A DNA stretch of 62,328 nucleotides, the filler included, from Stramenopiles sp. TOSAG23-6 (Eukaryota): assembly GCA_900128565.1 (NCBI GenBank). It is 33 parts of 33 records of this genome, joined end to end, with 100 filler letters (N's around TTAATTAATTAA, not from the genome) between each part and the next. Parts side by side here need not be neighbours in the genome. Positions count along the whole stretch, not along the records: positions 1,911 to 3,718 come from LT638575.1; positions 3,819 to 5,626 come from LT638576.1; positions 5,727 to 7,531 come from LT638577.1; positions 7,632 to 9,436 come from LT638578.1; positions 9,537 to 11,339 come from LT638579.1; positions 11,440 to 13,241 come from LT638580.1; positions 13,342 to 15,143 come from LT638581.1; positions 15,244 to 17,043 come from LT638582.1; 25 more parts are not named here. One strand, written 5' to 3'. Below are positions 1-62,328 of this stretch, in pieces. Positions within the stretch are counted from its first letter, which is position 1. Every line of letters begins with the position of its first letter. The notes under the pieces were generated by a model. That model did no database searches. It saw only the letters and a list, made by a program, of their open reading frames with translations, and was not told the DNA's origin. Both the position numbers and the translations under genes were made by a program.

Positions 1-297
1 CGAGAGCTGCTTTATCTTCTTCCATTTTCAATTTGTTTTTATAATAATTTTATAAAACTTACTTGGCGGTGAGAATGAGTGGTGGCAAAGTTGTGATTTG
101 ATTGATTGGTTGTCATCTCTCCAAAAAGATTTTTTGAAAAAGATATTTTTGACCCGAGATGGTTCCCGGGTACCGGCCGGTCGATCGAGAATTCAGTGTA
201 ACTCAAAAATAATTTATGTCCGTAAGTATCGAACAAATTCTTACAGTATCAGTCTACACAGATTCATTGGATTTACTCCACGAATTGTTCTATACTC

Positions 298-1302
298 ATG
301 GTTATAGGTAAAAGTACTCCAGTTGTACGATACATATATAACGGGCAGACCTTAAAAAATGGCAGAATATTAGATTTACCTACAGCAAAAGCTGAAATTG
401 ATGGTGTTCAAGTAATCAATGTCTTAGCAAAAGACGGTGTAAACTTCTCTAGGTTCAAGGCGACATTTTATTGCCGTAATGATGACGGTTGGAGAGAGTT
501 ATCTTCAAATTCTAAAATACCTTATTCTTATCATCTCGATACACAAAGGGTGAAACCTATAGAGATCAAACTTTATGATAAAAGTAATTTAGTTGGTCAG
601 ATTATTCGTGATGCTCAAGAAACTGCTGTGGAAAGAGTTCACAAAGAAGAAGGATATTTTGGAATTGGTATATATCGAAATAAGACTGAAGCAAATCATG
701 GAACTCTTTGGCGGTCCGCATTTCAAATGGGAGCGTCATTTACGTTTACAATCGGAGCTAGGTATAACAAATCAGCTTCAAGATCAACAGATACGACCAA
801 GTGTTGGTCAAAAATTCCTTGTTTTCAGTATCAGAATTTTGATGCATTTGCATCAACAGCTCCTTATAGTTGCCCCTGGATTGCCGTCGAATTCAATGAA
901 AATTCGATTCCACTGACACATTTTAAGCACCCAAAGCGTGCTATTTATATTCTTGGTTCTGAAGATAAAGGTTTACCTCGTGCACTAAAACAAGCGTGTG
1001 CACATGTTATTTCAATTCCATCAGTACCCAGTCGTGGTCAATCGTTAAATGTTGCTGTTTCAGGTAGTATTGTTATGTATGATAGATTGGTGAAACAAAT
1101 GCAAATGGATCCAACAGTACCAAAAACACTTGAAAATACAGTACCAAAAACACTTGAAAATATTGGGGCGCAAACATGTTTATCAAATAGTAAAAACAAT
1201 ATAAATCATATTGACTCAGAAATACCATCACCGAGTCAAAAGAATGAGTTATTAACTACTAAAGAAGATAGTGAAAAGAGTAGTAAAAAACGAAAAGTGT
1301 AA
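298..1302 (+). CDS. SpoU/TrmH-family RNA 2'-O-methyltransferase
   Basis: Motifs NHGTLWRSA, YILGSEDKGL, SLNVAVSGSIVMYDR of SPOUT methylases; start uncertain. Confidence 0.88.
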   Translation: MVIGKSTPVVRYIYNGQTLKNGRILDLPTAKAEIDGVQVINVLAKDGVNFSRFKATFYCRNDDGWRELSSNSKIPYSYHLDTQRVKPIEIKLYDKSNLVGQIIRDAQETAVERVHKEEGYFGIGIYRNKTEANHGTLWRSAFQMGASFTFTIGARYNKSASRSTDTTKCWSKIPCFQYQNFDAFASTAPYSCPWIAVEFNENSIPLTHFKHPKRAIYILGSEDKGLPRALKQACAHVISIPSVPSRGQSLNVAVSGSIVMYDRLVKQMQMDPTVPKTLENTVPKTLENIGAQTCLSNSKNNINHIDSEIPSPSQKNELLTTKEDSEKSSKKRKV

Positions 1303-1421
1303 AATATATTCTGGTTTCTCTTATAGTTGAAATATATAAAGCAAATTTCGAAAATACAAAATTTTCTATGAAAAATCTTTTTTATAATCTTCTCTCTTCA
1401 ATTGCTTCTTTGAGTTTCTTA

Positions 1422-1810
1422 TTATAATCTTCTCTCTTCAATTGCTTCTTTGAGTTTCTTATTCACAACATTTATCATAGACTTTGCTCTCAATAAAGTG
1501 TGTATACCACTAATATTTATATTGATATTGTTATTCGTCTCAACTATAGTGTCCCCAGTACTTAAGATATTTTTAGTTGTCTCAGTTTGACTGTCAATAC
1601 CATGGATATTGTTAGTTGTCATTTCGTGTCGCCGATGAATTTCTCTCAATTGTAGAAGAGCTATAGTAAATTGAAGAGCTGAAATGCTGGAATCTTTTCG
1701 TTTGGTTTCTAAACGATTTCGAAATAATATAAGTTTTTTCATAATTAAACTCTCCTCAGGACACATCATCTCCTGTTTGAGAATATATGCCATTGCTTCC
1801 TTCTCAACCT
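1422..1810 (-). CDS. Hypothetical protein, 3' part; last 40 nt tandemly duplicated at 1382-1421
   Basis: Open frame to contig edge; no recognisable motif. Confidence 0.4.
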
Positions 1811-1910
1811 NNNNNNNNNNNNNNNNNNNNNNNNNNNNNNNNNNNNNNNNNNNNTTAATTAATTAANNNNNNNNNNNNNNNNNNNNNNNNNNNNNNNNNN
1901 NNNNNNNNNN
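1811..1910. other. Artificial contig linker (N44-TTAATTAATTAA-N44); 32 such linkers split the window into 33 contigs
   Basis: Identical 100-nt spacer with six-frame stop motif recurs every ~1.9 kb; contig lengths fall from 1810 to 1777 nt. Confidence 0.99.
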
Positions 1911-1987
1911 ATTTATTTTTTTTTTATAGTAAATTTTGTACCTAACAAATTTTCAATTTTTTTTTGAAATATTTTTCCAAAATACAT

Positions 1988-2715
1988 GGGTTATTAGGAC
2001 ATCGATTTTGCCTTTTAACGCCAGAGTATCAAAAAGCGTTTGCTGAATGTTTTGTTCAACAATATGAAACTGTACATGTACGTTGTCAAATTTTTAAATT
2101 TCAAAAAAAAAAAAATTTCAAAAAAAAAAAAATTTCAATATTTTTTCGTAGATAATTTTGTACCTAATGAATTCATTTTTCTGAAAAAAAAAATATTTTT
2201 TACAATACATCGATTGGAAACGAATAAATTACGAAATGTTGCTAAATTTTTCGCACATTTACTTCATAATGATGGTATACCATGGACATCATTATCGTGT
2301 GTGTCCTTGACGATTGAAACAACAACGTGTTCGTTTTCATTATTTATTTCGATTTTTTTTTTCATAGGAAATTTTGTACCTAACAATTTTTTTTTTTTTT
2401 TTTTGAAATTTTTTTTTTTTTTGAAATTTTTTTTGTACCTAACAAAATAAATTTACATTGACATATTGTATCAAAATACAGCTGCTAGTCGTATTTTCAT
2501 TAAAATTCTATTCCAAGAAATTGTAGAATATTTGGGTTTGAATGAATTAAAAAGTCGTTTGTTCGACCCAACAATGGAAAAATATTTTGCAGGTTTGTTC
2601 CCGAAGGATAATCCAAAAAGTACNCGATTTTCTATTAATTTTTTCACTTCCATTGGTCTTGGCGCTCTAACTGATGAATTACGACGATATTTAAAAAATG
2701 CTCCGAAACGACTTT
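1988..2715 (+). CDS. CWC22: Pre-mRNA splicing factor CWC22, MA3 domain (partial; exons 1988-2077, 2211-2328, 2482-2715)
   Basis: Spliced product GLLGHRFC...[24 protein letters not shown]...[17 protein letters not shown]...[20 protein letters not shown] matches CWC22 signature. Confidence 0.95.
2078..2210 (+). mobile_element. Introner-like intron, GT...AT
   Basis: gtacat|GTACGTT...TACAATACAT|cga; removal restores TVH|RLET of CWC22. Confidence 0.9.
2329..2481 (+). mobile_element. Introner-like intron, GT...AG, two branch motifs
   Basis: acgt|GTTCGTTTT...AAAATACAG|ct gives TTTSASRIF (conserved TTSSSRIF). Confidence 0.85.
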
Positions 2716-3917
2716 GTATGTTTTTTTATACAATTATTACCTATTATCAGTTATCATCATGTTTTTTTTACAAAATGTAAATACTAACAAAAAAAAAAAA
2801 AAAAAAAAAAAAAATTTTTTTTTTTTTTTTTTTTTTTTTTGTTAGTATTTACATTTTGTAAAAAAAACATGATGATAACTGATAATAGGTAATAATTGTA
2901 TAAAAAAACATACAAAGTCGTTTCGGAGCATTTTTTAAATATCGTCGTAATTCATCAGTTAGAGCGCCAAGACCAATGGAAGTGAAAAAATTAATAGAAA
3001 ATCGNGTACTTTTTGGATTATCCTTCGGGAACAAACCTGCAAAATATTTTTCCATTGTTGGGTCGAACAAACGACTTTTTAATTCATTCAAACCCAAATA
3101 TTCTACAATTTCTTGGAATAGAATTTTAATGAAAATACGACTAGCAGCTGTATTTTGATACAATATGTCAATGTAAATTTATTTTGTTAGGTACAAAAAA
3201 AATTTCAAAAAAAAAAAAAATTTCAAAAAAAAAAAAAAAAAATTGTTAGGTACAAAATTTCCTATGAAAAAAAAAATCGAAATAAATAATGAAAACGAAC
3301 ACGTTGTTGTTTCAATCGTCAAGGACACACACGATAATGATGTCCATGGTATACCATCATTATGAAGTAAATGTGCGAAAAATTTAGCAACATTTCGTAA
3401 TTTATTCGTTTCCAATCGATGTATTGTAAAAAATATTTTTTTTTTCAGAAAAATGAATTCATTAGGTACAAAATTATCTACGAAAAAATATTGAAATTTT
3501 TTTTTTTTTGAAATTTTTTTTTTTTTGAAATTTAAAAATTTGACAACGTACATGTACAGTTTCATATTGTTGAACAAAACATTCAGCAAACGCTTTTTGA
3601 TACTCTGGCGTTAAAAGGCAAAATCGATGTCCTAATAACCCATGTATTTTGGAAAAATATTTCAAAAAAAAATTGAAAATTTGTTAGGTACAAAATTTAC
3701 TATAAAAAAAAAATAAATNNNNNNNNNNNNNNNNNNNNNNNNNNNNNNNNNNNNNNNNNNNNTTAATTAATTAANNNNNNNNNNNNNNNNNNNNNNNNNN
3801 NNNNNNNNNNNNNNNNNNAAAAAAAAAAAAAAAAAAAAAAAAAATTCATACCAAACACAAATGTAACAAAAATGTCCTAATTTTTTTTTTTTTTTTTAAT
3901 ATTTTCCAAAAAAACAT

Positions 3918-5243
3918 GTCGATACTCAATCAAAGCAATTATTAGATGTGAGTAAACAACAAAGAAAAACACTCCAAGAATATCAAAATGTTGTTAGAGA
4001 AAAGAAGAAATTAAATGAAAAACTTCAAAATGAAGAATCGATGAGTAAAGACTATAAGAAACAAATTTCATCCTCAAGAAAATTACTTGAAAACGAACAA
4101 CGTCAACGAAAAGCTGAAGTTGGAAAATTAATGCGTGCGATTGAAGAAGTATCTTTTTATTTATTTTTTTTAGAAAAAATTGAAATTTTTTTTTCGTACG
4201 AAATTTTGTACCTAACAAATTTTTTAAGATTTTTTTGAAATATTTTTCCAAAATACAGGTACGTGGGTCATTTAAAATATCTCAACGCCAAGCAGCAGAG
4301 CAGGTCGCGTCTTTTAGCAGACGCATTCAAAGGGGTAATGTTGATGCAAATAACTTGACTGAAAAAAATGATGCATTGCGTCAAGAAGTTCGTCGACAAC
4401 AGGCAGCTGCAGATGCTGCAATGTATGTTTTATTTTTTTTTTTTTTTTTTTGGTACAATTTTTTTTTTTGGTTCAGATTGAAAAATGTAATGTAAAATAT
4501 CTTGGTTTAGAGTCTCGCAGCCGTGCAGATGTAAAACGTTTAAATGAAAAAATTGAGTCTTTACAATCCAAATCTGCCATTTTTGATAAAAGAATGAGTG
4601 ATGCAAAAGCAATGACTACAACAGCTGAAAGTCAACTTCAAGATGCCTTATTTAAAATTAAAAATCTAACAGCTCGCTTGACAGATGTACAAAATGAGGC
4701 AAAGGCATCTGATAAAGCAATGTTTGCTGCAAAGAAAAAACAAGAAGAAGCAGAGAAAAAGGCCCGAGAAACGAAAAACCTTTCTGTATGTTAAATTTTT
4801 TTTAAACGTTTTTTTTTTTTTAGTTTTTTTTATTATTTGTTTTACATTTTTAAAAAACAAAAAAACAAAACTAAATTCTTTACAATGTTGTTTTAAAACT
4901 TTTTTTACAATAATAATATAATAATACCTAACAAAAACATGTACAACAATAATATTTCTTCACCAAACATCAGAAAATCAAAACTTTGACTGCTGCATTG
5001 ACAAATGAACAAGAAAAAGTGAGAGATAAAGAAATCCAATTAGTTACTCTAAGAGAGGAAGAATCAGATACTAAAAAAACATTACAACAAGAATTACGCC
5101 AAAAAGAAACATTACTTGCAACAACAACTGCAAAAGTCGCAGGATTAGAAGATCGAATAAGAGCTGTACAGGATGATGCCAAGCAGACGTGTAGTGGTAT
5201 GTATGTTTTATTTATTTTTATTTACCGGAAAAAAAAAATCGAA

Positions 5244-5275
<32 letters not shown>

Positions 5276-5514
5276 ACCTAAAAAATTTTTTTTTTTTTTT
5301 TTTGAAAATTTTGTACCTAACAAATTTTCTTTGATTTTTTTTGAAATATTTTTCCAAAATACATGGTATTAAAATTGAAAGCTGCTGAAGAACGTTTTCA
5401 ATTAGACGTTGAACGGTTGCGCGGTGATGCAGAAGCTCAACGTCAAAGATTAAGAGATAATAGAGAAGATGGTGATCGTGCAGTTGAACGTTTAGAGGCA
5501 CAGTTGGGTCACAT
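3918..5514 (+). CDS. Coiled-coil protein (partial, multi-exon; introns 4149-4258 GT-AG, 4423-4478 GT-AT, 4786-4970/4973, 5201-5364 GT-AT)
   Basis: Heptad-rich frames join in phase after removing the repeated introns. Confidence 0.75.
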
Positions 5515-5877
5515 GTATGTTTTATTTTTTTTTTACAATTTTTTTTTTTTTTTTGAAAATTCAATTTTTTTTTTTTTTTTTTTTTTGTTTTTTTTTTCGT
5601 AAAAAAATTTTGTACCTAACAAATTTNNNNNNNNNNNNNNNNNNNNNNNNNNNNNNNNNNNNNNNNNNNNTTAATTAATTAANNNNNNNNNNNNNNNNNN
5701 NNNNNNNNNNNNNNNNNNNNNNNNNNACAACATTATCTGCATCTTTCAATGTCCATTACATCTGTCCTACACATTAGTCAAACTTCCTTATAAGATCTTC
5801 AATCATTTCAACGGGAAGTAGCGTATACTGTTGATTACTCTTCAGAAAGCGTTCAAGAATAGTAGCGTCTTTAGAAA

Positions 5878-6777
5878 ATGGGAAACAAATTTGATAAAAT
5901 GGGAGTGCACGTAGACGACGTGGTCAAACAAGAAGAACTAAGACAACGCGCTCATAGACTAGCATCTGGTACAAGAAATAGAATGAATGAATCAAGTAGA
6001 GGTGATGATTCGATTTTAATTCATTGCTTCTCCGATGCTGACCGTGCTTGTCGTAAGTTAGAACAATCCCGAAGTAGACTGATGAAAGATATCGAAGTAC
6101 TACAGAAAAGAGTTGACTACTTTCAGCAGCGACTTATTGAGAAAGCAAAAACTAGAGACATGTATAATGAATTGTATAATGAAAACGTGAGTAACGCACA
6201 CTCGGATTCAAAAAAACATTTAGAAAACTTAACTAAAAAAGTAGAGTCAGATCAAAAAAAGTTGTTGTTCTCAACAAAAGATGTTGGTATCCAGGAAGCT
6301 CGTTTAGAAAAAATGACGCGACATTATGACAGACATCAACAAGAATTAGAAATATTAGAAAATGCGGTTATGAAAAGCCGTAAGAAATTAGGATTACAAG
6401 GTGAAAAAAGTGAAGAACTTTTGTATGGTAATTTAGTACAAGTTCCACAGTTTAATGGAGGAGGAGGCAATCTTATGCCCTATAATTCTATTCGTGAAGT
6501 GAATACTATAGATGCATCTGATGATGACTTTCAGACAAGACCTGATACAAAAAAAACAAATATAGAAAACTCTAAGATGGATCAAACACTTAGAAATGAA
6601 ATTGATAAAATGAAAAGTTTGAAGCAAAAACTAATTGCTGAGAAGGGAGAATTAAATCGAGTTATCCGTGATTTAGAACTAACACGTACACGAGAGAAGG
6701 AACTTTTTAATAGTATTGATGCAAAGAAAAGAGCCATTGTTTATTACAAGGAAACAATGCGAAATATTAAGCCCTAA
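5878..6777 (+). CDS. Coiled-coil hypothetical protein, 299 aa
   Basis: Intact ATG-TAA ORF, charged heptad pattern. Confidence 0.75.
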   Translation: MGNKFDKMGVHVDDVVKQEELRQRAHRLASGTRNRMNESSRGDDSILIHCFSDADRACRKLEQSRSRLMKDIEVLQKRVDYFQQRLIEKAKTRDMYNELYNENVSNAHSDSKKHLENLTKKVESDQKKLLFSTKDVGIQEARLEKMTRHYDRHQQELEILENAVMKSRKKLGLQGEKSEELLYGNLVQVPQFNGGGGNLMPYNSIREVNTIDASDDDFQTRPDTKKTNIENSKMDQTLRNEIDKMKSLKQKLIAEKGELNRVIRDLELTRTREKELFNSIDAKKRAIVYYKETMRNIKP

Positions 6778-7019
6778 CACACTTTTAGAAGTATTTGTAT
6801 GTGAAATATTGTTTCTTTGGTTTTTATAATTTGTAAAAATAAAATTTCAATTCACTCTAGATATAGAGTGATGATATTTATATACAAAGTTGATTAAGGT
6901 TAAGGGTTTTCTGTTACTGCATAAAGTAATATTTGCATTTGGTAACAATTTAGGTACCACTTCAGGCAATCCAGCCAAATATGTCAGATTTGTTCATTTT
7001 GAATTGGACCAGATAATAA

Positions 7020-7531
7020 TAAGTTAGAAGTGCTCTGCATTAATATTTGGTAGTTGACCAATTTCCTTTGGAATTTCACTAGACAGTTTGTTATTTTGCA
7101 AGAACAAATGGCTAAGATTTCTTAGTCGACCAATTTCTTTTGTATTGGACCAGATATGTTGTTTCGGGCCAACCACAATTCATTGAGATTTGTTAGTTGA
7201 CCAATTTTGGTTGGAATTGAACCAGATAGATTGATTCCATCCAAGAGCAATTTAGTAACACTTCCTTCCGTGCCTTCCGTACACCTAACTCCATACCATG
7301 TACAAATATTTGTATCTGTTCTCCAATTTGTGAGATTTCTCCAATGAATTCCATTTGTATTATCATACAATGCAATTAAAGTTTCTCTTTCCAATAACAT
7401 ACCTTCTAAACGGCTTAGCCAATCATCGCGACTTTCGTTTTCTTTCCTTGTAAGGGCGATTCTTGTATTTGTGAATTCTTTAGGAATTTCAAAAAACATT
7501 CGGTGAATTCTTTGTAGACGAAGTAGCCACT
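7020..7531 (-). pseudogene. Leucine-rich repeat protein (plant-type LRR), frameshifted/degenerate 3' part
   Basis: LRR N-cap NW...CTWYGVRC and LSGSIPTKIGQLTNL; next repeat (EIGRLRNLSHLFLQNNKLSSEIPKEIGQL) continues in another frame near 7140, then stops. Confidence 0.65.
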
Positions 7532-7631
7532 NNNNNNNNNNNNNNNNNNNNNNNNNNNNNNNNNNNNNNNNNNNNTTAATTAATTAANNNNNNNNNNNNN
7601 NNNNNNNNNNNNNNNNNNNNNNNNNNNNNNN

Positions 7632-9436
7632 AGCACTTCCATTAGTATAAGATTTTCCTCCTTGAATTTGAATACTTCCAGCATTTTCTTTGCTCGTTCC
7701 TGTCTTCAGTATCAAGTCCCCGGAAGGACCATTTGATGAGTCTCCTGTGAGTAATTTTGTCTTACCACTACGAGAAGCATCAGAACTTAAAATATCAATT
7801 GACCCGCTTAATTGATTACCTGTGCCACTAGACAGTGATACAAATCCACCTCTTATCGTTCCATTTCCTGCTTGTATGAAGACATCACTTCCAACTGAAG
7901 TTTTGCTAATTCCTACATTCATCTTTACATGACCACCATATTTGGAATATAAATTAATACTTCCACTTTTACCATTGGATGCAGTACCAGAAGTAAGAGT
8001 AGTAGCTCCACTTGAAGAGTCAGCTGCTGAAGATATGAGAATATCTCCAGATTTAGAGTGTTTGCTTATACCACTTGTGATACTGATAGATCCGCCAGTA
8101 TATGCTGATGAATTGCCAGAAGCAATATTCACTTCCCCACCACCAGATACAATACTTGCCTTACCAGCGCTTGCGATATCTGAGGATCCTGATAAAATTA
8201 CAATAGACCCGCTACTATCCCTACTGCTATCTCCTGTTTGCAATGATAATGAGCCGCTCATCCCTCCATCGGCAGTGGAAAATTGTGTAGTGCCAGTGGC
8301 CTGTGTACCACTTCCAGAGACGACACGAATATTACCTTGAAGTTCAATTCCTCCACCCCGTGTTTTTGAATCTGATGATTCAAGAAGGATAGAATTACCC
8401 GTCATTTTTATTTTACCAGATGATCCCTCCGATGCTCCACCTGAGAGTATTTGGACACTTCCACTCGTTTCAGAACTATTACCAGATGTGATCGAAACTA
8501 TGCCTTTACTGTTTAATCCAATATTACCACCAATAGAACCACTTGTAGAACCTGCTCTTATGTTGACTACACCTGCATCTTTATCAGANGTACCAGTTTG
8601 TATATTAATTGATCCTGCTGAGCCGATAGCTGGCGATGTTTTGAAGATCAAGTCTCCCGATTTTTCACTTGTTGAACTACCTGTAAACAAATTTACATTA
8701 CCACTAATCTCACTATTATTGCTTAAAATATCAATAGATTCACTATTTACGATCCCAGAGCCACTTGATATTTGTAAAGAACTACCAAGTGCTCTACTTT
8801 GGCCTCCATTGAGAATAAAATTACTTCCGCTTAACGTATCAGTAGAACCAGCTATCACATTAATATTACCACCCTTTGAAGATTTCAATTCTATGTCACC
8901 ACTTTGACCATTACTAACATCACCTGATACAATGGAAACTTTGTCGCTTGAAGGTGCCTCTGATGAAGTCACACTTACAAAGCCAGATTGACCAGATTTA
9001 CTCTCACCACTTGAAACAATCACATCTCCACCAGATAATGTTGATGAAGCCCCAGCGGTTATAGTAACATCGCCCCCTGCATACTGTGAGCTACCAACTT
9101 CGATATTGATATTACCAGAACTTGAATTTTCTGACGACCCAGAAAAAAGATTAATGGATCCACTTTTATGTACACCTTTACCTGTTTTCAATAAAAAATC
9201 GCCACTATCTCCCCCATTAGCTGTGTTTAGTTGAGTTGTACCACTTGAGACTTCTCCAATTCCAGATGTTAGTTCAACACTGCCGTAAAGTTCAATAGAC
9301 CCAGCATTAGATTTTGCATCCGACACTGTAACAAGTACGGAATCACCTTGCATTTCAATATTACCAGAAGCGCCATTAGTCGCAACACCTGAAGACAAAA
9401 TTATGCTACCACTTGAATCAGTGCTATTTGCAGATA
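7632..9436 (-). CDS. Gly/Ser-rich repetitive protein (internal fragment, intronless)
   Basis: Open frame across the whole contig; ~14-15 aa repeat (S/G)GxhxhxSGxS. Confidence 0.85.
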
Positions 9437-9632
9437 NNNNNNNNNNNNNNNNNNNNNNNNNNNNNNNNNNNNNNNNNNNNTTAATTAATTAANNNNNNNN
9501 NNNNNNNNNNNNNNNNNNNNNNNNNNNNNNNNNNNNTTTTATTTTTTTTTCAATTTTGAATTTATTTTTTTATAAAAATTTTGTACCTAACAAATTTTAG
9601 GTTTTTTTTTTGAAATATTTTCCAAAGTACAA

Positions 9633-9948
9633 GCAGTAATGCAACAATTACAGTCGACAATGGACCCACGTATGCTACAGCAGTTAGGTGGTGCGGGTAA
9701 TATGATGGAAATGATGAAGTCGATGGATATGTACGTTTTCAAAAAAAAAAATTTACCTACATTTTTTTTTTACCTACATTTTTTTTTGTACCAAATTCTG
9801 TACTTAACGATTTTTACCAAAAAACAATATTTTTTCACAAAACATGAGTGCATTAGGTGATATGATGAAAGGCGGTGGTAACCCACTCGAAGCTATGATG
9901 AAAGGTGCGGGTAGTCGTGGTGGTGGTCGTCGGAAAGGCAGACGCTGA
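9633..9948 (+). CDS. SRP54: Signal recognition particle 54 kDa protein, C-terminal end (intron 9731-9845 GT-AT)
   Basis: MQQLQSTMDPRMLQQLGGAGNMMEMMK Met/Gly-rich tail typical of eukaryotic SRP54. Confidence 0.75.
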
Positions 9949-10099
9949 TTAATCATAAATAATAATAATAATAAAATAAACTTGGTTTTTGTTAGTGTTC
10001 AAATTTATTGTTACAATTTATTGCGCGTTGATTTGTAGTGTATTACCTCTATAGTATTACGCGATTGCAATTCGCAAGTCTAGCATTGAATCACTTATG

Positions 10100-10336
10100 C
10101 TATTTTTTCTTTACTTTTTGCTTTACTATTACTGTGGACGGCAGGTGAATCCCGATGAAATTTGCAAGCGAGCCTGTAAAATAGCACAGTGTCCCCACTA
10201 GTCCCAGATGGTACGATTGACAGAACGAAGTTGCTGCAGGCAAACTCATCTTAGAGGCGATCGCCACAATGAGATACAGTGTTGAACCAGCCATATACGC
10301 GTAGGTGCCCACACGAATTAGGATTTCGGTATTCAT
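10100..10336 (-). CDS. Small two-helix membrane protein (YrhK-like pattern)
   Basis: Two hydrophobic segments each containing Yxx/FxGS; ATG to TAG. Confidence 0.5.
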   Translation of the reverse strand: MNTEILIRVGTYAYMAGSTLYLIVAIASKMSLPAATSFCQSYHLGLVGTLCYFTGSLANFIGIHLPSTVIVKQKVKKK

Positions 10337-10572
10337 GCTTCAGTCACTGGTGTATATTGAGTGAACATATAATTTTTTGATAATTTATTGATACAAATAC
10401 TATTCAAAGGCTCGCTCATGCAAGCATTATTCGGAATATATATTCGCGATGCGATCGAAATCAAAATGACCGTTACAAAAAAAATAACAAAAAAATACCT
10501 CTTTTTTCTTTTTTTTCTTTAGCTTACACACAAATAGGTGGGTATTCTGAATTCACTACAACAATACTCAAA

Positions 10573-11274
10573 ATGGCAGAAGAAGAAAGTTCCACATTTA
10601 CATCAGTTCTTATCCTAAAGCCAGAAAATGTTGGTCGATCTATTCAAGCAACATCTGATGAAACAGAAGAAGCAGTACAAATGACTGCTCAATCTGAAAC
10701 TCTACGTCTTCTCACAGAGGCAGGATTCTCTGTCAAAAGAGAAGTAGTTCGCAAGTTCTCTCTTGACGTGGCTAGACGCCTTTGCGGTGCAGATAACGCC
10801 CACCCACAATTTAATGAAATCGTTGCATCACTTGCTGCGGGTCCATGTGTGTGTGTCGAAGTCTCAGCAGAAGCAGCTACGTGCGACGATGTGGTGAAGA
10901 AACTTTCCGATCTTGTGGGTGATGTAGATCCAGCTAAAGCTGAGGATGGCACTTTACGCAAAGCACTTGGCATTGATCGTATATTTAATGGATTTTTAGC
11001 ATCACAAGATTTATTTTCTCGTACACGTAACTTAATTGCCTGCTTTGGGAACGAAACCCCGCGTCAGCACACCCTTGCCATGCTCAAACCAGATACTCAA
11101 GCTTTCGTCCAAGATTCTGAAAAAAGAAAATGTGATGAAATTATTGAGAAAATAAAAGCAAATGGGTTTGTCGTCGTTGGCATGAAAGAAACTAAGATGA
11201 CAAAATTGCAAGTGAACCAATTTTACGCAGAGCATGCAGAAAAACCATGGTTCAAAAGTGAACTTCTCCCCTAT
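10573..11274 (+). CDS. Multi-domain nucleoside diphosphate kinase family protein (NME5/7/8-like), 5' part
   Basis: Two NDK starts (ILKPE...GDVDPAKA..GTLR..G.D...N; TLAMLKPD...FYAEHAEKPWF); ends at donor tat|GTATGT. Confidence 0.85.
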
Positions 11275-11541
11275 GTATGTTTCATTTTTTTTTTTAACAA
11301 AAAAATCGAATTTATTTTTCGTACGAAATTTTGTACCTANNNNNNNNNNNNNNNNNNNNNNNNNNNNNNNNNNNNNNNNNNNNTTAATTAATTAANNNNN
11401 NNNNNNNNNNNNNNNNNNNNNNNNNNNNNNNNNNNNNNNTTTTATTTTTTTTTTTACAAAAAAATCGAATTTTTTTTTTATAGTAAATTTTGTACCTAAG
11501 GATTTTTAGTTTTTTTTTTTGAAATATTTTCCAAAATACAG

Positions 11542-13228
11542 TCTTTAGCAGATTGTGGCAATCAATATCTTCTCGCCCTAGGTATTAAAAAATCAGAAAA
11601 ATTACCCACTGGTGTTCACGTTTGTTTATAGTATTCATTTTTTGTATTTTTTGTATTTTTTTTATTTTTTCTATTTTTTCTATTTTTTGTATTTTTTTTA
11701 ATTAGGGTTAGGGTTTAATATCAAATACGAAAATTCCATTCCTACTGAAACAAAACCTAATGTTTTTTTTTTTAACTATAAAATATTGTTACACAATATA
11801 TCCATATGGTTATGCTAATGAAAGATACATTTTTGGTCTTATGTCAGGAGTTGGAATGTACGTTTTCATCATTTTTTTTTTTTTTTTTTAAATATTTTTT
11901 TTCGTACGAAATTTTGTACCTAACAATTTTTTTTAGATTTTTTTAGAATTTTTCAAACTACATCTTCTTCTTAGGTTGCGGGGTCACTTGTTACCATGGA
12001 CTCCATTTATTATTCAATCCACAACCTCTGGACAACCTTCCATTAGGAATAGGTATCATGGCAACTGCAGGAGCCATTGAAGGATACACTTTACACGTAT
12101 GTTGAATTTGTATTATTATTTTGAAAAAAAAATTGAAATTTTTTTTGAAATTTTTTTTTGAAATTTTTTTTTAGACGTCATTTAAAATAGCAAAAAAAAA
12201 AAAAAAACTAATTTTTTTTTTTTTTTGAAATACGTTTTCACAATATTTGTCGCCATTCAAGCCGTTCGTAATGCTGCAAGAGAAACAAGAATGACATTTG
12301 GAGATTATATTCGAAAAGGCCCAGATCCTGTACGTTTTTTTTTTTTTTTTTTACTTTTTTTTCAAATTCGAATTTTTTTTTTTCGTACGAAATTTTGTAC
12401 CTAACAATTTTTTTTTTTTTTTTACGGAAAAAAAAAATTTTGAAATATTTTTCTACAATACATGTATCNACGGCTGTATTATTAGAGGATGGAGCTGCTG
12501 TAACTGGCGTGTTTATTGCTGGATCTTGTATGGCAATGACCCACATAACTGGTAACTTACTATGGGATGCTGTAGGAACACTATTTGTTGGTGGTTTGCT
12601 AGGTGGTGTTGGTATAGTTATGGTACAAAAAAATAGAGAAATGTTGTTTGTGTTCATCATGCAATTCATTTAAAATTAAGTTTTTTTTTTTTTTTTTTTT
12701 TTTACCTAACAAAAAACAATTTTGATTTTTTTTTTTCACAATGTATGGTTGGTCGATCTGTAGACCCAAAGAGGTTGAAAGAATTAGAAGATATACTAGA
12801 AGAGGATAGTATGATTACTGCTGTTCATGATGTATGTTTTTTTTTTTTAATTTCCAAAACATTTTTTTTATAGTAAATTTCGTACCTAACAAGAAATTTT
12901 AGATTTTTTTTGAAATATTTTTCCAAAATACATGTAAAGGCAACAATCACAGGAGCCGACGATGTTAGATTTAAAGTAGAAATTCAGTTTAATGGTATTA
13001 ATTTGGCAAGAAAATATATTCGAGATCATGTTTGTTATTTTTACAAACCCTAACCCTAACCCTAGTGTAATTTTTTTTTGAACTTTTTTTTTTTTTGAAC
13101 TTTTTGTACCTAACACAAAAAAATCATATTTTATATTTTTTACAACACATCCTCGTGAAATTGCAAAAATGCCAAGTACAATAAACACGCAAGCAGATTT
13201 AGAAGTGTATCTACAAGTGTTTGGAGAT
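11542..13228 (+). CDS. SLC30A9: Cation diffusion facilitator ZnT9/SLC30A9-like (partial; 8 exons, 9 family introns)
   Basis: Spliced SLADCGNQYLLALG...HPYGY...SGVGIFFLG...DPVSTAVLLEDGAAV...LVGRS...VHDVKAT...RFKVEIQFNG is collinear with ZnT9/MTP7; introns 11620-11801, 11858-11963, 12097-12248, 12330-12463, 12646-12746, 12832-12933, 13030-13150. Confidence 0.92.
12330..12463 (+). mobile_element. Introner-like intron, GT...AT without upstream AT (register-diagnostic)
   Basis: gat cct|GTACGTT...AATACAT|gta keeps conserved DP; shifting to an xx...AC register gives DH. Confidence 0.88.
12832..12933 (+). mobile_element. Introner-like intron, GT...AT, near-consensus copy
   Basis: cat gat|GTATGTTTT...CCAAAATACAT|gta aag restores HD|VKAT. 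Confidence 0.9.
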
Positions 13229-13484
13229 GTATGTTTTTTTTNNNNNNNNNNNNNNNNNNNNNNNNNNNNNNNNNNNNNNNNNNNNTTAATTAATTAANNN
13301 NNNNNNNNNNNNNNNNNNNNNNNNNNNNNNNNNNNNNNNNNTGGGATGGGTGGTATTGGGATGGGTTTTTATTGGTATGTGATTTTATTAAGTTTTTCTT
13401 TAATAAAGTATAATGTATCATTAATATATTAGTAAGTAGTTGCCATTGCAGGCTATCAGAAGTTATTGCAAGCTTCTTCAAGCA

Positions 13485-14230
13485 ATGGGTGACCATAGAA
13501 GAGATGATTGCATGAAGGTTGTTGTATGGTTGTGTCCTTTTAATTCCCAAGAAAAACGCAACTGACATCAACAGATTGTCTCAATGAATCTTCCCATTAA
13601 TCATTGTGTTATTGATAATCCAGGAAAATGTGATAGTTCATCTAATGATATTCAACAAAAACTAGTCAACGGAGACAGTAAAAAGTTCACGTTTGATTGT
13701 GTCTTTGACATGAATGTCACACAAGAGGAAGCATACGAGGAAACTGGTTATAAGCTTGTAGAGAGTGTGATGCAAGGCTTTAATGGTACGATATTTGCGT
13801 ATGGACAAACATGGTGTGGGAAAACATTTTACAATGCAAGGCGTTGATGATTCACCTGAGCTTAGAGGTTTGATTCCTTGTGCATTTGACCACTTATTTG
13901 AAAACAATTGTGCATCAGTTACTACAGAATATTTAGTTCAAGCTTCGTACCTAGAAATATACAACAAGGAGGTCCGTGATTTGGTTGGAGTTGATTCTAA
14001 AAAAACACTTGAACTGAAGGAGCATCCAGAAAAAGGCGTTTACATTAAAGGCTTAAGCACACAAGTTGTAGAGAGTGTTGCAGCAATTGAAGATGTCATG
14101 CGCAAAGGTTTTGCTAAAGGAGCAGTCGGCTTGACAATGATGAATGCAGAATCATTGCACTCACATTCTATATTTACTATTGTAATTGAGTCAAACACAC
14201 CTGATGAACAAGGTAATTTTGTAGTACACC
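13485..14230 (+). pseudogene. Kinesin-2-like motor domain pseudogene (truncated)
   Basis: [25 protein letters not shown] motifs; in-frame TGA 13563, frameshift ~13830, damaged P-loop (GQTWCGK) and switch I (SLHSH). Confidence 0.85.
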
Positions 14231-14742
14231 ATCCAAATTTTAGTATCCAAATCTTAGTTGTAAATAGGTCCCGAAATAGTAAGTAGGTCCCGATTCCCGA
14301 AATAGTCGCCAATTGACATGTCAAAAAAATTCAAAAAAAAAAAAGGGGTTTTTTTCTATGTGACGTCATTTTTGTAAAATTATTTTTGTGACGTCATTTT
14401 TGTAAAAATATTTTTGTTTCCGACGGAAATTACACGAAAAATGAGTATTCCGTTGGAAACTCTTTGGTAAACACGAAATATCGCGTAAAAAAAATAAAAA
14501 AATCTAATCGGATCTCAGTTCATTTTTGAAATTAGTGGGAGGTAAAAAATAAATTTGTGGCAAGGTTGCAGACCAGAGTATAAAAATTCATACCACAATT
14601 TTTTTTGTATTCATCTCTAAAGATGCTGTAATATGCCCATTGGATGGCCAATAAGCCGAATCATATTTTTTTGACAGTTTTTTTTTTCACCAAAGTGAGT
14701 GGTATTTTTGTAGAACACTTGTTTCACTAAAATCAAAAAGTG

Positions 14743-14889
14743 TTTTTTTGCGCCAAATTTTTTTGCGCCAAATTTTTTCGCGCCAAATTTTTTTCCGCCA
14801 AATTTTCAAATGTATATATACATAGAGCTCTCCGCAGGAGCCCGCCTGGAGGGCAAAGAGCTCTCCACATGGAGCCCACCTGGAGGGCA
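14743..14889. repeat. Short tandem repeats: 4x TTTTT(G/C)CGCCAAA-like 15-mer, then 2x ~33-bp AGAGCTCTCC...GGAGCCC.CCTGGAGGGCA
   Basis: Read directly. Confidence 0.85.
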
Positions 14890-15292
14890 TTAATAATGTA
14901 TACGCAACTGTCCATATTTTTAAACTTTTTTTTCCCTTTTTTTTCCTTTTTTTCCCTTTTTTTTCCCTTTTTTTCACTTTTTTTTTCTTTTTTTTCTTTC
15001 ATTTTTTTTTTCTTTCATTTTTAGGGTTGATTACCACTTCGTTGTATGACTTATTTTGTTTTTTTCCTTAAATTTTTTTTTAAATTCTATTTTACCCTTG
15101 GAGGGTCATGGGTCACAGTCACATTTTTATTTACAAGCTCTCCNNNNNNNNNNNNNNNNNNNNNNNNNNNNNNNNNNNNNNNNNNNNTTAATTAATTAAN
15201 NNNNNNNNNNNNNNNNNNNNNNNNNNNNNNNNNNNNNNNNNNNAACAATTTTTTTTTTTTAGAAAATTTTGAAATATTTTTCCAAAATAAAT

Positions 15293-16691
15293 CAACAACC
15301 TATTTTACAAATGGCGGAAAAATGTATACAATTATTAGGGTTTGATGATATTTCATATAAAACAAAAATGGCATCTGTGAATTGTCTCCTTCAAATCTGT
15401 CATAGTTTACGTATATTTCAGTATAATATTCGTATAACAAGTGCTGATATAAAACGTTTTGTATATATATTGTTGGATGGAATATCAAATTGTGAAGCTC
15501 AAATAAAAACACGAAAAACATTTCAAAATGTTCAAAAACAAATAACACAAATAACACAAATAACACAAATAATAAAAACAAAAATGTTGAAACAAAAAAA
15601 CTGCATCACAAATGCATGAAAAAAAGTGCAATATTATGTTTTGAAACGTTATTCACAACACCGCCTCATTCCGGAAAAAAATCTTGGTTTTTACGTGAAA
15701 TGATACCAGATATAATTCTTTCTCATAGATACATTCATTTTTAGAGATTTTTAATGTTTCATTATTTTCGATGAATTGTGATATATTCAGACCTAACATT
15801 GGAAAACTACTATATTTTGGAAAATATTTCAAAAAAAATCTAAAAAAATCGTAATGTAAATATAATCAAAATATTTGCTTTAATTGCATCTAAACCACGT
15901 CAACTGCCATTGAATGGTTCTATTGTAGCTAATTTGTTGTATGGTGTTGTACCGGTTATAGAAATGTGCACTTTGATATTTTCAAATCCTTCTCAATATT
16001 TTCAAACAACACAAAACACACGAAATCCATCAGATGTACAAAACACACGAAATCCACCAGATATACATCATTGCAAATTGAATTGTACACAAAATGAAAT
16101 ATTTGACCTTTTGAAAAATACATTTGAGTTATTATTAGCATTATTACAATATAGGCCACAACAAATGAGGAACTGTTTACCGATATGTATGTTTTTCATT
16201 ATTCATTTCAATTTTAAATTTCAAAATTAAATTTCAATTTCAATTTTAAATTTCATTTTTTTCAATACAAAATTGTATACCTAACAAAACAATCACAATA
16301 TTTTGAAATATTTTTGCAAAATACATGCACAACAATTATTCGAAACGTCTTGAGGTTATACTGTACATATCCTACACAATTGCCTCTGGATTCATTACAA
16401 CTTTTGACACGTGTCATTGAAACTATGAATAATGAAACGTTACAAAGTGCGACTCGTCATCATGCGGTGTATATTCTATATGATTATTGTACTATTGCAT
16501 CGTCACTTGTAATACCGATACCTCTTAATGTCAATGCAATTTTAAAAATTGGAATTTTTTATATATTAGATACATGCACAAAACACGAATTACAGCAACT
16601 TCATGTTATGTTGAAGCCTCCAGGGAGAGCTTATTTGAAGTTGTTACATCAGAGCTACTTGAAAGAACACAAATATCATGGAAATGTATAG
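15293..16691 (+). CDS. URB2: URB2/Npa2 nucleolar protein, C-terminal part (intron 16187-16326 GT-AT; 15590-15865 unresolved)
   Basis: C-terminal GIFYILDTC...LQQLHVML...GRAYLKLLHQSY...KYHGNV matches the Urb2 domain pattern. Confidence 0.72.
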
Positions 16692-17258
16692 ATGTGTAGA
16701 AGTGAATGTCATAGTTTGATTAAAAAAATGAAAAAAAATATTCAAAACAATTTATTCAAAACATAAATTTCAAAAAAATAAATTTTATGTTCAATCTTTA
16801 TCGATTTTTTTTGATATTGTCAAACTTTTCGTTTTTGTGTATTTTGTGTATTTTTTGTACATCAACGGATTACTTATTGTTGGAGTTGTATATGGTTACA
16901 CTTTTTCTTTTCGTTTCAAACGAAATCGTAAGGAAACGTTTATTAGAACAAATTCGAAATTTAAAATTTTTAATATGTCCAAAGCAAAGTAGAACAATGT
17001 AGGATTAAGGTTTATTATTTTCTCATTTAAATTTCACATTACTNNNNNNNNNNNNNNNNNNNNNNNNNNNNNNNNNNNNNNNNNNNNTTAATTAATTAAN
17101 NNNNNNNNNNNNNNNNNNNNNNNNNNNNNNNNNNNNNNNNNNNTATTTTGGAAAAATATTTGAAAAAAAATTCTAAAAAATTTGTTAGGTACAAAATTTT
17201 CAAAAAAAAAAAAAATCGATTTTTTTTTTTCGAAAACAAAAAAAAAAATAAAACATAC

Positions 17259-17905
17259 ATGCTTGCAGTATTGCTGTATGGTACACGTGACCAGAATGCA
17301 TTTTCCATACCAGCGAAATGATATCTCGGCATAAGTTTCGCTGCAAGTTCGTCCAAAATGATTGATCTACAAATTTTGTTGGAATGATGATTGCTGAGTG
17401 GTGGAGGGGAAAACTTTGCAGGTAATTCTTTAGTCACACTTAGCGGCCATTGAGACGTAAGTAAAATATCAACACCAGAAAACTCCTTGTTTGTATCCTC
17501 TTTCCGGTGTTTCTTTACCGTCTGAATCATTTTTCTTACTGCTAATGTTGCCTCTCCGTCCAAAGTTTGAGGAAATGAACCTGACAAAAATGCGACTGAA
17601 AGACCACAAATTATACTGATACCAGAACGACCTAAGAAATGAAGATTTTCTGAAATTGTACCTCCTTCNGGATACTTTTCCAATAAATGACTATTATTAT
17701 CAGAAACAATAAAGTATGTTGGTAGGGGTAACTCAACTGTTGACAAAGTTACAAAGTCATTTGTCCCTGGAGTTGAAAACTGACCGACACAAAATAGAGC
17801 ATCAAATGGACCATGTTTAGATGCCTGAATTTTACAAACTCTTTTACGCAGAGTCTCATATTGACCATTTACATCTCCACAAACAAGAACCTTGGCCTTT
17901 TTCAT
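17259..17905 (-). CDS. CWF19L1: CWF19-like protein 1 (Drn1), N-terminal pseudo-metallophosphatase exon
   Basis: KVLVCGDVNG...KHGPFDALFCVGQF...VDILLTSQWP...PRYHFAG...F..RVPY; followed by family intron starting at 17258. Confidence 0.9.
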
Positions 17906-18255
17906 TATATCCTTCGGTAGAAGGAATGATTCCAAAAGGTAAACCTTCCTATTTTATTTTATTATATATTATGCTCGTGTTGTTGTTGTTGTTGTTGGAG
18001 AGAAATCGAAAATAAAAGACGCGCGAAATCTCAAATTTTCGTACGTAAATTCTTATAGTAAACCATGAACCTCGTATCTACGCTAGGGTTAGGGTTTGAC
18101 GACACGTGCCGCTTTTTTTGTCTCGCACACACACACATGCAAATAGTGTTGTAACTTGTGAGAACGCGTACTNCCACTTGCTATAAAAATACGNAANTTG
18201 TATAAGGTCTGTGATTCATTNTAGTTTATTTTAGATTCAATTAAATAGTTTTCAA

Positions 18256-18432
18256 ATGGCCAAGAAGAAGGCAGCACGTGTTGTAATGAAGTTGCTATCT
18301 TCTGCTGGTACGGGGTTTTTTTATACATTCAAGAAGAATCCAAGAAATACACCGTTCAAGGTAGCGTTACGAAAATATGACCCTATTGTTCGTCGTCACG
18401 TACTCTTCCAGGAAGCAAAGTTAAAGAAATAA
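18256..18432 (+). CDS. MRPL33: Mitochondrial-type ribosomal protein bL33, 58 aa (below ORF-track cut-off)
   Basis: [58 protein letters not shown]. Confidence 0.95.
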
Positions 18433-19100
18433 GTAGCACACATTTTCATGGTACTTATTATGTGGTTGTATGCGTGTAAATGAGCAAAGATAAACAAAGA
18501 TTATGTGGTTGTATGCGGTGTAAATGAACAAAGATAAACAAAGTGTAGTCATTACAATAGAAAAACGTTGAGCGCCTTTTCATAGTTGTGCAATGACTAT
18601 TTGATTATTTGAGTTGAGTCAACTTTTAACTTGTTTTATCAACATCAATAGAAGAATCACACAACGTTGTACACAATAGAAAGTCATTTAAAACCATTTA
18701 AAGCCATACACACAAAGTAACACGAAATATTATCATTACCAGAGTAGTCAATTTATAAAAACAAAAAAAATTGTATCAATATTTTTGTACGTAGTGTGTA
18801 TTATCGACGTCGCCATGGAGCATCCCACCTAGCCGTGACTTGAGCATCAGCAGTTGAAACACGTTTTATAGGTGTCAATGGCTCATCTAAATCATCACCT
18901 CCTCGAATTATTTCTGGATTGATGCCAAAATGATTTGAATCNNNNNNNNNNNNNNNNNNNNNNNNNNNNNNNNNNNNNNNNNNNNTTAATTAATTAANNN
19001 NNNNNNNNNNNNNNNNNNNNNNNNNNNNNNNNNNNNNNNNNAAATTTTGTACCTAACAAATTTTAGTTTTTTTTTTTTGAAATATTTTTCCAAAATGCAT

Positions 19101-20773
19101 TTAGCTGCTACGAACACCTCCATTCCTTTCGGTATTGAAGAGATTCTTTTAAATGGTACAATGCGTATTGAATTCTACCGTTTTACATCTGCGTTGCCTC
19201 CATTTGAGGAACTATCTGTATCTTTCGTGGGTCTTCCTAGATTAGAATATTCTTTAAAAGCACTCTCAGATGTTTTCAATCCAGCCTCATGTATGTTTTA
19301 TTTTTTTTTGTATGAATTTTTTTTAGTACGAAATTTTGTACCTAACAAAAATTTAATTTTTTTTTGAAATATTTTTCCAAAATACATGGCCTGGCGTCAA
19401 GGGAAAGATTAGACAGGGAATCATAGACTCTCTTGAAACATTAATGGTATGGCCCAATCGCATTGCTACGCCTCTCGTAGAACAAGAATTGACGACGGAA
19501 AGAGACATCTTGGAGATTGCACTGCTAGATGCAGAAGTATTTAATCGTGGTAACAAGCCTAATATTTTTTGTAGGGTTCAATTTGGCGAAACAAATAAGA
19601 TCATAAACACTGAAAAACAAATGGAAGAAACGAGTGTAGTTTGGAATACAAACACACCCACTTGGAATACTGAAGTGTATCTACATATAAATCCAGCGCA
19701 GATAAAATCTTTGCCTACGATATCTGTATGGAGTTATAAACCAGATTCTTACATTGGCGAAGTAAATATGCGTTCATTAAATAAAATGGTTGAATGTGAA
19801 ATTTATGAAGATTGGCTTACGTTCCGAAACAAAAAAAATGGTGTGGAAGGTAGAATTCACGTAAAATCAAGATTAAAACAAAACGTTGATAATGATGAAA
19901 ATAATGAAATTTCTACACTCTCTACTGAAATTGGTATGAATATGAATAGCAAACATGCTAATGATAAAAGTGATGCTACTGGTGTATTAAAAGATAGCCT
20001 TAATGCATCAAATAAACATCCAGAAACACCTAGAAAAACTATAAAAAGTCAAACATCTAGTACCATAAATACTATTGAGGGGGTCGGGCTTGGACTGAAC
20101 CCTAACCCTAATGGAAATATTGATACACATATTTTCAACCCACACGGATCAGGGTCTTTAATACAACCACGTGGAAATCTACTCTCCTCTCGTGAACTCA
20201 AGATTACTAAAACGATGTACGTTTTTATCATTTTAAAAAAATCCAAAATTATTTTGTTTTACTATGAAAAAATTCTAAATATAATTTTTTTTCAAAAACA
20301 AAAATATTTTTTCACAATATATATTATCAGTATTTAAAAGTATTTTTTCTGGGTCTGATTTGGTAGAGTGGTTACTTAGAAGTGACTATTGTTCATCTAT
20401 GGCAGAAGCTGTAAATATTGGTAAAAAATTGATTAGTGTATATGCGTTATTACCAGCTCAAACTGAACATTTCCCAGGAAATTCTACATCTAGTTATATT
20501 GTACATGTATGTTTTATTTTTTTTTTAACAAAAAATTCGATTTTTTTTTTCGTACGAAATGTTGTACCTAACAAATTGAAATTTTTTTTTTGAAATATTT
20601 TTCCAAAATACATGTTCTTGTAAAAGTCCAATTAGAACTGACAAAACGAAAGGTAGATATTTTACCTGAGTTAAGATGTATTTTAGAGGGTATGAGTCGT
20701 CTTACCTTTGATGTAGATGTCGAAACATTTCGAAATTCCATGAAACAATCTTCACTGAAAAAACTTTTATCAT
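19101..20773 (+). CDS. SMP-C2-DEP domain protein (partial; GT-AT introns 19291-19387, 20217-20322, 20507-20613)
   Basis: SMP-like GTMRIEF...PPFEELSVSF...VWPNRI; C2-like TPTWNTE; DEP-like FSGSDLVEWL. Confidence 0.7.
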
Positions 20774-20938
20774 GTATGTTTTATTTTTTTTTTAACAAAA
20801 AAATCGATTTTTTTTTTCGTACGAAATTTTGTACCTAANNNNNNNNNNNNNNNNNNNNNNNNNNNNNNNNNNNNNNNNNNNNTTAATTAATTAANNNNNN
20901 NNNNNNNNNNNNNNNNNNNNNNNNNNNNNNNNNNNNNN

Positions 20939-21768
20939 CAAAGTAGTAGATGAAGCTCTAATATCGAAAAATTTGAAAATATGTTCCCAATGTTCACAAG
21001 AAGATTCTAGGCTAGCACGGCATCTCTTAGAGGAACATTTTTTTCGTGCAATAGATCATATTGATGTAAGTTATGAATTACCCGCTCAGTGTATACTTCG
21101 ACGCGAAAAGGATTGTTTTCATGATTTTGAAAAGAACAAGCATCGCATAAGCTATTCACAGCATTCATGCGCATAATGGTTCAAAATTGCACATGGGTGG
21201 TAAAAGCAATATATTTTCTAGAAATTGTTACAAAGGGTCGAAAGAAACAGAAAAAAGAAGAAATGAGTGCCTTAGTTTAGCCCAAACATGTTTCCCTATA
21301 GATTCTAGTGAACAAGCGAAACACCTTAATGAGGTGTTTGTATCGCAATATTGCAATGCTCTTGTTTGTGACTTGGGTACCCATCATAAACTTCATAGTA
21401 TTAAAGAAACAAAATTTCTAGAAAACAAATCGTTAGGTACGGAATTTAGTAGTAAAAAGAACAAAAATAAGTACGTAGGCTCTGCTTCAATGCTATCAAA
21501 GACAATAACAAAAACTTTAGATAAAGAAGCTTGGAGTAACGTTTTCATCTACATTCTAGTGGCAATAAGTCTTTACTTTTTTGTTATGAATTTTATTGAA
21601 AAAGTTTGGAGAGTTTCACCATGTGATGAATTTGGTCGTAATCCTATTGTTACATCTAGCACATATTCTCTAATAAGTTCATACTTTCGGCCTCTCTTTT
21701 CTTTTTTAAAATATATATATAATGGATGTAGAAAATTATTTCAACAAGCAAAACATAAAATTACTTGA
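20939..21768 (+). CDS. Hypothetical protein with C-terminal TM segment (3' part, frameshift near 21170)
   Basis: Two adjacent ORFs in different frames. Confidence 0.5.
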
Positions 21769-21859
21769 TTGTCACAATAAACTTGAAAAAATATTTATTT
21801 TTTTTAATTTTTTGGAATCAAAAAAATCAAAAAATAGTAATTAAAATTTGTTTTTAAAA

Positions 21860-22735
21860 TTATCTCGATACAGCATCTGCTGGAGCGAGTGAGTTATGAT
21901 CAAAAACACCAGAATCGATTTTTCTATTTAGATGGTCTAGGCAACGTATAGATAAATCAAAACGACTCAATGATGTACGCATTTTTGTCTTATGCACATA
22001 ATTGCCTCTTCCTGTAGGACTAAATCTTGTAGGTTTTGGAACCCATTCTCTCTTTCTAGAACTTCCAATACGACCACCAGCATACGCAGTAACAGGTCTA
22101 GTATTTCTACTTGTCAATTTATCTATTGAATGCCATGTATTTTGGAAAAATATTTCATTTTTTTTTCAATTTATTAGGTACAAAATTTCGTACGAAAAAA
22201 AAATCGAATTTGAAAAAAAATAAAACATACATGAATAATCATTAGGTTTACGATTTCTAATTGGTTTACCTAAAATCTGACGGAATAATAAGTCATCATT
22301 ATTCTGTTGAGATTGTTTACGATATTTTTGACATGATACATTTTTATTTTCCATTGCATAGTGTTGACCATTTGTTTTAATAATGTCAAGTTTCCCACAT
22401 ATCCCACATCGATCAATACCTGATCCATTTTCACATCCACACACTTGACACTTCCACCACGTTTTTTTTCCTTTTATTAAAGAAGGATCTTTTACTTTTG
22501 TCCTACGTTTAAATCGCTTCTCCGAAGATCCTTGTTCAAGCCAATCTGTAAATTCATTGACAGATAATTCTCCATTTCCGTCTATATCAACTGCATGAAA
22601 TATGAGCTCCAGTTCTGAATCTGACGTCTTTGTTTTGCTTATTTTAGCATCCCTTCGAAGAGCAGTGATGAACTCTTTAAGGTCTAAAGTTCCATCATTA
22701 TTTCGGTCATAAAAACGAAATAACTTTTCAAAATC
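21860..22735 (-). CDS. EF-hand plus RanBP2-type zinc-finger protein (3' part; GT-AT intron 22230-22135)
   Basis: DRNNDGTLD and DIDGNGELS loops; WKCQVC...N...C..C; frames join as DYS|WHS. Confidence 0.75.
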
Positions 22736-22889
22736 NNNNNNNNNNNNNNNNNNNNNNNNNNNNNNNNNNNNNNNNNNNNTTAATTAATTAANNNNNNNNN
22801 NNNNNNNNNNNNNNNNNNNNNNNNNNNNNNNNNNNTTGTACCTAACAATTTTTTTAGATTTTTTTTTGAAATATTTTTCCAAAATACAT

Positions 22890-24600
22890 GTTCTTGGTGA
22901 AGAAGGCTTGTCATGGAAAGAGAAAATAGAAGGTGTAGAAGAATATAGTGCAAAACATTCTCGTAAAAAACATAGGAAAACTTTTAATACGGAAATTATT
23001 TCGGATGAAAATGTACCCATTTTTAATGAAACCCATCGGTTGAATTCAAAGGGTGTAACTTCAGTGGAGCTATCATTCAAACTAGAGAATAAATTGATGT
23101 CGGGTAGTAGCCCAATGTATAGAGGTTCAAACTCATTAGTTGGGCATTGTTCGGTTCTTTTAAACGATAAACGGCATTCCGGGGGAATACAAAAGGTACA
23201 TTGTTTTCCGTCAGAAAATAAGAGTTACGATGATAGTGAAATTGTCTGTACAGTTTTGTTATCATGGGATCGGCCAATTATTTCGACCAAACCAAAACAA
23301 GAAAAAGCACATCATATTAATAAGAAGAAAGTTGAAGTTGTACATGTTACAATTGAAAATGATCTAGGTGTTCAACTTGTTCAAGGATTTATGGGAAACG
23401 GTCTTAGAATTCATGGATTCGTATCAGTTGGTGGGAAACCAGGTGAAATAGAAACAAATGGTGTAAAATTAGGCATGTATTTAATAGAATTAAATAATGA
23501 TACTCGAATTGGTTCTGTAGATTTTGCAACGGCAAAACAAATTCTGAAGAAATTCAAATTTAAAAAGAAAAACCTTGTCTTTAGCACTCGCCCCTCCGAA
23601 GAAGCCATACAAAGATGCATATTGAAAATAATGAATGTTAATTGGCAAAAACGTGAGAATGTAGCTATTGTTTCAATTCAGCGAAAATACCGTGAATGGG
23701 TATTATTGCAAAATCAGTTAGATGCCGATGCACTTTAGTTTAGAGAAGAAGATGAGACCAAGCATAAAGAGATGAAAAGGTTTGGCAACCGTGTGCGCAT
23801 TTTAATATCCTCGGCATCGGGTTTACCTGATGACGATGGAAAAGGCCGGACAATTACTTATAAGGCAATGGCGATAATTGGTCACAGCAACATGGATTGG
23901 GACGAAAAGGTCATGATAGCAAAACAATACCCAGAAAAGAGTCTATTCATAGAAACTGAAAGTGTTTTTGCAACAAGCAACCCAATTTGGAAAACGCAGG
24001 AATGGATAGATTTGGATACGTGCGAAGAAGAACCTGAATTGAGTGTTCAAATCGTGTGTAATCCTTACTTAGAAATGAATCGCGCAGATGCTGAAAATAT
24101 TGTACTTGCTGAATGCGTTATACCTATATTGCAAGAGGAACATTCTGGGGGTATTCGTAAATTCCCCTTGTACAATAATGGGATGCGAACTTCAGGATAT
24201 GTTAATATACTCTGGGAAAGACCACCACTTGCATTGCCGTTGTTGGAAACAATTTCTACAGGTCATCGGCCCGCTTTGAAAAAGGTCCAGGTATCGTTAG
24301 AATCAAATGAACCACTTGGCGCCTTCATGTGTCCTGGATTTTCAAATATTGGTGCACGTGTACATTCGCTCCTACGAGACAATGAAGGGAAGCTTACACC
24401 TTGTCAAGCAAGCGGAGTTACTTTGGGTATGTATTTAGAAGAGATAAATGGTGAGAATGTTAGTAGTATAAAGTATAAAGATGTCTGCGATCACCTTCGA
24501 AATCGACCTTCAGATACACAAACAGTAATGTTATTTAGTACATGGCCATCTCAGAAAGCGTTAGTCAAAGGGGTCCTTAAAAGTCTTGGATTGAAAAAAA
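22890..24600 (+). CDS. Tandem C2/PDZ-like protein with IQ-like motif; interrupted by in-frame TAG at 23736-23738
   Basis: Duplicated module (HSGGI...WxRP...LG...GF...GV.LGMYL.E.N) on both sides of the stop, same frame. Confidence 0.7.
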
Positions 24601-24731
24601 AAAAAAAAACATACAACATCTAATGATGTTTNNNNNNNNNNNNNNNNNNNNNNNNNNNNNNNNNNNNNNNNNNNNTTAATTAATTAANNNNNNNNNNNNN
24701 NNNNNNNNNNNNNNNNNNNNNNNNNNNNNNN

Positions 24732-25126
24732 GCTGTGTGCACCCTTGGCGAGGACCGGCGACCAACGCTTCCACTTGCATCGTGGGTCCAATCGTGCTTT
24801 GACCGCTGTTTGCCGCTGTAAAAGGGGCGGTCCAGCCGGAGCGTCTTCGCGAGCAACATTCCTTTGTAAAACGGGACAAAACCTTCTGGGTCGCTTATGT
24901 CGACCCAGTTGAAACCGTTGGAAGGTTTACTCGCTGCAAGCTTGAAGCGGAAATGGAATTTTCCAGTACCACGAAGCGGAAAGTGCTCTATAATACTTTT
25001 CAGTTTCAGCTTTTTCTTCGACAACCCGGGAGTGCTGGAAGGCAAAGTAAACACGTTCGGGTGCGCCATGTCTTCCCCAGGCTCCCCTTGCACAATATAA
25101 AATACCTGCGTACTTGCGGCTGCCAT
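24732..25126 (-). CDS. DIX-like domain protein, 5' part
   Basis: VFY...HPNVF...FPL..GKFHFRFK...WVD...VP pattern of protist DIX domains. Confidence 0.65.
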
Positions 25127-26626
25127 TTTGTTTTTTTGTATCAAAACGTCCTCGTATATATAAATAGATATATGCACACACAATAAACACACGGCTGTAC
25201 GAATCGATCCCTTGAATTCGGACGAGAAGGCATCATCATTTTCCCCGTGCCGTTTCGTTTCTTTTAAAATTAGAAACCGCGGCGGCGCGGCGCGGGGGGG
25301 GGCTGTTCAATGATTATATATATTATACTTTGGGCGGTATAATATTATTTTATTCCATATAATTATTATTATTTATTAAAGAATCGTGAAACAATCTTTT
25401 TTGTTTTTATCTTATTTTTACGAAATCGTGCAACAAAGTGTTTCACTATTCTAAAAAAATAACGAGATATTCTATTTTAATGCTGTGCGCCTCGTAATTG
25501 CAAAAAATAACACTTATCCAAGAGAATCGTGAAACAGTTTGTTGCACGATTTTAGTACACCTCTTTGTATTCAAATGTGATAAAACAGCCTATATATCTA
25601 TTTTCGACAGCACTCCTGACGCGAAACCAAAAAAGAGTGATTACATGGTATTGTACTGATTTATTTACTACGCATTCCCTATGATTATCGATTCGTCGTT
25701 CCTTCGAGGTCAAGGCGCCACAAATGTACATCTGTGAGCAAGAAGGGGCCAAACGAGCCCTCGTTTGGCCCCCACCTGATATTTTGCCTATGTATATTAA
25801 GTACAGGTATTAATACATCTATATACAATATATAAAAGAAGACATAGTGCTTGACTACAAGGGAAAATTTATACATGAATCGAATCGTACTACTCTATAC
25901 AGGCCAAGTAACAGTATCCATATACTAACAAAGTCTTTAGTCACCCGGTTGAATATGGAATAGCAAGCGGTCGAAAGAATGAGAACGACAAAAAGATGCA
26001 AATCTTGCCACATTAGAAGGGAATAATATCAAAAAAGTTGCGTTTTCGATCTCTTAAATCCAGAAAGAGCCTATTGCCTGTTAAACGCTGTTACCTGTAA
26101 ACAACGCAGACCAGAAAAGCCCACATGCGTTTAGGCTGGACAAAATCTGAAAACCGCGGCGCCCTTAGCCGAGGCTATTGCCAGTTAAATGATACTACCT
26201 GTAAATCCAATGCCTTAATATTGAATATATACAGAGCATAACAACAATTTGTAATTGCGTTAACGTTTCCTTACTGTAAATTTAGTGCCTTTATACTGAA
26301 TAGATACAGAGCATCACAAAAGTTTTAAACTATCGGAAATCAAGTTAACATTTCCTTATTACAGAATCGAATTGGTCATTAGTTTTACGGATCAGCCGTT
26401 GTACTCAAAAGGGAGGAAAGACTACTGACTCTCCCTGTAATCTAAAAAAGTACATATATTCAGATTATTATACGTGACGCGGATGGCATTCCTTAAAAAA
26501 ACAAGAAAATTGGCTGTTATTTAAGTNNNNNNNNNNNNNNNNNNNNNNNNNNNNNNNNNNNNNNNNNNNNTTAATTAATTAANNNNNNNNNNNNNNNNNN
26601 NNNNNNNNNNNNNNNNNNNNNNNNNN

Positions 26627-26881
26627 TGATTCAATTTTAGAATAAAAACGGGTATTTTTTGACAAATATGATCGCATTGAAGTGCCCCATGAAGTGGCTG
26701 CTATTGTGCGTATTGGTCGGATTTTCAGACAACCTGCAAAAACTATTCCCCATTCAACCCATAATAGACCGTTGAATATCACTAGTCCTGCTGGTACATC
26801 CTGTGAATCTATACCGACGCTTGTCATAACAGTAGCTGGAAAATTCTGAAGTTTGTTTACGATACCACCTGTTCCTGTCAT
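26627..26881 (-). CDS. Hypothetical membrane protein, 5' part
   Basis: ATG-started ORF with one hydrophobic segment, open to contig edge. Confidence 0.45.
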
Positions 26882-27286
26882 TATTAATGATTATTAGAAC
26901 GTATACAACACTTTAACTACATGAAGCGATATCACCCTTCATTGTCTCGAATAAAGTATAAAGCTTATATATCATTAACTTTCCACGTGCATCACTGTAT
27001 AATCCCACAAGACTAAGCAATGACTTTTGGTTGCTGCACTTTTTGTTTTCTGAAGTTCTAGCTATAATGTGTTTTTTTTATTGCTGTCCATCAAAAAAAT
27101 AAAAAGAACGTTCCTTGCAAAGAAAAAAAAAGCCAATTTATTTATTTATGACCGATTTCGATTTTTTATTATTTCGTGTTTTTATTTTGACATTCCGCGA
27201 GTCAACTTCGGAAGTTAGTCGGGCATAAACTGTATAGAGTATATTTCGTTTGTGTCTCTCTTTCTTGTTTTTTGCAATGATATTAT

Positions 27287-28398
27287 GTGATTTATGTGAT
27301 TTTTATCCTTCCAGAGTTTAATATGAGTACAACAGAAAAGAGTTTCCTAACAGCTGCAATATTTGCTGGAATGATCATTGGTGGCTTATATTCTGGTCTT
27401 GCTAGTGATCGATTTGGTCGTAAACCAATACTATTAGTTTGCCTAGCCACAAATACTCTTGCCGGTCTTGCTTCTGCTTGGAGTGGTACTGTTATACCTA
27501 TTATTTTTTGTCGCATGATTGCAGGTGTAGCTTGTGGCGGTAGTGTTCCGTGTATATTTACATTAGTTACAGAAATATCTACAACAAAAACACAATCAAC
27601 TGCTTTATTAGCTTGGTTAGTCCTCGGTCATCTGCATAGCTCATGGAGATATTTTGTTGTATTATGTGCAATACCTGCAGCAATAGCCTTTTTTTTGATC
27701 TTTTTATTTTTACCAGAATCACCTCAATGGCTACTTCAACAAGGAAGACAAGCGGAATCATATGCTGCACTTCGCAAAATGAGCTCCTTTTTTAGTACCT
27801 CAGTATACTCATATACAATATCTATAGTAGGTTCAAGACATACTCAAAATACACGAAATACACGAAATATTGAAAATATGGATTTTCTTGAATTTTATCC
27901 TCCGACTGAAAACTGTAATCGATCAAGTTCGTCTTCTGATGAATCTTTACAATCTATATATAGTCATGATGTACAGACACGGAGAAGAAGTTTTGGTCAG
28001 ATGAATGAAGAATTAGAGTTTGATGAGGAAAATCACAATACTATCAACAAAATGACCAAAATGACAGAAATAGTCGTTGGAAAACACGAAAAACGTGAAA
28101 AAATTTCATCCCGAAAAATAATTGAAAGTCTTTTTACTCAAAAATATCAAACTGAAACAATTTGTTTAGCTATAATGTGGTTTTCATTGTCGTATGGTTC
28201 CTACGGTTTATTCGTTTGGTTACCAACAATATTCAAAAACACAAAATCTTTTTCGGATAAACAGAATTTCGAATATATAAGCACTTTTATATACACCGCC
28301 TGCGCATTACCCGGTAATATATTATCCTATCTTGTAGTTGATTCTCTAAGCCCTCAAAAACTGTTTATAATTACACAATTAATATCAACATTAAGCAT
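27287..28398 (+). CDS. MFS transporter (SV2/sugar-porter-like), partial
   Basis: GLASDRFGRK and LPESPQWL motifs; ends at donor at|GTATCTTTT. Confidence 0.88.
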
Positions 28399-28922
28399 GT
28401 ATCTTTTATTTTTTTTTTNNNNNNNNNNNNNNNNNNNNNNNNNNNNNNNNNNNNNNNNNNNNTTAATTAATTAANNNNNNNNNNNNNNNNNNNNNNNNNN
28501 NNNNNNNNNNNNNNNNNNACAGTATGAGCTAAAGCTCGGATATCATCATTTGGATAATATGAACCCTCGATAAACAAACGACTTCCCTCTCCAAATATAG
28601 CAGTCGCATCTACTTCACCTGAAGTGAACAAAAATCCTTCGGGATTGAATCCTGAACCATTCCCCGCCGTCATTTTTAAACCAGAATCTGAAAATATATT
28701 ATCTAAATTTATGTGAGAAGCAATAGCTTCGGGTGCTTTCACCACAAGAATACCATCTGTATGGGTACATTGAATATACAGTGAGTACTTGCATTCTCGC
28801 ATGATTGCTTTAAAAGTGCTGTGACAGTAATTTTATCTGTAACCGCTTTGACATTTTCATACTCGCATATATTTATGCAAGTACCATTTATCACATTATT
28901 TTGTTCAGACCTGACAGAATAA

Positions 28923-29691
28923 CTAAATCCAGATGCAGGAACATTATGCACCTTTACAGGTATTGAAAAGAATGTTTATTCAAATGTTGGTGTTTCCAAT
29001 TGTGATGGGCATTTTTCGGGCTGCAAAGATTCTGGGGCAACTGGTGCAACATTTGATGTTCATGTTACAGAAACGATCACGGTGGTGGTTAATAATCCAG
29101 GAACGGGTTATCTAACCGGTGATATACTCACACTTGATAAAAATATTTTAGGTGGATCAGGGGCAAACCAAATACAAATTGTATCTATCAAAATAGAAAA
29201 TGTTCCTGTTGTGGGTGCTATAACACAACACGCGGAAAGCTCTAATGGAACAGGTGCAACATTAAACTTAATATTATCTAATGATGTGGGTAGTACTTTT
29301 ACTAAGAGTAAGGGTGATATCACATCCTGTGTCGTCAATACTCCAGGGATGTACTACAATGCATTAGATATTCTCAATCTTTCATTGTCGGATACGCAGT
29401 CTGGAGATAATAGAGAAAATATTTTTGTGAAGAGTATAAAAATTTCCCAATCTGTTAATGTTAGTGGTGGGGGTATTCCCTTAAGCACATTTTATGGTGT
29501 ACCTGAAGACAAAGGTCTTAATATAGGCCTAGTTTATACATCAAATGGTCAATTAATTGGCTCCATCCCATCTGAAGGCACAAAAGATAATGCTAATAAG
29601 ATTGATATTGTTCGTGGTTTACCATCATCATTAACGTCTTCTTCCTCTTCTTTGCCACCGATGCTTCTAAAAAAAGGCGATTGTTTGCTCC
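28923..29691 (+). CDS. Beta-rich repeat protein fragment with GAT.....V.NPG.GY..GD.L motifs
   Basis: Frame open from 28923; two copies of the motif. Confidence 0.6.
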
Positions 29692-30409
29692 NNNNNNNNN
29701 NNNNNNNNNNNNNNNNNNNNNNNNNNNNNNNNNNNNNNNNNNNNNNNNNNNNNNNNNNNNNNNNNNNNNNNNNNNNNNNNNNNNNNNNNNNNNNNNNNNN
29801 NNNNNNNNNNNNNNNNNNNNNNNNNNNNNNNNNNNNNNNNNNNNNNNNNNNNNNNNNNNNNNNTGAAAGACGGTGAAACTCCTTGCCAAAGATTCATAAC
29901 CAATGAAGAAATAGAGATAATGGACATTGAAAAATTCCCTAATTATGGATGGATAACAATTTGTAGTCCAAGCCAGATAAATAAATTAGAGATCACAAAG
30001 GGAGCAAAGGGAGCAAACAACGAAAAATTAGAGGAAAAACAAGGATTGTATTTAGTGAAGCATGGTAAAGGTGATGATGATANNNNNNNNTGAAAGACGG
30101 TGAAACTCCTTGCCAAAGATTCATAACCAATGAAGAAATAGAGATAATGGACATTGAAAAATTCCCTAATTATGGATGGATAACAATTTGTAGTCCAAGC
30201 CAGATAAATAAATTAGAGATCACAAAGGGAGCAAAGGGAGCAAACAACGAAAAATTAGAGGAAAAACAAGGATTGTATTTAGTGAAGCATGGTAAAGGTG
30301 ATGATGATANNNNNNNNNNNNNNNNNNNNNNNNNNNNNNNNNNNNNNNNNNNNTTAATTAATTAANNNNNNNNNNNNNNNNNNNNNNNNNNNNNNNNNNN
30401 NNNNNNNNN

Positions 30410-32199
30410 AATGTATACAATACTCAAACAACAAAACAAATGAATAATCATAATTCTATCAAATGATTATTTGGTGGCATATCATTTATAATAAATCAAA
30501 CATACGACATATACTATAAACAATAACCAATCAAAGGAAAAAACAAATGAATAATCATAATTCTATTAAATGATTGTTCTTACAATATGTGCAATACATC
30601 GAAAATACTTGATATAACATATACAATAAGCAAACAACAAAATAAATTAATAATCATAATTTCATCATATGATTAATTGTTCTTGTACCATCTGTAATAA
30701 ACTAAATATACCACAAATGATGTATACAATAATGAAACAACAAAACAAATGAATAATCATAATTCTATCATATAATTATTTGTTGTCACATTGTTTTTAA
30801 ACAGTCAAACATACTTTGTATAATGTATACAATAACTAAAGGACAAAACTAATGAATGATCATAATTCTATTCAATCCATAATTGTTTTCATACTATTTG
30901 TAATAAATCAAACATACTTTGTATAATGTATACAATAATCAAGTAGAGGACAAAAAAATGAATAATTATAATTCCATCAAATGTTTTTTTGTTTTCAAAA
31001 CATGTGTAATAAATACAAAATATCGCGCAAAATGTATACAATAATAAAATGACAAAACAAATAAATCATCATATCTTTATCAAGTTATTCTTTGTTCTCA
31101 CAATAATTGTAATACATCAAAAGTACTTCATATAATATATTCAATAATATAAAGAAGAAACGAATAAATAATTATAATTCTATTAAATGATTGTTGTTGA
31201 TTCTATTCTNAATTAATCAAACATACCAGATACACTGTATACGATAAGCAAACAACAAAACAATTAAATAATCATAATTCTATCAAATGATTATTTGGTC
31301 TCATACTATTTGTGAAGAATCAAATGTACCGGATGTAATGTATTCAATAATAAAACAACAAAACAAATAAGTCATCATATCTTTATCAAATGATCATTTG
31401 TTCTCATACCATTTGCGATGAATCAAATGTACCGGATGTAATATATTCAATAATCAAACAACAAAACAAGTGAATAATCATAATTCTATTAAATGATTCT
31501 TTGTTCTCACAATATTATTTGTAATAAATCAAAAATGCATCATATAATGTATTCAATAACNAAACAACAAAACAAATAAGTCATCATATCTTTATCAAAT
31601 GATTATTTGTTCTCAAAGTATTNATAATAAATCAAACATACCTTATATAACGTATTCAATAATCAAAAAACAAAACAAATGAATAATCATAATTCTGTCA
31701 AATATTTTTTGTTCTCTTACCATTTGTGATAAAGCTAACATACGAGATATAATGTATTCAATAATTGAAAACAACAAACCAAATAAATAATCATAATTCT
31801 ATCAAATGATTATTTGTTCTCAAAATATTATTTGTAATAAATCAAAAATACATGATATAATGTATTAAATAATCAAACAACAAAACAAATGAATAATCAC
31901 AGTTCTATCAAATAATTATTTGGTCTCACAATATGGAAAAACTCAGACATACTTGATATACTATAAACAATAATCAATCAAAGGAAAAAACAAATGAATA
32001 ATCACAATTCCATCAAATGATTATTTGGTCTCATACCATTTATAATAAATCAAAAATACTTGATATCCTATATACAATAATAAAACAACAAAACAAGTGA
32101 ATAATCGTAATTCTATCAAATGATTATTTGTTCTCAAATATTTATAATAAATTAAAAATACCAAATATAATGTATGCAATAATCAAACAACAAAACAAA
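30410..32199. repeat. AT-rich satellite, ~103-bp unit, ~17 diverged copies
   Basis: AACAAAACAAATGAATAATCATAATTCTATCAAATGATTATTTG recurs at ~102-105-nt spacing over the whole contig. Confidence 0.95.
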
Positions 32200-32453
32200 N
32201 NNNNNNNNNNNNNNNNNNNNNNNNNNNNNNNNNNNNNNNNNNNTTAATTAATTAANNNNNNNNNNNNNNNNNNNNNNNNNNNNNNNNNNNNNNNNNNNNT
32301 TTTAGATTTTTTTTGAAATATTTTTCCAAAATACATGTATGTTTTATTACCCCTTTACGAATGAGTATCTTTTTATATTTTTATATTTAATGTCTTTTTA
32401 ATAACTCAACAAAACAAAACTTTATATCATATGTACTAAGTCGTACACTACAT

Positions 32454-34088
32454 TTTGTACACCGGAAAGAATTCTCAATGGCGTCGAAGCTCCTTGAACC
32501 ATTTCCAGAGCTCCGAGGACTAGCAGTTCTGCTTAGTGTTGAAATATTTCAAGGTGATATAGTGTCTTCTAACAAACTAGTAGATACACTATGGAGTGCA
32601 TTTGTCGTTCAAAGAAAGCAAGAAAGAGCACGTGCAAACACACTTCAAAAGGCGGCGTTAGAGCCAGAAGGTAAGGATTTCATCGATGTAAACTCCCCAA
32701 GTTGTAGTGAACCTCGAATAGAACGGTACTGTGACCAACTTCATTTCCAGATAGATTTTGCGTGGTGGTATGCAAAGAGGTATATAAATACTTCCCCCAT
32801 TAATCTTACAACAAAGAAACATATTTCTGATGAATCAGAGAGTAGTGGGCTATGTGTGGCTTCTAAATGTTCATTTGAAAGGAAATATAATATAGAACAA
32901 AATATGAACGCTAACCGTAACGGTTTCGGATCCTCTGATGTGAAAACAATAGCTAATATAGCACTAGATGCCCAAAAGCGAGGTGGAATAGTGTGGATGA
33001 TACGCGAGTGTTTGCCATCACTTGATGAAAATGAGCTTATCGATGTTTTAGATTCACGTCCCCAAGGAAGTAAGATGCATGTCTTTATTCTCACCAGTGT
33101 CATGTAAATTTGATGGCTTACCACATAACCACATAGATAGTTCTATAAATGAAAGTTTGGATCCGGTGAAAAAACATTTAATGATGGTACCTTCACTGGC
33201 TTGGAGAGTAACTTTAATGGAACATATATTTAATATTCTCTTTATTCAGCACAAACATGTGAAAGCACAATATAAATCTCATATTTTTAGTAAAAGTAGC
33301 AGCGACGTTGGTTTGAAGAATATTCCCAAGGATGATCATTACTTGCTGACACCCGCTCTCATGAAGAGTTTATTGATTCTTCTTCGCGAAGTCAATATCA
33401 AAGATATTGATAGTCAAGTTCAGAAGTGTGTGAGACTACGTGCCGAAAACTTGCGCCAGAAGGTCAATGAAGCCTGGGAAAGATTCATTGTAATCGAAAC
33501 TACTGATCAGCATCAAGAGTATAATTCAACAAATTTCATGACGCGAATGCTTGCCTCTCCGCAATCATTAATGAATATTTGTTTGAAACGGAGTAATTAT
33601 GCGTTATGTAATCGTATCATTTCATTTTTTAAACTTCCTGCAAGTTGCGTGTCAACTCTAACCCTTTCGATGACATTAGATGAAGTACGAGACGGCGAAG
33701 ACATTAAATCATGCACTAAAGAATGGCTTAGAGACATTGTTCCAATTTTAATGGATGTAACATCAGGCAAAGGACATGAGAGTGACGGCTTTAGTCCTCA
33801 AATGTATTCATTTTACTTACTTGTGGATCTTGCGATTTGTGTGGCTCCATCAACTGAAGTTTCACGATGTCTCCTAAAAACTGCACAAGCTATACTTGAA
33901 ACTTGGATTATAAAATCGCAAGGAGAAGGCCTCAAGCCGTATTTGAGTTCTTGTGGTCACATGAAGACAAGCATTGTTCCTGATACACTCCATAGATTTT
34001 TTACATTCATGGCAAAATATCTACTTCTCCTGATTGATGCAAGTAAAGACTCTCATAATAGATCATCACTCCGAACACTTTTAGCAAA
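32454..34088 (+). CDS. ZFYVE26: ZFYVE26/spastizin-like protein, internal part (frameshift near 33090)
   Basis: LLEPFPELRGL and RMLASPQSLMNICLKRSNY...FKL resemble conserved SPG15 blocks. Confidence 0.6.
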
Positions 34089-34188
34089 NNNNNNNNNNNN
34101 NNNNNNNNNNNNNNNNNNNNNNNNNNNNNNNNTTAATTAATTAANNNNNNNNNNNNNNNNNNNNNNNNNNNNNNNNNNNNNNNNNNNN

Positions 34189-35122
34189 CAAACAGTAGTA
34201 CATCCTATTAGTATTGAGAAAAAACAAACAGTAGTACATCCTAGTAGTATTGAGAAGAAACAAACAGTAGTACATCCTAGTAGTATTGAGAAGAAACAAA
34301 CAGTTTTTAGAAGTGTTCCACTCGGACACTTCATGAATGTAGAATCTAGAAGGGATGAGAAAAAACAAAGAATAGTACATCCTAGTTCTAGTAGTACTAT
34401 TGGCTCTTCTGGTGTACAGAGTACATCCCAAAATTATACAATAAATTCAGGCCTCAAACGGCGTTTTATAAAGCCTCCACATAGTGCGACAACTTTATGT
34501 AAGAATATTCCTATGCATACAGTGCTCTCGGTAAATATACAACATCAGATACCTTCCAATTACGAATGCCGTATTGAAAATTGAAAAGAATAAGAGAAAG
34601 ATACCAAACCCTGTCGAGACAATTCTAAACCATGGAAAAAGTTCACAAAATATACTTAATCATATATGTGATACAGTACCAGTCAAATCCACAGTATCAA
34701 TACCTTTTTCAAGAAAGCAAAGACATAATGTCCAGCAAAAGTTACCTACAAAGAATTCTTTAGATCATGATATTCTACACAGCTATGACGCACCTAGTCC
34801 ATGTAGATTATCAAATTTTGAACCAAGAAAAAAACAAGATATTTCTAATTCTATGTTTCAAAGTATTGCTATTCCTTCAGTAATATCATGCCCGATGGCG
34901 AAACCTTCGTCGCCGCCTCCATCTCCAAGTCCATCTATGAACAATAGTTTACTCAAAGATACTCTTCGAAAAATGATATTCCCGGTATATTTATCTGGAA
35001 TTTCTAAAAACAAAACTGAGAATAACAGATTTAACACAATGAATATGACTGAGACATTGGCAAATAGAAAACAACGTGAATTGCTCATACGAATTTACAA
35101 TGCACTTCCACCAAAAACGTAG
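34189..35122 (+). CDS. Low-complexity hypothetical protein, 3' part, with 33-nt repeats (KQTVVHPSSIEK)
   Basis: Repeats at 34189-34305; frameshift near 34575. Confidence 0.5.
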
Positions 35123-35266
35123 AAAATAAATAAATAAAAATGAAACATTTACTAATCATAAATTATTAAAAATCAAAGCATTAAGAGTAAACAGTGAAGA
35201 AAGAAACATTGAAGTTTCATACTTTTTTGCATTTGATCGTGCCCTTATTCTCTGAGGAGTTATCTC

Positions 35267-35288
35267 AGGGTTAGGGTTAGGGTTAGGG
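35267..35288 (+). repeat. (TTAGGG)n tract running into a gap
   Basis: AGGGTTAGGGTTAGGGTTAGGG then Ns. Confidence 0.9.
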
Positions 35289-35659
35289 NNNNNNNNACAT
35301 CCAAAGACAGTTCGATAGGCCAATGGTCCGAAACTGATTTAATTTGATTCCTTGAAAGCTGATATTCGGAACCAAAATCAAATGGCTGAACTCCAGTAAT
35401 TCATGTATAGTTAACAAATATGCAAAATTCATAATTTGTTTAATATAAAACCATTTTCAATGAAAAAAATTGACAAATTTGAAATTCCAAATTGAAATTG
35501 AAATCTGAATCGTTTTCAATGAAAAAAATCATTCGGTGAATCGTTTTCAATGAAAAAAAAATAAATTTGACAAATTTGAAATTGAAATGAATGCCCAACA
35601 CGCTATGTAGGCGGGTCAAAACATGTTAGTTAGGGTGAGGGTTAGGGTCGAAAACGGAC

Positions 35660-35941
35660 GTTTGATACAATCACTACAACCTCCAGCATGTATTTTGGAA
35701 AAATATTTCAAAAAAAATCGTTAATTACAAAATTTCGTACGAAAAAAAAATGATATTGAAAAAAAATAAAACATACAAACACAAATCTGTCATACGCACA
35801 AGTTGAATTTGGTGTTGTGGTAGTATCAACATCATTGTCAATGAGCCAAGTATATTTTTTGGGATTCCATAATCGCATTGTGTGAGTTTCACACTTTGGA
35901 GATTTTATACATTTCCACTTTGTTTTATTCAGATAAGTGCA
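35660..35941 (-). CDS. DNase I-family nuclease fragment (GT-AT intron 35776-35688)
   Basis: CTYL...YTWLIDNDVDTTTTPNSTCAYDRFV matches DNase I WLI...DTT...CAYDRIV. Confidence 0.75.
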
Positions 35942-36077
35942 GATATTGTGAAAAAATATATTAAAAAAGAAAACGTTNNNNNNNNNNNNNNNNNNNNNNN
36001 NNNNNNNNNNNNNNNNNNNNNTTAATTAATTAANNNNNNNNNNNNNNNNNNNNNNNNNNNNNNNNNNNNNNNNNNNN

Positions 36078-36225
36078 GTGATAAAATATAGGATAAAAAT
36101 ATTTAAAAGTCGTCGACTCGTCGTGTCCTACAATAACAAGGATACGAATCGTTTAATATATAGCTGCTACTAACATATAACGGAATTTTCTTTAACTTCG
36201 ATATATTTTTTCATATTTCGTGTTG
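36078..36225. repeat. Diverged duplicate of the upstream region 37255-37415
   Basis: Shared GATAAAAATATTTAAAAGTCGTCGACTCGTCGTGTCCTA...; suggests a tandem paralogue off the contig edge. Confidence 0.8.
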
Positions 36226-36621
36226 GGGCATTTTAATGTATTGATATCAATGATGAAAATTATTGTATTACTATAATCTATTTATTTTATTCCATTTGTT
36301 ATTTAAATGAGTCCGTTGGGCATTCAATTCAGGTATGTTTTATTCTATTTTTCCGGTAAAAAAAAAATATTTCTTTTATACAAGATTGAAAAATAGAATT
36401 ACACTGGACGAGTGTATGTAAACAAGACCAAAGTAACAATAACGTACACTTAAATCGATTAAAAGAAAATGTTTATATATTTTGATTCGCAATTTTATAT
36501 CATTTTAAAATAGAGGAGTCTGGCGTCTACTATTATAGTACAGTTTTTTTGAATTATGTTAATTCAAAAGTTCGTGACAATATACGATAAAAATGTGCTT
36601 TTAAAAGAGTTATGCAGTAGC

Positions 36622-47605: not shown

Positions 47606-48646
47606 CTATATAGGTGAATGAAGCAGAAAACAACGAACACTATGTAGCGCATATTTTGGTTCAACACCAATTTCAAGTAATGCTTCATTTGTACATGTAA
47701 TATTATCATCATTATTGCTACCAACATAAGGAAATAATTGTTCAACGTGTGAAAAGTGTTTTTTTGCAAGTCTATAAAAGTCACCATACGCATTGTGACA
47801 ACCAATGGAAGCGTCATAGCATACATAAATCTTTGTATTACAACTTGCACAATTTATAAACACATTCATTAATAATGGTAACAATTCGTCATCATATACA
47901 CAATCTGTAGCACAAATCACATCAAACTTTGATGAAAAATATTGCTTTCCTGCAACAACATCTGTCCATTCAAGAGCACTATAATCTAAAAGTAAGTTGT
48001 GTTTACTATAACGACGAATATTTTTTGATAAAAGAGGAATCATTTCGAATCTATCAGTCATCAATACGTTCGCGCCTAAATGAGAAAGAGCTATACCTAA
48101 AAGACCAGTTCCACTCCCCAAGTCAAGAACTTTTTTACCCCGGATACTATTCGTCATACTACAATCATTTACTACACAAGACTCAAGAATAGTCTTCTCC
48201 ATGGCTTCAAAGTACTTTGAAAGTACAACTGAAGCATTCCAACAAACAGCACCAGTAGCACTATGTTGCTCAGACTCCGATAAACGATTGACATTTGTTT
48301 CGCAGTCATACTCACGTTGCTTTAATTTTGGATCTTGATTTACTGAAATAAAAGACGATAGGTATGGAAGTGTAAAAGTGTCTGACGTAAAATCAGCAAA
48401 TGTAAAAAAATGTTCCATATCATCTGAGTCACTACCACACTCATCAAAGAGTGGACCGAGCTCAATTTCACCGTCATCCAGTGATACACTTTCCTCGACA
48501 ATACTATGACGAAGGTTTTTTAAAGCTTCACACTGCACTTTCCTACTGACTTCTCTCCTCTGTTTTGCAATAGCATTCAGCTTGAGTTCTTCCTCTTTTC
48601 TCATTAAAACACGCTGATCTAAAGTCCCAGTTTGCCATGTATCCAT
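47606..48646 (-). CDS. METTL21-like protein-lysine methyltransferase (Methyltransf_16)
   Basis: TGAVCWNAS, VLDLGSGTGLLG, LEW, DVICATDCVY. Confidence 0.9.
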   Translation of the reverse strand: MDTWQTGTLDQRVLMRKEEELKLNAIAKQRREVSRKVQCEALKNLRHSIVEESVSLDDGEIELGPLFDECGSDSDDMEHFFTFADFTSDTFTLPYLSSFISVNQDPKLKQREYDCETNVNRLSESEQHSATGAVCWNASVVLSKYFEAMEKTILESCVVNDCSMTNSIRGKKVLDLGSGTGLLGIALSHLGANVLMTDRFEMIPLLSKNIRRYSKHNLLLDYSALEWTDVVAGKQYFSSKFDVICATDCVYDDELLPLLMNVFINCASCNTKIYVCYDASIGCHNAYGDFYRLAKKHFSHVEQLFPYVGSNNDDNITCTNEALLEIGVEPKYALHSVRCFLLHSPI

Positions 48647-49057
48647 TGGAAATACTTATCTAGTTGTAGCAGTATCACTATATATGCAGTAGTATCTACT
48701 GTAGACCTTCGATAGAAAGAAGAAAATGGTAAGTATTTTGCTCACTAAACTTTCCTGTAGTAGTACGCTTGTGTTCAAAAATCTGACGTTGTCATGACAT
48801 GATGACAACAAGTGCCTGATGACTGACTTGATTTTTTGAAAAAATCTCTAATCAATAGTATATCTCAAATCGAAACGTACTAAATATTTTTTTATTGATA
48901 AAAAAAGTTGAGATTTGATTTCGATATTATTATTATTTCTAAAAATATATGTATTTCAAAAAAAAATATTTCTTTGTGTTATTTTTACTCTTTCAAATAT
49001 TGTTTTTCTTTGCAAAGAGTATGAAATCATTTTTCCATCTTTGACCCAATAATAAAA

Positions 49058-49174
49058 TTATAATTTATCTCCCAATGTTTTAAGCATCTCTTGTGCGTCT
49101 GTATTACCAGCATTAGCAGATTTAGTATACCACTTGAAAGATTCTTTTTTGTCTTCAGCAACACCTTCACCATA
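49058..49174 (-). CDS. Sel1-repeat protein, 3' end
   Basis: YGEGVAEDKKESFKWYTKSANAGNTDAQ. Confidence 0.8.
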   Translation of the reverse strand, partial: YGEGVAEDKKESFKWYTKSANAGNTDAQEMLKTLGDKL

Positions 49175-49363
49175 NNNNNNNNNNNNNNNNNNNNNNNNNN
49201 NNNNNNNNNNNNNNNNNNTTAATTAATTAANNNNNNNNNNNNNNNNNNNNNNNNNNNNNNNNNNNNNNNNNNNNAAAAATATTTCAAAAAAAAAAAACTA
49301 AAATTTGTTAGGTACAAAATTTCGTACGAAATAAATTCGAAATTGAAAAAAAAAAAAACATAC

Positions 49364-50028
49364 ATTTTCGTTTGTTTTTGAACAAGACGTTTGTCTGGCG
49401 GACGTCCGTCCCATGTATTATATACTTTACGTACATCATTTGATGTTTTCATTCGAGATTGTTTCCTTTGGATGTTTTCTTTTTTTGTTTTTGCAGTTTT
49501 TGTAGACGACAAATGACTTGTTCGATTACTCTTTTGGTGTTTATTTCTAGAATATCTGGTACGCTCAGACTGTGATTTATTTATAGAAATCTTTGCATTT
49601 GGTTGAGTTGTTTGACGATTTCTTGGGCCAACGCAAACGTCTTGTGCTACTGCTAGTATGGTGTCTAGTCGACTCATCATTGACTCTGCCTGCTGAAGTG
49701 CGTAGTCTTTTTCTTGGTGAATGTCTCTCGGTTTACGAATGACATTGTTTTCTAACTTACTTTGAATGGAATGGTCTATTTGAATGCTAGAGTCGTTTTC
49801 TTTTGTTGAATATACATCGATTTGTTTTGATTGAAGTTGATTGGGAGCAATAGTACCTCGTTGACTTGCAGAGCGTATGTGGCTGAGAGCATTTTCGACA
49901 TCTTCACAAACAAACTCTAGCATACATTGCTCACGGGCAACTGCAGATTCACACAAGTACAACCCATATAAAACAGTATCTAGAGCGGAAGACATTTCGT
50001 CTTCATTGTTCGGGAGTGCTGGGTTCAT
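49364..50028 (-). CDS. Hypothetical protein, first exon
   Basis: ORF ends at family donor at|GTATGT (49363). Confidence 0.6.
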
Positions 50029-50280
50029 GACAGCATACTGGAAATCTTTTAAAGAATAAAAAAAATAAACAAAAAAATAAACAACAATATAAACAACGTC
50101 GTGATGTTTTTTATGTTTTTTTGATTTTTGAAAAAACAATCAAAAAAAAAACACGAAAAACGAAAAAAGGAAAAAAACAACCGTTTGTCTATAAGTAACC
50201 GTTGACCGTTGGGACCGTTGGTAAATGCTCCACCCTACATATTTTTTAGATTTTTTCTGTACAAATTAAAGCAAATCAAG

Positions 50281-51003
50281 ATGGGAAACACGACAGGTAT
50301 TCATAGCAAAATGGACCAAGGATCCGCTTTCAAGAGCAGCAAACAAAAAAGTCGAACCCGGCGAAAATTACAAGCTGTAAGTGCGTTCCAGAGGAGGAGC
50401 AATAATTTACATGAAAAGCACTGTGATAAGAAGCCCGAGTGTACTGACCGAGTAATCGAAGAACTAAAAGGCGACGCTATGGATATAGATACAAAAAACA
50501 TCGGTGATCGAGAAAAGTTTAAACATTCTTCTGTGTTGAATCGTTTAACGAAGGACCATCCGGAGGAAGATCGTGTCCTGAGAAAGTTCGAATACTGGCT
50601 TATGGCAAACGGCGCAAAATATCCAGACATTGAGACGCGAACATATGCAGAAAATGTGCGAGGTGTACATGCAATTCGTGGCATTCCAGCGAATAAGCGC
50701 ATCCTGGAAATTCCTCTTGCTTGCATTATAACTGATGGTTTAGCTAGAAAAACTCCCATAGGAAAAAAACTAAAATTTGTTGAACATCTGCTCACTGTAC
50801 CAAATCACTGTCAAATTATTGTGTTTATGATGACCGCAGTAGAATCAAAAGACTCTTTTTTTCAGCCGTATTTTGATATATTACCCAAAGATTTCAACAA
50901 TTTCCCTATATTTTGGACAGAAAAAGAGTTAGAATGGTTGGAAGGGAGTACTCTATTACAGGAAATTGCCGACAGAAAGCAAAATATGCGTAACGATTAC
51001 GAT
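50281..51003 (+). CDS. SETD3/Rubisco-LSMT-like SET methyltransferase, first exon
   Basis: WLMANGA, RGVHA, SFFQPYFDILP, PIFW..EL..LEGS. Confidence 0.85.
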
Positions 51004-51186
51004 GTATGTTTTATTTTTTTTTCAATTTCGAATTTATTTTTCGTACGAAATTTTGNNNNNNNNNNNNNNNNNNNNNNNNNNNNNNNNNNNNNNNNNNNNT
51101 TAATTAATTAANNNNNNNNNNNNNNNNNNNNNNNNNNNNNNNNNNNNNNNNNNNNATAAAAAATTGAAAAAAAATAAAACATACAT

Positions 51187-52849
51187 GATGGTTCTCTACA
51201 AGAGTCTGGAAATTCTTCAGAGCTCAAAGCAAAATATGGTCAAGGATATCACCTTGAGCTTGGTATTGAAGCTGGCACTGATCGCCGAGATATTTTCTCT
51301 TTGATAAACAAAAACATCAGAAAAACACTTGTAAATAAATCAAATAAAATGGAATTTGATGTGTTGAAAGATGGTGCAAAACTTGATATTGTTGATATTT
51401 ATCATGATGAGGAAATATTTAATGAAACAATTGAAAAGACACTTTCAGATAAGAGTGCTACTGATTTAAGTATGTATGTTTTATTTTTTTTTTTTTAGTA
51501 AATAATTTTTTTTTCGTACGAAATTTCGTACCTAACGATTTTTTTAGATTTTTTTTGAAATATTTTTCCAAAATACATTCTACTTCCATTACATACCGAT
51601 GTACCAACCATGTTAGAAGAACTCCAAAAAGCAAAAGAAGATCCATCAAGCGGTATTATCAATTTTAACGTCATGGAAAATACTCTTGAAGATGTGTTTT
51701 GGGAATTGAACCAGGCAGCTGATCTTGAAAAGGATGCGACTAATTCGACTTGTCTATGGAAACAAATGCCAAAAAGTGAAAATTTTACTCAAGCATCACA
51801 GGCTCCATCATTAAATTACAAAATACGTATTTTGTTGCAGAGGAAATTCAAGTCATTTTATCGGTCAATGCCTACAATTCCAGGTACGAATCTTCCCATA
51901 CCATTCCAACAATTTTTTATAATGGGAATGCTGATTGCTGGTATGTTGATGACTTCGCTAGATTTCGAACCTGAAGAAAATCCTCCATGTGTGTTTTTAT
52001 TTTTTTTTTGTTTTCGAAAAAAAAAAAATCGAATTTCTTTTTTCGTACGAAATTTTGTACCTAACAAATTTTTTTAGATTTTTTTTGAAATATTTTTCCA
52101 AAATATATTACTTGTTGATCTATCTCCATCATCTGTGTTTGGACAACGCGGTCGATTAGCTTTACCATATAGTACTACTTCCAATGCGTCATACAATGTC
52201 ACAGGAAGTGTATGTTTTCATTATGAATTTCAAATTTATTATTTTTTTCGTACGAAATTTTGTACCTAACAAATTTCGAATTTAATTTTTTTTACAATAC
52301 ATGCTGTCTTGCCTTATCTTGATACAATGTCGTCAAGCGATACTTTACTACCGTTACCCATCAGCACAAGTTCATTTCTCGCAAATACATGTATGGCAGC
52401 GTGGTTATTACATGTACGTTTTCACATCATTTTTTTTTTATTAATTTTTTTTTCATAGGAAATTTTGTACCTAACATTTTTTTTTTCAATTTCGAATTTA
52501 TATTTTCACAATACATGTTTCTGATCCGAATGCATGTTATGTTCCACCAAAGTCTGACAGAAATTCACCTAACCCGAATCCTGTATCTAGTCCAGGATCA
52601 ACATTAGGATTTCCTGGTGCTCTGAGTGGCACAGCTGGTGCTATATTATTTGATAATGATGACCCTACATCAAAATCATTTCATTATACGTATACAGTAT
52701 TGCCTAATACAATGAATACTTTGGCATTTCCTAGTATAGTGAATTATATTAACAATGCTATTTTTAAGTATATTACAAAGAATACAGACACATTCAATAG
52801 CATACGTTCAAAGTATCAACAAATGCCAGAAGCAGAGAAATCTGATACT
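51187..52849 (+). CDS. ABCA-family transporter, internal part (GT-AT introns 51474-51578, 51989-52108, 52210-52302, 52414-52516)
   Basis: GSLQESGNSSELKAKYGQGYHL and TLEDVF motifs that follow ABCA NBD1. Confidence 0.82.
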
Positions 52850-53441
52850 GTATGTTTTACTTTTTTTCAAATTCGAATTTATTTTTTATAGTAAATTTTG
52901 TACCTAACAAATTTAAGTTTTTTTTTTTGAAATATTNNNNNNNNNNNNNNNNNNNNNNNNNNNNNNNNNNNNNNNNNNNNTTAATTAATTAANNNNNNNN
53001 NNNNNNNNNNNNNNNNNNNNNNNNNNNNNNNNNNNNTGCAGTACAGTCATCAGTGCTACCATGTTGTACAGCTAATTGTGTCAACGCTTCTGCTGCTTTC
53101 TTGCATGTAGCATCAGCATCATTTTCTAGAAACTTTGATACAAATGACATTGCTACTTCACTTTCAATAACATCCCAAACACCATCACTAGCGAGTATTA
53201 GTAACTCACAATCACCATCAGTATCTCGCAAATCAAATGTTGCTAATTCNNNNNNNNNNNNNNNNNNNNNNNNNNNNNNNNNNNNNNNNNNNNNNNNNNN
53301 NNNNNNNNNNNNNNNNNNNNNNNNNNNNNNNNNNNNNNNNNNNNNNNNNNNNNNNNNNNNNNNNNNNNNNNNNNNNNNNNNNNNNNNNNNNNNNNNNNNN
53401 NNNNNNNNNNNNNNNNNNNNNNNNNNNNNNNNNNNNNNNNN

Positions 53442-54817
53442 TGCAGTACAGTCATCAGTGCTACCATGTTGTACAGCTAATTGTGTCAACGCTTCTGCTG
53501 CTTTCTTGCATGTAGCATCAGCATCATTTTCTAGAAACTTTGATACAAATGACATTGCTACTTCACTTTCAATAACATCCCAAACACCATCACTAGCGAG
53601 TATTAGTAACTCACAATCACCATCAGTATCTCGCAAATCAAATGTTGCTAATTCCTTTAATTTAAAATCGCCAATTGAACGACTCACAGCCAATACTGCC
53701 ATCAAACGACCACCAATTACAAAACCACCAGCACGTGTAATTCTCGCAGATTCTGCTTTTTCTGTTGCTTTATGATCACATGTAAGTTCTTCGGTCTTCC
53801 CATTAATTAAAGCGACCGCTCGACAATCTCCAACGTGAGCAACGTGTAATTTTGTACCGGTCAGTACAGCAGCAACAACACATGTTCCACTACCTTCAGC
53901 AAGATGACTTTGTCGTAATTGTTGCTCCGTACTTAAAAATGCGGCACCTAAAGCTTGTAATTCGCCACAACCCGCAGATCTGTGTGCTAATATATGCATA
54001 TGCATATGTCTCTGTGCAAACATTGCAGCTGAAGCACCAGCATGGCCGTCATGTACGGCAAAAAAACTTGCCCCATTATGTTCATTTATATTTTCAGTTT
54101 GATAAAAATTTGAAAAAATATTATTAGAATGACTTATATCAAATGGCTTCGAATTTTTACTACTAACAGCATCTGTATCACTACTACTTCTCTTATATGG
54201 AGACATACTATTTTTCGAATGAATAATTGTCGTTCTATTTCTAATTTCATCTAAAACACTCGAATCACTACGAGATCTCATATACATTTCCTTTTGTGCA
54301 GATTTATATGAAGTACATGATTTTATCGCAGCAGCTGAATCTAAATTACTTAAAAAAGGATCAAATTGTTCAATACATGTGAACCTATCTTCATTTGGAT
54401 AAGATCTGCCAACGTTTTCTATACTACAAGCACCAAAACTCNNNNNNNNNNNNNNNNNNNNNNNNNNNNNNNNTCTTTTTTCTATAGTATTTTTTTTCTT
54501 ACTCGCAGAAGAAGTTAAAGAATCTTCAAAATGAGTACAATTTTCACTACATACAGATGAAGTTGTACCATTACTAATAATTGATGATGTACTGGAAGAG
54601 GAAAGGAAATTATTACTTGAAGAATTTTCTGATGTATTTTGATGTTCTGAATTTGAATTAGAACAATTCGGACTTTTTTGTGTTTTTCTATTCCGTTTTA
54701 GTTTATAGCTAAAGAGTAGTGATGCTTTTGCTTTGCCTTTTGTAATCCAGTTTTTTTCTTTTTTATTCTTTTTTTCTTGTGGTGGTAATTCATTTAATTG
54801 ATTTTTGGTACAATTAT
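53442..54817 (-). CDS. PP2C/PPM protein phosphatase (partial, gapped)
   Basis: FAVHDGHAG, AHVGDCRA, DHK, LAVSRSIGD, LASDGVWD, GSTDD. Confidence 0.92.
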
Positions 54818-54917
54818 NNNNNNNNNNNNNNNNNNNNNNNNNNNNNNNNNNNNNNNNNNNNTTAATTAATTAANNNNNNNNNNNNNNNNNNNNNNNNNNN
54901 NNNNNNNNNNNNNNNNN

Positions 54918-56682
54918 CTCACGTTTAGTTGACTTACTTTTCCACAAGAACTCAGAAATTCTGGAGCAGGCAGCAAGTGTGCTCCGGCATCTAGCATTTG
55001 AGCCAAGCAATAAAGGTTTATTAGGCCGTTCTAGAAATTGTGTCCGGGGTTTAGTTAGTCTCTTATCTGAACAGCAACGTCCAATTATTCAAAAAGAAGC
55101 TGCCGCAACGTTGTGGGGTTTGGCTTGCGACGCAGATAACAAAGATGTTATTGGAAGTTTTCCTGGTGCACTATCAAGTATGGTCCGTTTACTAGAATCA
55201 AATGTCCCCGCAGTGTTAGAGAAAGTTGCTGGAGCATTAATGAACCTTGCGTGTACTGTCACAAATATAGAACTAATTGGTCAGGAAAAAGGTGCAGTTA
55301 GTGGTCTAATTCGTTTGATTGGAAGCAACCACCTTAATCGTACTTCAAATAAAAACGTATGTGAATATGCATCTGGAACTCTTCGAAATCTGGCATGTAA
55401 TAATGATGAGAACAAAACGCGTATAGGTGAACATCCTGGGGCTATACCTAGGCTAGTGCAACTACTTCATGAACCTTTATCAAGTATTCAAGGACATGCC
55501 GCTGGTGCATTGCGTAATTTAGCTTGTAACCATCCTGAAAACAAAACTCGCATTGCAAATTGTGATGGAGCTTTAAGTGGTCTTGTTGCTCTACTTCGTG
55601 AAAAAGAAGCAACACTTCAAAAAGAAGCTGCAGCTGCCCTTTGGGGTCTGGCATCAAATGATAGAAATAAACGCTTGATTGGTTTGGAACCTGGAGCAAT
55701 ATCTGGTTTAGTTCATTTGCTTTCTCCTAATTTCAAACACGAAGTTCGTCAAAAGGCCATTGGGGCGCTTTGGATGCTTGCAAGTGATGATNNNNNNNNN
55801 NNNNNNNNNNNNNNNNNNNNNNNNNNNNNNNNNNNNNNNNNNNNNNNNNNNNNNNNNNNNNNNNNNNNNNNNNNTCTTTTATCTCTAGGTACTGATGCTC
55901 CAACTAAAATTCTCATAGTTTGTTGTAATGGTGTTGGTGTTTTAGCTGCAATTCGGCGTAAGTGTAAAGTGAAGCGTCTGTTACTTTCAGAGAAAGATTT
56001 TGTTCCAGAGAAATTTAAAATCTCAAAAGAAGTTCAACTTTTAGAAACGACTTTATCAAATGTTATTCGAAAACCGGAAAATCACAGTTTAATTGAGACT
56101 GTATATCTAGCTTCAAACAGAAAACGACGGATTTATATAGCATGTGCGCTTATGCTTGAAATGTATCCTTATCCAACTACAATAGATTCTACAAGTGACT
56201 TGTCTAGAGATCATGGTAACATTCCACGTCATCATGAAGAACAATCAGTCTTGCAATCAAGACCATATAGACCAATACGAATGCAAAATTTTCCCGGAAC
56301 TGGAACTCGTAATATTCTCTTGGGTCAAAATCTTAATGAAGGTAATGAATCAACAACAATAACAGTGAATGATGAATCTCACTCAGATGAAGTCACAAAT
56401 GGAGATGATGAATCTCTTCATGGTTTGAATGAAGAACAAGATGATACACTTTTCCATCTTCGTGAACGTCCTGTAGTATCGGAGAGAGAAGCTTTGTATG
56501 AAAAAAATATGCTTCAATGGATGGATGCGCCAATGCTATTACTCGACACCTTACGTAGTACCAATTGGTCTCAAGATATTCGAATTTTAGCATTAACAGC
56601 CTTAGTACGTCAAATGGAAATCCTACCAAATGGTTTACCTACGATACCGATCCCTCAGTTCCTTCGCTTTGCTCCCTCTCAT
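54918..56682 (+). CDS. Armadillo-repeat protein (partial, gapped)
   Basis: Repeated AAGALRNLA/AAATLWGLA...GAI..LV.LL units. Confidence 0.88.
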
Positions 56683-56917
56683 GTATGTTTTATTTTNNNN
56701 NNNNNNNNNNNNNNNNNNNNNNNNNNNNNNNNNNNNNNNNTTAATTAATTAANNNNNNNNNNNNNNNNNNNNNNNNNNNNNNNNNNNNNNNNNNNNTTTT
56801 TTTTTCGTACGAAATTTTTTCCCTAAACAAAAATTTTTTTTTTTTTTTTTTTTGTAAAAGTTTTTTTTTATCTAACGACTTTTTTCTTTTTTCAAAAATT
56901 TTATTTTTACAATACAT

Positions 56918-57806
56918 TTACTCTACCATGATAATAATCCTAAAAAAGCACTTGAACTCGCTGCTGCTGCAACTGAAGTCAATAAATATGCGTATGTTTT
57001 ATTTATTTTTTTTTTAACCGAAAAAAAAAAATCGACTTTTTTTTTTTCATACGAAATTTTGTACCTAACAATTTTTTTTTTTACGGAAAATTTTTTTTGA
57101 AATATTTTTTCAAAGTAAACAGATTGGTTTTGGAAACACCGACTAGGAAAATGTTATTATAGATTAGGTTTGTACAGAGATGCCGAGAAACAATTTATGA
57201 GCGCACAAAAACAACAAAATATGACAATAATTATATTAGATTTGGCCAAAGTTTGTATGTGTTTGTCATTCATAATTTTTTTTTTGGTTTCGTACGAAAT
57301 GTTGTACCTAACAATTTAAAAAAAAATTTTGAAATTTTTGAAATTTTTTTTTTGTACGAAATTTTGTACCTAACATTTTTTTTAAAAAAAATTTTGAAAT
57401 ATTTTCCAAAAATATATTTCTGAAAATGGACCAACCAAATTCTGCATTAAAAATATATACCGACTATTTAAACAAATATCCAGGAAATGTTTCAATTCTG
57501 CGTGCAAAAGCTCGAATTTTAGATATGTTGCAAAATACTGAACAATCAACAATTTTATACAAACAAATTCTACGCGTTGATGTTTGTTTCCATGATACAT
57601 TTCAAAAAAAAACAATTTCGTACGAAATTCTGTACCTAACAATTTTTTTTAGACTTTTTCTCCAATATTTTTTCACAATTTATGCTGCATGTATTGAATC
57701 TATTTCATGTCTTGCAACCAATCATTTTTATTCAGATCAACCTGAAGTTGCACTTTTTTACTATAGACGTTTGGTACAAATGAATGTGTACATTTTTTTT
57801 ATACCT

Positions 57807-57838
<32 letters not shown>

Positions 57839-58465
57839 CATACCTGCCCATTTATTTTGATGTTATATGTGTGTGATATATTTTTTACGCTACATATGAG
57901 TGCTATATGGAACAATATTGGACAAGTAGCCATTGGGATTGGTGACTTAGGCTTAGCGTACCAAACTTTTAAAATTTCTCTTTCTATTGACTCAAATAAT
58001 TGTGATGCGTATGTATGTTTTTTTATTTTCAAATACGATTTTTTTTTTTTTGGTTTCGTACGAAATTTTGTACCTAAAAAAAAATATTTTTTTTTATTTT
58101 CAAATACGAATTTTTTTTTTTTGGTTTCGTACGAAATGTTGTACCTAACAAACATTGATTTTTTTTTTGAAATATTTTTCCAAAATACATACAAATCTTG
58201 GTGTATTAGAACTTCGTAAAGGTCCGTTAACCCTAACCCTAATCATGATTTTTTTTTCAATTTTTTTTTTTTGGTAAAAATTTTTTGTACCTAACGATAT
58301 TTTTTTTTTAATTTTAATATTTCACAAAAAATAGGTAGTATAGCAAATGCGAGAGCCAATTTTGATACAGCTGTCCGGTTATCAAATAATCATTCCTTTG
58401 AAGCATCATTTAATGGTGCTTTAGTTGCGTATAAAATGGGTCGTTTTCAAAAAAGTTGGCAACTA
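56918..58465 (+). CDS. TTC8: BBSome subunit BBS8/TTC8 (partial, 7 visible exons)
   Basis: DWFWKHRLGKCYYRLGLYRDAEKQF, NHFYSDQPEVALFYYRRLVQM, VAIGIGD, AYTNLGVLELRKG; introns 56992-57120 AC, 57255-57417 AT, 57582-57683 AT, 58013-58190 AT, 58222-58334 AG. Confidence 0.95.
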
Positions 58466-58716
58466 GTGAGTCGATCATTATGAATTTTTTACCTAAATTT
58501 TTTTTTTTTGGTTTTTTTGTTTTTTTTGGTTTTTTATAAAAATTTTGTACCTAACAAATTTCGAATTTAATTTTNNNNNNNNNNNNNNNNNNNNNNNNNN
58601 NNNNNNNNNNNNNNNNNNTTAATTAATTAANNNNNNNNNNNNNNNNNNNNNNNNNNNNNNNNNNNNNNNNNNNNAAAATTTTTTTTTTTTTTTTTTAAAA
58701 TTTTTTAGGTAAAAAA

Positions 58717-58748
<32 letters not shown>

Positions 58749-58792
58749 TTCTATTTTTTTCGATTTTTTTGTAAAAAAAAAATAAAACATAC

Positions 58793-59947
58793 ATTTTTTG
58801 GCATTGCATTTAAATACGGATGAAAATAATTTTTTGTATCGTCTGAAAAAAATGTTAGATATAGTGCAAGTACTACAAAACTTGGCTCATTGGCACGTAA
58901 AATATATTTTTCATTATCCAATTCTTTTGATATTTTTTCTATTTTTGATAATTTTGATATTTTTTCCCCCAAATTTGATATTTTTGTTTTATCCAATGAT
59001 TCATTCATTGTACCATACACAGTAAAAAGAGCATCATATAAACGCAAACCCCAAGGATGTGTTGAAAAATATTTCATATGTAAATGTTCTTCATCAGCAG
59101 ATGATCTATAAGGATGTGGTCGTTTTGGTGGTGGCAATTTTTGCATATAATCAATCACAGTAGGTAAAGCTTTTGTTGTACGTAATAATAAATGAGGTGG
59201 TACTTTCACTAATGTAGTGGGATTTTGTATTCCATCAAGAGCAAATATCCCATGAATATCTGTTCCTGGAATTGTATTGATTTGTAAATGTGGGTGTAAA
59301 AAGCCCCCATTTGTTTTGAACCAAGACAAAAGGGTGTTATATTGAACTTCTTTAGCTTCTTCATTATTATTTAATGAATGAACGTCACTGGAAACAATCG
59401 ATTCCATGGCTTTTTTCATGATTACGTTATTTGAATTCATCGATTCCATGGCTTTTTTCATGATTACGTTATTTGAATTCATAGATGCATCATCATCATC
59501 ATTGATGATTTCTTTTGTATTTGGTTGTGTTGTTGTTTGTATGTTTATTTTGTTGTTTGTTTTGTTCTTTAGTGTTTCTTCTGACGGTATCAAATTTTGT
59601 ATAGTTTCAGACATGAGATTTCTATTCTTTTTTACGTCTTGTTCTCTCAATATAACTTGTAATTGCTCATTTGCTTTTCTGGCTTTTCTGGCGTTTCTTC
59701 GTCGTAAAGATTCTTTTATTCTTTCATCAAGAGCACTGTCACTTTTAGTTTTCTTTTCAACCATGTGAACTTTCGTACTCGACATATTCGTAGTTAAACG
59801 ATGACAAACGAAGAAAAAAACACAAACCACAAAGACAATATACATTGAACACTTTGAGTACTTTCTTATTGTCCCATTTGGCTTTTCAAGTTTACCATTG
59901 GACATCTTTCTTTTGAGTAAAGCATTCAAAGATTCATTTGAACGCAT
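58793..59947 (-). CDS. SET-domain-like protein, first exon
   Basis: LLSWFKTNGGFLHP, HGIFA, LVKVPPHLLL, YFHPYLNAMP. Confidence 0.7.
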
Positions 59948-60551
59948 GTTTAAAATACTTAACGTAATGCTTTTTGTAATATTATATACGTACGTACAGT
60001 CAGTCAGAGCGACACAATCACCTGATTATTTTGTATACAATATTCATACTTAATTAATGATGACGCGCCCCCCACTTAGCTAGTTCCTGAATGCTGTATT
60101 AGGTACAAAAATTTCATACAAATATTTCAACAAATTTAACATTTTTTACTTTATTTCGTGTTTCAAAAAACAATATAAATTAAGAAATTCACTACTACGA
60201 AGACAATTCGCAAAAACGGTGCCAATAAGCAGCTTTGTGCCGAGTTATTAGGTTCCTATGAAAAAACTATAGCAAACTTCAGCCGAAATATTTTTACATG
60301 AGACCTTGACTAAATGTCCCTCTAACGTAGTAGTTACGCACACATCTGCAAACCCTAACCCTAGTCCAACCAAAAAAACAAAAAAATCAAAAAAATCAAA
60401 AAAAACAAAAAAAACAAAAAAAACAAAAAAAACAAAAAAAACAAAAAAAACNNNNNNNNNNNNNNNNNNNNNNNNNNNNNNNNNNNNNNNNNNNNTTAAT
60501 TAATTAANNNNNNNNNNNNNNNNNNNNNNNNNNNNNNNNNNNNNNNNNNNN

Positions 60552-60593
60552 AAAATTTTTTTTTTTTTTTTTTAAAATTTTTTAGGTAAAAAA

Positions 60594-60625
<32 letters not shown>

Positions 60626-62328
60626 TTCTATTTTTTTCGATTTTTTTGTAAAAAAAAAATAAAACATACATTTTTTGGCATTGCATTTAAATACGGATGA
60701 AAATAATTTTTTGTATCGTCTGAAAAAAATGTTAGATATAGTGCAAGTACTACAAAACTTGGCTCATTGGCACGTAAAATATATTTTTCATTATCCAATT
60801 CTTTTGATATTTTTTCTATTTTTGATAATTTTGATATTTTTTCCCCCAAATTTGATATTTTTGTTTTATCCAATGATTCATTCATTGTACCATACACAGT
60901 AAAAAGAGCATCATATAAACGCAAACCCCAAGGATGTGTTGAAAAATATTTCATATGTAAATGTTCTTCATCAGCAGATGATCTATAAGGATGTGGTCGT
61001 TTTGGTGGTGGCAATTTTTGCATATAATCAATCACAGTAGGTAAAGCTTTTGTTGTACGTAATAATAAATGAGGTGGTACTTTCACTAATGTAGTGGGAT
61101 TTTGTATTCCATCAAGAGCAAATATCCCATGAATATCTGTTCCTGGAATTGTATTGATTTGTAAATGTGGGTGTAAAAAGCCCCCATTTGTTTTGAACCA
61201 AGACAAAAGGGTGTTATATTGAACTTCTTTAGCTTCTTCATTATTATTTAATGAATGAACGTCACTGGAAACAATCGATTCCATGGCTTTTTTCATGATT
61301 ACGTTATTTGAATTCATCGATTCCATGGCTTTTTTCATGATTACGTTATTTGAATTCATAGATGCATCATCATCATCATTGATGATTTCTTTTGTATTTG
61401 GTTGTGTTGTTGTTTGTATGTTTATTTTGTTGTTTGTTTTGTTCTTTAGTGTTTCTTCTGACGGTATCAAATTTTGTATAGTTTCAGACATGAGATTTCT
61501 ATTCTTTTTTACGTCTTGTTCTCTCAATATAACTTGTAATTGCTCATTTGCTTTTCTGGCTTTTCTGGCGTTTCTTCGTCGTAAAGATTCTTTTATTCTT
61601 TCATCAAGAGCACTGTCACTTTTAGTTTTCTTTTCAACCATGTGAACTTTCGTACTCGACATATTCGTAGTTAAACGATGACAAACGAAGAAAAAAACAC
61701 AAACCACAAAGACAATATACATTGAACACTTTGAGTACTTTCTTATTGTCCCATTTGGCTTTTCAAGTTTACCATTGGACATCTTTCTTTTGAGTAAAGC
61801 ATTCAAAGATTCATTTGAACGCATGTTTAAAATACTTAACGTAATGCTTTTTGTAATATTATATACGTACGTACAGTCAGTCAGAGCGACACAATCACCT
61901 GATTATTTTGTATACAATATTCATACTTAATTAATGATGACGCGCCCCCCACTTAGCTAGTTCCTGAATGCTGTATTAGGTACAAAAATTTCATACAAAT
62001 ATTTCAACAAATTTAACATTTTTTACTTTATTTCGTGTTTCAAAAAACAATATAAATTAAGAAATTCACTACTACGAAGACAATTCGCAAAAACGGTGCC
62101 AATAAGCAGCTTTGTGCCGAGTTATTAGGTTCCTATGAAAAAACTATAGCAAACTTCAGCCGAAATATTTTTACATGAGACCTTGACTAAATGTCCCTCT
62201 AACGTAGTAGTTACGCACACATCTGCAAACCCTAACCCTAGTCCAACCAAAAAAACAAAAAAATCAAAAAAATCAAAAAAAACAAAAAAAACAAAAAAAA
62301 CAAAAAAAACAAAAAAAACAAAAAAAAC
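60552..62328. repeat. Exact duplicate of contig 58675-60451 (redundant contig)
   Basis: Same 1777-nt length, identical ORFs at offset 1877. Confidence 0.93.

Follow-up and report, generated by a model that had tools for sequence, protein, structure and literature searches.

Repeated introns with GT..AT ends in unrelated genes of Stramenopiles sp. TOSAG23-6

Unrelated genes of Stramenopiles sp. TOSAG23-6 carry a family of repeated introns that begin with GT and mostly end with AT. AG is the near-universal 3' end of introns, and in the literature we found no described genome dominated by GT-AT introns. Within the whole stretch of DNA analyzed (62,328 nucleotides, hereafter the window), we curated 39 complete introns, consisting of 38 guided by the family and one non-family intron in ORC1. 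Each of the 39 begins with GT, and the 3' ends are AT (33), AG (4), AC (1), and TT (1), in a list that was built via the family and therefore under-counts AG introns. The set excludes copies cut by N masks and copies in the inverted duplicate at 2815–3720. An initial annotation had described this GT..AT family, which we confirm; its hand count over 43 copies (35 AT, 5 AG, 1 AC, 1 TT, and 1 ambiguous) was close to ours, and its claim of near-constant sense orientation holds, as each of the 38 complete copies guided by the family runs in the same sense as an open frame. It had called the family genome-wide, for which the basis is one 62-kb window plus thousands of contigs bearing the element in seawater runs. 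It had not mentioned the exonic AT repeat, the conserved 3' 10-mer, or the coexisting GT-AG introns described below.

Removal of the element from HSP70 RNA

The annotation had taken the elements to be introns removed from RNA, and we found this in polyA metatranscriptome contigs. In the HSP70 gene, contig X8 record 26 (298 nt) joins 42192–42345 directly to 42463–42576 with 0 mismatches, removing intron A28 (42349–42465; cat/GTTTGT..ACAT/ct, exon letters in lower case; plus strand, as are all features below unless minus is stated), whose exons match the solved chain 7kw7_C up to residue 455 and from 456. For the next intron, A29 (42579–42678; at/GTATGT..ATAT/ta), X8 record 26 ends at 42576, and both X8 record 27 and X11 record 8 begin exactly at 42677; the flanking exons correspond to 7kw7_C residues up to 492 and from 494 onward, and the split codon to residue 493. 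A mask-cut copy upstream in the same gene, of which the 3' part is present (41740–41797; ..CCAAAATACAT/gt), is followed by an exon that X8 record 25 fits from 41796 on, and this contig has another 69 letters upstream of that point. RNA support comprises one direct and one indirect joint, both in HSP70 and both at introns with the AT repeat. What is shown is exact excision of the element from mRNA, beginning at the G of GT and ending with the last T of its 3' block. The coordinates initially given for A28, and those for 12330–12463 in the ZnT9-like gene, were both exact.

Intron boundaries in reading frames and homologues

We compared the open codons running across each junction after exact removal with those after removal with shifted ends (given below as exact versus shifted). 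For 33 of the 38 introns guided by the family, exact removal gave the strictly longest open frame; three tied (A32, B8, and A41) and two did worse (A10 and A35), and homologue alignment settles both of these failures. For fifteen junctions (11 AT, 2 AG, 1 AC, and 1 TT), a gap-free alignment to homologues or solved chains requires that the element be taken out exactly. Gap-free matches had been claimed for five genes; they stand for CWC22, HSP70, ZnT9-like, and BBS8, and in ORC1 they hold for the GT-AG intron 46663–46801 only.

In CWC22, the exons around A2 (2078–2210; at/GTACGT..ACAT/cg) match contiguous residues 508–537 and 538–576 of 5mqf_T, in agreement with the frame test, and those around the two-core copy A3 (2329–2481; GT..ACAG) correspond to residues up to 576 and from 578 on, 577 being the split codon. 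The 3' part of a mask-cut copy (1913–1987; ..ACAT/gg) precedes an exon that aligns from its first residue, at 1988, to 5mqf_T 508. The ZnT9-like gene, which encodes a cation-efflux protein, was compared with homologue P0001. At A10 (11620–11801; ac/GTTTGT..ATAT/cc, with TTAGGG repeats inside) the tblastn pieces abut (TGVH/PYGY); the alignment is gap-free at A11 (11858–11963; at/GTACGT..ACAT/ct); A11b (12097–12248; GTATGT..CACAATATTT) ends in TT, the only boundary fitting P0001 264–266 (50 versus ≤15); and A14 (12832–12933; at/GTATGT..ACAT/gt) is an exact 34-codon insert.

BBS8 was compared with P0003 and P0004. Gap-free junctions were obtained at the two-core copies A36 (57255–57417; tt/GTATGT..ATAT/tt), against both, and A38 (58013–58190; at/GTATGT..ACAT/ac), against P0003, and A37 (57582–57683; at/GTTTGT..TTAT/gc) is an exact 34-codon insert against both. 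For A37b (57786–57895; at/GTGTAC..ACAT/at) the frame test gives 107 versus ≤16, and the junction lacks alignment confirmation because the homologues have an additional TPR repeat there. A39 (58222–58334; ag/GTCCGT..ATAG/gt, with CCCTAA repeats; 24 versus ≤8) differs in length from the homologues by one residue.

ORC1 lies on the minus strand. Its non-family GT-AG intron X2 (46663–46801; at/GTAAGG..ATAG/ac, with CCCTAA repeats) separates exons matching 4xgc_A 149–187 and 188–209. The frame test is the sole basis for its family copies: B4 (45952–46074; at/GTACGT..ACAT/tt; 61 versus ≤36) and two two-core copies with weak results, B3 (46129–46316; at/GTACAT..ACAT/gt; 26 versus 25) and B2 (46409–46599; tc/GTACGT..ATAT/gt; 21 versus 19), the downstream exon of B2 having no PDB match.

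Elsewhere in the window the frame test was applied to A4 (4149–4258; GTATCT..ACAG; 78 versus ≤33), A5 (5201–5364; at/GTATGT..ACAT/gg; 78 versus ≤13), A8 (9731–9845; at/GTACGT..ACAT/ga; 33 versus ≤10), A15 (13030–13150; at/GTTTGT..ACAT/cc, with CCCTAA repeats inside; 30 versus ≤16), A20 (20217–20322; at/GTACGT..ATAT; 89 versus ≤18), A21 (20507–20613; at/GTATGT..ACAT/gt; 74 versus ≤24), the two-core copy A25 (41347–41522; at/GTACAT..AAAT; 25 versus ≤6), A30 (51474–51578; at/GTATGT..ACAT/tc; 98 versus ≤29), A31 (51989–52108; at/GTGTGT..ATAT/ta; 52 versus ≤16), and A33 (52414–52516; at/GTACGT..ACAT/gt; 48 versus ≤42), and on the minus strand to B7 (44471–44575; at/GTACNT..ACAT/gt; 73 versus ≤8) and B6 (44777–44877; at/GTACGT..ACAT/gt; 177 versus ≤13). 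Pfam domains name three further host genes: Urb2/Npa2-family (A17, 16187–16326; at/GTATGT..ACAT; 114 versus ≤30), C2-domain (A19, 19291–19387; at/GTATGT..ACAT; 83 versus ≤16), and EF-hand (B9, 22135–22230, minus; at/GTATGT..ACAT; 90 versus ≤13). The ties are A32 (52210–52302; gt/GTATGT..ACAT/gc), B8 (35688–35776, minus; tt/GTATGT..ACAT/gc; 23 versus 23), and A41 (39900–40032; at/GTACAT..ACAT/ca), which is also an nhmmer hit.

Family structure and splice signals

The element measures 90–190 nt and occurs at about one copy per kb in the genes of the window. An alignment of 26 copies has three conserved blocks: 5' GTAYGTTTT, a central T-run-CGTACGAAATTTTGTACCTAAC, and 3' T-run-CAMAATAYAT; they stand out against a pairwise identity among 29 copies with a median of only 62% and a maximum of 86%. 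Allowing ≤3 mismatches, the 25-nt core TTTCGTACGAAATTTTGTACCTAAC is matched 30 times versus 0 in 100 shuffles, and nhmmer with an HMM of the family returns 67 hits (E≤0.01) in the 62 kb. The evidence supports one introner-like family inserted in unrelated genes, as the annotation had proposed, and it is probably transposon-derived; we found neither an autonomous element nor an empty site or a presence/absence allele. Folding of the two HSP70 introns backed by RNA contigs is no better than that of shuffles (z +0.92 and +0.72), so a terminal hairpin is not needed. The window is AT-rich (26–36% GC) and comes from an uncultured marine protist with the cilium gene BBS8. It appears to derive from a single-cell assembly and contains assembly errors (single Ns, a kinesin with a frameshift, and one palindromic duplication).

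Within 37 introns, +1 is G and +2 is T throughout, +5 is G in 32, and +6 is T in 36; at the other end, Y occupies −3 in 35 and A occupies −2 in 36, and T (33), G (3), or C (1) occupies −1, whose place in the element is constant. The predicted retention of GT, GTAYGT, CTAAC, and A at −2 with a variable −1 is borne out. The central block ends in the perfect branch-site motif TACCTAAC, present in 28 of 36 introns at distances mostly of 33–59 nt, with the branch A a median of 42 nt from the 3' end; A20 is without the CTAAC motif. No snRNA was found in the 62-kb window.

The 3' site is signalled by a conserved 10-mer instead of a dinucleotide. In BBS8, A35 (56992–57120; gc/GTATGT..GTAAAC/ag) ends in AC and leaves unused an AG 2 nt downstream; the reading frames of P0003 and P0004 require removal of 129 nt, and use of that AG was rejected, as taking out 131 nt shifts the frame. 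A24 (41116–41225; ct/GTACGT..ATAT/tt) ends in AT and leaves unused an AG 7 nt downstream (45 open codons for the AT end, 19 for the AG end at 41232), and the TT of A11b occupies the equivalent position in the 3' block. We infer that the cut follows position in the extended 3' block and not the end dinucleotide.

The exonic AT repeat and the proposed mechanism

The upstream exon ends in AT at 25 of 33 AT-ending introns versus 1 of 6 others (Fisher p=0.011), against a background of 10.9% for AT preceding GT. The insertion site resembles the palindrome CATG (C at −3 in 14/37, G at +1 in 20/37), and the exonic repeat looks like a 2-bp target-site duplication. Where the exon also ends in AT, mRNA alone fits GT..AT, TG..CA, and AT..AC (or AT..AT) equally, and the chemical cut could equally lie 1–2 nt further left in these copies, giving AT..AC introns. 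Such ends are possible in no more than 20 of the 38 introns guided by the family and impossible for A29. The introns that decide the register, with one or two homologues each, include two whose exons end in ct and tt. A12 (12330–12463; ct/GTACGT..ACAT/gt), without the AT repeat, separates residues aligned as GPDP-V-STAVLLED in the window and GSDP-M-NTAVLLED in P0001, and only the GT..AT register preserves the conserved proline; A13 (12646–12746; tt/GTTTGT..GTAT/gg) is gap-free against P0001, and its leucine is kept only as GT..AT. We prefer GT..AT because it is the sole register fitting all copies.

The best reading, which we consider fairly probable, is that the elements are introners excised by a U2-type spliceosome to which YAU is acceptable. 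The element would have inserted as DNA at (C)AT(G) sites, duplicating AT, and because AT is duplicated, excision from GT through the second AT would restore the original coding sequence. The spliceosome would follow a Y-A-U/G rule at the 3' site, not Y-A-G, retaining Y at −3 and A at −2 and being indifferent at −1, with the extended 3' block, not the dinucleotide, placing the cut. Several observations count against this reading. A YAT at −15 (most copies) and a YAG at about −31 (9 copies), which lie downstream of the branch motif and upstream of the used site, are all skipped; the GT-AG intron 46663–46801 is likewise preceded by exonic AT; in three of the five remaining non-AT introns (A3, A35, and A11b) the exon carries no repeat of the intron's own end; and the inverted terminal repeat is just 5–6 nt (ATGTAT/ATACAT). 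A minor-type or distance-measuring system with a branch near the 3' end could act instead, and the invariant A at −9 (37/37) and the T at +7 to +9 may point to it. Overall, the interpretation of the initial annotation is partly supported, the modified major spliceosome that it put forward being a hypothesis. The proposed restoration of coding sequence through a duplicated AT has a precedent in PMC9860276, where some introners bring their own 5' site and co-opt a 3' site from the duplication.

The window and its repeated introns

The window is AT-rich (GC 0.26–0.36 in 4-kb bins) and is masked about every 1.9 kb by twelve bases with 44 N on either side (3,330 N in total). It encodes CWC22, HSP70, ORC1, BBS8 and a cation-efflux (ZnT9-like) protein and, in addition, NDK, PP2C, 2-oxoacid dehydrogenase E2, an MFS transporter, and Arm, C2, EF-hand and Urb2 proteins. 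Its 31-mers are present in seawater metagenomes, seawater metatranscriptomes and three small DNA runs of 2015 (one organism), and the source is therefore a marine protist; because the window holds a BBSome gene (BBS8), the organism was presumably flagellated. At Rfam gathering scores there were no families and no snRNA in the window, and ARAGORN predicted no tRNAs in it.

A core 25-mer of the repeated element had 30 matches in the window at ≤3 mismatches, compared with none in 100 shuffles, and a family HMM built from 26 aligned copies gave 67 matches at E ≤ 0.01. Because two automatic callers based on open frames proved too noisy, we curated the introns by hand and arrived at 39, consisting of 38 complete introns curated via the family and one non-family intron in ORC1; copies cut by masks and copies within the inverted duplicate at 2815–3720 were left out. 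All 39 introns start with GT, while 33 end in AT, four in AG, one in AC and one in TT; AT ends 33 of the 38 family-guided introns. The initial annotation had counted 35 AT, 5 AG, 1 AC and 1 TT ends among 43 copies, a tally that ours approaches once the mask-cut and inverted-duplicate copies are added. As in introners, many related copies (38 complete, plus partial ones) sit in unrelated genes, here those for CWC22, HSP70, ORC1, BBS8, the cation-efflux protein, and C2-domain, Urb2 and EF-hand proteins, and every complete copy lies in the sense orientation of its host.

The copies share one anatomy. The upstream exon, which usually ends in (c)AT, is followed by GTAYGTTTT, then by a variable A/T-rich spacer of 20–80 nt that often includes the palindrome TTCGAA, a T-run leading into CGTACGAAATTTTGTACCTAAC, an A/T stretch of 12–35 nt, and finally (GAA)ATATTTTT and the terminal CAMAATAYAT; the next exon has G as its first base in 20 of 37 cases. 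Pairwise identity among 29 copies of 85–140 nt has a median of 62% and a maximum of 86%, and the three blocks are therefore far better conserved than the remainder of the element. Several introns contain two cores (at 2376–2443, 41405–41487, 46129–46316 (−), 46409–46599 (−), 57282–57374 and 58050–58149), and removal of these tandem or nested copies still takes out everything between the outermost GT and the outermost 3′ block in one piece. At 32301–32352 the 3′ end of a family copy (..CCAAAATACAT) runs immediately into GTATGTTTTATT, the start of another 5′ block, and two elements may abut there without an intervening exon. Two perfect 12-nt palindromes occur in the element (examples at 12378–12389 and 12364–12375); TTTCGTACGAAA directly precedes the branch motif, while AAATTCGAATTT belongs to the spacer and is found in some copies. 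They may be binding sites for proteins of the mobile element or features of the RNA, and GTAC is found at three places, namely the 5′ end, the centre and the branch motif. Scanning metagenome contigs with the 25-nt core returned no matches, and scanning them with a 19-mer returned two loci, both unrelated chance matches, with no further copies and no empty sites.

The assembly behind the window contains errors. The stretch 1911–3720 is a perfect inverted duplication, in which 1911–2815 recurs as its reverse complement in 2815–3720, with the turn in an A-run/T-run near 2815, so that the CWC22 exons and three family copies are each present a second time; this is probably not biology but a whole-genome-amplification chimera or an assembly artefact. 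A pair of open frames, each 424 residues long and both on the minus strand (58751–60025 and 60628–61902), lie 1,877 bases apart in identical surroundings, each with a family copy at its start (58700–58794 and 60577–60671), and represent either a tandem duplication or an assembly repeat. A kinesin motor segment at 13771–14286 covers Pfam positions 85–220 of 327, with the adjacent upstream P-loop region out of frame. Downstream exons were sought at this locus and none were found, and the segment is either a pseudogene or a product of sequencing errors; with its reading frame broken, the kinesin gene was dropped as a sample of non-family introns.

Removal from RNA and placement of the cut

The comparison with RNA covered the mask-free HSP70 stretch 41740–43524, with junctions taken from the positions of contig pieces, since the listed joints were repeat-to-repeat joints from other loci; parts of the stretch lacking RNA cover were given no weight. 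In record 26 of X8, a polyA-selected seawater metatranscriptome run, 298 nt join 42192–42345 directly to 42463–42576 without a mismatch or gap. With a CAT at each border, the 117 nt that the contig leaves out can be read in four registers (i.e., ways of placing the same cut), one of which is 42349–42465 with GT..AT ends. At the next HSP70 intron, X8 record 26 ends on 42576 with 30 further letters, and X8 record 27 and record 8 of a second seawater RNA run, X11, begin exactly at 42677; these contig ends fit a 100-nt skip read as AT..AT, TG..TA or GT..AT only, and exclude AT..AC. RNA support consists of this one direct and one indirect joint, both in HSP70.

Protein alignments extended these observations to other genes. 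The initial annotation had claimed that removing the element restores gap-free matches in CWC22, ZnT9, HSP70, ORC1 and BBS8; we could reproduce this for all but ORC1, where alignment spanned only a non-family intron. Against the solved HSP70 chain 7kw7_C, three exons match up to residue 455, 456–492 and from 494, with codon 493 split, and against the CWC22 chain 5mqf_T, exons match 508–537, 538–576 and from 578, with codon 577 split. The cation-efflux protein aligns with its homologue P0001 (55% identity) across six gap-free junctions (11620–11801, 11858–11963, 12097–12248, 12330–12463, 12646–12746 and 12832–12933), and BBS8 with its homologues P0003 and P0004 (67%) across four (56992–57120, 57255–57417, 57582–57683 and 58013–58190). 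In ORC1, exons matching residues 149–187 and 188–209 of the solved chain 4xgc_A flank the non-family intron 46663–46801, the second piece being weak (E 0.63). The 30-residue ORC1 exon after 46409 had no PDB match, and the family copies in this gene, which look gap-free, therefore rest on reading frames. The 15 gap-free junctions comprise 11 AT, 2 AG, 1 AC and 1 TT ends, and 14 of them belong to the family; together with the RNA joint 42345/42463, these 14 show the removal from mRNA and restoration of coding sequence that characterize introners. Counting all 17 introns within homologue-aligned stretches gives 12 AT, 3 AG, 1 AC and 1 TT, a tally that includes 57786–57895 and 58222–58334, whose borders rest on evidence other than alignment. 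At the former, about 38 residues (one TPR repeat; residues 221–258 of P0003) are missing from BBS8 relative to both homologues. We also sought near-identical, transcript-derived proteins spanning the junctions, for which the best relatives had 55% and 67% identity.

A frame test that requires no homologue, in which the longest frame open on both sides was compared as the 3′ end was shifted from −2 to +2, placed the exact boundary strictly best in 33 of 38 introns. Three were ties (52210–52302, 35688–35776 (−) and 39900–40032) and two were worse (11620–11801 and 56992–57120), the boundaries of these two being fixed by homology; in the BBS8 case the frame test called AG at 56992–57122 where homology gave AC. 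The element is thus absent from mRNA between the G of its GT and the end of its 3′ block.

Within these boundaries, most splice signals are those of a conventional intron. The 5′ site, GTATGT in 14, GTACGT in 10 and GTTTGT in 5 of 36 introns, is complementary to U1 and U6, with G at +5 in 32 and T at +6 in 36 of 37. The branch motif TACCTAAC is present in 28 of 36 introns, diverged copies included; the median distance between its branch A and the end is 42 nt, a T-run follows it, CTAAC stands 33–59 nt from the end in most copies, and T occupies positions −14 to −12 in 34–37 of 37, placing a CTRAY motif upstream of a pyrimidine tract. The conserved 3′ block reads, among 37 introns, C at −10 (29), A at −9 (37), A (18) or C (19) at −8, A at −7 (35), A at −6 (32), T at −5 (33), A at −4 (35), C (24) or T (11) at −3, A at −2 (36), and T (33), G (3) or C (1) at −1. 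These counts bear out the earlier proposal that the donor, the branch motif and A(−2) are retained while position −1 varies. The YAG end of U2-type introns was not the rule, with AG in 4 of 39 introns and with CAT (21) and TAT (10) predominating among the 37 tabulated.

Three introns indicate what sets the cut. The BBS8 intron 56992–57120 ends ..GTAAAC and leaves unused an AG two bases downstream, whose use would shift the BBS8 frame; 41116–41225 ends ..GTATAT and ignores an AG seven bases downstream, giving 45 open codons as opposed to 19; and 12097–12248 ends ..CAATATTT at the same position of the block. Block position therefore decides the cut, and the 3′ signal is the block rather than a dinucleotide. 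Upstream candidates are skipped as well: most copies have a TAT at −15, and nine have a YAG near −31. Two simpler rules were rejected: a cut at fixed distance from CTAAC, as distances range from 26 to 115 nt, and use of whichever YAT or YAG comes first downstream of the branch, as such triplets are skipped.

The upstream exon ends in AT in 25 of the 33 AT-ending introns versus one of the six others (Fisher p = 0.011), compared with 10.9% of GT dinucleotides elsewhere in the window. The border can be slid left by at least 2 nt in 26 of 38 introns, and the site resembles the palindrome CATG (C at −3 in 14 of 37, G at +1 in 20 of 37). The initial annotation, whose GT..AT register fits all copies, had missed this repeat, which makes GT..AT and AT..AC indistinguishable in mRNA for as many as 20 of the 38. 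Such a repeat is the pattern expected from a 2-bp target-site duplication; the transposition marks seen were this 2-nt repeat (25/33) and an inverted terminal repeat of only 5–6 nt, and neither an empty site nor a transposase was found for the family. In the eight AT-ending copies that lack the repeat, the upstream exon closes with ac, ct, tt, tt, ct, tc, gt and tt, respectively, yet each copy begins GT. We preferred GT..AT because it is the sole register fitting every copy. It also keeps a residue shared with the homologue in 12330–12463 (P) and in 12646–12746 (L), and this fit, with residue support from the one homologue P0001, weakly suggests that GT..AT is the true register.

GT-AG introns occur alongside the family, as three family copies and the non-family ORC1 intron 46663–46801; since the intron list was found through the family, this AG share is a lower bound. 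In 2329–2481 and 4149–4258 the last T of the block is G, and 58222–58334 has a body bearing CCCTAA. CCCTAA, which reads TTAGGG on the opposite strand, is present in two or three units inside introns at 13047–13066, 58229–58246, 46702–46722 (−), 35631–35655 (−), about 11695–11712 and about 18090 (−), several of them soon after a 5′ site GTCCGTT or GTTTGT. This telomere-like repeat contains CCTAAC, the branch motif of the family, and two of the introns that bear it (58222–58334 and 46663–46801) end in AG. The CCCTAA-bearing introns may form a second, older intron family.

Proposed mechanism and alternative readings

We propose that the element would be removed by a U2-type spliceosome that has kept GT within GTATGT, GTACGT or GTTTGT, the branch motif, Y(−3) and A(−2), and that accepts T, G or C at −1. 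The element would have spread as DNA, duplicating AT at its target, and a cut from its own GT through the duplicated AT would restore the gene. The same logic is described for introner families in which the element brings the 5′ site and the duplication provides the 3′ site (PMC9860276). The full reading is that in an abundant, uncultured marine flagellate the major spliceosome came to follow YAU instead of YAG as its 3′ rule, with −1 free and the cut placed by a 10-nt motif borne by the element; that the change was driven by, or permitted, an invasion of tens of thousands of copies whose AT target duplication supplied the last two bases; and that most introns of the genome are GT-AT while GT-AG is still processed. 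We give this reading an even chance of being correct.

An improbable competitor is a transformed minor-type (U12-like) or distance-measuring system, in which the branch would be the A at −9 (or at −7/−6), the cut would fall at a fixed 9 nt downstream irrespective of the dinucleotide there, and TACCTAAC would not be the branch site. A at −9 is present in 37 of 37 introns within a conserved 10-mer, CAMAATAYAT, and the cut position stays constant when the end is AC or TT, with neighbouring AG ignored. The 5′ block is conserved to +9 (T in 32–34 of 37), and conservation extending that far is typical of U12-type sites, whose branch motif lies about 10–26 nt from the 3′ end; CTAAC stands farther out than this in most copies. 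In favour of this system, too, one copy (4149) starts GTATCTTTT, a U12-like variant in Physarum, where GT-AT accounts for 17% of 1,014 non-canonical U12-type introns (10.1101/2020.10.12.336362). However, the context of the −9 A, CAMAAT, is unlike either branch consensus; a perfect CTAAC with its T-run is retained even in diverged copies, and conservation of the 3′ block could come from mobile-element ancestry. GTATGT and GTACGT are good U1/U6-type sites, and the family has G(+5) and T(+6) where the U12-type 5′ site [AG]TATCCTT has CC (10.1101/2020.10.12.336362). We regard as unlikely that the AT-flanked copies are truly AT..AC, members of the rare U2-type AT-AC class in which A(+1) pairs with C(−1), with GT..AT confined to degenerate copies. 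A1 paired with C−1 is known to work, at/GT....AC/AT with identical mRNA is the reading of 20 among the 38 family-guided introns, and the joint 42345/42463 permits four registers. Yet this would be impossible for the other 18, would turn 42579–42678 into AT..AT, would make ct, tt, gt, tc and ac, five different dinucleotides, the starts of the copies in which they precede GT, and would put GTAYGT two places off its U1/U6 register.

Two further readings are less likely still. Removal by pairing of the intron ends, as in euglenid and hemistasiid nonconventional introns or Amoebophrya hairpin introners, seems very unlikely to us. Exonic AT plus GTAT can pair with the 3′ ATACAT (4–6 bp), the stem appears in the minimum-energy fold of five of eight folded copies (19285, 20501, 51468, 52408 and 22129) with z < −2.6 in three of the eight, and direct repeats extend over the borders, as they do in Amoebophrya (PMC7789003). 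A required terminal hairpin was nevertheless rejected, as the two RNA-backed HSP70 introns are no more stably folded than shuffles (z +0.92 and +0.72; six other copies, −3.4 to +1.35), and GTTTGT copies show no compensating change at −5. Both the strong 5′ site with its branch motif and the uniform GT (39/39) also argue against it, the borders of those systems being described as having no dinucleotide signature (PMC7789003, PMC12621601); the variable borders, lack of U1 complementarity and end-joining structure of the euglenid type were not what we observed. The least probable reading, hardly credible in our view, is that the elements are excised at the DNA level, in the manner of ciliate internal eliminated sequences, and that mRNA comes from a processed genome. 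The elements are indeed short, AT-rich, gene-interrupting and flanked by short direct repeats, and among the matches listed no contig of the seawater DNA run X4 crosses an HSP70 exon–intron border, an absence to which we give no weight as evidence. But X4 has 4,797 contigs on the HSP70 stretch, nearly all on element parts, and the genes use the standard code without in-frame stop codons. The telomere repeats of ciliates are different, and their eliminated sequences are bounded by TA, while here the telomere-like repeats are of the CCCTAA type, the borders are not TA..TA, and the elements contain splice-site and branch motifs.

Meaning and relation to known introns

Under the reading of a relaxed major spliceosome, the family would be a natural experiment on 3′ splice-site choice, in which textbook 5′ and branch sites are combined with a change from G(−1) to U in most introns. 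It would bear on what needs G(−1), whether the G(+1)/G(−1) contact, U2AF1 or second-step proofreading. A mobile element's target duplication may have set a splice-site rule of its host, and if so, the introner model of a carried and a borrowed site extends to a non-AG site. In single-cell and metagenome assemblies, gene callers and splice-aware mappers that assume GY-AG will get almost all genes of this lineage wrong. Large introner surveys start from annotated GY-AG introns and as described would miss the family (PMC9860276, PMC12130899); the 2025 survey accepted AG and AC as sole 3′ ends and dropped families with unfamiliar sites unless RNA supported them (PMC12130899).

Neither introners nor genomes rich in non-canonical introns are new in themselves. 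The initial annotation knew of no described genome dominated by GT-AT introns, and our full-text literature search agreed, finding neither such a genome nor such a family with a canonical 5′ site and branch motif. The main text of single-cell-genome papers on marine protists made no mention of splice sites.

Introners have been reported from Micromonas, Aureococcus, Chrysochromulina, Symbiodinium and others, and the family resembles them, as described in these sources, in its related short AT-rich copies in unrelated genes, sense orientation, short direct border repeats and restored coding sequence (PMC9860276, PMC12130899). As in Chrysochromulina, the element supplies the 5′ splice site and the 3′ end would be duplicated target (PMC9860276). 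The introners of those accounts are GY..AG with duplications of 3–9 bp (PMC9860276, PMC12130899), whereas here AT closes 33 of 38 family-guided introns, the putative duplication (AT) measures 2 bp and the inverted repeat is only 5–6 nt.

Among genomes with unusual introns, Amoebophrya A25 and A120 are likewise marine protists with mostly non-canonical repeated introns, direct repeats at the borders and complementary ends; their introns are described as having no dinucleotide signature, inverted repeats of 8–20 nt forming hairpins, and no detectable U1 parts (PMC7789003), whereas here we find uniform GT..AT, a canonical 5′ site and branch motif, and end pairing of 4–6 bp without covariation. 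Fritillaria borealis has introns ending in AC or AT under a U2-type spliceosome, which we infer here as well, and a T-rich tract that can stand before non-AG ends; its U2AF is duplicated, and it shows that 3′-site recognition is able to evolve (PMC13326754). Both ends vary in Fritillaria, as reported, and fewer than 10% of its introns are GT/AG (PMC13326754), in contrast to the strict 5′ GT, yeast-like consensus, strong branch motif and single dominant 3′ end of this family. In the U12-type introns of Physarum polycephalum, GT-AT is likewise a recognised class, with a tolerant 3′ end and an extended 5′ motif; there, however, it makes up 17% of 1,014 introns in a genome of about 175,000 introns, and the non-canonical introns have 5′ [AG]TATC[CT]TT and a branch motif 9–12 nt from the 3′ end (10.1101/2020.10.12.336362), as opposed to a GT-AT majority, 5′ GTAYGT and CTAAC about 42 nt from the end here. 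Euglenid and hemistasiid diplonemid introns share a non-GT-AG majority and ends able to pair (PMC12621601, PMC6221363), and their described features of variable GC-rich borders, no U1 complementarity and YTRAY in only 2–16% (PMC12621601) are the opposite of what this family presents in its borders, its U1 complementarity and its branch motif.

What the first reader, a model, noticed from the sequence alone, without database searches (positions are those of the whole stretch)
11542..13241. ZnT9 gene fixes the splice register as GT...AT rather than AT...AC
Most copies have AT on both sides, so GT-AT and AT-AC readings give the same mRNA. Copies lacking the upstream AT discriminate. 12330-12463 keeps conserved DP only in the GT-AT register (otherwise DH). 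12646-12746 gives MLVGR (otherwise MMVGR). The acceptor at 11541 must be AG to allow the CDF H-S-x-x-D motif. ORC1 46599-46409 gives RIVF (otherwise RNVF). GT is the only invariant end. Nine family introns sit in this 1.8-kb contig.
Basis: partly seen in the sequence, partly recalled or inferred. Interest (0 to 1): 0.85.

Follow-up and report, generated by a model that had tools for sequence, protein, structure and literature searches.

The report
Repeated introns ending AT, not AG
A zinc-transporter gene of an AT-rich marine protist is cut up by copies of a repeated, transposon-like intron that, judged by comparison with related proteins, starts with the usual GT but ends with AT instead of the almost universal AG.

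Summary
Contig 11440-13241 carries a ZnT9-like (cation-efflux) gene fragment of eight exons and nine introns. Six introns carry the core of a family found 62 times in the window (2.6 expected).

- GT..AT at 12330-12463 gives Pro (139 of 151 homologues). The 2-base-upstream register gives His (0 of 151).
- At 12646-12746 it gives Leu (146 of 151) against Met (0 of 151).
- At ORC1 46599-46409 it gives Ile (M/V/I/L in 117 of 120) against Asn (0 of 120).

So AT..AC is excluded where it can be tested. No copy has a U12-type 5' motif (0 of 32).

Caveats:
- No RNA evidence could be obtained.
- Protein evidence does not exclude shifts of -1 or +1 to +3.

Best reading: a transposon-like "introner" family removed by the major spliceosome, with a GTAYGT donor, a CTAAC box and a YAT acceptor (33 of 37 ends; 4 are YAG). 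The organism is probably a heterotrophic stramenopile. This is a new variant of known kinds: introners, and Fritillaria-type non-AG splicing.

The parts
11440..11541 (+). 3' part of a family intron (core at 11489) that ends ..AAAATACAG, an AG acceptor. Its donor lies off the contig.
   Evidence: His precedes S-L-A-D in 142 of 151 homologues
11542..11619 (+). ZnT9 exon, S-L-A-D-C-G-N-Q ... G-V-H
11620..11801 (+). Intron GTTTGT..CACAATATAT. It has no family core and contains a telomere-like repeat. The upstream exon ends in AC, so no register that keeps V-H-P-Y-G makes it AT..AC (the possible pairs are GT..AT, CG..TA and AC..AT).
   Evidence: (H112, P130, Y135, G145 of 151, no gap)
11802..11857 (+). 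ZnT9 exon, P-Y-G-Y-A-N-E-R ... G-V-G-(I)
11858..11963 (+). Family intron with AT upstream and AT at its end (register ambiguous)
11964..12096 (+). ZnT9 exon. Its 3' limit is uncertain by up to 3 bases.
12097..12248 (+). Intron with a GTATGT donor motif at 12097 and a family-like 3' end ..CACAATAT at 12246. Its true ends are unresolved. In-frame options: AC..AT 12095-12246, GT..TT 12097-12248, CA..TA 12094-12245, GT..TA 12097-12245 (+1 aa), GT..AC 12097-12233 (+5 aa).
   Evidence: (151 of 151 homologues have one residue here)
12249..12329 (+). ZnT9 exon, V-A-I-Q-A-V-R ... G-P-D-P. Its 5' limit is uncertain by up to 3 bases.
12330..12463 (+). Family intron with CT upstream. It discriminates: GT..AT keeps Pro, the -2 register gives His.
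12464..12645 (+). ZnT9 exon, V-S-T-A-V-L-L-E-D ... K-N-R-E-M-(L). Alone it matches Pfam Cation_efflux at 18.4 bits, below the 26.6 cut-off.
12646..12746 (+). Family intron with TT upstream that ends ..CACAATGTAT. It discriminates: GT..AT gives Leu, the -2 register gives Met.
12747..12831 (+). ZnT9 exon, (L)-V-G-R-S-V-D ... A-V-H-D
12832..12933 (+). Family intron, AT upstream and AT at its end (ambiguous)
12934..13029 (+). ZnT9 exon, V-K-A-T-I-T-G ... I-R-D-H
13030..13150 (+). Family intron with a telomere-like repeat, CAT upstream and CAT at its end (ambiguous)
13151..13228 (+). ZnT9 exon, P-R-E-I-A-K ... Q-V-F-G-D
13229..13241 (+). First 13 bases (GTATGTTTT..) of a further intron, cut by the contig end; AT upstream
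46409..46599 (-). ORC1 intron holding two family cores, with TC upstream, ending ..TACAATATAT. It discriminates: GT..AT gives Ile, the -2 register gives Asn.

Best explanation
**What it is.** The 11.4-13.2 kb contig holds part of a ZnT9-type cation-efflux gene. The gene was colonised by a roughly 100-base, T-rich, transposon-like intron family (an 'introner') that is spread over at least 16 of the 33 contigs in the window.

**How it works.**
- The copies are spliceosomal introns of the major (U2) type.
- The donor is a strong GTAYGT.
- A CTAAC branch-site-like box sits in the most conserved core (TCGTACGAAATTTTGTACCTAAC).
- T runs follow the box. The end lies a median 43 bases after it and reads YAT, less often YAG.
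- The splice register is GT..AT. The exon-side AT seen before most donors stays in the mRNA, and the AT at the element's 3' end is removed.

**Shown.** The mRNA register at three junctions, by protein comparison, and the conservation pattern of the ends.

**Inferred.** That the U2 spliceosome does the removal and that the CTAAC box is the branch site. That the second step tolerates U in place of G at the last intron base. That the upstream AT is a 2-base target duplication or a target preference of the mobile element.
For: **Junction tests.**
- P in 139 of 151, H in 0 of 151; L in 146 of 151, M in 0 of 151.
- ORC1: hydrophobic residue in 117 of 120, N in 0 of 120.
- Profile scores fall by 2.4 to 7.9 bits in the -2 register.

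**An intron that cannot be AT..AC.** Intron 11620-11801 cannot be AT..AC in any register that keeps V-H-P-Y-G.

**End conservation in the curated set**.
- G+1 and T+2 in 42 of 42; +5 G in 36 of 42.
- The base before the last is A in 37 of 37. The last base is T in 33 and G in 4.
- The would-be terminal AC of the other register is present in only 27 of 37, and the would-be initial AT in 31 of 42.

**No minor-spliceosome donor.** A U12-type donor motif occurs in 0 of 32 copies in either register.

**Branch box.** A CTRAY box is present in 31 of 32 copies.

**Strand.** All copies of a contig lie on one strand, the coding strand wherever I built a gene model (ZnT9, ORC1, HSP70). The exceptions are a palindromic chimera and one 1-mismatch chance hit.

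**Mobility.** Copies are about 80% alike, and many contigs break inside one.

**Precedent.** Splice sites shared between an introner and its target duplication, and non-AG acceptors used by a U2 spliceosome, are both in print (passages of PMC11282704; sections 4 and 21 of PMC13326754).
Against: - No RNA evidence.
- The curated ends were chosen by eye on the GT and YAT/YAG motifs, so 42 of 42 GT is partly circular.
- Protein evidence does not exclude -1 (TG..CA) or +1 to +3 registers at the tested junctions.
- The intron at 12097 in the same gene cannot be GT..AT or GT..AG in frame.
- The acceptor used is not the first YAT/YAG after the CTAAC box. 28 of 31 copies pass over at least one earlier site, so what defines the 3' end is unknown.
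- At two conserved codons (Pro, Leu) the exon cannot have ended in AT before insertion, so the 3' AT there is not a target copy. That weakens a simple duplication model.
- AG-ending copies have AT upstream in 0 of 3, against 22 of 29 for AT-ending copies (p = 0.024). This is unexplained.
- The assembly has at least one probable homopolymer frameshift.
Confidence: 0.8

Rival explanations
1. The family is spliced in the AT..AC register, as minor-spliceosome (U12-type) or U2-type AT-AC introns. The upstream AT is then the first intron dinucleotide and the 3' AT stays in the mRNA.
For: - 31 of 42 donors have AT upstream, and 27 of 37 ends have AC two bases before the end. For most copies this register gives the same mRNA.
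- AT-AC minor introns are unusually common in another stramenopile: 196 of 253 minor introns in Blastocystis (passage of PMC10639083).
Against: - Where the registers differ at protein level, this one gives His (0 of 151), Met (0 of 151) and Asn (0 of 120).
- In those copies the ends would be CT..AC, TT..GT and TC..AT, not AT..AC.
- The U12-type donor ATATCCT/GTATCCT is absent in 0 of 32 copies in either register.
- The CTAAC box lies a median 43 bases from the end. From memory, U12 branch sites lie about 10-26 bases from the end.
Confidence: 0.03
2. There is no single register. The spliceosome of this organism cuts family copies at variable positions around the motifs (for example TG..CA, AC..AT, GT..TT), as in genomes with very diverse intron ends.
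For: - The 12097 intron needs ends other than GT..AT. Three options (AC..AT, CA..TA, GT..TT) score within 1 bit of each other.
- Shifts of -1 or +1 to +3 are not excluded at the tested junctions (sequence).
- Very diverse ends are documented in Fritillaria and Amoebophrya.
Against: - GT lies at the homologous position of every curated copy, and A at the base before the last in 37 of 37.
- A uniform GT..AT/AG rule fits 32 of 33 complete introns examined.
- The single exception could be an assembly indel.
Confidence: 0.08
3. Removal is guided by pairing of the intron ends (exon AU plus GUAU with AUACAU), as proposed for the non-conventional introns of Euglena and the introners of Amoebophrya, rather than by ordinary splice-site recognition.
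For: - AUGUAU and AUACAU are complementary. The end stem has pairing probability above 0.7 in 7 of 28 copies.
- AT is self-complementary, which could explain why an exon-end AT goes with a 3' AT and is absent in 0 of 3 AG-ending copies.
Against: - Mean end-pairing probability is 0.32, against 0.27 with shuffled interiors.
- It is at most 0.01 in 7 of 28 copies, including two of the three discriminating ones (12646 and 46599), and 0.22 at 12330.
- GTACGT and GTTTGT donors break the stem without compensating changes.
- Strong donor and CTAAC motifs and T tracts are present, unlike what is described for Euglena introns (passage of PMC11282704).
Confidence: 0.05
4. The segments are removed from DNA, like the short TA-bounded eliminated sequences of ciliates, and are not introns.
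For: They are short AT-rich elements bounded by a repeated dinucleotide of which one copy stays. They lie densely inside coding sequence. The ciliate comparison is recalled from memory, not from a call.
Against: - All copies of a contig are on one strand, the coding strand in the three gene models built. DNA excision would not require this.
- Donor, branch-box and T-tract signals are those of introns.
- 7 of 29 copies lack the repeated AT.
- ORC1 and ZnT9 place the organism near stramenopiles, not ciliates.
Confidence: 0.03

Closest known systems
Non-canonical U2-type introns of Fritillaria (larvacean tunicates)
   Same: - Acceptors ending in AT are common: 34% of F. borealis and 44% of F. pellucida introns.
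- A pyrimidine-A-pyrimidine triplet forms the last three intron bases and is often repeated just before the donor (sections 4 and 21 of PMC13326754). Here the last three bases are CAT or TAT in 32 of 37 ends, and CAT or TAT precedes 21 of 42 donors.
- No U12-type motifs.
- Recent, lineage-specific, transposon-linked origin, according to the review passages of PMC11282704.
   Different: - In Fritillaria the main classes start with AG (AG/AC, AG/AT) and GT/AG is 5%. Here the donor is GT in all curated copies.
- The organism here groups with stramenopiles, not animals, in an ORC1 tree of 156 positions.
- One near-uniform family dominates here.
Introner elements (Micromonas, Aureococcus and many others)
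   Same: - Short non-autonomous elements that insert into exons and are spliced out.
- Many near-identical copies, in sense orientation.
- A short repeat overlaps the exon-intron borders.
- One splice site is carried by the element, the other shared with the duplicated target (passages of PMC11282704, and PMC12130899).
   Different: - Described families use canonical or familiar ends. The large surveys discarded families with unfamiliar splice sites unless transcripts confirmed them (PMC12130899).
- Here the 3' end is AT.
- A terminal inverted repeat is at most 4-6 bases, and a duplication is absent in 7 of 29 copies.
- No autonomous partner was seen.
U12-type (minor) AT-AC introns, e.g. in Blastocystis
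   Same: The apparent AT..AC outline of most copies, and the stramenopile context (PMC10639083).
   Different: - Donor and branch motifs do not match (0 of 32).
- The register is excluded at three junctions.
Non-conventional introns of Euglena and introners of Amoebophrya
   Same: Non-GT-AG ends, direct repeats of 3-5 bases across the borders, and short inverted repeats at the ends (PMC7789003; PMC11282704).
   Different: - Here the donor is a conserved GTAYGT, and a T tract and a CTAAC box are present.
- End pairing is weak or absent in most copies.

Membership tests
U12-type (minor spliceosome) AT-AC introns | Donor consensus [AG]TATCCTT at the first intron bases (consensus recalled from memory; terminal types as in PMC10639083) | tested here: not met
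   0 of 32 complete copies match [AG]TATCCT in the GT register or ATATCCT in the -2 register
U12-type (minor spliceosome) AT-AC introns | The mRNA keeps the bases that an AT..AC register predicts | tested here: not met
   That register predicts His, Met and Asn. These occur in 0 of 151, 0 of 151 and 0 of 120 homologues
U12-type (minor spliceosome) AT-AC introns | U11, U12, U4atac and U6atac snRNA genes present in the genome | not testable with these tools
   No whole genome is held. Rfam found nothing in the 62 kb window
U2-type spliceosomal introns | GT donor with an extended motif fitting U1/U6, a CTRAY branch box, and a pyrimidine tract | tested here: met
   GT in 42 of 42, +3 A in 34 of 42, +5 G in 36 of 42, +6 T in 40 of 42. 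CTRAY in 31 of 32, median 43 bases from the end. The ends were curated on these motifs.
U2-type spliceosomal introns | AG as the last two bases | tested here: not met
   AT in 33 and AG in 4 of 37 curated 3' ends. Protein comparison confirms AT at 11801, 12463, 12746 and 46409
U2-type spliceosomal introns | Removal from RNA through a lariat | not testable with these tools
No transcript of this organism was found
Introner elements (transposon-derived introns) | Many similar copies at unrelated gene positions, each acting as an intron | tested here: met
   62 core hits against 2.6 expected, on 16 of 33 contigs. Copies are about 80% alike. Removal restores ZnT9, ORC1 and HSP70 reading frames without gaps against homologues (HSP70 by eye)
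Introner elements (transposon-derived introns) | Target-site duplication and terminal inverted repeats | tested here: inconclusive
   A direct repeat of 2 or more bases in 22 of 29 copies (13 with 2, 5 with 3, 1 with 4, 3 with 5), and 0-1 bases in 7 of 29. At conserved Pro and Leu codons the exon cannot have ended in AT. The inverted repeat is only GTAT/ATAC.
Introner elements (transposon-derived introns) | Presence/absence polymorphism or an autonomous element | not tested
   Needs the whole genome or population data
Fritillaria-type non-canonical introns | Pyrimidine-A-pyrimidine as the last three bases, often repeated before the donor | tested here: met
   The last three bases are CAT in 24, TAT in 8, CAG in 4 and AAT in 1 of 37. 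Upstream triplets are CAT in 13 and TAT in 8 of 42
Fritillaria-type non-canonical introns | Non-GT donors (AG in the main classes) and a larvacean host | tested here: not met
   GT in 42 of 42. ORC1 groups with Cafeteria, Hondaea and unnamed marine sequences, apart from animals
ZnT9 / SLC30A9-type cation diffusion facilitator (the host gene) | Cation_efflux domain and close similarity to proteins named ZnT9 | tested here: met
   The spliced fragment scores 383.6 bits against a profile of 151 homologues of P0002. It is 66% identical to P0002, which JGI names zinc transporter 9 and which matches PF01545 at 91.4 bits. Exon 12464-12643 alone scores 18.4 bits, below the cut-off.
ZnT9 / SLC30A9-type cation diffusion facilitator (the host gene) | H-S-x-x-D metal-site motif | tested here: inconclusive
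   S-L-A-D starts the exon at 11542. The His codon would lie on an exon that is not in the window. His precedes Ser in 142 of 151 homologues

The most novel reading that the evidence does not exclude
A marine heterotrophic stramenopile has evolved, independently of the larvacean Fritillaria, a major spliceosome that routinely uses AU as the last two intron bases. A burst of a mobile element that brings GT and ends in (or duplicates) AT has filled its genes with GT..AT introns. These may by now be the commonest intron class of the genome. The exon-end AU that accompanies 3' AU but not 3' AG would then mark either the element's integration chemistry or a new exon-to-acceptor pairing used in the second step.
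Probability: 0.45. Interest if true: 0.75.

Novelty: new variant of a known kind. Interest (0 to 1): 0.6.

Why it matters
- **The AG rule.** AG at the intron end is one of the most constant signals in eukaryotic genes. Apart from U12-type introns, wholesale use of other acceptors is documented in few lineages: Fritillaria, Euglena, Amoebophrya and diplonemids. A second, unrelated lineage with GT..AT introns made by one young family would be a natural experiment on how far the U2 spliceosome's 3' specificity can move. It would also show whether the same changes recur, such as the U2AF duplication reported for Fritillaria.
- **How a transposon can become an intron.** It would show that a transposon can become a tolerated intron without supplying or finding an AG.
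- **Gene prediction.** Gene finders that demand AG will break almost every gene that carries the family. Nine introns in 1.8 kb here would do so. Gene sets and completeness estimates for such single-cell or metagenome assemblies would then be too low. Introner surveys that drop unfamiliar splice sites would miss the family (PMC12130899).

Tried and rejected
- **RNA reads.** One search for runs gave three small DNA runs holding the contig. It gave only marine metatranscriptomes with 6-7% of the words, the same level as many unrelated runs. So there is no verdict on transcripts.
- **Whole genome.** Not held.
- **Solved structures.** No ZnT9 relative among them for exon 12464-12643.
- **Metagenome contigs.** The ten relatives of that exon were at most 54% identical, so no spliced or unspliced copy from a close relative was available. 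The loci were not used further.
- **Rfam.** No hit in the window at gathering scores.
- **Protein atlas.** The kinesin exon gave only 'kinesin', with no useful taxon.
- **Open-frame test across junctions.** 31 of 32 were open, but 82% of random joins are open too, so it is uninformative.
- **End-to-end RNA stem.** Not general.
- **Other copies without upstream AT.** 11620, 41116 and 57255 give synonymous codons in both registers. 52210 lies in an unconserved region. 52850 lacks its 3' end. None could serve as a test.
- **Fritillaria as the source organism.** Considered early, then rejected on ZnT9 and ORC1 relationships.
- **Henriet et al. 2019.** Not held. I know it only through papers that cite it.
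- **Supplementary files.** Not opened. Supplementary Fig. S1 of PMC13326754, on the border rules, may bear on the comparison.
Full report
**What the window is.** The 62,328 bases are 33 short contigs (1.78-1.81 kb, in order of falling length). They are joined by 32 linkers of N runs around TTAATTAATTAA. G+C is 23-39%. One contig (1911-3718) equals its own reverse complement at 1808 of 1808 positions. Two contigs (58675-60451 and 60552-62328) are identical at 1777 of 1777. That, and the three very small DNA runs that hold the contig, fit an amplified, fragmentary assembly.

**The gene.** On contig 11440-13241 eight exons join into one open fragment of 263-264 residues. They are 11542-11619, 11802-11857, 11964-12096, about 12249-12329, 12464-12645, 12747-12831, 12934-13029 and 13151-13228.
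- A search with the 60-residue exon 12464-12643 found a 315-residue protein that JGI names zinc transporter 9 (P0002) and a 154-residue fragment.
- P0002 matches Pfam Cation_efflux at 91.4 bits. The exon alone reaches 18.4 bits, below the 26.6 cut-off.
- A full HMMER search with P0002 gave 433 proteins at E of 1e-30 or less, and I used the best 150.
- The window fragment is 66% identical to P0002 over 263 aligned positions and 45% to the nearest named protein, from the stramenopile Platysulcus.
- Against a profile of the 151 homologues it scores 383.6 bits.

So the gene identification stands.

**The intron family.** The core TTTGTACCTAA (up to one mismatch) occurs 62 times against 2.6 expected, with a largest shuffle of 6. 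It lies on 16 of 33 contigs. All copies of a contig are on one strand, except in the palindromic contig and for one 1-mismatch chance hit. In the three gene models I built (ZnT9, ORC1, HSP70) that strand is the coding strand.
- The consensus runs, after an exon-side AT: GTATGTTTTA, T and A runs, TCGTACGAAATTTTGTACCTAACAA, T runs, GAAATATTTTTCCAAAATACAT.
- Copies are about 80% alike over about 100 bases, and many contigs end inside one.
- Of the nine introns on the ZnT9 contig, six carry the core. One is a 13-base stub. Two (11620-11801 and the one at 12097) lack the core but share the end motifs.

**Curated ends.** I curated the ends by eye.
- The set holds 29 complete AT-ending introns, 3 complete AG-ending ones, 10 with only a 5' end and 5 with only a 3' end.
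- Left out: mirror and duplicate copies, the 12097 intron, the 3' end near 9633-9653 (not decidable), and core hits at 47178, 57780, 58284, 58486/58544 and 60109/61986 where I saw no clear intron.
- At the 5' side, G+1 and T+2 occur in 42 of 42 (partly circular, since I used the motif). +3 is A in 34, +5 is G in 36 and +6 is T in 40.
- Upstream, -2 is A in 34 and -1 is T in 37, so AT precedes 31 of 42 donors.
- At the 3' side, the base before the last is A in 37 of 37. The last base is T in 33 and G in 4. The third from the end is C in 28, T in 8 and A in 1.
- AT makes up 9.8% of dinucleotides in the ZnT9 exons, so 31 of 42 is far above chance (p = 7e-23).

**The register question.** With AT both before the donor and at the intron end, GT..AT and AT..AC give the same mRNA, so only copies without the upstream AT can decide. 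Seven complete copies qualify.
- Four are silent or unusable. 11620 gives His either way. 41116 gives Pro either way. 57255 gives Val either way. 52210 sits in an unconserved region.
- At 12330-12463, GT..AT gives Asp-Pro. The column is P139 T6 A2 S2 M1 N1 of 151, with His 0.
- At 12646-12746 it gives Met-Leu. The column is L146 I4 V1, with Met 0.
- At ORC1 46599-46409 (minus strand) it gives Arg-Ile-Val-Phe. The column in 120 ORC1 homologues is M42 V30 I26 L19 A2 Q1, with Asn 0. The closest homologue, 72% identical over the neighbouring exon, reads G-R-I-V-F. Human ORC1 in solved structures reads T-R-M-C-F.
- The profile score of the ZnT9 fragment drops by 5.5, 2.4 and 7.9 bits when the -2 register is used at 12330, at 12646 or everywhere.
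- Intron 11620-11801 adds an independent point. Its flanks (..CAC before it, CCA after it) allow only GT..AT, CG..TA or AC..AT if V-H-P-Y-G is kept without a gap, as in the homologues. It cannot be AT..AC.
- Within the family, the dinucleotides that the AT..AC reading needs are the less constant ones: AT in 31 of 42 and AC in 27 of 37, against GT in 42 of 42 and A[T/G] in 37 of 37.
- No copy has a U12-type donor in either register (0 of 32).

**What this does not show.**
- There is no RNA evidence.
- At 12330 and 12646 the base before the donor equals the last intron base. A -1 shift therefore gives the same mRNA. At ORC1 a -1 shift still gives Ile.
- At 12330 and ORC1 the exon after the intron starts GTA like the intron, so +1 to +3 shifts are also silent.
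- The protein tests therefore exclude the AT..AC register. They do not exclude every alternative to GT..AT. GT as the cut site rests on its constancy and on the GTAYGT motif.

**An exception in the same gene.** The intron with donor motif GTATGT at 12097 and a family-like end ..CACAATAT at 12246 is out of frame if spliced there. No GT..AT or GT..AG pair in the region is in frame (sequence).
- All 151 homologues have exactly one residue between Y-T-L and V-A.
- Options without an indel score almost equally: AC..AT 12095-12246 (Leu) 383.6 bits, CA..TA 383.0, GT..TT 12097-12248 (His) 382.6.
- GT..TA (+1 residue) scores 376.0, and GT..AC 12097-12233 (+5 residues) scores 372.2.
- An assembly indel is possible. 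In the kinesin exon on the next contig, a run of four T at 13827-13830 is one base too long for the P-loop frame.
- I leave this intron unresolved. It is the main result against a uniform rule.

**How it most likely works.** The signals are those of a major-spliceosome intron: a strong GTAYGT donor, a CTAAC box in the best-conserved core (CTRAY in 31 of 32 copies), and T runs.
- The distance from the box to the end is long: median 43 bases, range 20-115.
- The acceptor is not the first candidate. 28 of 31 copies pass over an earlier YAT or YAG, typically a TAG 10-13 bases after the box and a TAT about 15 bases before the true end.
- Pairing of the ends (AUGUAU with AUACAU) is predicted strongly in only 7 of 28 copies and not at all in 7. 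The mean is 0.32 against 0.27 for shuffled interiors. So it is not the general guide.
- I therefore commit to ordinary U2-type splicing with a relaxed last base (U or G after a fixed A). What marks the right YAT remains open.

**Origin of the upstream AT.**
- The repeat between the exon end and the intron end is 2 bases in 13 copies, 3 in 5, 4 in 1, 5 in 3, and 0-1 in 7 of 29.
- There is a weak palindromic site preference: C at -3 in 16 of 42 and G at +1 in 19 of 37.
- This looks like a 2-base target duplication or a target preference, as in the published introner model where the element brings the donor and shares the acceptor with the duplicated target (PMC11282704).
- At the conserved Pro and Leu codons, however, the exon cannot have ended in AT, so there the AT belongs to the element.
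- The three complete AG-ending copies have no upstream AT (0 of 3 against 22 of 29, p = 0.024). I cannot explain this.

**Organism.** Among named proteins, ZnT9 is nearest to Platysulcus (45%). ORC1 is nearest to Hondaea (56%) and Cafeteria (55%), against 43-49% for animals. I chose 28 of the 120 ORC1 homologues, the named ones plus the closest unnamed ones, and built a FastTree tree on 156 positions. It puts the window with unnamed marine sequences, Cafeteria and Hondaea, apart from animals, fungi and green plants. This is weak but consistent: probably a heterotrophic stramenopile. An early idea that the window came from Fritillaria is therefore dropped.

**Comparison with what is known.** Introners with direct repeats at the borders are well known, and so are U2 spliceosomes that accept non-AG ends.
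- Fritillaria has 3' AT in 34-44% of introns, with a pyrimidine-A-pyrimidine rule at both borders (sections 4 and 21 and passages of PMC13326754).
- Amoebophrya and Euglena are covered in passages of PMC7789003 and PMC11282704.
- The present case shares the triplet rule (CAT or TAT at 32 of 37 ends) but keeps GT donors and sits in another supergroup.
- The large introner surveys removed families with unfamiliar ends unless transcripts confirmed them (passage of PMC12130899).

Literature searches gave the following.
- 'GT-AT' with 'introner' as whole words: 0 papers.
- Introner/stramenopile/non-canonical/target site duplication, GT-AT/introns/single-cell genome/stramenopile/MAST and single-cell/stramenopiles/non-canonical splice/gene prediction/Tara Oceans: in their listings (titles and abstract starts) I saw no paper that describes such a family.
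- In one single-cell stramenopile paper I checked only passages: 'intron' occurs twice, 'splice' and 'canonical' never (PMC5778133).
- The library lacks most subscription journals, and supplements were closed.

So this is absence of a hit, not proof of novelty.

**Verdict.** It still needs cDNA. One intron of the same gene breaks the simple rule. I rate it a new variant of known kinds, of moderate to high interest.

Noticed in passing
window 1911-3718: The contig is a perfect palindrome: it equals its own reverse complement at 1808 of 1808 positions. That is typical of an amplification chimera. Its family copies were counted once.
   Followed up: yes
window 58675-60451 and 60552-62328: The two contigs are identical at 1777 of 1777 positions, so the record is duplicated in the assembly.
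   Followed up: yes
window 13780-13845: The kinesin motor P-loop reads G-Q-T-W-C-G-K-T-F, then shifts frame to F-T-M-Q-G-V-D. A run of four T at 13827-13830 is one base too long. This is either an assembly indel or a real frameshift. It bears on how far single-base frame arguments can be trusted in this assembly.
   Followed up: partly
window 11702-11713, 13048-13065, 18083-18094, 20100-20111, 35265-35288, 35630-35647, 40096-40107, 40192-40203, 46707-46718, 58231-58242, 60353-60364 (dup. 62230-62241): Telomere-type CCCTAA/TTAGGG repeats of two to three units occur 16 times against 0.09 expected. Several lie inside introns of ZnT9, ORC1 and the TPR gene. They may mark a second kind of intron filler.
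   Followed up: partly
window 2327-2481, 4149-4258, 56992-57122, 11440-11541: Family copies that end ..ACAG instead of ..ACAT. None of the three with a known donor has AT upstream. Copy 4149 has the donor GTATCT.
   Followed up: partly
window 45510-47292 (minus strand): The ORC1 fragment mixes three AG-ending introns (ends at 47129, 46919 and 46663, two of them with degenerate family features) with three AT-ending family introns (46599-46409, 46316-46129, 46074-45952). A further donor sits at 45573.
   Followed up: partly
window 41740-43524: An HSP70 fragment has two family introns (42349-42465, 42579-42678). By eye, their removal restores the conserved N-N-x-L-G-x-F and S-T-G stretches without gaps. 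Both have AT upstream, so they do not discriminate.
   Followed up: partly
window 56797-58574: A TPR gene carries at least six family or family-like introns in 1.8 kb. From memory it resembles the ciliary protein BBS8/TTC8. No search was run.
   Followed up: no
window 46599-46409, 5201-5364, 57255-57417, 58013-58190, 41347-41525: These introns hold two cores each (tandem or nested family copies) and are 163-191 bases long instead of about 100.
   Followed up: no

What the first reader, a model, noticed from the sequence alone, without database searches (positions are those of the whole stretch)
20505..20613. Transposon anatomy of the intron: AT target duplication, short TIRs, internal palindromes
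Seen: 26 of the 35 AT-ending copies are preceded by exonic AT. The ends are inverted: GTAT(G)TTTT versus AAAATAC, extended by the palindromic AT. Internal palindromes AAAAATCGATTTTT and TTTCGTACGAAA recur. Inference: a non-autonomous DNA element GT...AC with a 2-bp AT duplication, whose second AT is used as the acceptor so that splicing is scarless, as in the TSD co-option model for introners. An equivalent reading is a TG...CA element (DDE-integrase-type ends) inserted between A and T with no TSD. End pairing could also juxtapose splice sites in the RNA.
Basis: partly seen in the sequence, partly recalled or inferred. Interest (0 to 1): 0.8.

Follow-up and report, generated by a model that had tools for sequence, protein, structure and literature searches.

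The report
Mobile intron family ending in AT
This is one copy of a short, highly repeated intron of an uncultured marine eukaryote that is cut out at GT...AT instead of the usual GT...AG and repeats the two exon bases in front of it, the pattern expected if the intron spread through genes like a small transposon.

Summary
Window 20507-20613 is one of about 50 copies of an intron family 89-191 nt long. It has a GTAYGTTTT donor, a GTACCTAAC branch-like core and a conserved 3' block ending ACAT. The window is 33 short contigs of an AT-rich eukaryote joined by linkers.

Removing GT...AT keeps the reading frame in 24 of 25 copies. It gives a gapless 337-aa HSP70 alignment and the conserved residue of an ORC1 homologue. 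One polyA RNA contig joins exons at 19099/19100.

Of 37 verified introns, 31 end in AT. Exonic AT precedes 24 of these 31, against 1 of the 6 AG-ending introns (Fisher p 0.009). The repeat does not extend beyond 2 nt.

Full copies in unrelated genes are up to 86% identical. In seawater DNA and non-polyA RNA runs, element words are 10^3-10^4 times deeper than exon words.

Best reading: an introner-like element that brings donor and branch site and uses the duplicated AT as acceptor. A transposase-made target duplication is plausible but not shown: I found no empty site and no autonomous element. The inverted ends are only 4+4 bp without covariation, and the palindromes are subfamily-specific. 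The TG...CA and AT-AC readings are disfavoured.

The parts
20505..20506 (+). Exonic AT directly before the donor; identical to the last two intron bases
   Evidence: exon AT precedes 24 of 31 AT-ending introns
20507..20613 (+). The intron copy of the finding (107 nt, GT...AT, phase 0)
   Evidence: open frames of 74 codons on each side join in frame when 20507-20613 is removed
20507..20515 (+). Donor block GTATGTTTT (family consensus GTAYGTTTT)
20532..20545 (+). Imperfect copy of the AAAAATCGATTTTT palindrome (1 mismatch)
20548..20559 (+). Palindrome TTTCGTACGAAA
20564..20572 (+). GTACCTAAC, branch-site-like core, 41 nt before the 3' end
   Evidence: resemblance to the yeast TACTAAC box is recalled, not tested
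20591..20613 (+). Conserved 3' block TGAAATATTTTTCCAAAATACAT ending in the AT acceptor
   Evidence: this 23-mer occurs 14 times in the window
19291..19387 (+). Second full copy in the same gene (AT|GT...AT)
19042..19100 (+). 3' part of a copy at the contig start; its 3' boundary is seen spliced in RNA
   Evidence: run X6 (polyA RNA) record 11 lies on 19099-19218 and carries 31 unrelated letters before it
20217..20322 (+). Degenerate family member in the same gene (AT|GTACG...ATATAT)
   Evidence: read by eye for the frame; listed
20774..20838 (+). 5' part of a near-identical copy cut by the contig end
42349..42465 (+). Family intron in an HSP70 gene
   Evidence: spliced protein aligns without gaps to P0057
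42579..42678 (+). Family intron in the HSP70 gene (ends ATATAT)
46409..46599 (-). Family intron in an ORC1-like gene, preceded by TC rather than AT; tests the register
   Evidence: homologue reads R-I-V-F, as after GT...AT removal
4423..4478 (+). Short degenerate member ending CAGAT; the frame requires the AT, not the AG 2 nt upstream
21395..21474 (-). Degenerate copy lying antisense inside a homologue-supported plus-strand coding region, read through in frame

Best explanation
Window 20507-20613 is a copy of a high-copy spliceosomal intron family (an introner-like element) in the compact, AT-rich nuclear genome of an uncultured marine eukaryote.

Each copy carries its own donor (GTAYGTTTT) and a branch-site-like box (GTACCTAAC). 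It is removed as GT...AT, so the acceptor dinucleotide is AT, not AG.

The terminal AT repeats the last two bases of the upstream exon. The most likely reason is that the family spread by insertion at the DNA level into (C)AT|G(T) sites, leaving a 2-bp AT repeat whose second copy serves as the acceptor. Splicing then restores the original coding sequence.

Shown: the repeated family, scarless GT...AT removal, the AT repeat and its link to AT-ending introns.

Inferred: DNA-level insertion, the AT being a target-site duplication, and any role of the short inverted ends or the palindromes.
For: Family.
- 55 nhmmer hits.
- A 23-mer 3' block occurs 14 times and a 16-mer core 26 times.
- Full copies in different contigs are up to 86% identical; composition-matched shuffles reach at most 64%.
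- 14 of 66 contig ends lie in family hits.

Abundance.
- In three seawater runs (DNA X3, non-polyA RNA X7 and X8), 684-1875 contigs lie on the stretch.
- The three element-core bins reach summed word depths of about 690-42,000, against 0-5 for exon-only bins.
- The polyA RNA run X6 shows no such excess (0.5-4.4 against 1.1-3.3).

Splicing.
- Removing GT...AT, or GT...AG, joins the best open frames in 24 of 25 copies with HMM-defined 3' ends. The 25th fits an AG 2 nt further on.
- HSP70 with both introns removed aligns over 337 aa with 0 gaps.
- The ORC1 homologue supports removal of exactly 46599..46409.
- A polyA RNA contig joins foreign exon sequence to 19099.

Repeat.
- Exon AT precedes 24 of 31 AT-ending introns, against 1 of 6 AG-ending introns (Fisher p 0.009).
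- Exon(-1) equals intron(-1) in 31 of 37 introns, against 27.8 expected (permutation p 0.006).
- There is no locus-specific match at -3 to -5.
- Flanks show the palindromic preference C(-3) in 11 of 31 (p 0.009) and G(+1) in 16 of 31 (p 7e-5).

Orientation. One degenerate copy lies antisense inside a real coding region, which an RNA-only route does not predict.

Precedent. Co-option of a target duplication as a splice site is described for introners (PMC11282704 passages; PMC9860276 passages). A TA-flanked, inverted-repeat origin was proposed for Physarum U12-type introns (bioRxiv 10.1101/2020.10.12.336362 passages).
Against: - No empty site, presence/absence allele or autonomous element was found.
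- Because the repeat is a constant AT, it fits the situation that PMC9860276 calls ambiguous between a duplication and a preferred insertion site. Only position -1 gives a locus-specific signal, and that rests on 6 AG-ending introns.
- Under simple duplication followed by a T-to-G change, AG-ending family members should still be preceded by AT. The three in-register ATACAG copies are preceded by GT, AA and GC (56992 ends AAACAG, 2 nt out of register).
- The inverted ends are 4+4 bp. They are weaker in one subfamily and show no compensatory change.
- The antisense copy is flanked by AC...AT, not AT...AT, and is a single degenerate case.
- All counts come from 62 kb of one fragmented assembly, and the introns were found by looking for the family.
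Confidence: 0.6

Rival explanations
1. RNA-mediated spread. Excised introns reverse-splice into transcripts at sites resembling the ligated-exon consensus (C)AT|G(T) and are copied back into DNA. The exonic AT is then a site preference, not a duplication, and the intron is simply GT...AT.
For: - All but one of the copies examined are in the sense orientation inside genes.
- Flank conservation decays symmetrically around the junction, like a protosplice consensus: C 11 of 31, A 24 of 31, T 30 of 31 | G 16 of 31.
- This route was proposed for fungal introner-like elements (PMC9860276 passages).
Against: - It does not explain why the exon's AT equals the intron's last two bases, nor why AG-ending introns with the same donor and branch box lack it (1 of 6).
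- One copy lies antisense in a homologue-supported coding region.
- The sense bias is also expected for DNA insertions in a genome whose intergenic spacers are 16-91 nt long.
Confidence: 0.14
2. DNA capture by break repair. Copies of the element are ligated into double-strand breaks using 1-3 nt of microhomology with the element's ...ACAT / ATG... ends, and no dedicated transposase is involved.
For: - The repeat is very short, and its conservation falls off with distance from the junction (T 30, A 24, C 11 of 31).
- The inverted ends are too short to look like a transposase site.
- No transposase was seen.
Against: - The very large number of contigs carrying the element is hard to reach by occasional repair events.
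- There is no locus-specific match beyond 2 nt.
Confidence: 0.12
3. Not mobile. The similarity reflects unusually long splice signals of this lineage (donor, branch box, 3' block), perhaps homogenised by gene conversion, and AT|GT...AT is just its splice-site consensus.
For: - The best-conserved blocks are the donor, the branch-like core and the 3' end.
- A branch-like CCTAAC also occurs in non-family AG-ending introns.
Against: - Non-signal parts are shared too. Examples are the 23-mer 3' block (14 copies), the A-rich/TCGA/T-rich segment, and up to 86% identity over the full length between unrelated genes.
- AG-ending introns in the same genes lack the exonic AT.
- Contigs break inside the element, and element words are vastly over-represented in environmental DNA.
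Confidence: 0.07
4. The true boundaries are AT...AC (a U12-type or U2-type AT-AC intron), shifted 2 nt to the left.
For: - With the AT repeat, this register gives the same mRNA in 24 of 31 introns.
- The core resembles the U12 branch box TTCCTTRAC quoted.
- GT-AT is a known rare U12-type boundary in Physarum.
Against: - Seven AT-ending introns would then start with CT, TT, GT or TC.
- Six would end AT, not AC.
- The ORC1 homologue has I, not N, at the 46599 junction.
- The in-register ATACAG copies are canonical only in the GT register.
- The donor has G5 and T6, not the CC of RTATCCTT.
- The branch box lies 41-50 nt from the 3' end.
Confidence: 0.04
5. A TG...CA element of integrase type inserted between A and T without a duplication.
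For: The register is equivalent in 30 of 31 AT-ending introns because exon -1 is T. The ends TGTAT/ATACA are inverted.
Against: - DDE integrase-type insertions leave 4-6 bp duplications (recalled). None is present beyond 2 nt.
- As recalled, insertion between A and T without a duplication is a Helitron trait. Helitron ends (5' TC, 3' CTRR with a hairpin, also recalled) are absent.
Confidence: 0.03

Closest known systems
Introners / introner elements with a co-opted target-site duplication (Micromonas, Aureococcus, Chrysochromulina and others)
   Same: - Short non-autonomous repeats that sit in many unrelated genes as introns.
- They carry one or both splice signals and use the duplicated target as the other.
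- They are removed without changing the mRNA (PMC11282704 passages; PMC9860276 passages).
- They occur in aquatic microbes.
   Different: - The duplicated dinucleotide is AT, so the acceptor is non-canonical (GT...AT).
- The duplication would be 2 bp, whereas 3-9 bp is quoted for introners.
- The inverted ends are only 4+4 bp.
- The duplication and mobility are not demonstrated here.
Non-canonical, transposon-derived introns of Fritillaria borealis and Amoebophrya
   Same: Many repeated introns with short direct repeats across the exon/intron boundary and inverted ends. The spliceosome tolerates non-AG acceptors, including AT in the AG-AT introns of Fritillaria (PMC11282704 passages; PMC7789003 passages).
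   Different: Here the donor is a strong canonical GTAYGT and there is a strong branch box; only the last base deviates. The boundaries are uniform rather than highly variable. There is no 8-20 nt inverted repeat or hairpin.
Physarum polycephalum U12-type introns proposed to derive from a TA-inserting element
   Same: A mass of introns with extended conserved ends that form an inverted repeat flanked by a dinucleotide direct repeat. GT-AT occurs among their non-canonical boundaries (bioRxiv 10.1101/2020.10.12.336362 passages).
   Different: The donor here is GTATGT-like, not RTATCYTT. The branch box is 41-50 nt from the 3' end, not 9-12 nt. The repeat is AT, not TA.
Paramecium-type internal eliminated sequences (recalled)
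   Same: Short AT-rich inserts in coding sequence bounded by a dinucleotide repeat of which one copy remains, with short inverted ends.
   Different: Those are removed from DNA. Here a seawater DNA contig crosses the exon-intron border 20363-20571 at exon depth (X3 record 5). The element also has donor and branch signals, and the repeat is AT, not TA.

Membership tests
Introner (intron-generating repeat family) | Many sequence-similar introns in unrelated genes | tested here: met
   55 nhmmer hits; up to 86% full-length identity between contigs against at most 64% for shuffles. Genes include HSP70, a C2/DEP protein and an ORC1-like protein.
Introner (intron-generating repeat family) | Precise removal from mRNA | tested here: met
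   Frames join in 24 of 25 copies. Gapless HSP70 alignment. ORC1 junction. One polyA RNA contig spliced at 19099/19100. The junction 20506|20614 itself had no RNA cover.
Introner (intron-generating repeat family) | Target-site duplication | tested here: inconclusive
   AT repeat in 24 of 31 AT-ending introns against 1 of 6 AG-ending introns (p 0.009). Locus-specific match only at -1 (p 0.006) and none at -3 to -5. A constant repeat is ambiguous by the criteria quoted.
Introner (intron-generating repeat family) | Terminal inverted repeats | tested here: inconclusive
   GTAT/ATAC plus T4/A4 with one bulge in the consensus. 89% of cells pair but there is no change on both sides, and 152 of 500 shuffles do as well.
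Introner (intron-generating repeat family) | Presence/absence of copies between relatives (recent gain) | not testable with these tools
   The protein-guided metagenome scan found no relative. The DNA pattern scan gave one true copy at another locus (L083). No genome is held.
Non-autonomous DNA transposon (MITE) with an autonomous partner | A longer element with the same ends that encodes a transposase | tested here: inconclusive
   No transposase domain in 14 of the window's ORFs or exons scanned. Contigs are only 1.8 kb long, so absence means little.
Tc1/mariner-type MITE (Stowaway-like) | TA target-site duplication (recalled) | tested here: not met
   The repeat is AT. Exon -2/-1 is AT in 24 of 31 introns and never TA.
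Helitron | 5' TC and 3' CTRR ends with a 3' hairpin, inserted between A and T without duplication (recalled; TT/TC variant) | tested here: not met
   In the A|T register the ends are TG...CA. No significant fold.
U12-type (minor spliceosome) intron | 5' splice site RTATCCTT | tested here: not met
   The donor is GTAYGTTT. G at +5 and T at +6 are nearly invariant. Consensus as quoted.
U12-type (minor spliceosome) intron | Branch box TTCCTTRAC close to the 3' end | tested here: not met
   The core is GTACCTAAC, and it starts 41-67 nt (mostly 45-52) before the 3' end. No U12 or U6atac RNA is in the window, which says little for 62 kb.
Euglenid nonconventional intron | Variable non-canonical borders with a stable structure pairing the ends | tested here: not met
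   Borders are uniform GT...AT or GT...AG. Fold z -1.22 and no consensus structure.
Ciliate-type internal eliminated sequence | Removal from somatic DNA | tested here: not met
   An environmental DNA contig spans exon into element at depth 3.2, like the exons (X3 record 5). No DNA contig among those shown joins 20506 to 20614.

The most novel reading that the evidence does not exclude
A small DNA element with a 2-bp AT target duplication flooded the genes of a marine protist lineage, and the major (U2-type) spliceosome of that lineage now routinely uses AT as its 3' splice site. In this window, 31 of 37 verified introns end in AT, and one of them uses its AT in preference to an AG 2 nt upstream. 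The acceptor would be chosen by an extended ...CAAAATACAT signal or by docking against the complementary intron 5' end. This would be a natural case of a transposon re-setting a core splice-site rule.
Probability: 0.3. Interest if true: 0.8.

Novelty: new variant of a known kind. Interest (0 to 1): 0.62.

Why it matters
Introners are now seen as a main source of new introns, but how their insertion chemistry shapes splice sites is known from only a few families.

This family would show a target duplication imposing a non-AG acceptor on an otherwise canonical, yeast-like GTATGT/branch-box intron. In the contigs examined, the non-AG acceptor is the majority.

That makes two questions testable. 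How does a U2-type spliceosome select AT among many ATs in AT-rich sequence? And did snRNAs, or a factor that reads the 3' splice site such as U2AF, co-evolve with a transposon burst?

There is also a practical point. Gene finders that demand AG will mis-annotate most genes of this organism and its relatives in marine metagenomes.

Tried and rejected
- No whole genome is held for this window.
- Earlier-findings look-ups returned nothing.
- Rfam and tRNA scans of the window found nothing, so snRNAs could not be examined.
I redid the frame analysis with position weight matrices, HMM coordinates and numeric coordinates.
- An acceptor model anchored without the last two bases mis-registered and was dropped.
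Only contig 19042-20838 could be laid. There, RNA contigs gave no cover of 20400-20500 or 20620-20770, so the junction of the finding's own copy was not seen. No intron-free DNA form was seen among the rows shown.
- A protein-guided metagenome search with the 275-aa C2 exon found no relative.
Of 116 loci, only L083 holds a true copy.
- Two patterns in viral contigs gave 0 matches. In genome contigs the first pattern gave 0 matches and the second 2 chance matches in bacterial MAGs.
- HSP70 homologues did not place the organism.
- These introns stayed ambiguous and were left out of all counts: 12097+, 36333+, 37604-, 11620+ and 21474- as an intron, together with 41347 and other tandem-core cases.
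- Literature searches for GT-AT together with introner terms, or for single-cell genome terms, found no report of such a family. Supplementary files were not seen and may list families I cannot check.

Full report
**What the window is.** The 62,328 bases are 33 contigs of 1,777-1,810 nt, sorted by length and joined by N44-TTAATTAATTAA-N44 linkers. GC content is 23-39%. No whole genome is held. Reading frames are open under the standard code. They encode eukaryotic proteins: HSP70, C2 and DEP domains, an MFS transporter, a 2-oxoacid dehydrogenase E2 subunit and an ORC1-like AAA protein. Contig 1911-3718 is a perfect inverted palindrome, and contigs 58675-60451 and 60552-62328 are duplicates. 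I removed these redundancies from all counts.

**The observation.**
- exonic AT;
- GTATGTTTT;
- an A-run/TCGA/T-run segment;
- TTTCGTACGAAA;
- GTACCTAAC;
- a T-run;
- TGAAATATTTTTCCAAAATACAT.

Iterated nhmmer started from this copy converges on 55 hits. The 9-mer core with at most one mismatch occurs 65 times. The 23-mer 3' block occurs 14 times and a 16-mer around the core 26 times. TTTCGTACGAAA has 27 matches with at most one mismatch, against 0.37 expected. AAAAATCGATTTTT has 8, against 0.39 expected. The alignment of 32 complete copies (89-191 nt) shows two main subfamilies, GTATG...CCAAAATACAT and GTACGTTTTCAT...TTTTCACAATACAT. In the second, CGTACG is often CATAGG, TATAGT or CATACG, so the palindromes are not a family-wide feature.

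**They are introns, removed as GT...AT.**
- I defined 3' ends by HMM position and donors by a matrix. On that basis, removing the segment joins the longest upstream and downstream open frames in 24 of 25 complete copies. The 25th (56992) fits an AAACAG acceptor 2 nt further on.
- The HSP70 gene with 42349..42465 and 42579..42678 removed aligns to P0057 over 337 residues with no gap. Pfam positions are continuous across the exons.
- An ORC1 homologue (P0121) reads ...G-R-I-V-F-K-P-Y where the window, after removal of 46599..46409, reads ...N-R-I-V-F-P-S-Y. That intron is preceded by TC. The AT...AC register would give N instead of the conserved I.
- In a polyA metatranscriptome run (X6), one 151-nt contig lies on 19099-19218 and carries 31 unrelated letters before it. 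It is therefore spliced at the 3' end of the copy 19042-19100, with the 2-nt ambiguity expected from an AT repeat.
- The junction of the finding's own copy had no RNA cover.

**The AT repeat.** I verified 37 non-redundant introns: 31 end in AT and 6 in AG.
- Exonic AT precedes 24 of the 31 AT-ending introns. The exceptions are CT three times, TT twice, GT and TC. T at -1 precedes 30 of 31.
- AT makes up 9.6% of dinucleotides in the flanking exons.
- The six AG-ending introns include family members ending ATACAG. They are preceded by GT, AA, AT, GT, GC and AG. Exon AT is thus 1 of 6 (Fisher p 0.009) and T(-1) is 3 of 6 (p 0.0096).
- Exon(-1) equals intron(-1) in 31 of 37 introns, against 27.8 expected from random pairing (p 0.006).
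- Positions -3 to -5 show no locus-specific match, so any duplication is at most 2 nt.
- Beyond it there is a weak palindromic site preference: C at -3 in 11 of 31 (p 0.009) and G at exon +1 in 16 of 31 (p 7e-5).
- One short member, 4423..4478, ends CAGAT, and the frame requires the AT rather than the AG.

The exonic AT is therefore not a general donor-side consensus of this organism. It goes with the AT acceptor.

**Which register.**
- GT...AT fits all 31 AT-ending introns.
- TG...CA fits 30 at the 5' side, but six of those would end TA.
- AT...AC fits 24.
- The in-register ATACAG copies are canonical only in the GT register.
- The donor keeps G at +5 and T at +6, and the core starts 41-67 nt from the 3' end. 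These features fit a U2-type intron, not a U12-type one (consensus quoted).

**Is it mobile?**

For:
- Full-length identity between copies in unrelated contigs reaches 86%, while shuffles reach at most 64%.
- Two copies 267 nt apart in one gene are nearly identical over their shared 65 nt.
- 14 of 66 contig ends fall in family hits.
- In seawater DNA and non-polyA RNA runs, 684-1875 contigs lie on the 1.8-kb stretch, almost all on the element. The three element-core bins reach summed word depths of roughly 690-42,000, against 0-5 for exon-only bins. The tool warns that summed depth is not a copy number.
- The polyA run shows no such excess, as expected if the element is removed from mRNA.
- A DNA contig crosses exon into element at exon depth, so the element sits in bulk DNA (X3 record 5).
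- One degenerate copy (21395-21474, minus strand) lies antisense inside a plus-strand coding region. That region has a homologue (P0123, E 1e-11). The copy is read through in frame, in a linker that is 21 residues longer than in the homologue.
- A related metagenome contig (L083) has one copy, again AT|GT...ACAT|G.

Against or missing:
- No empty site was found.
- No transposase domain was found in 14 ORFs or exons scanned. A contig of 1.8 kb could hardly hold one.
- No copies were found in viral or prokaryotic genome collections.
- The antisense copy is flanked by AC...AT.
- Intergenic spacers are only 16 and 91 nt where I could measure them, so the lack of intergenic copies is uninformative.

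**Inverted ends and structure.** The first four bases, GUAU, can pair with AUAC just before the terminal AU. This is followed by U4/A4 after a bulged G.
- The single-copy fold includes the 4-bp end helix, but its energy is ordinary (z -1.22).
- Sixteen copies give no consensus structure.
- The end helix is paired in 89% of cells without any change on both sides, and 152 of 500 shuffles do as well.

The short inverted ends are real in the consensus, but neither an RNA role nor a role as a transposase site is supported.

**Comparison with what is known.** These cases are described in the literature:
- Introners that carry one splice site and take the other from their target duplication (passages of PMC11282704; PMC9860276; PMC12130899).
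- Transposon-like non-canonical introns in Fritillaria and Amoebophrya.
- A proposed TA-flanked inverted-repeat origin of Physarum U12-type introns, among which GT-AT occurs.

PMC9860276 also states that a constant dinucleotide repeat cannot by itself separate a duplication from a preferred site. The contrast with AG-ending introns measured here adds some locus-specific evidence. Five literature searches found no report of a GT...AT introner family. I saw search listings and passages only, and no supplements.

**Verdict.** It is an introner-like family with a genuine 2-nt AT repeat that serves as a non-canonical acceptor. The transposon mechanism, with a target duplication and a transposase, remains an inference (confidence about 0.6 for DNA-level insertion with a 2-bp repeat). 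I rate it a new variant of a known kind.

Noticed in passing
window 1-62328: The window is not one locus. It is 33 contigs of 1,777-1,810 nt in order of decreasing length, joined by N44-TTAATTAATTAA-N44 linkers. Neighbouring pieces are therefore not linked.
   Followed up: yes
window 1911-3718: This contig is a perfect inverted palindrome: every family hit recurs mirror-wise with an identical score. It is probably an amplification or assembly chimera.
   Followed up: partly
window 58675-60451 and 60552-62328: These two contigs carry the same ORFs and the same family donor, so they are duplicates in the assembly.
   Followed up: partly
window 11702, 13048, 18083, 20100, 35265-35288, 35630-35647, 40096, 40192, 46707, 58231, 60353; L083 about 2260-2330: Interstitial telomere-like (CCCTAA)2-3 repeats give 16 matches against 0.09 expected. 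Several lie inside introns, where CCCTAAC overlaps the branch-like CCTAAC. Two AG-ending introns start GTCCGTT and then run into the repeat (58222..58334 and about 35660 on the minus strand). This may be a second intron or repeat family.
   Followed up: partly
window 2329-2481, 5201-5364, 9731-9845, 41347-41536, 46129-46316, 46409-46599, 57255-57417, 58013-58190: Eight introns contain an internal tandem duplication of the core segment (unit about 60-70 nt), or two elements in tandem. The duplication borders lie in T or A runs.
   Followed up: no
window 41537-41552: A possible 16-nt micro-exon lies between two family introns (...ACAT | 16 nt ending AT | GTACG...). It was not checked by frame or RNA.
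   Followed up: no
window 21193-21768 (+) with 21395-21474 (-): A small gene for a protein with a hydrophobic C-terminal stretch has a homologue (P0123). It contains a degenerate family copy in antisense orientation that is translated through. Its linker is 21 residues longer than in the homologue.
   Followed up: partly
window 21177-21192 and 21769-21859: Intergenic spacers are very short. There are 16 nt between a stop codon and the next ATG, and 91 nt between the stop codons of two convergent genes.
   Followed up: no
window 4423-4478: This 56-nt intron ends CAGAT. The flanking frames (79 and 104 codons) join only if the AT is used, not the AG 2 nt upstream.
   Followed up: partly
window 46663-46801 (-): This canonical GTAAGG...ATAG intron lies in the ORC1-like gene and is verified by the homologue. 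It contains three tandem TTTTCACAAAATAA units resembling the family's 3' block, plus a telomere-like repeat. It looks like a decayed composite.
   Followed up: partly
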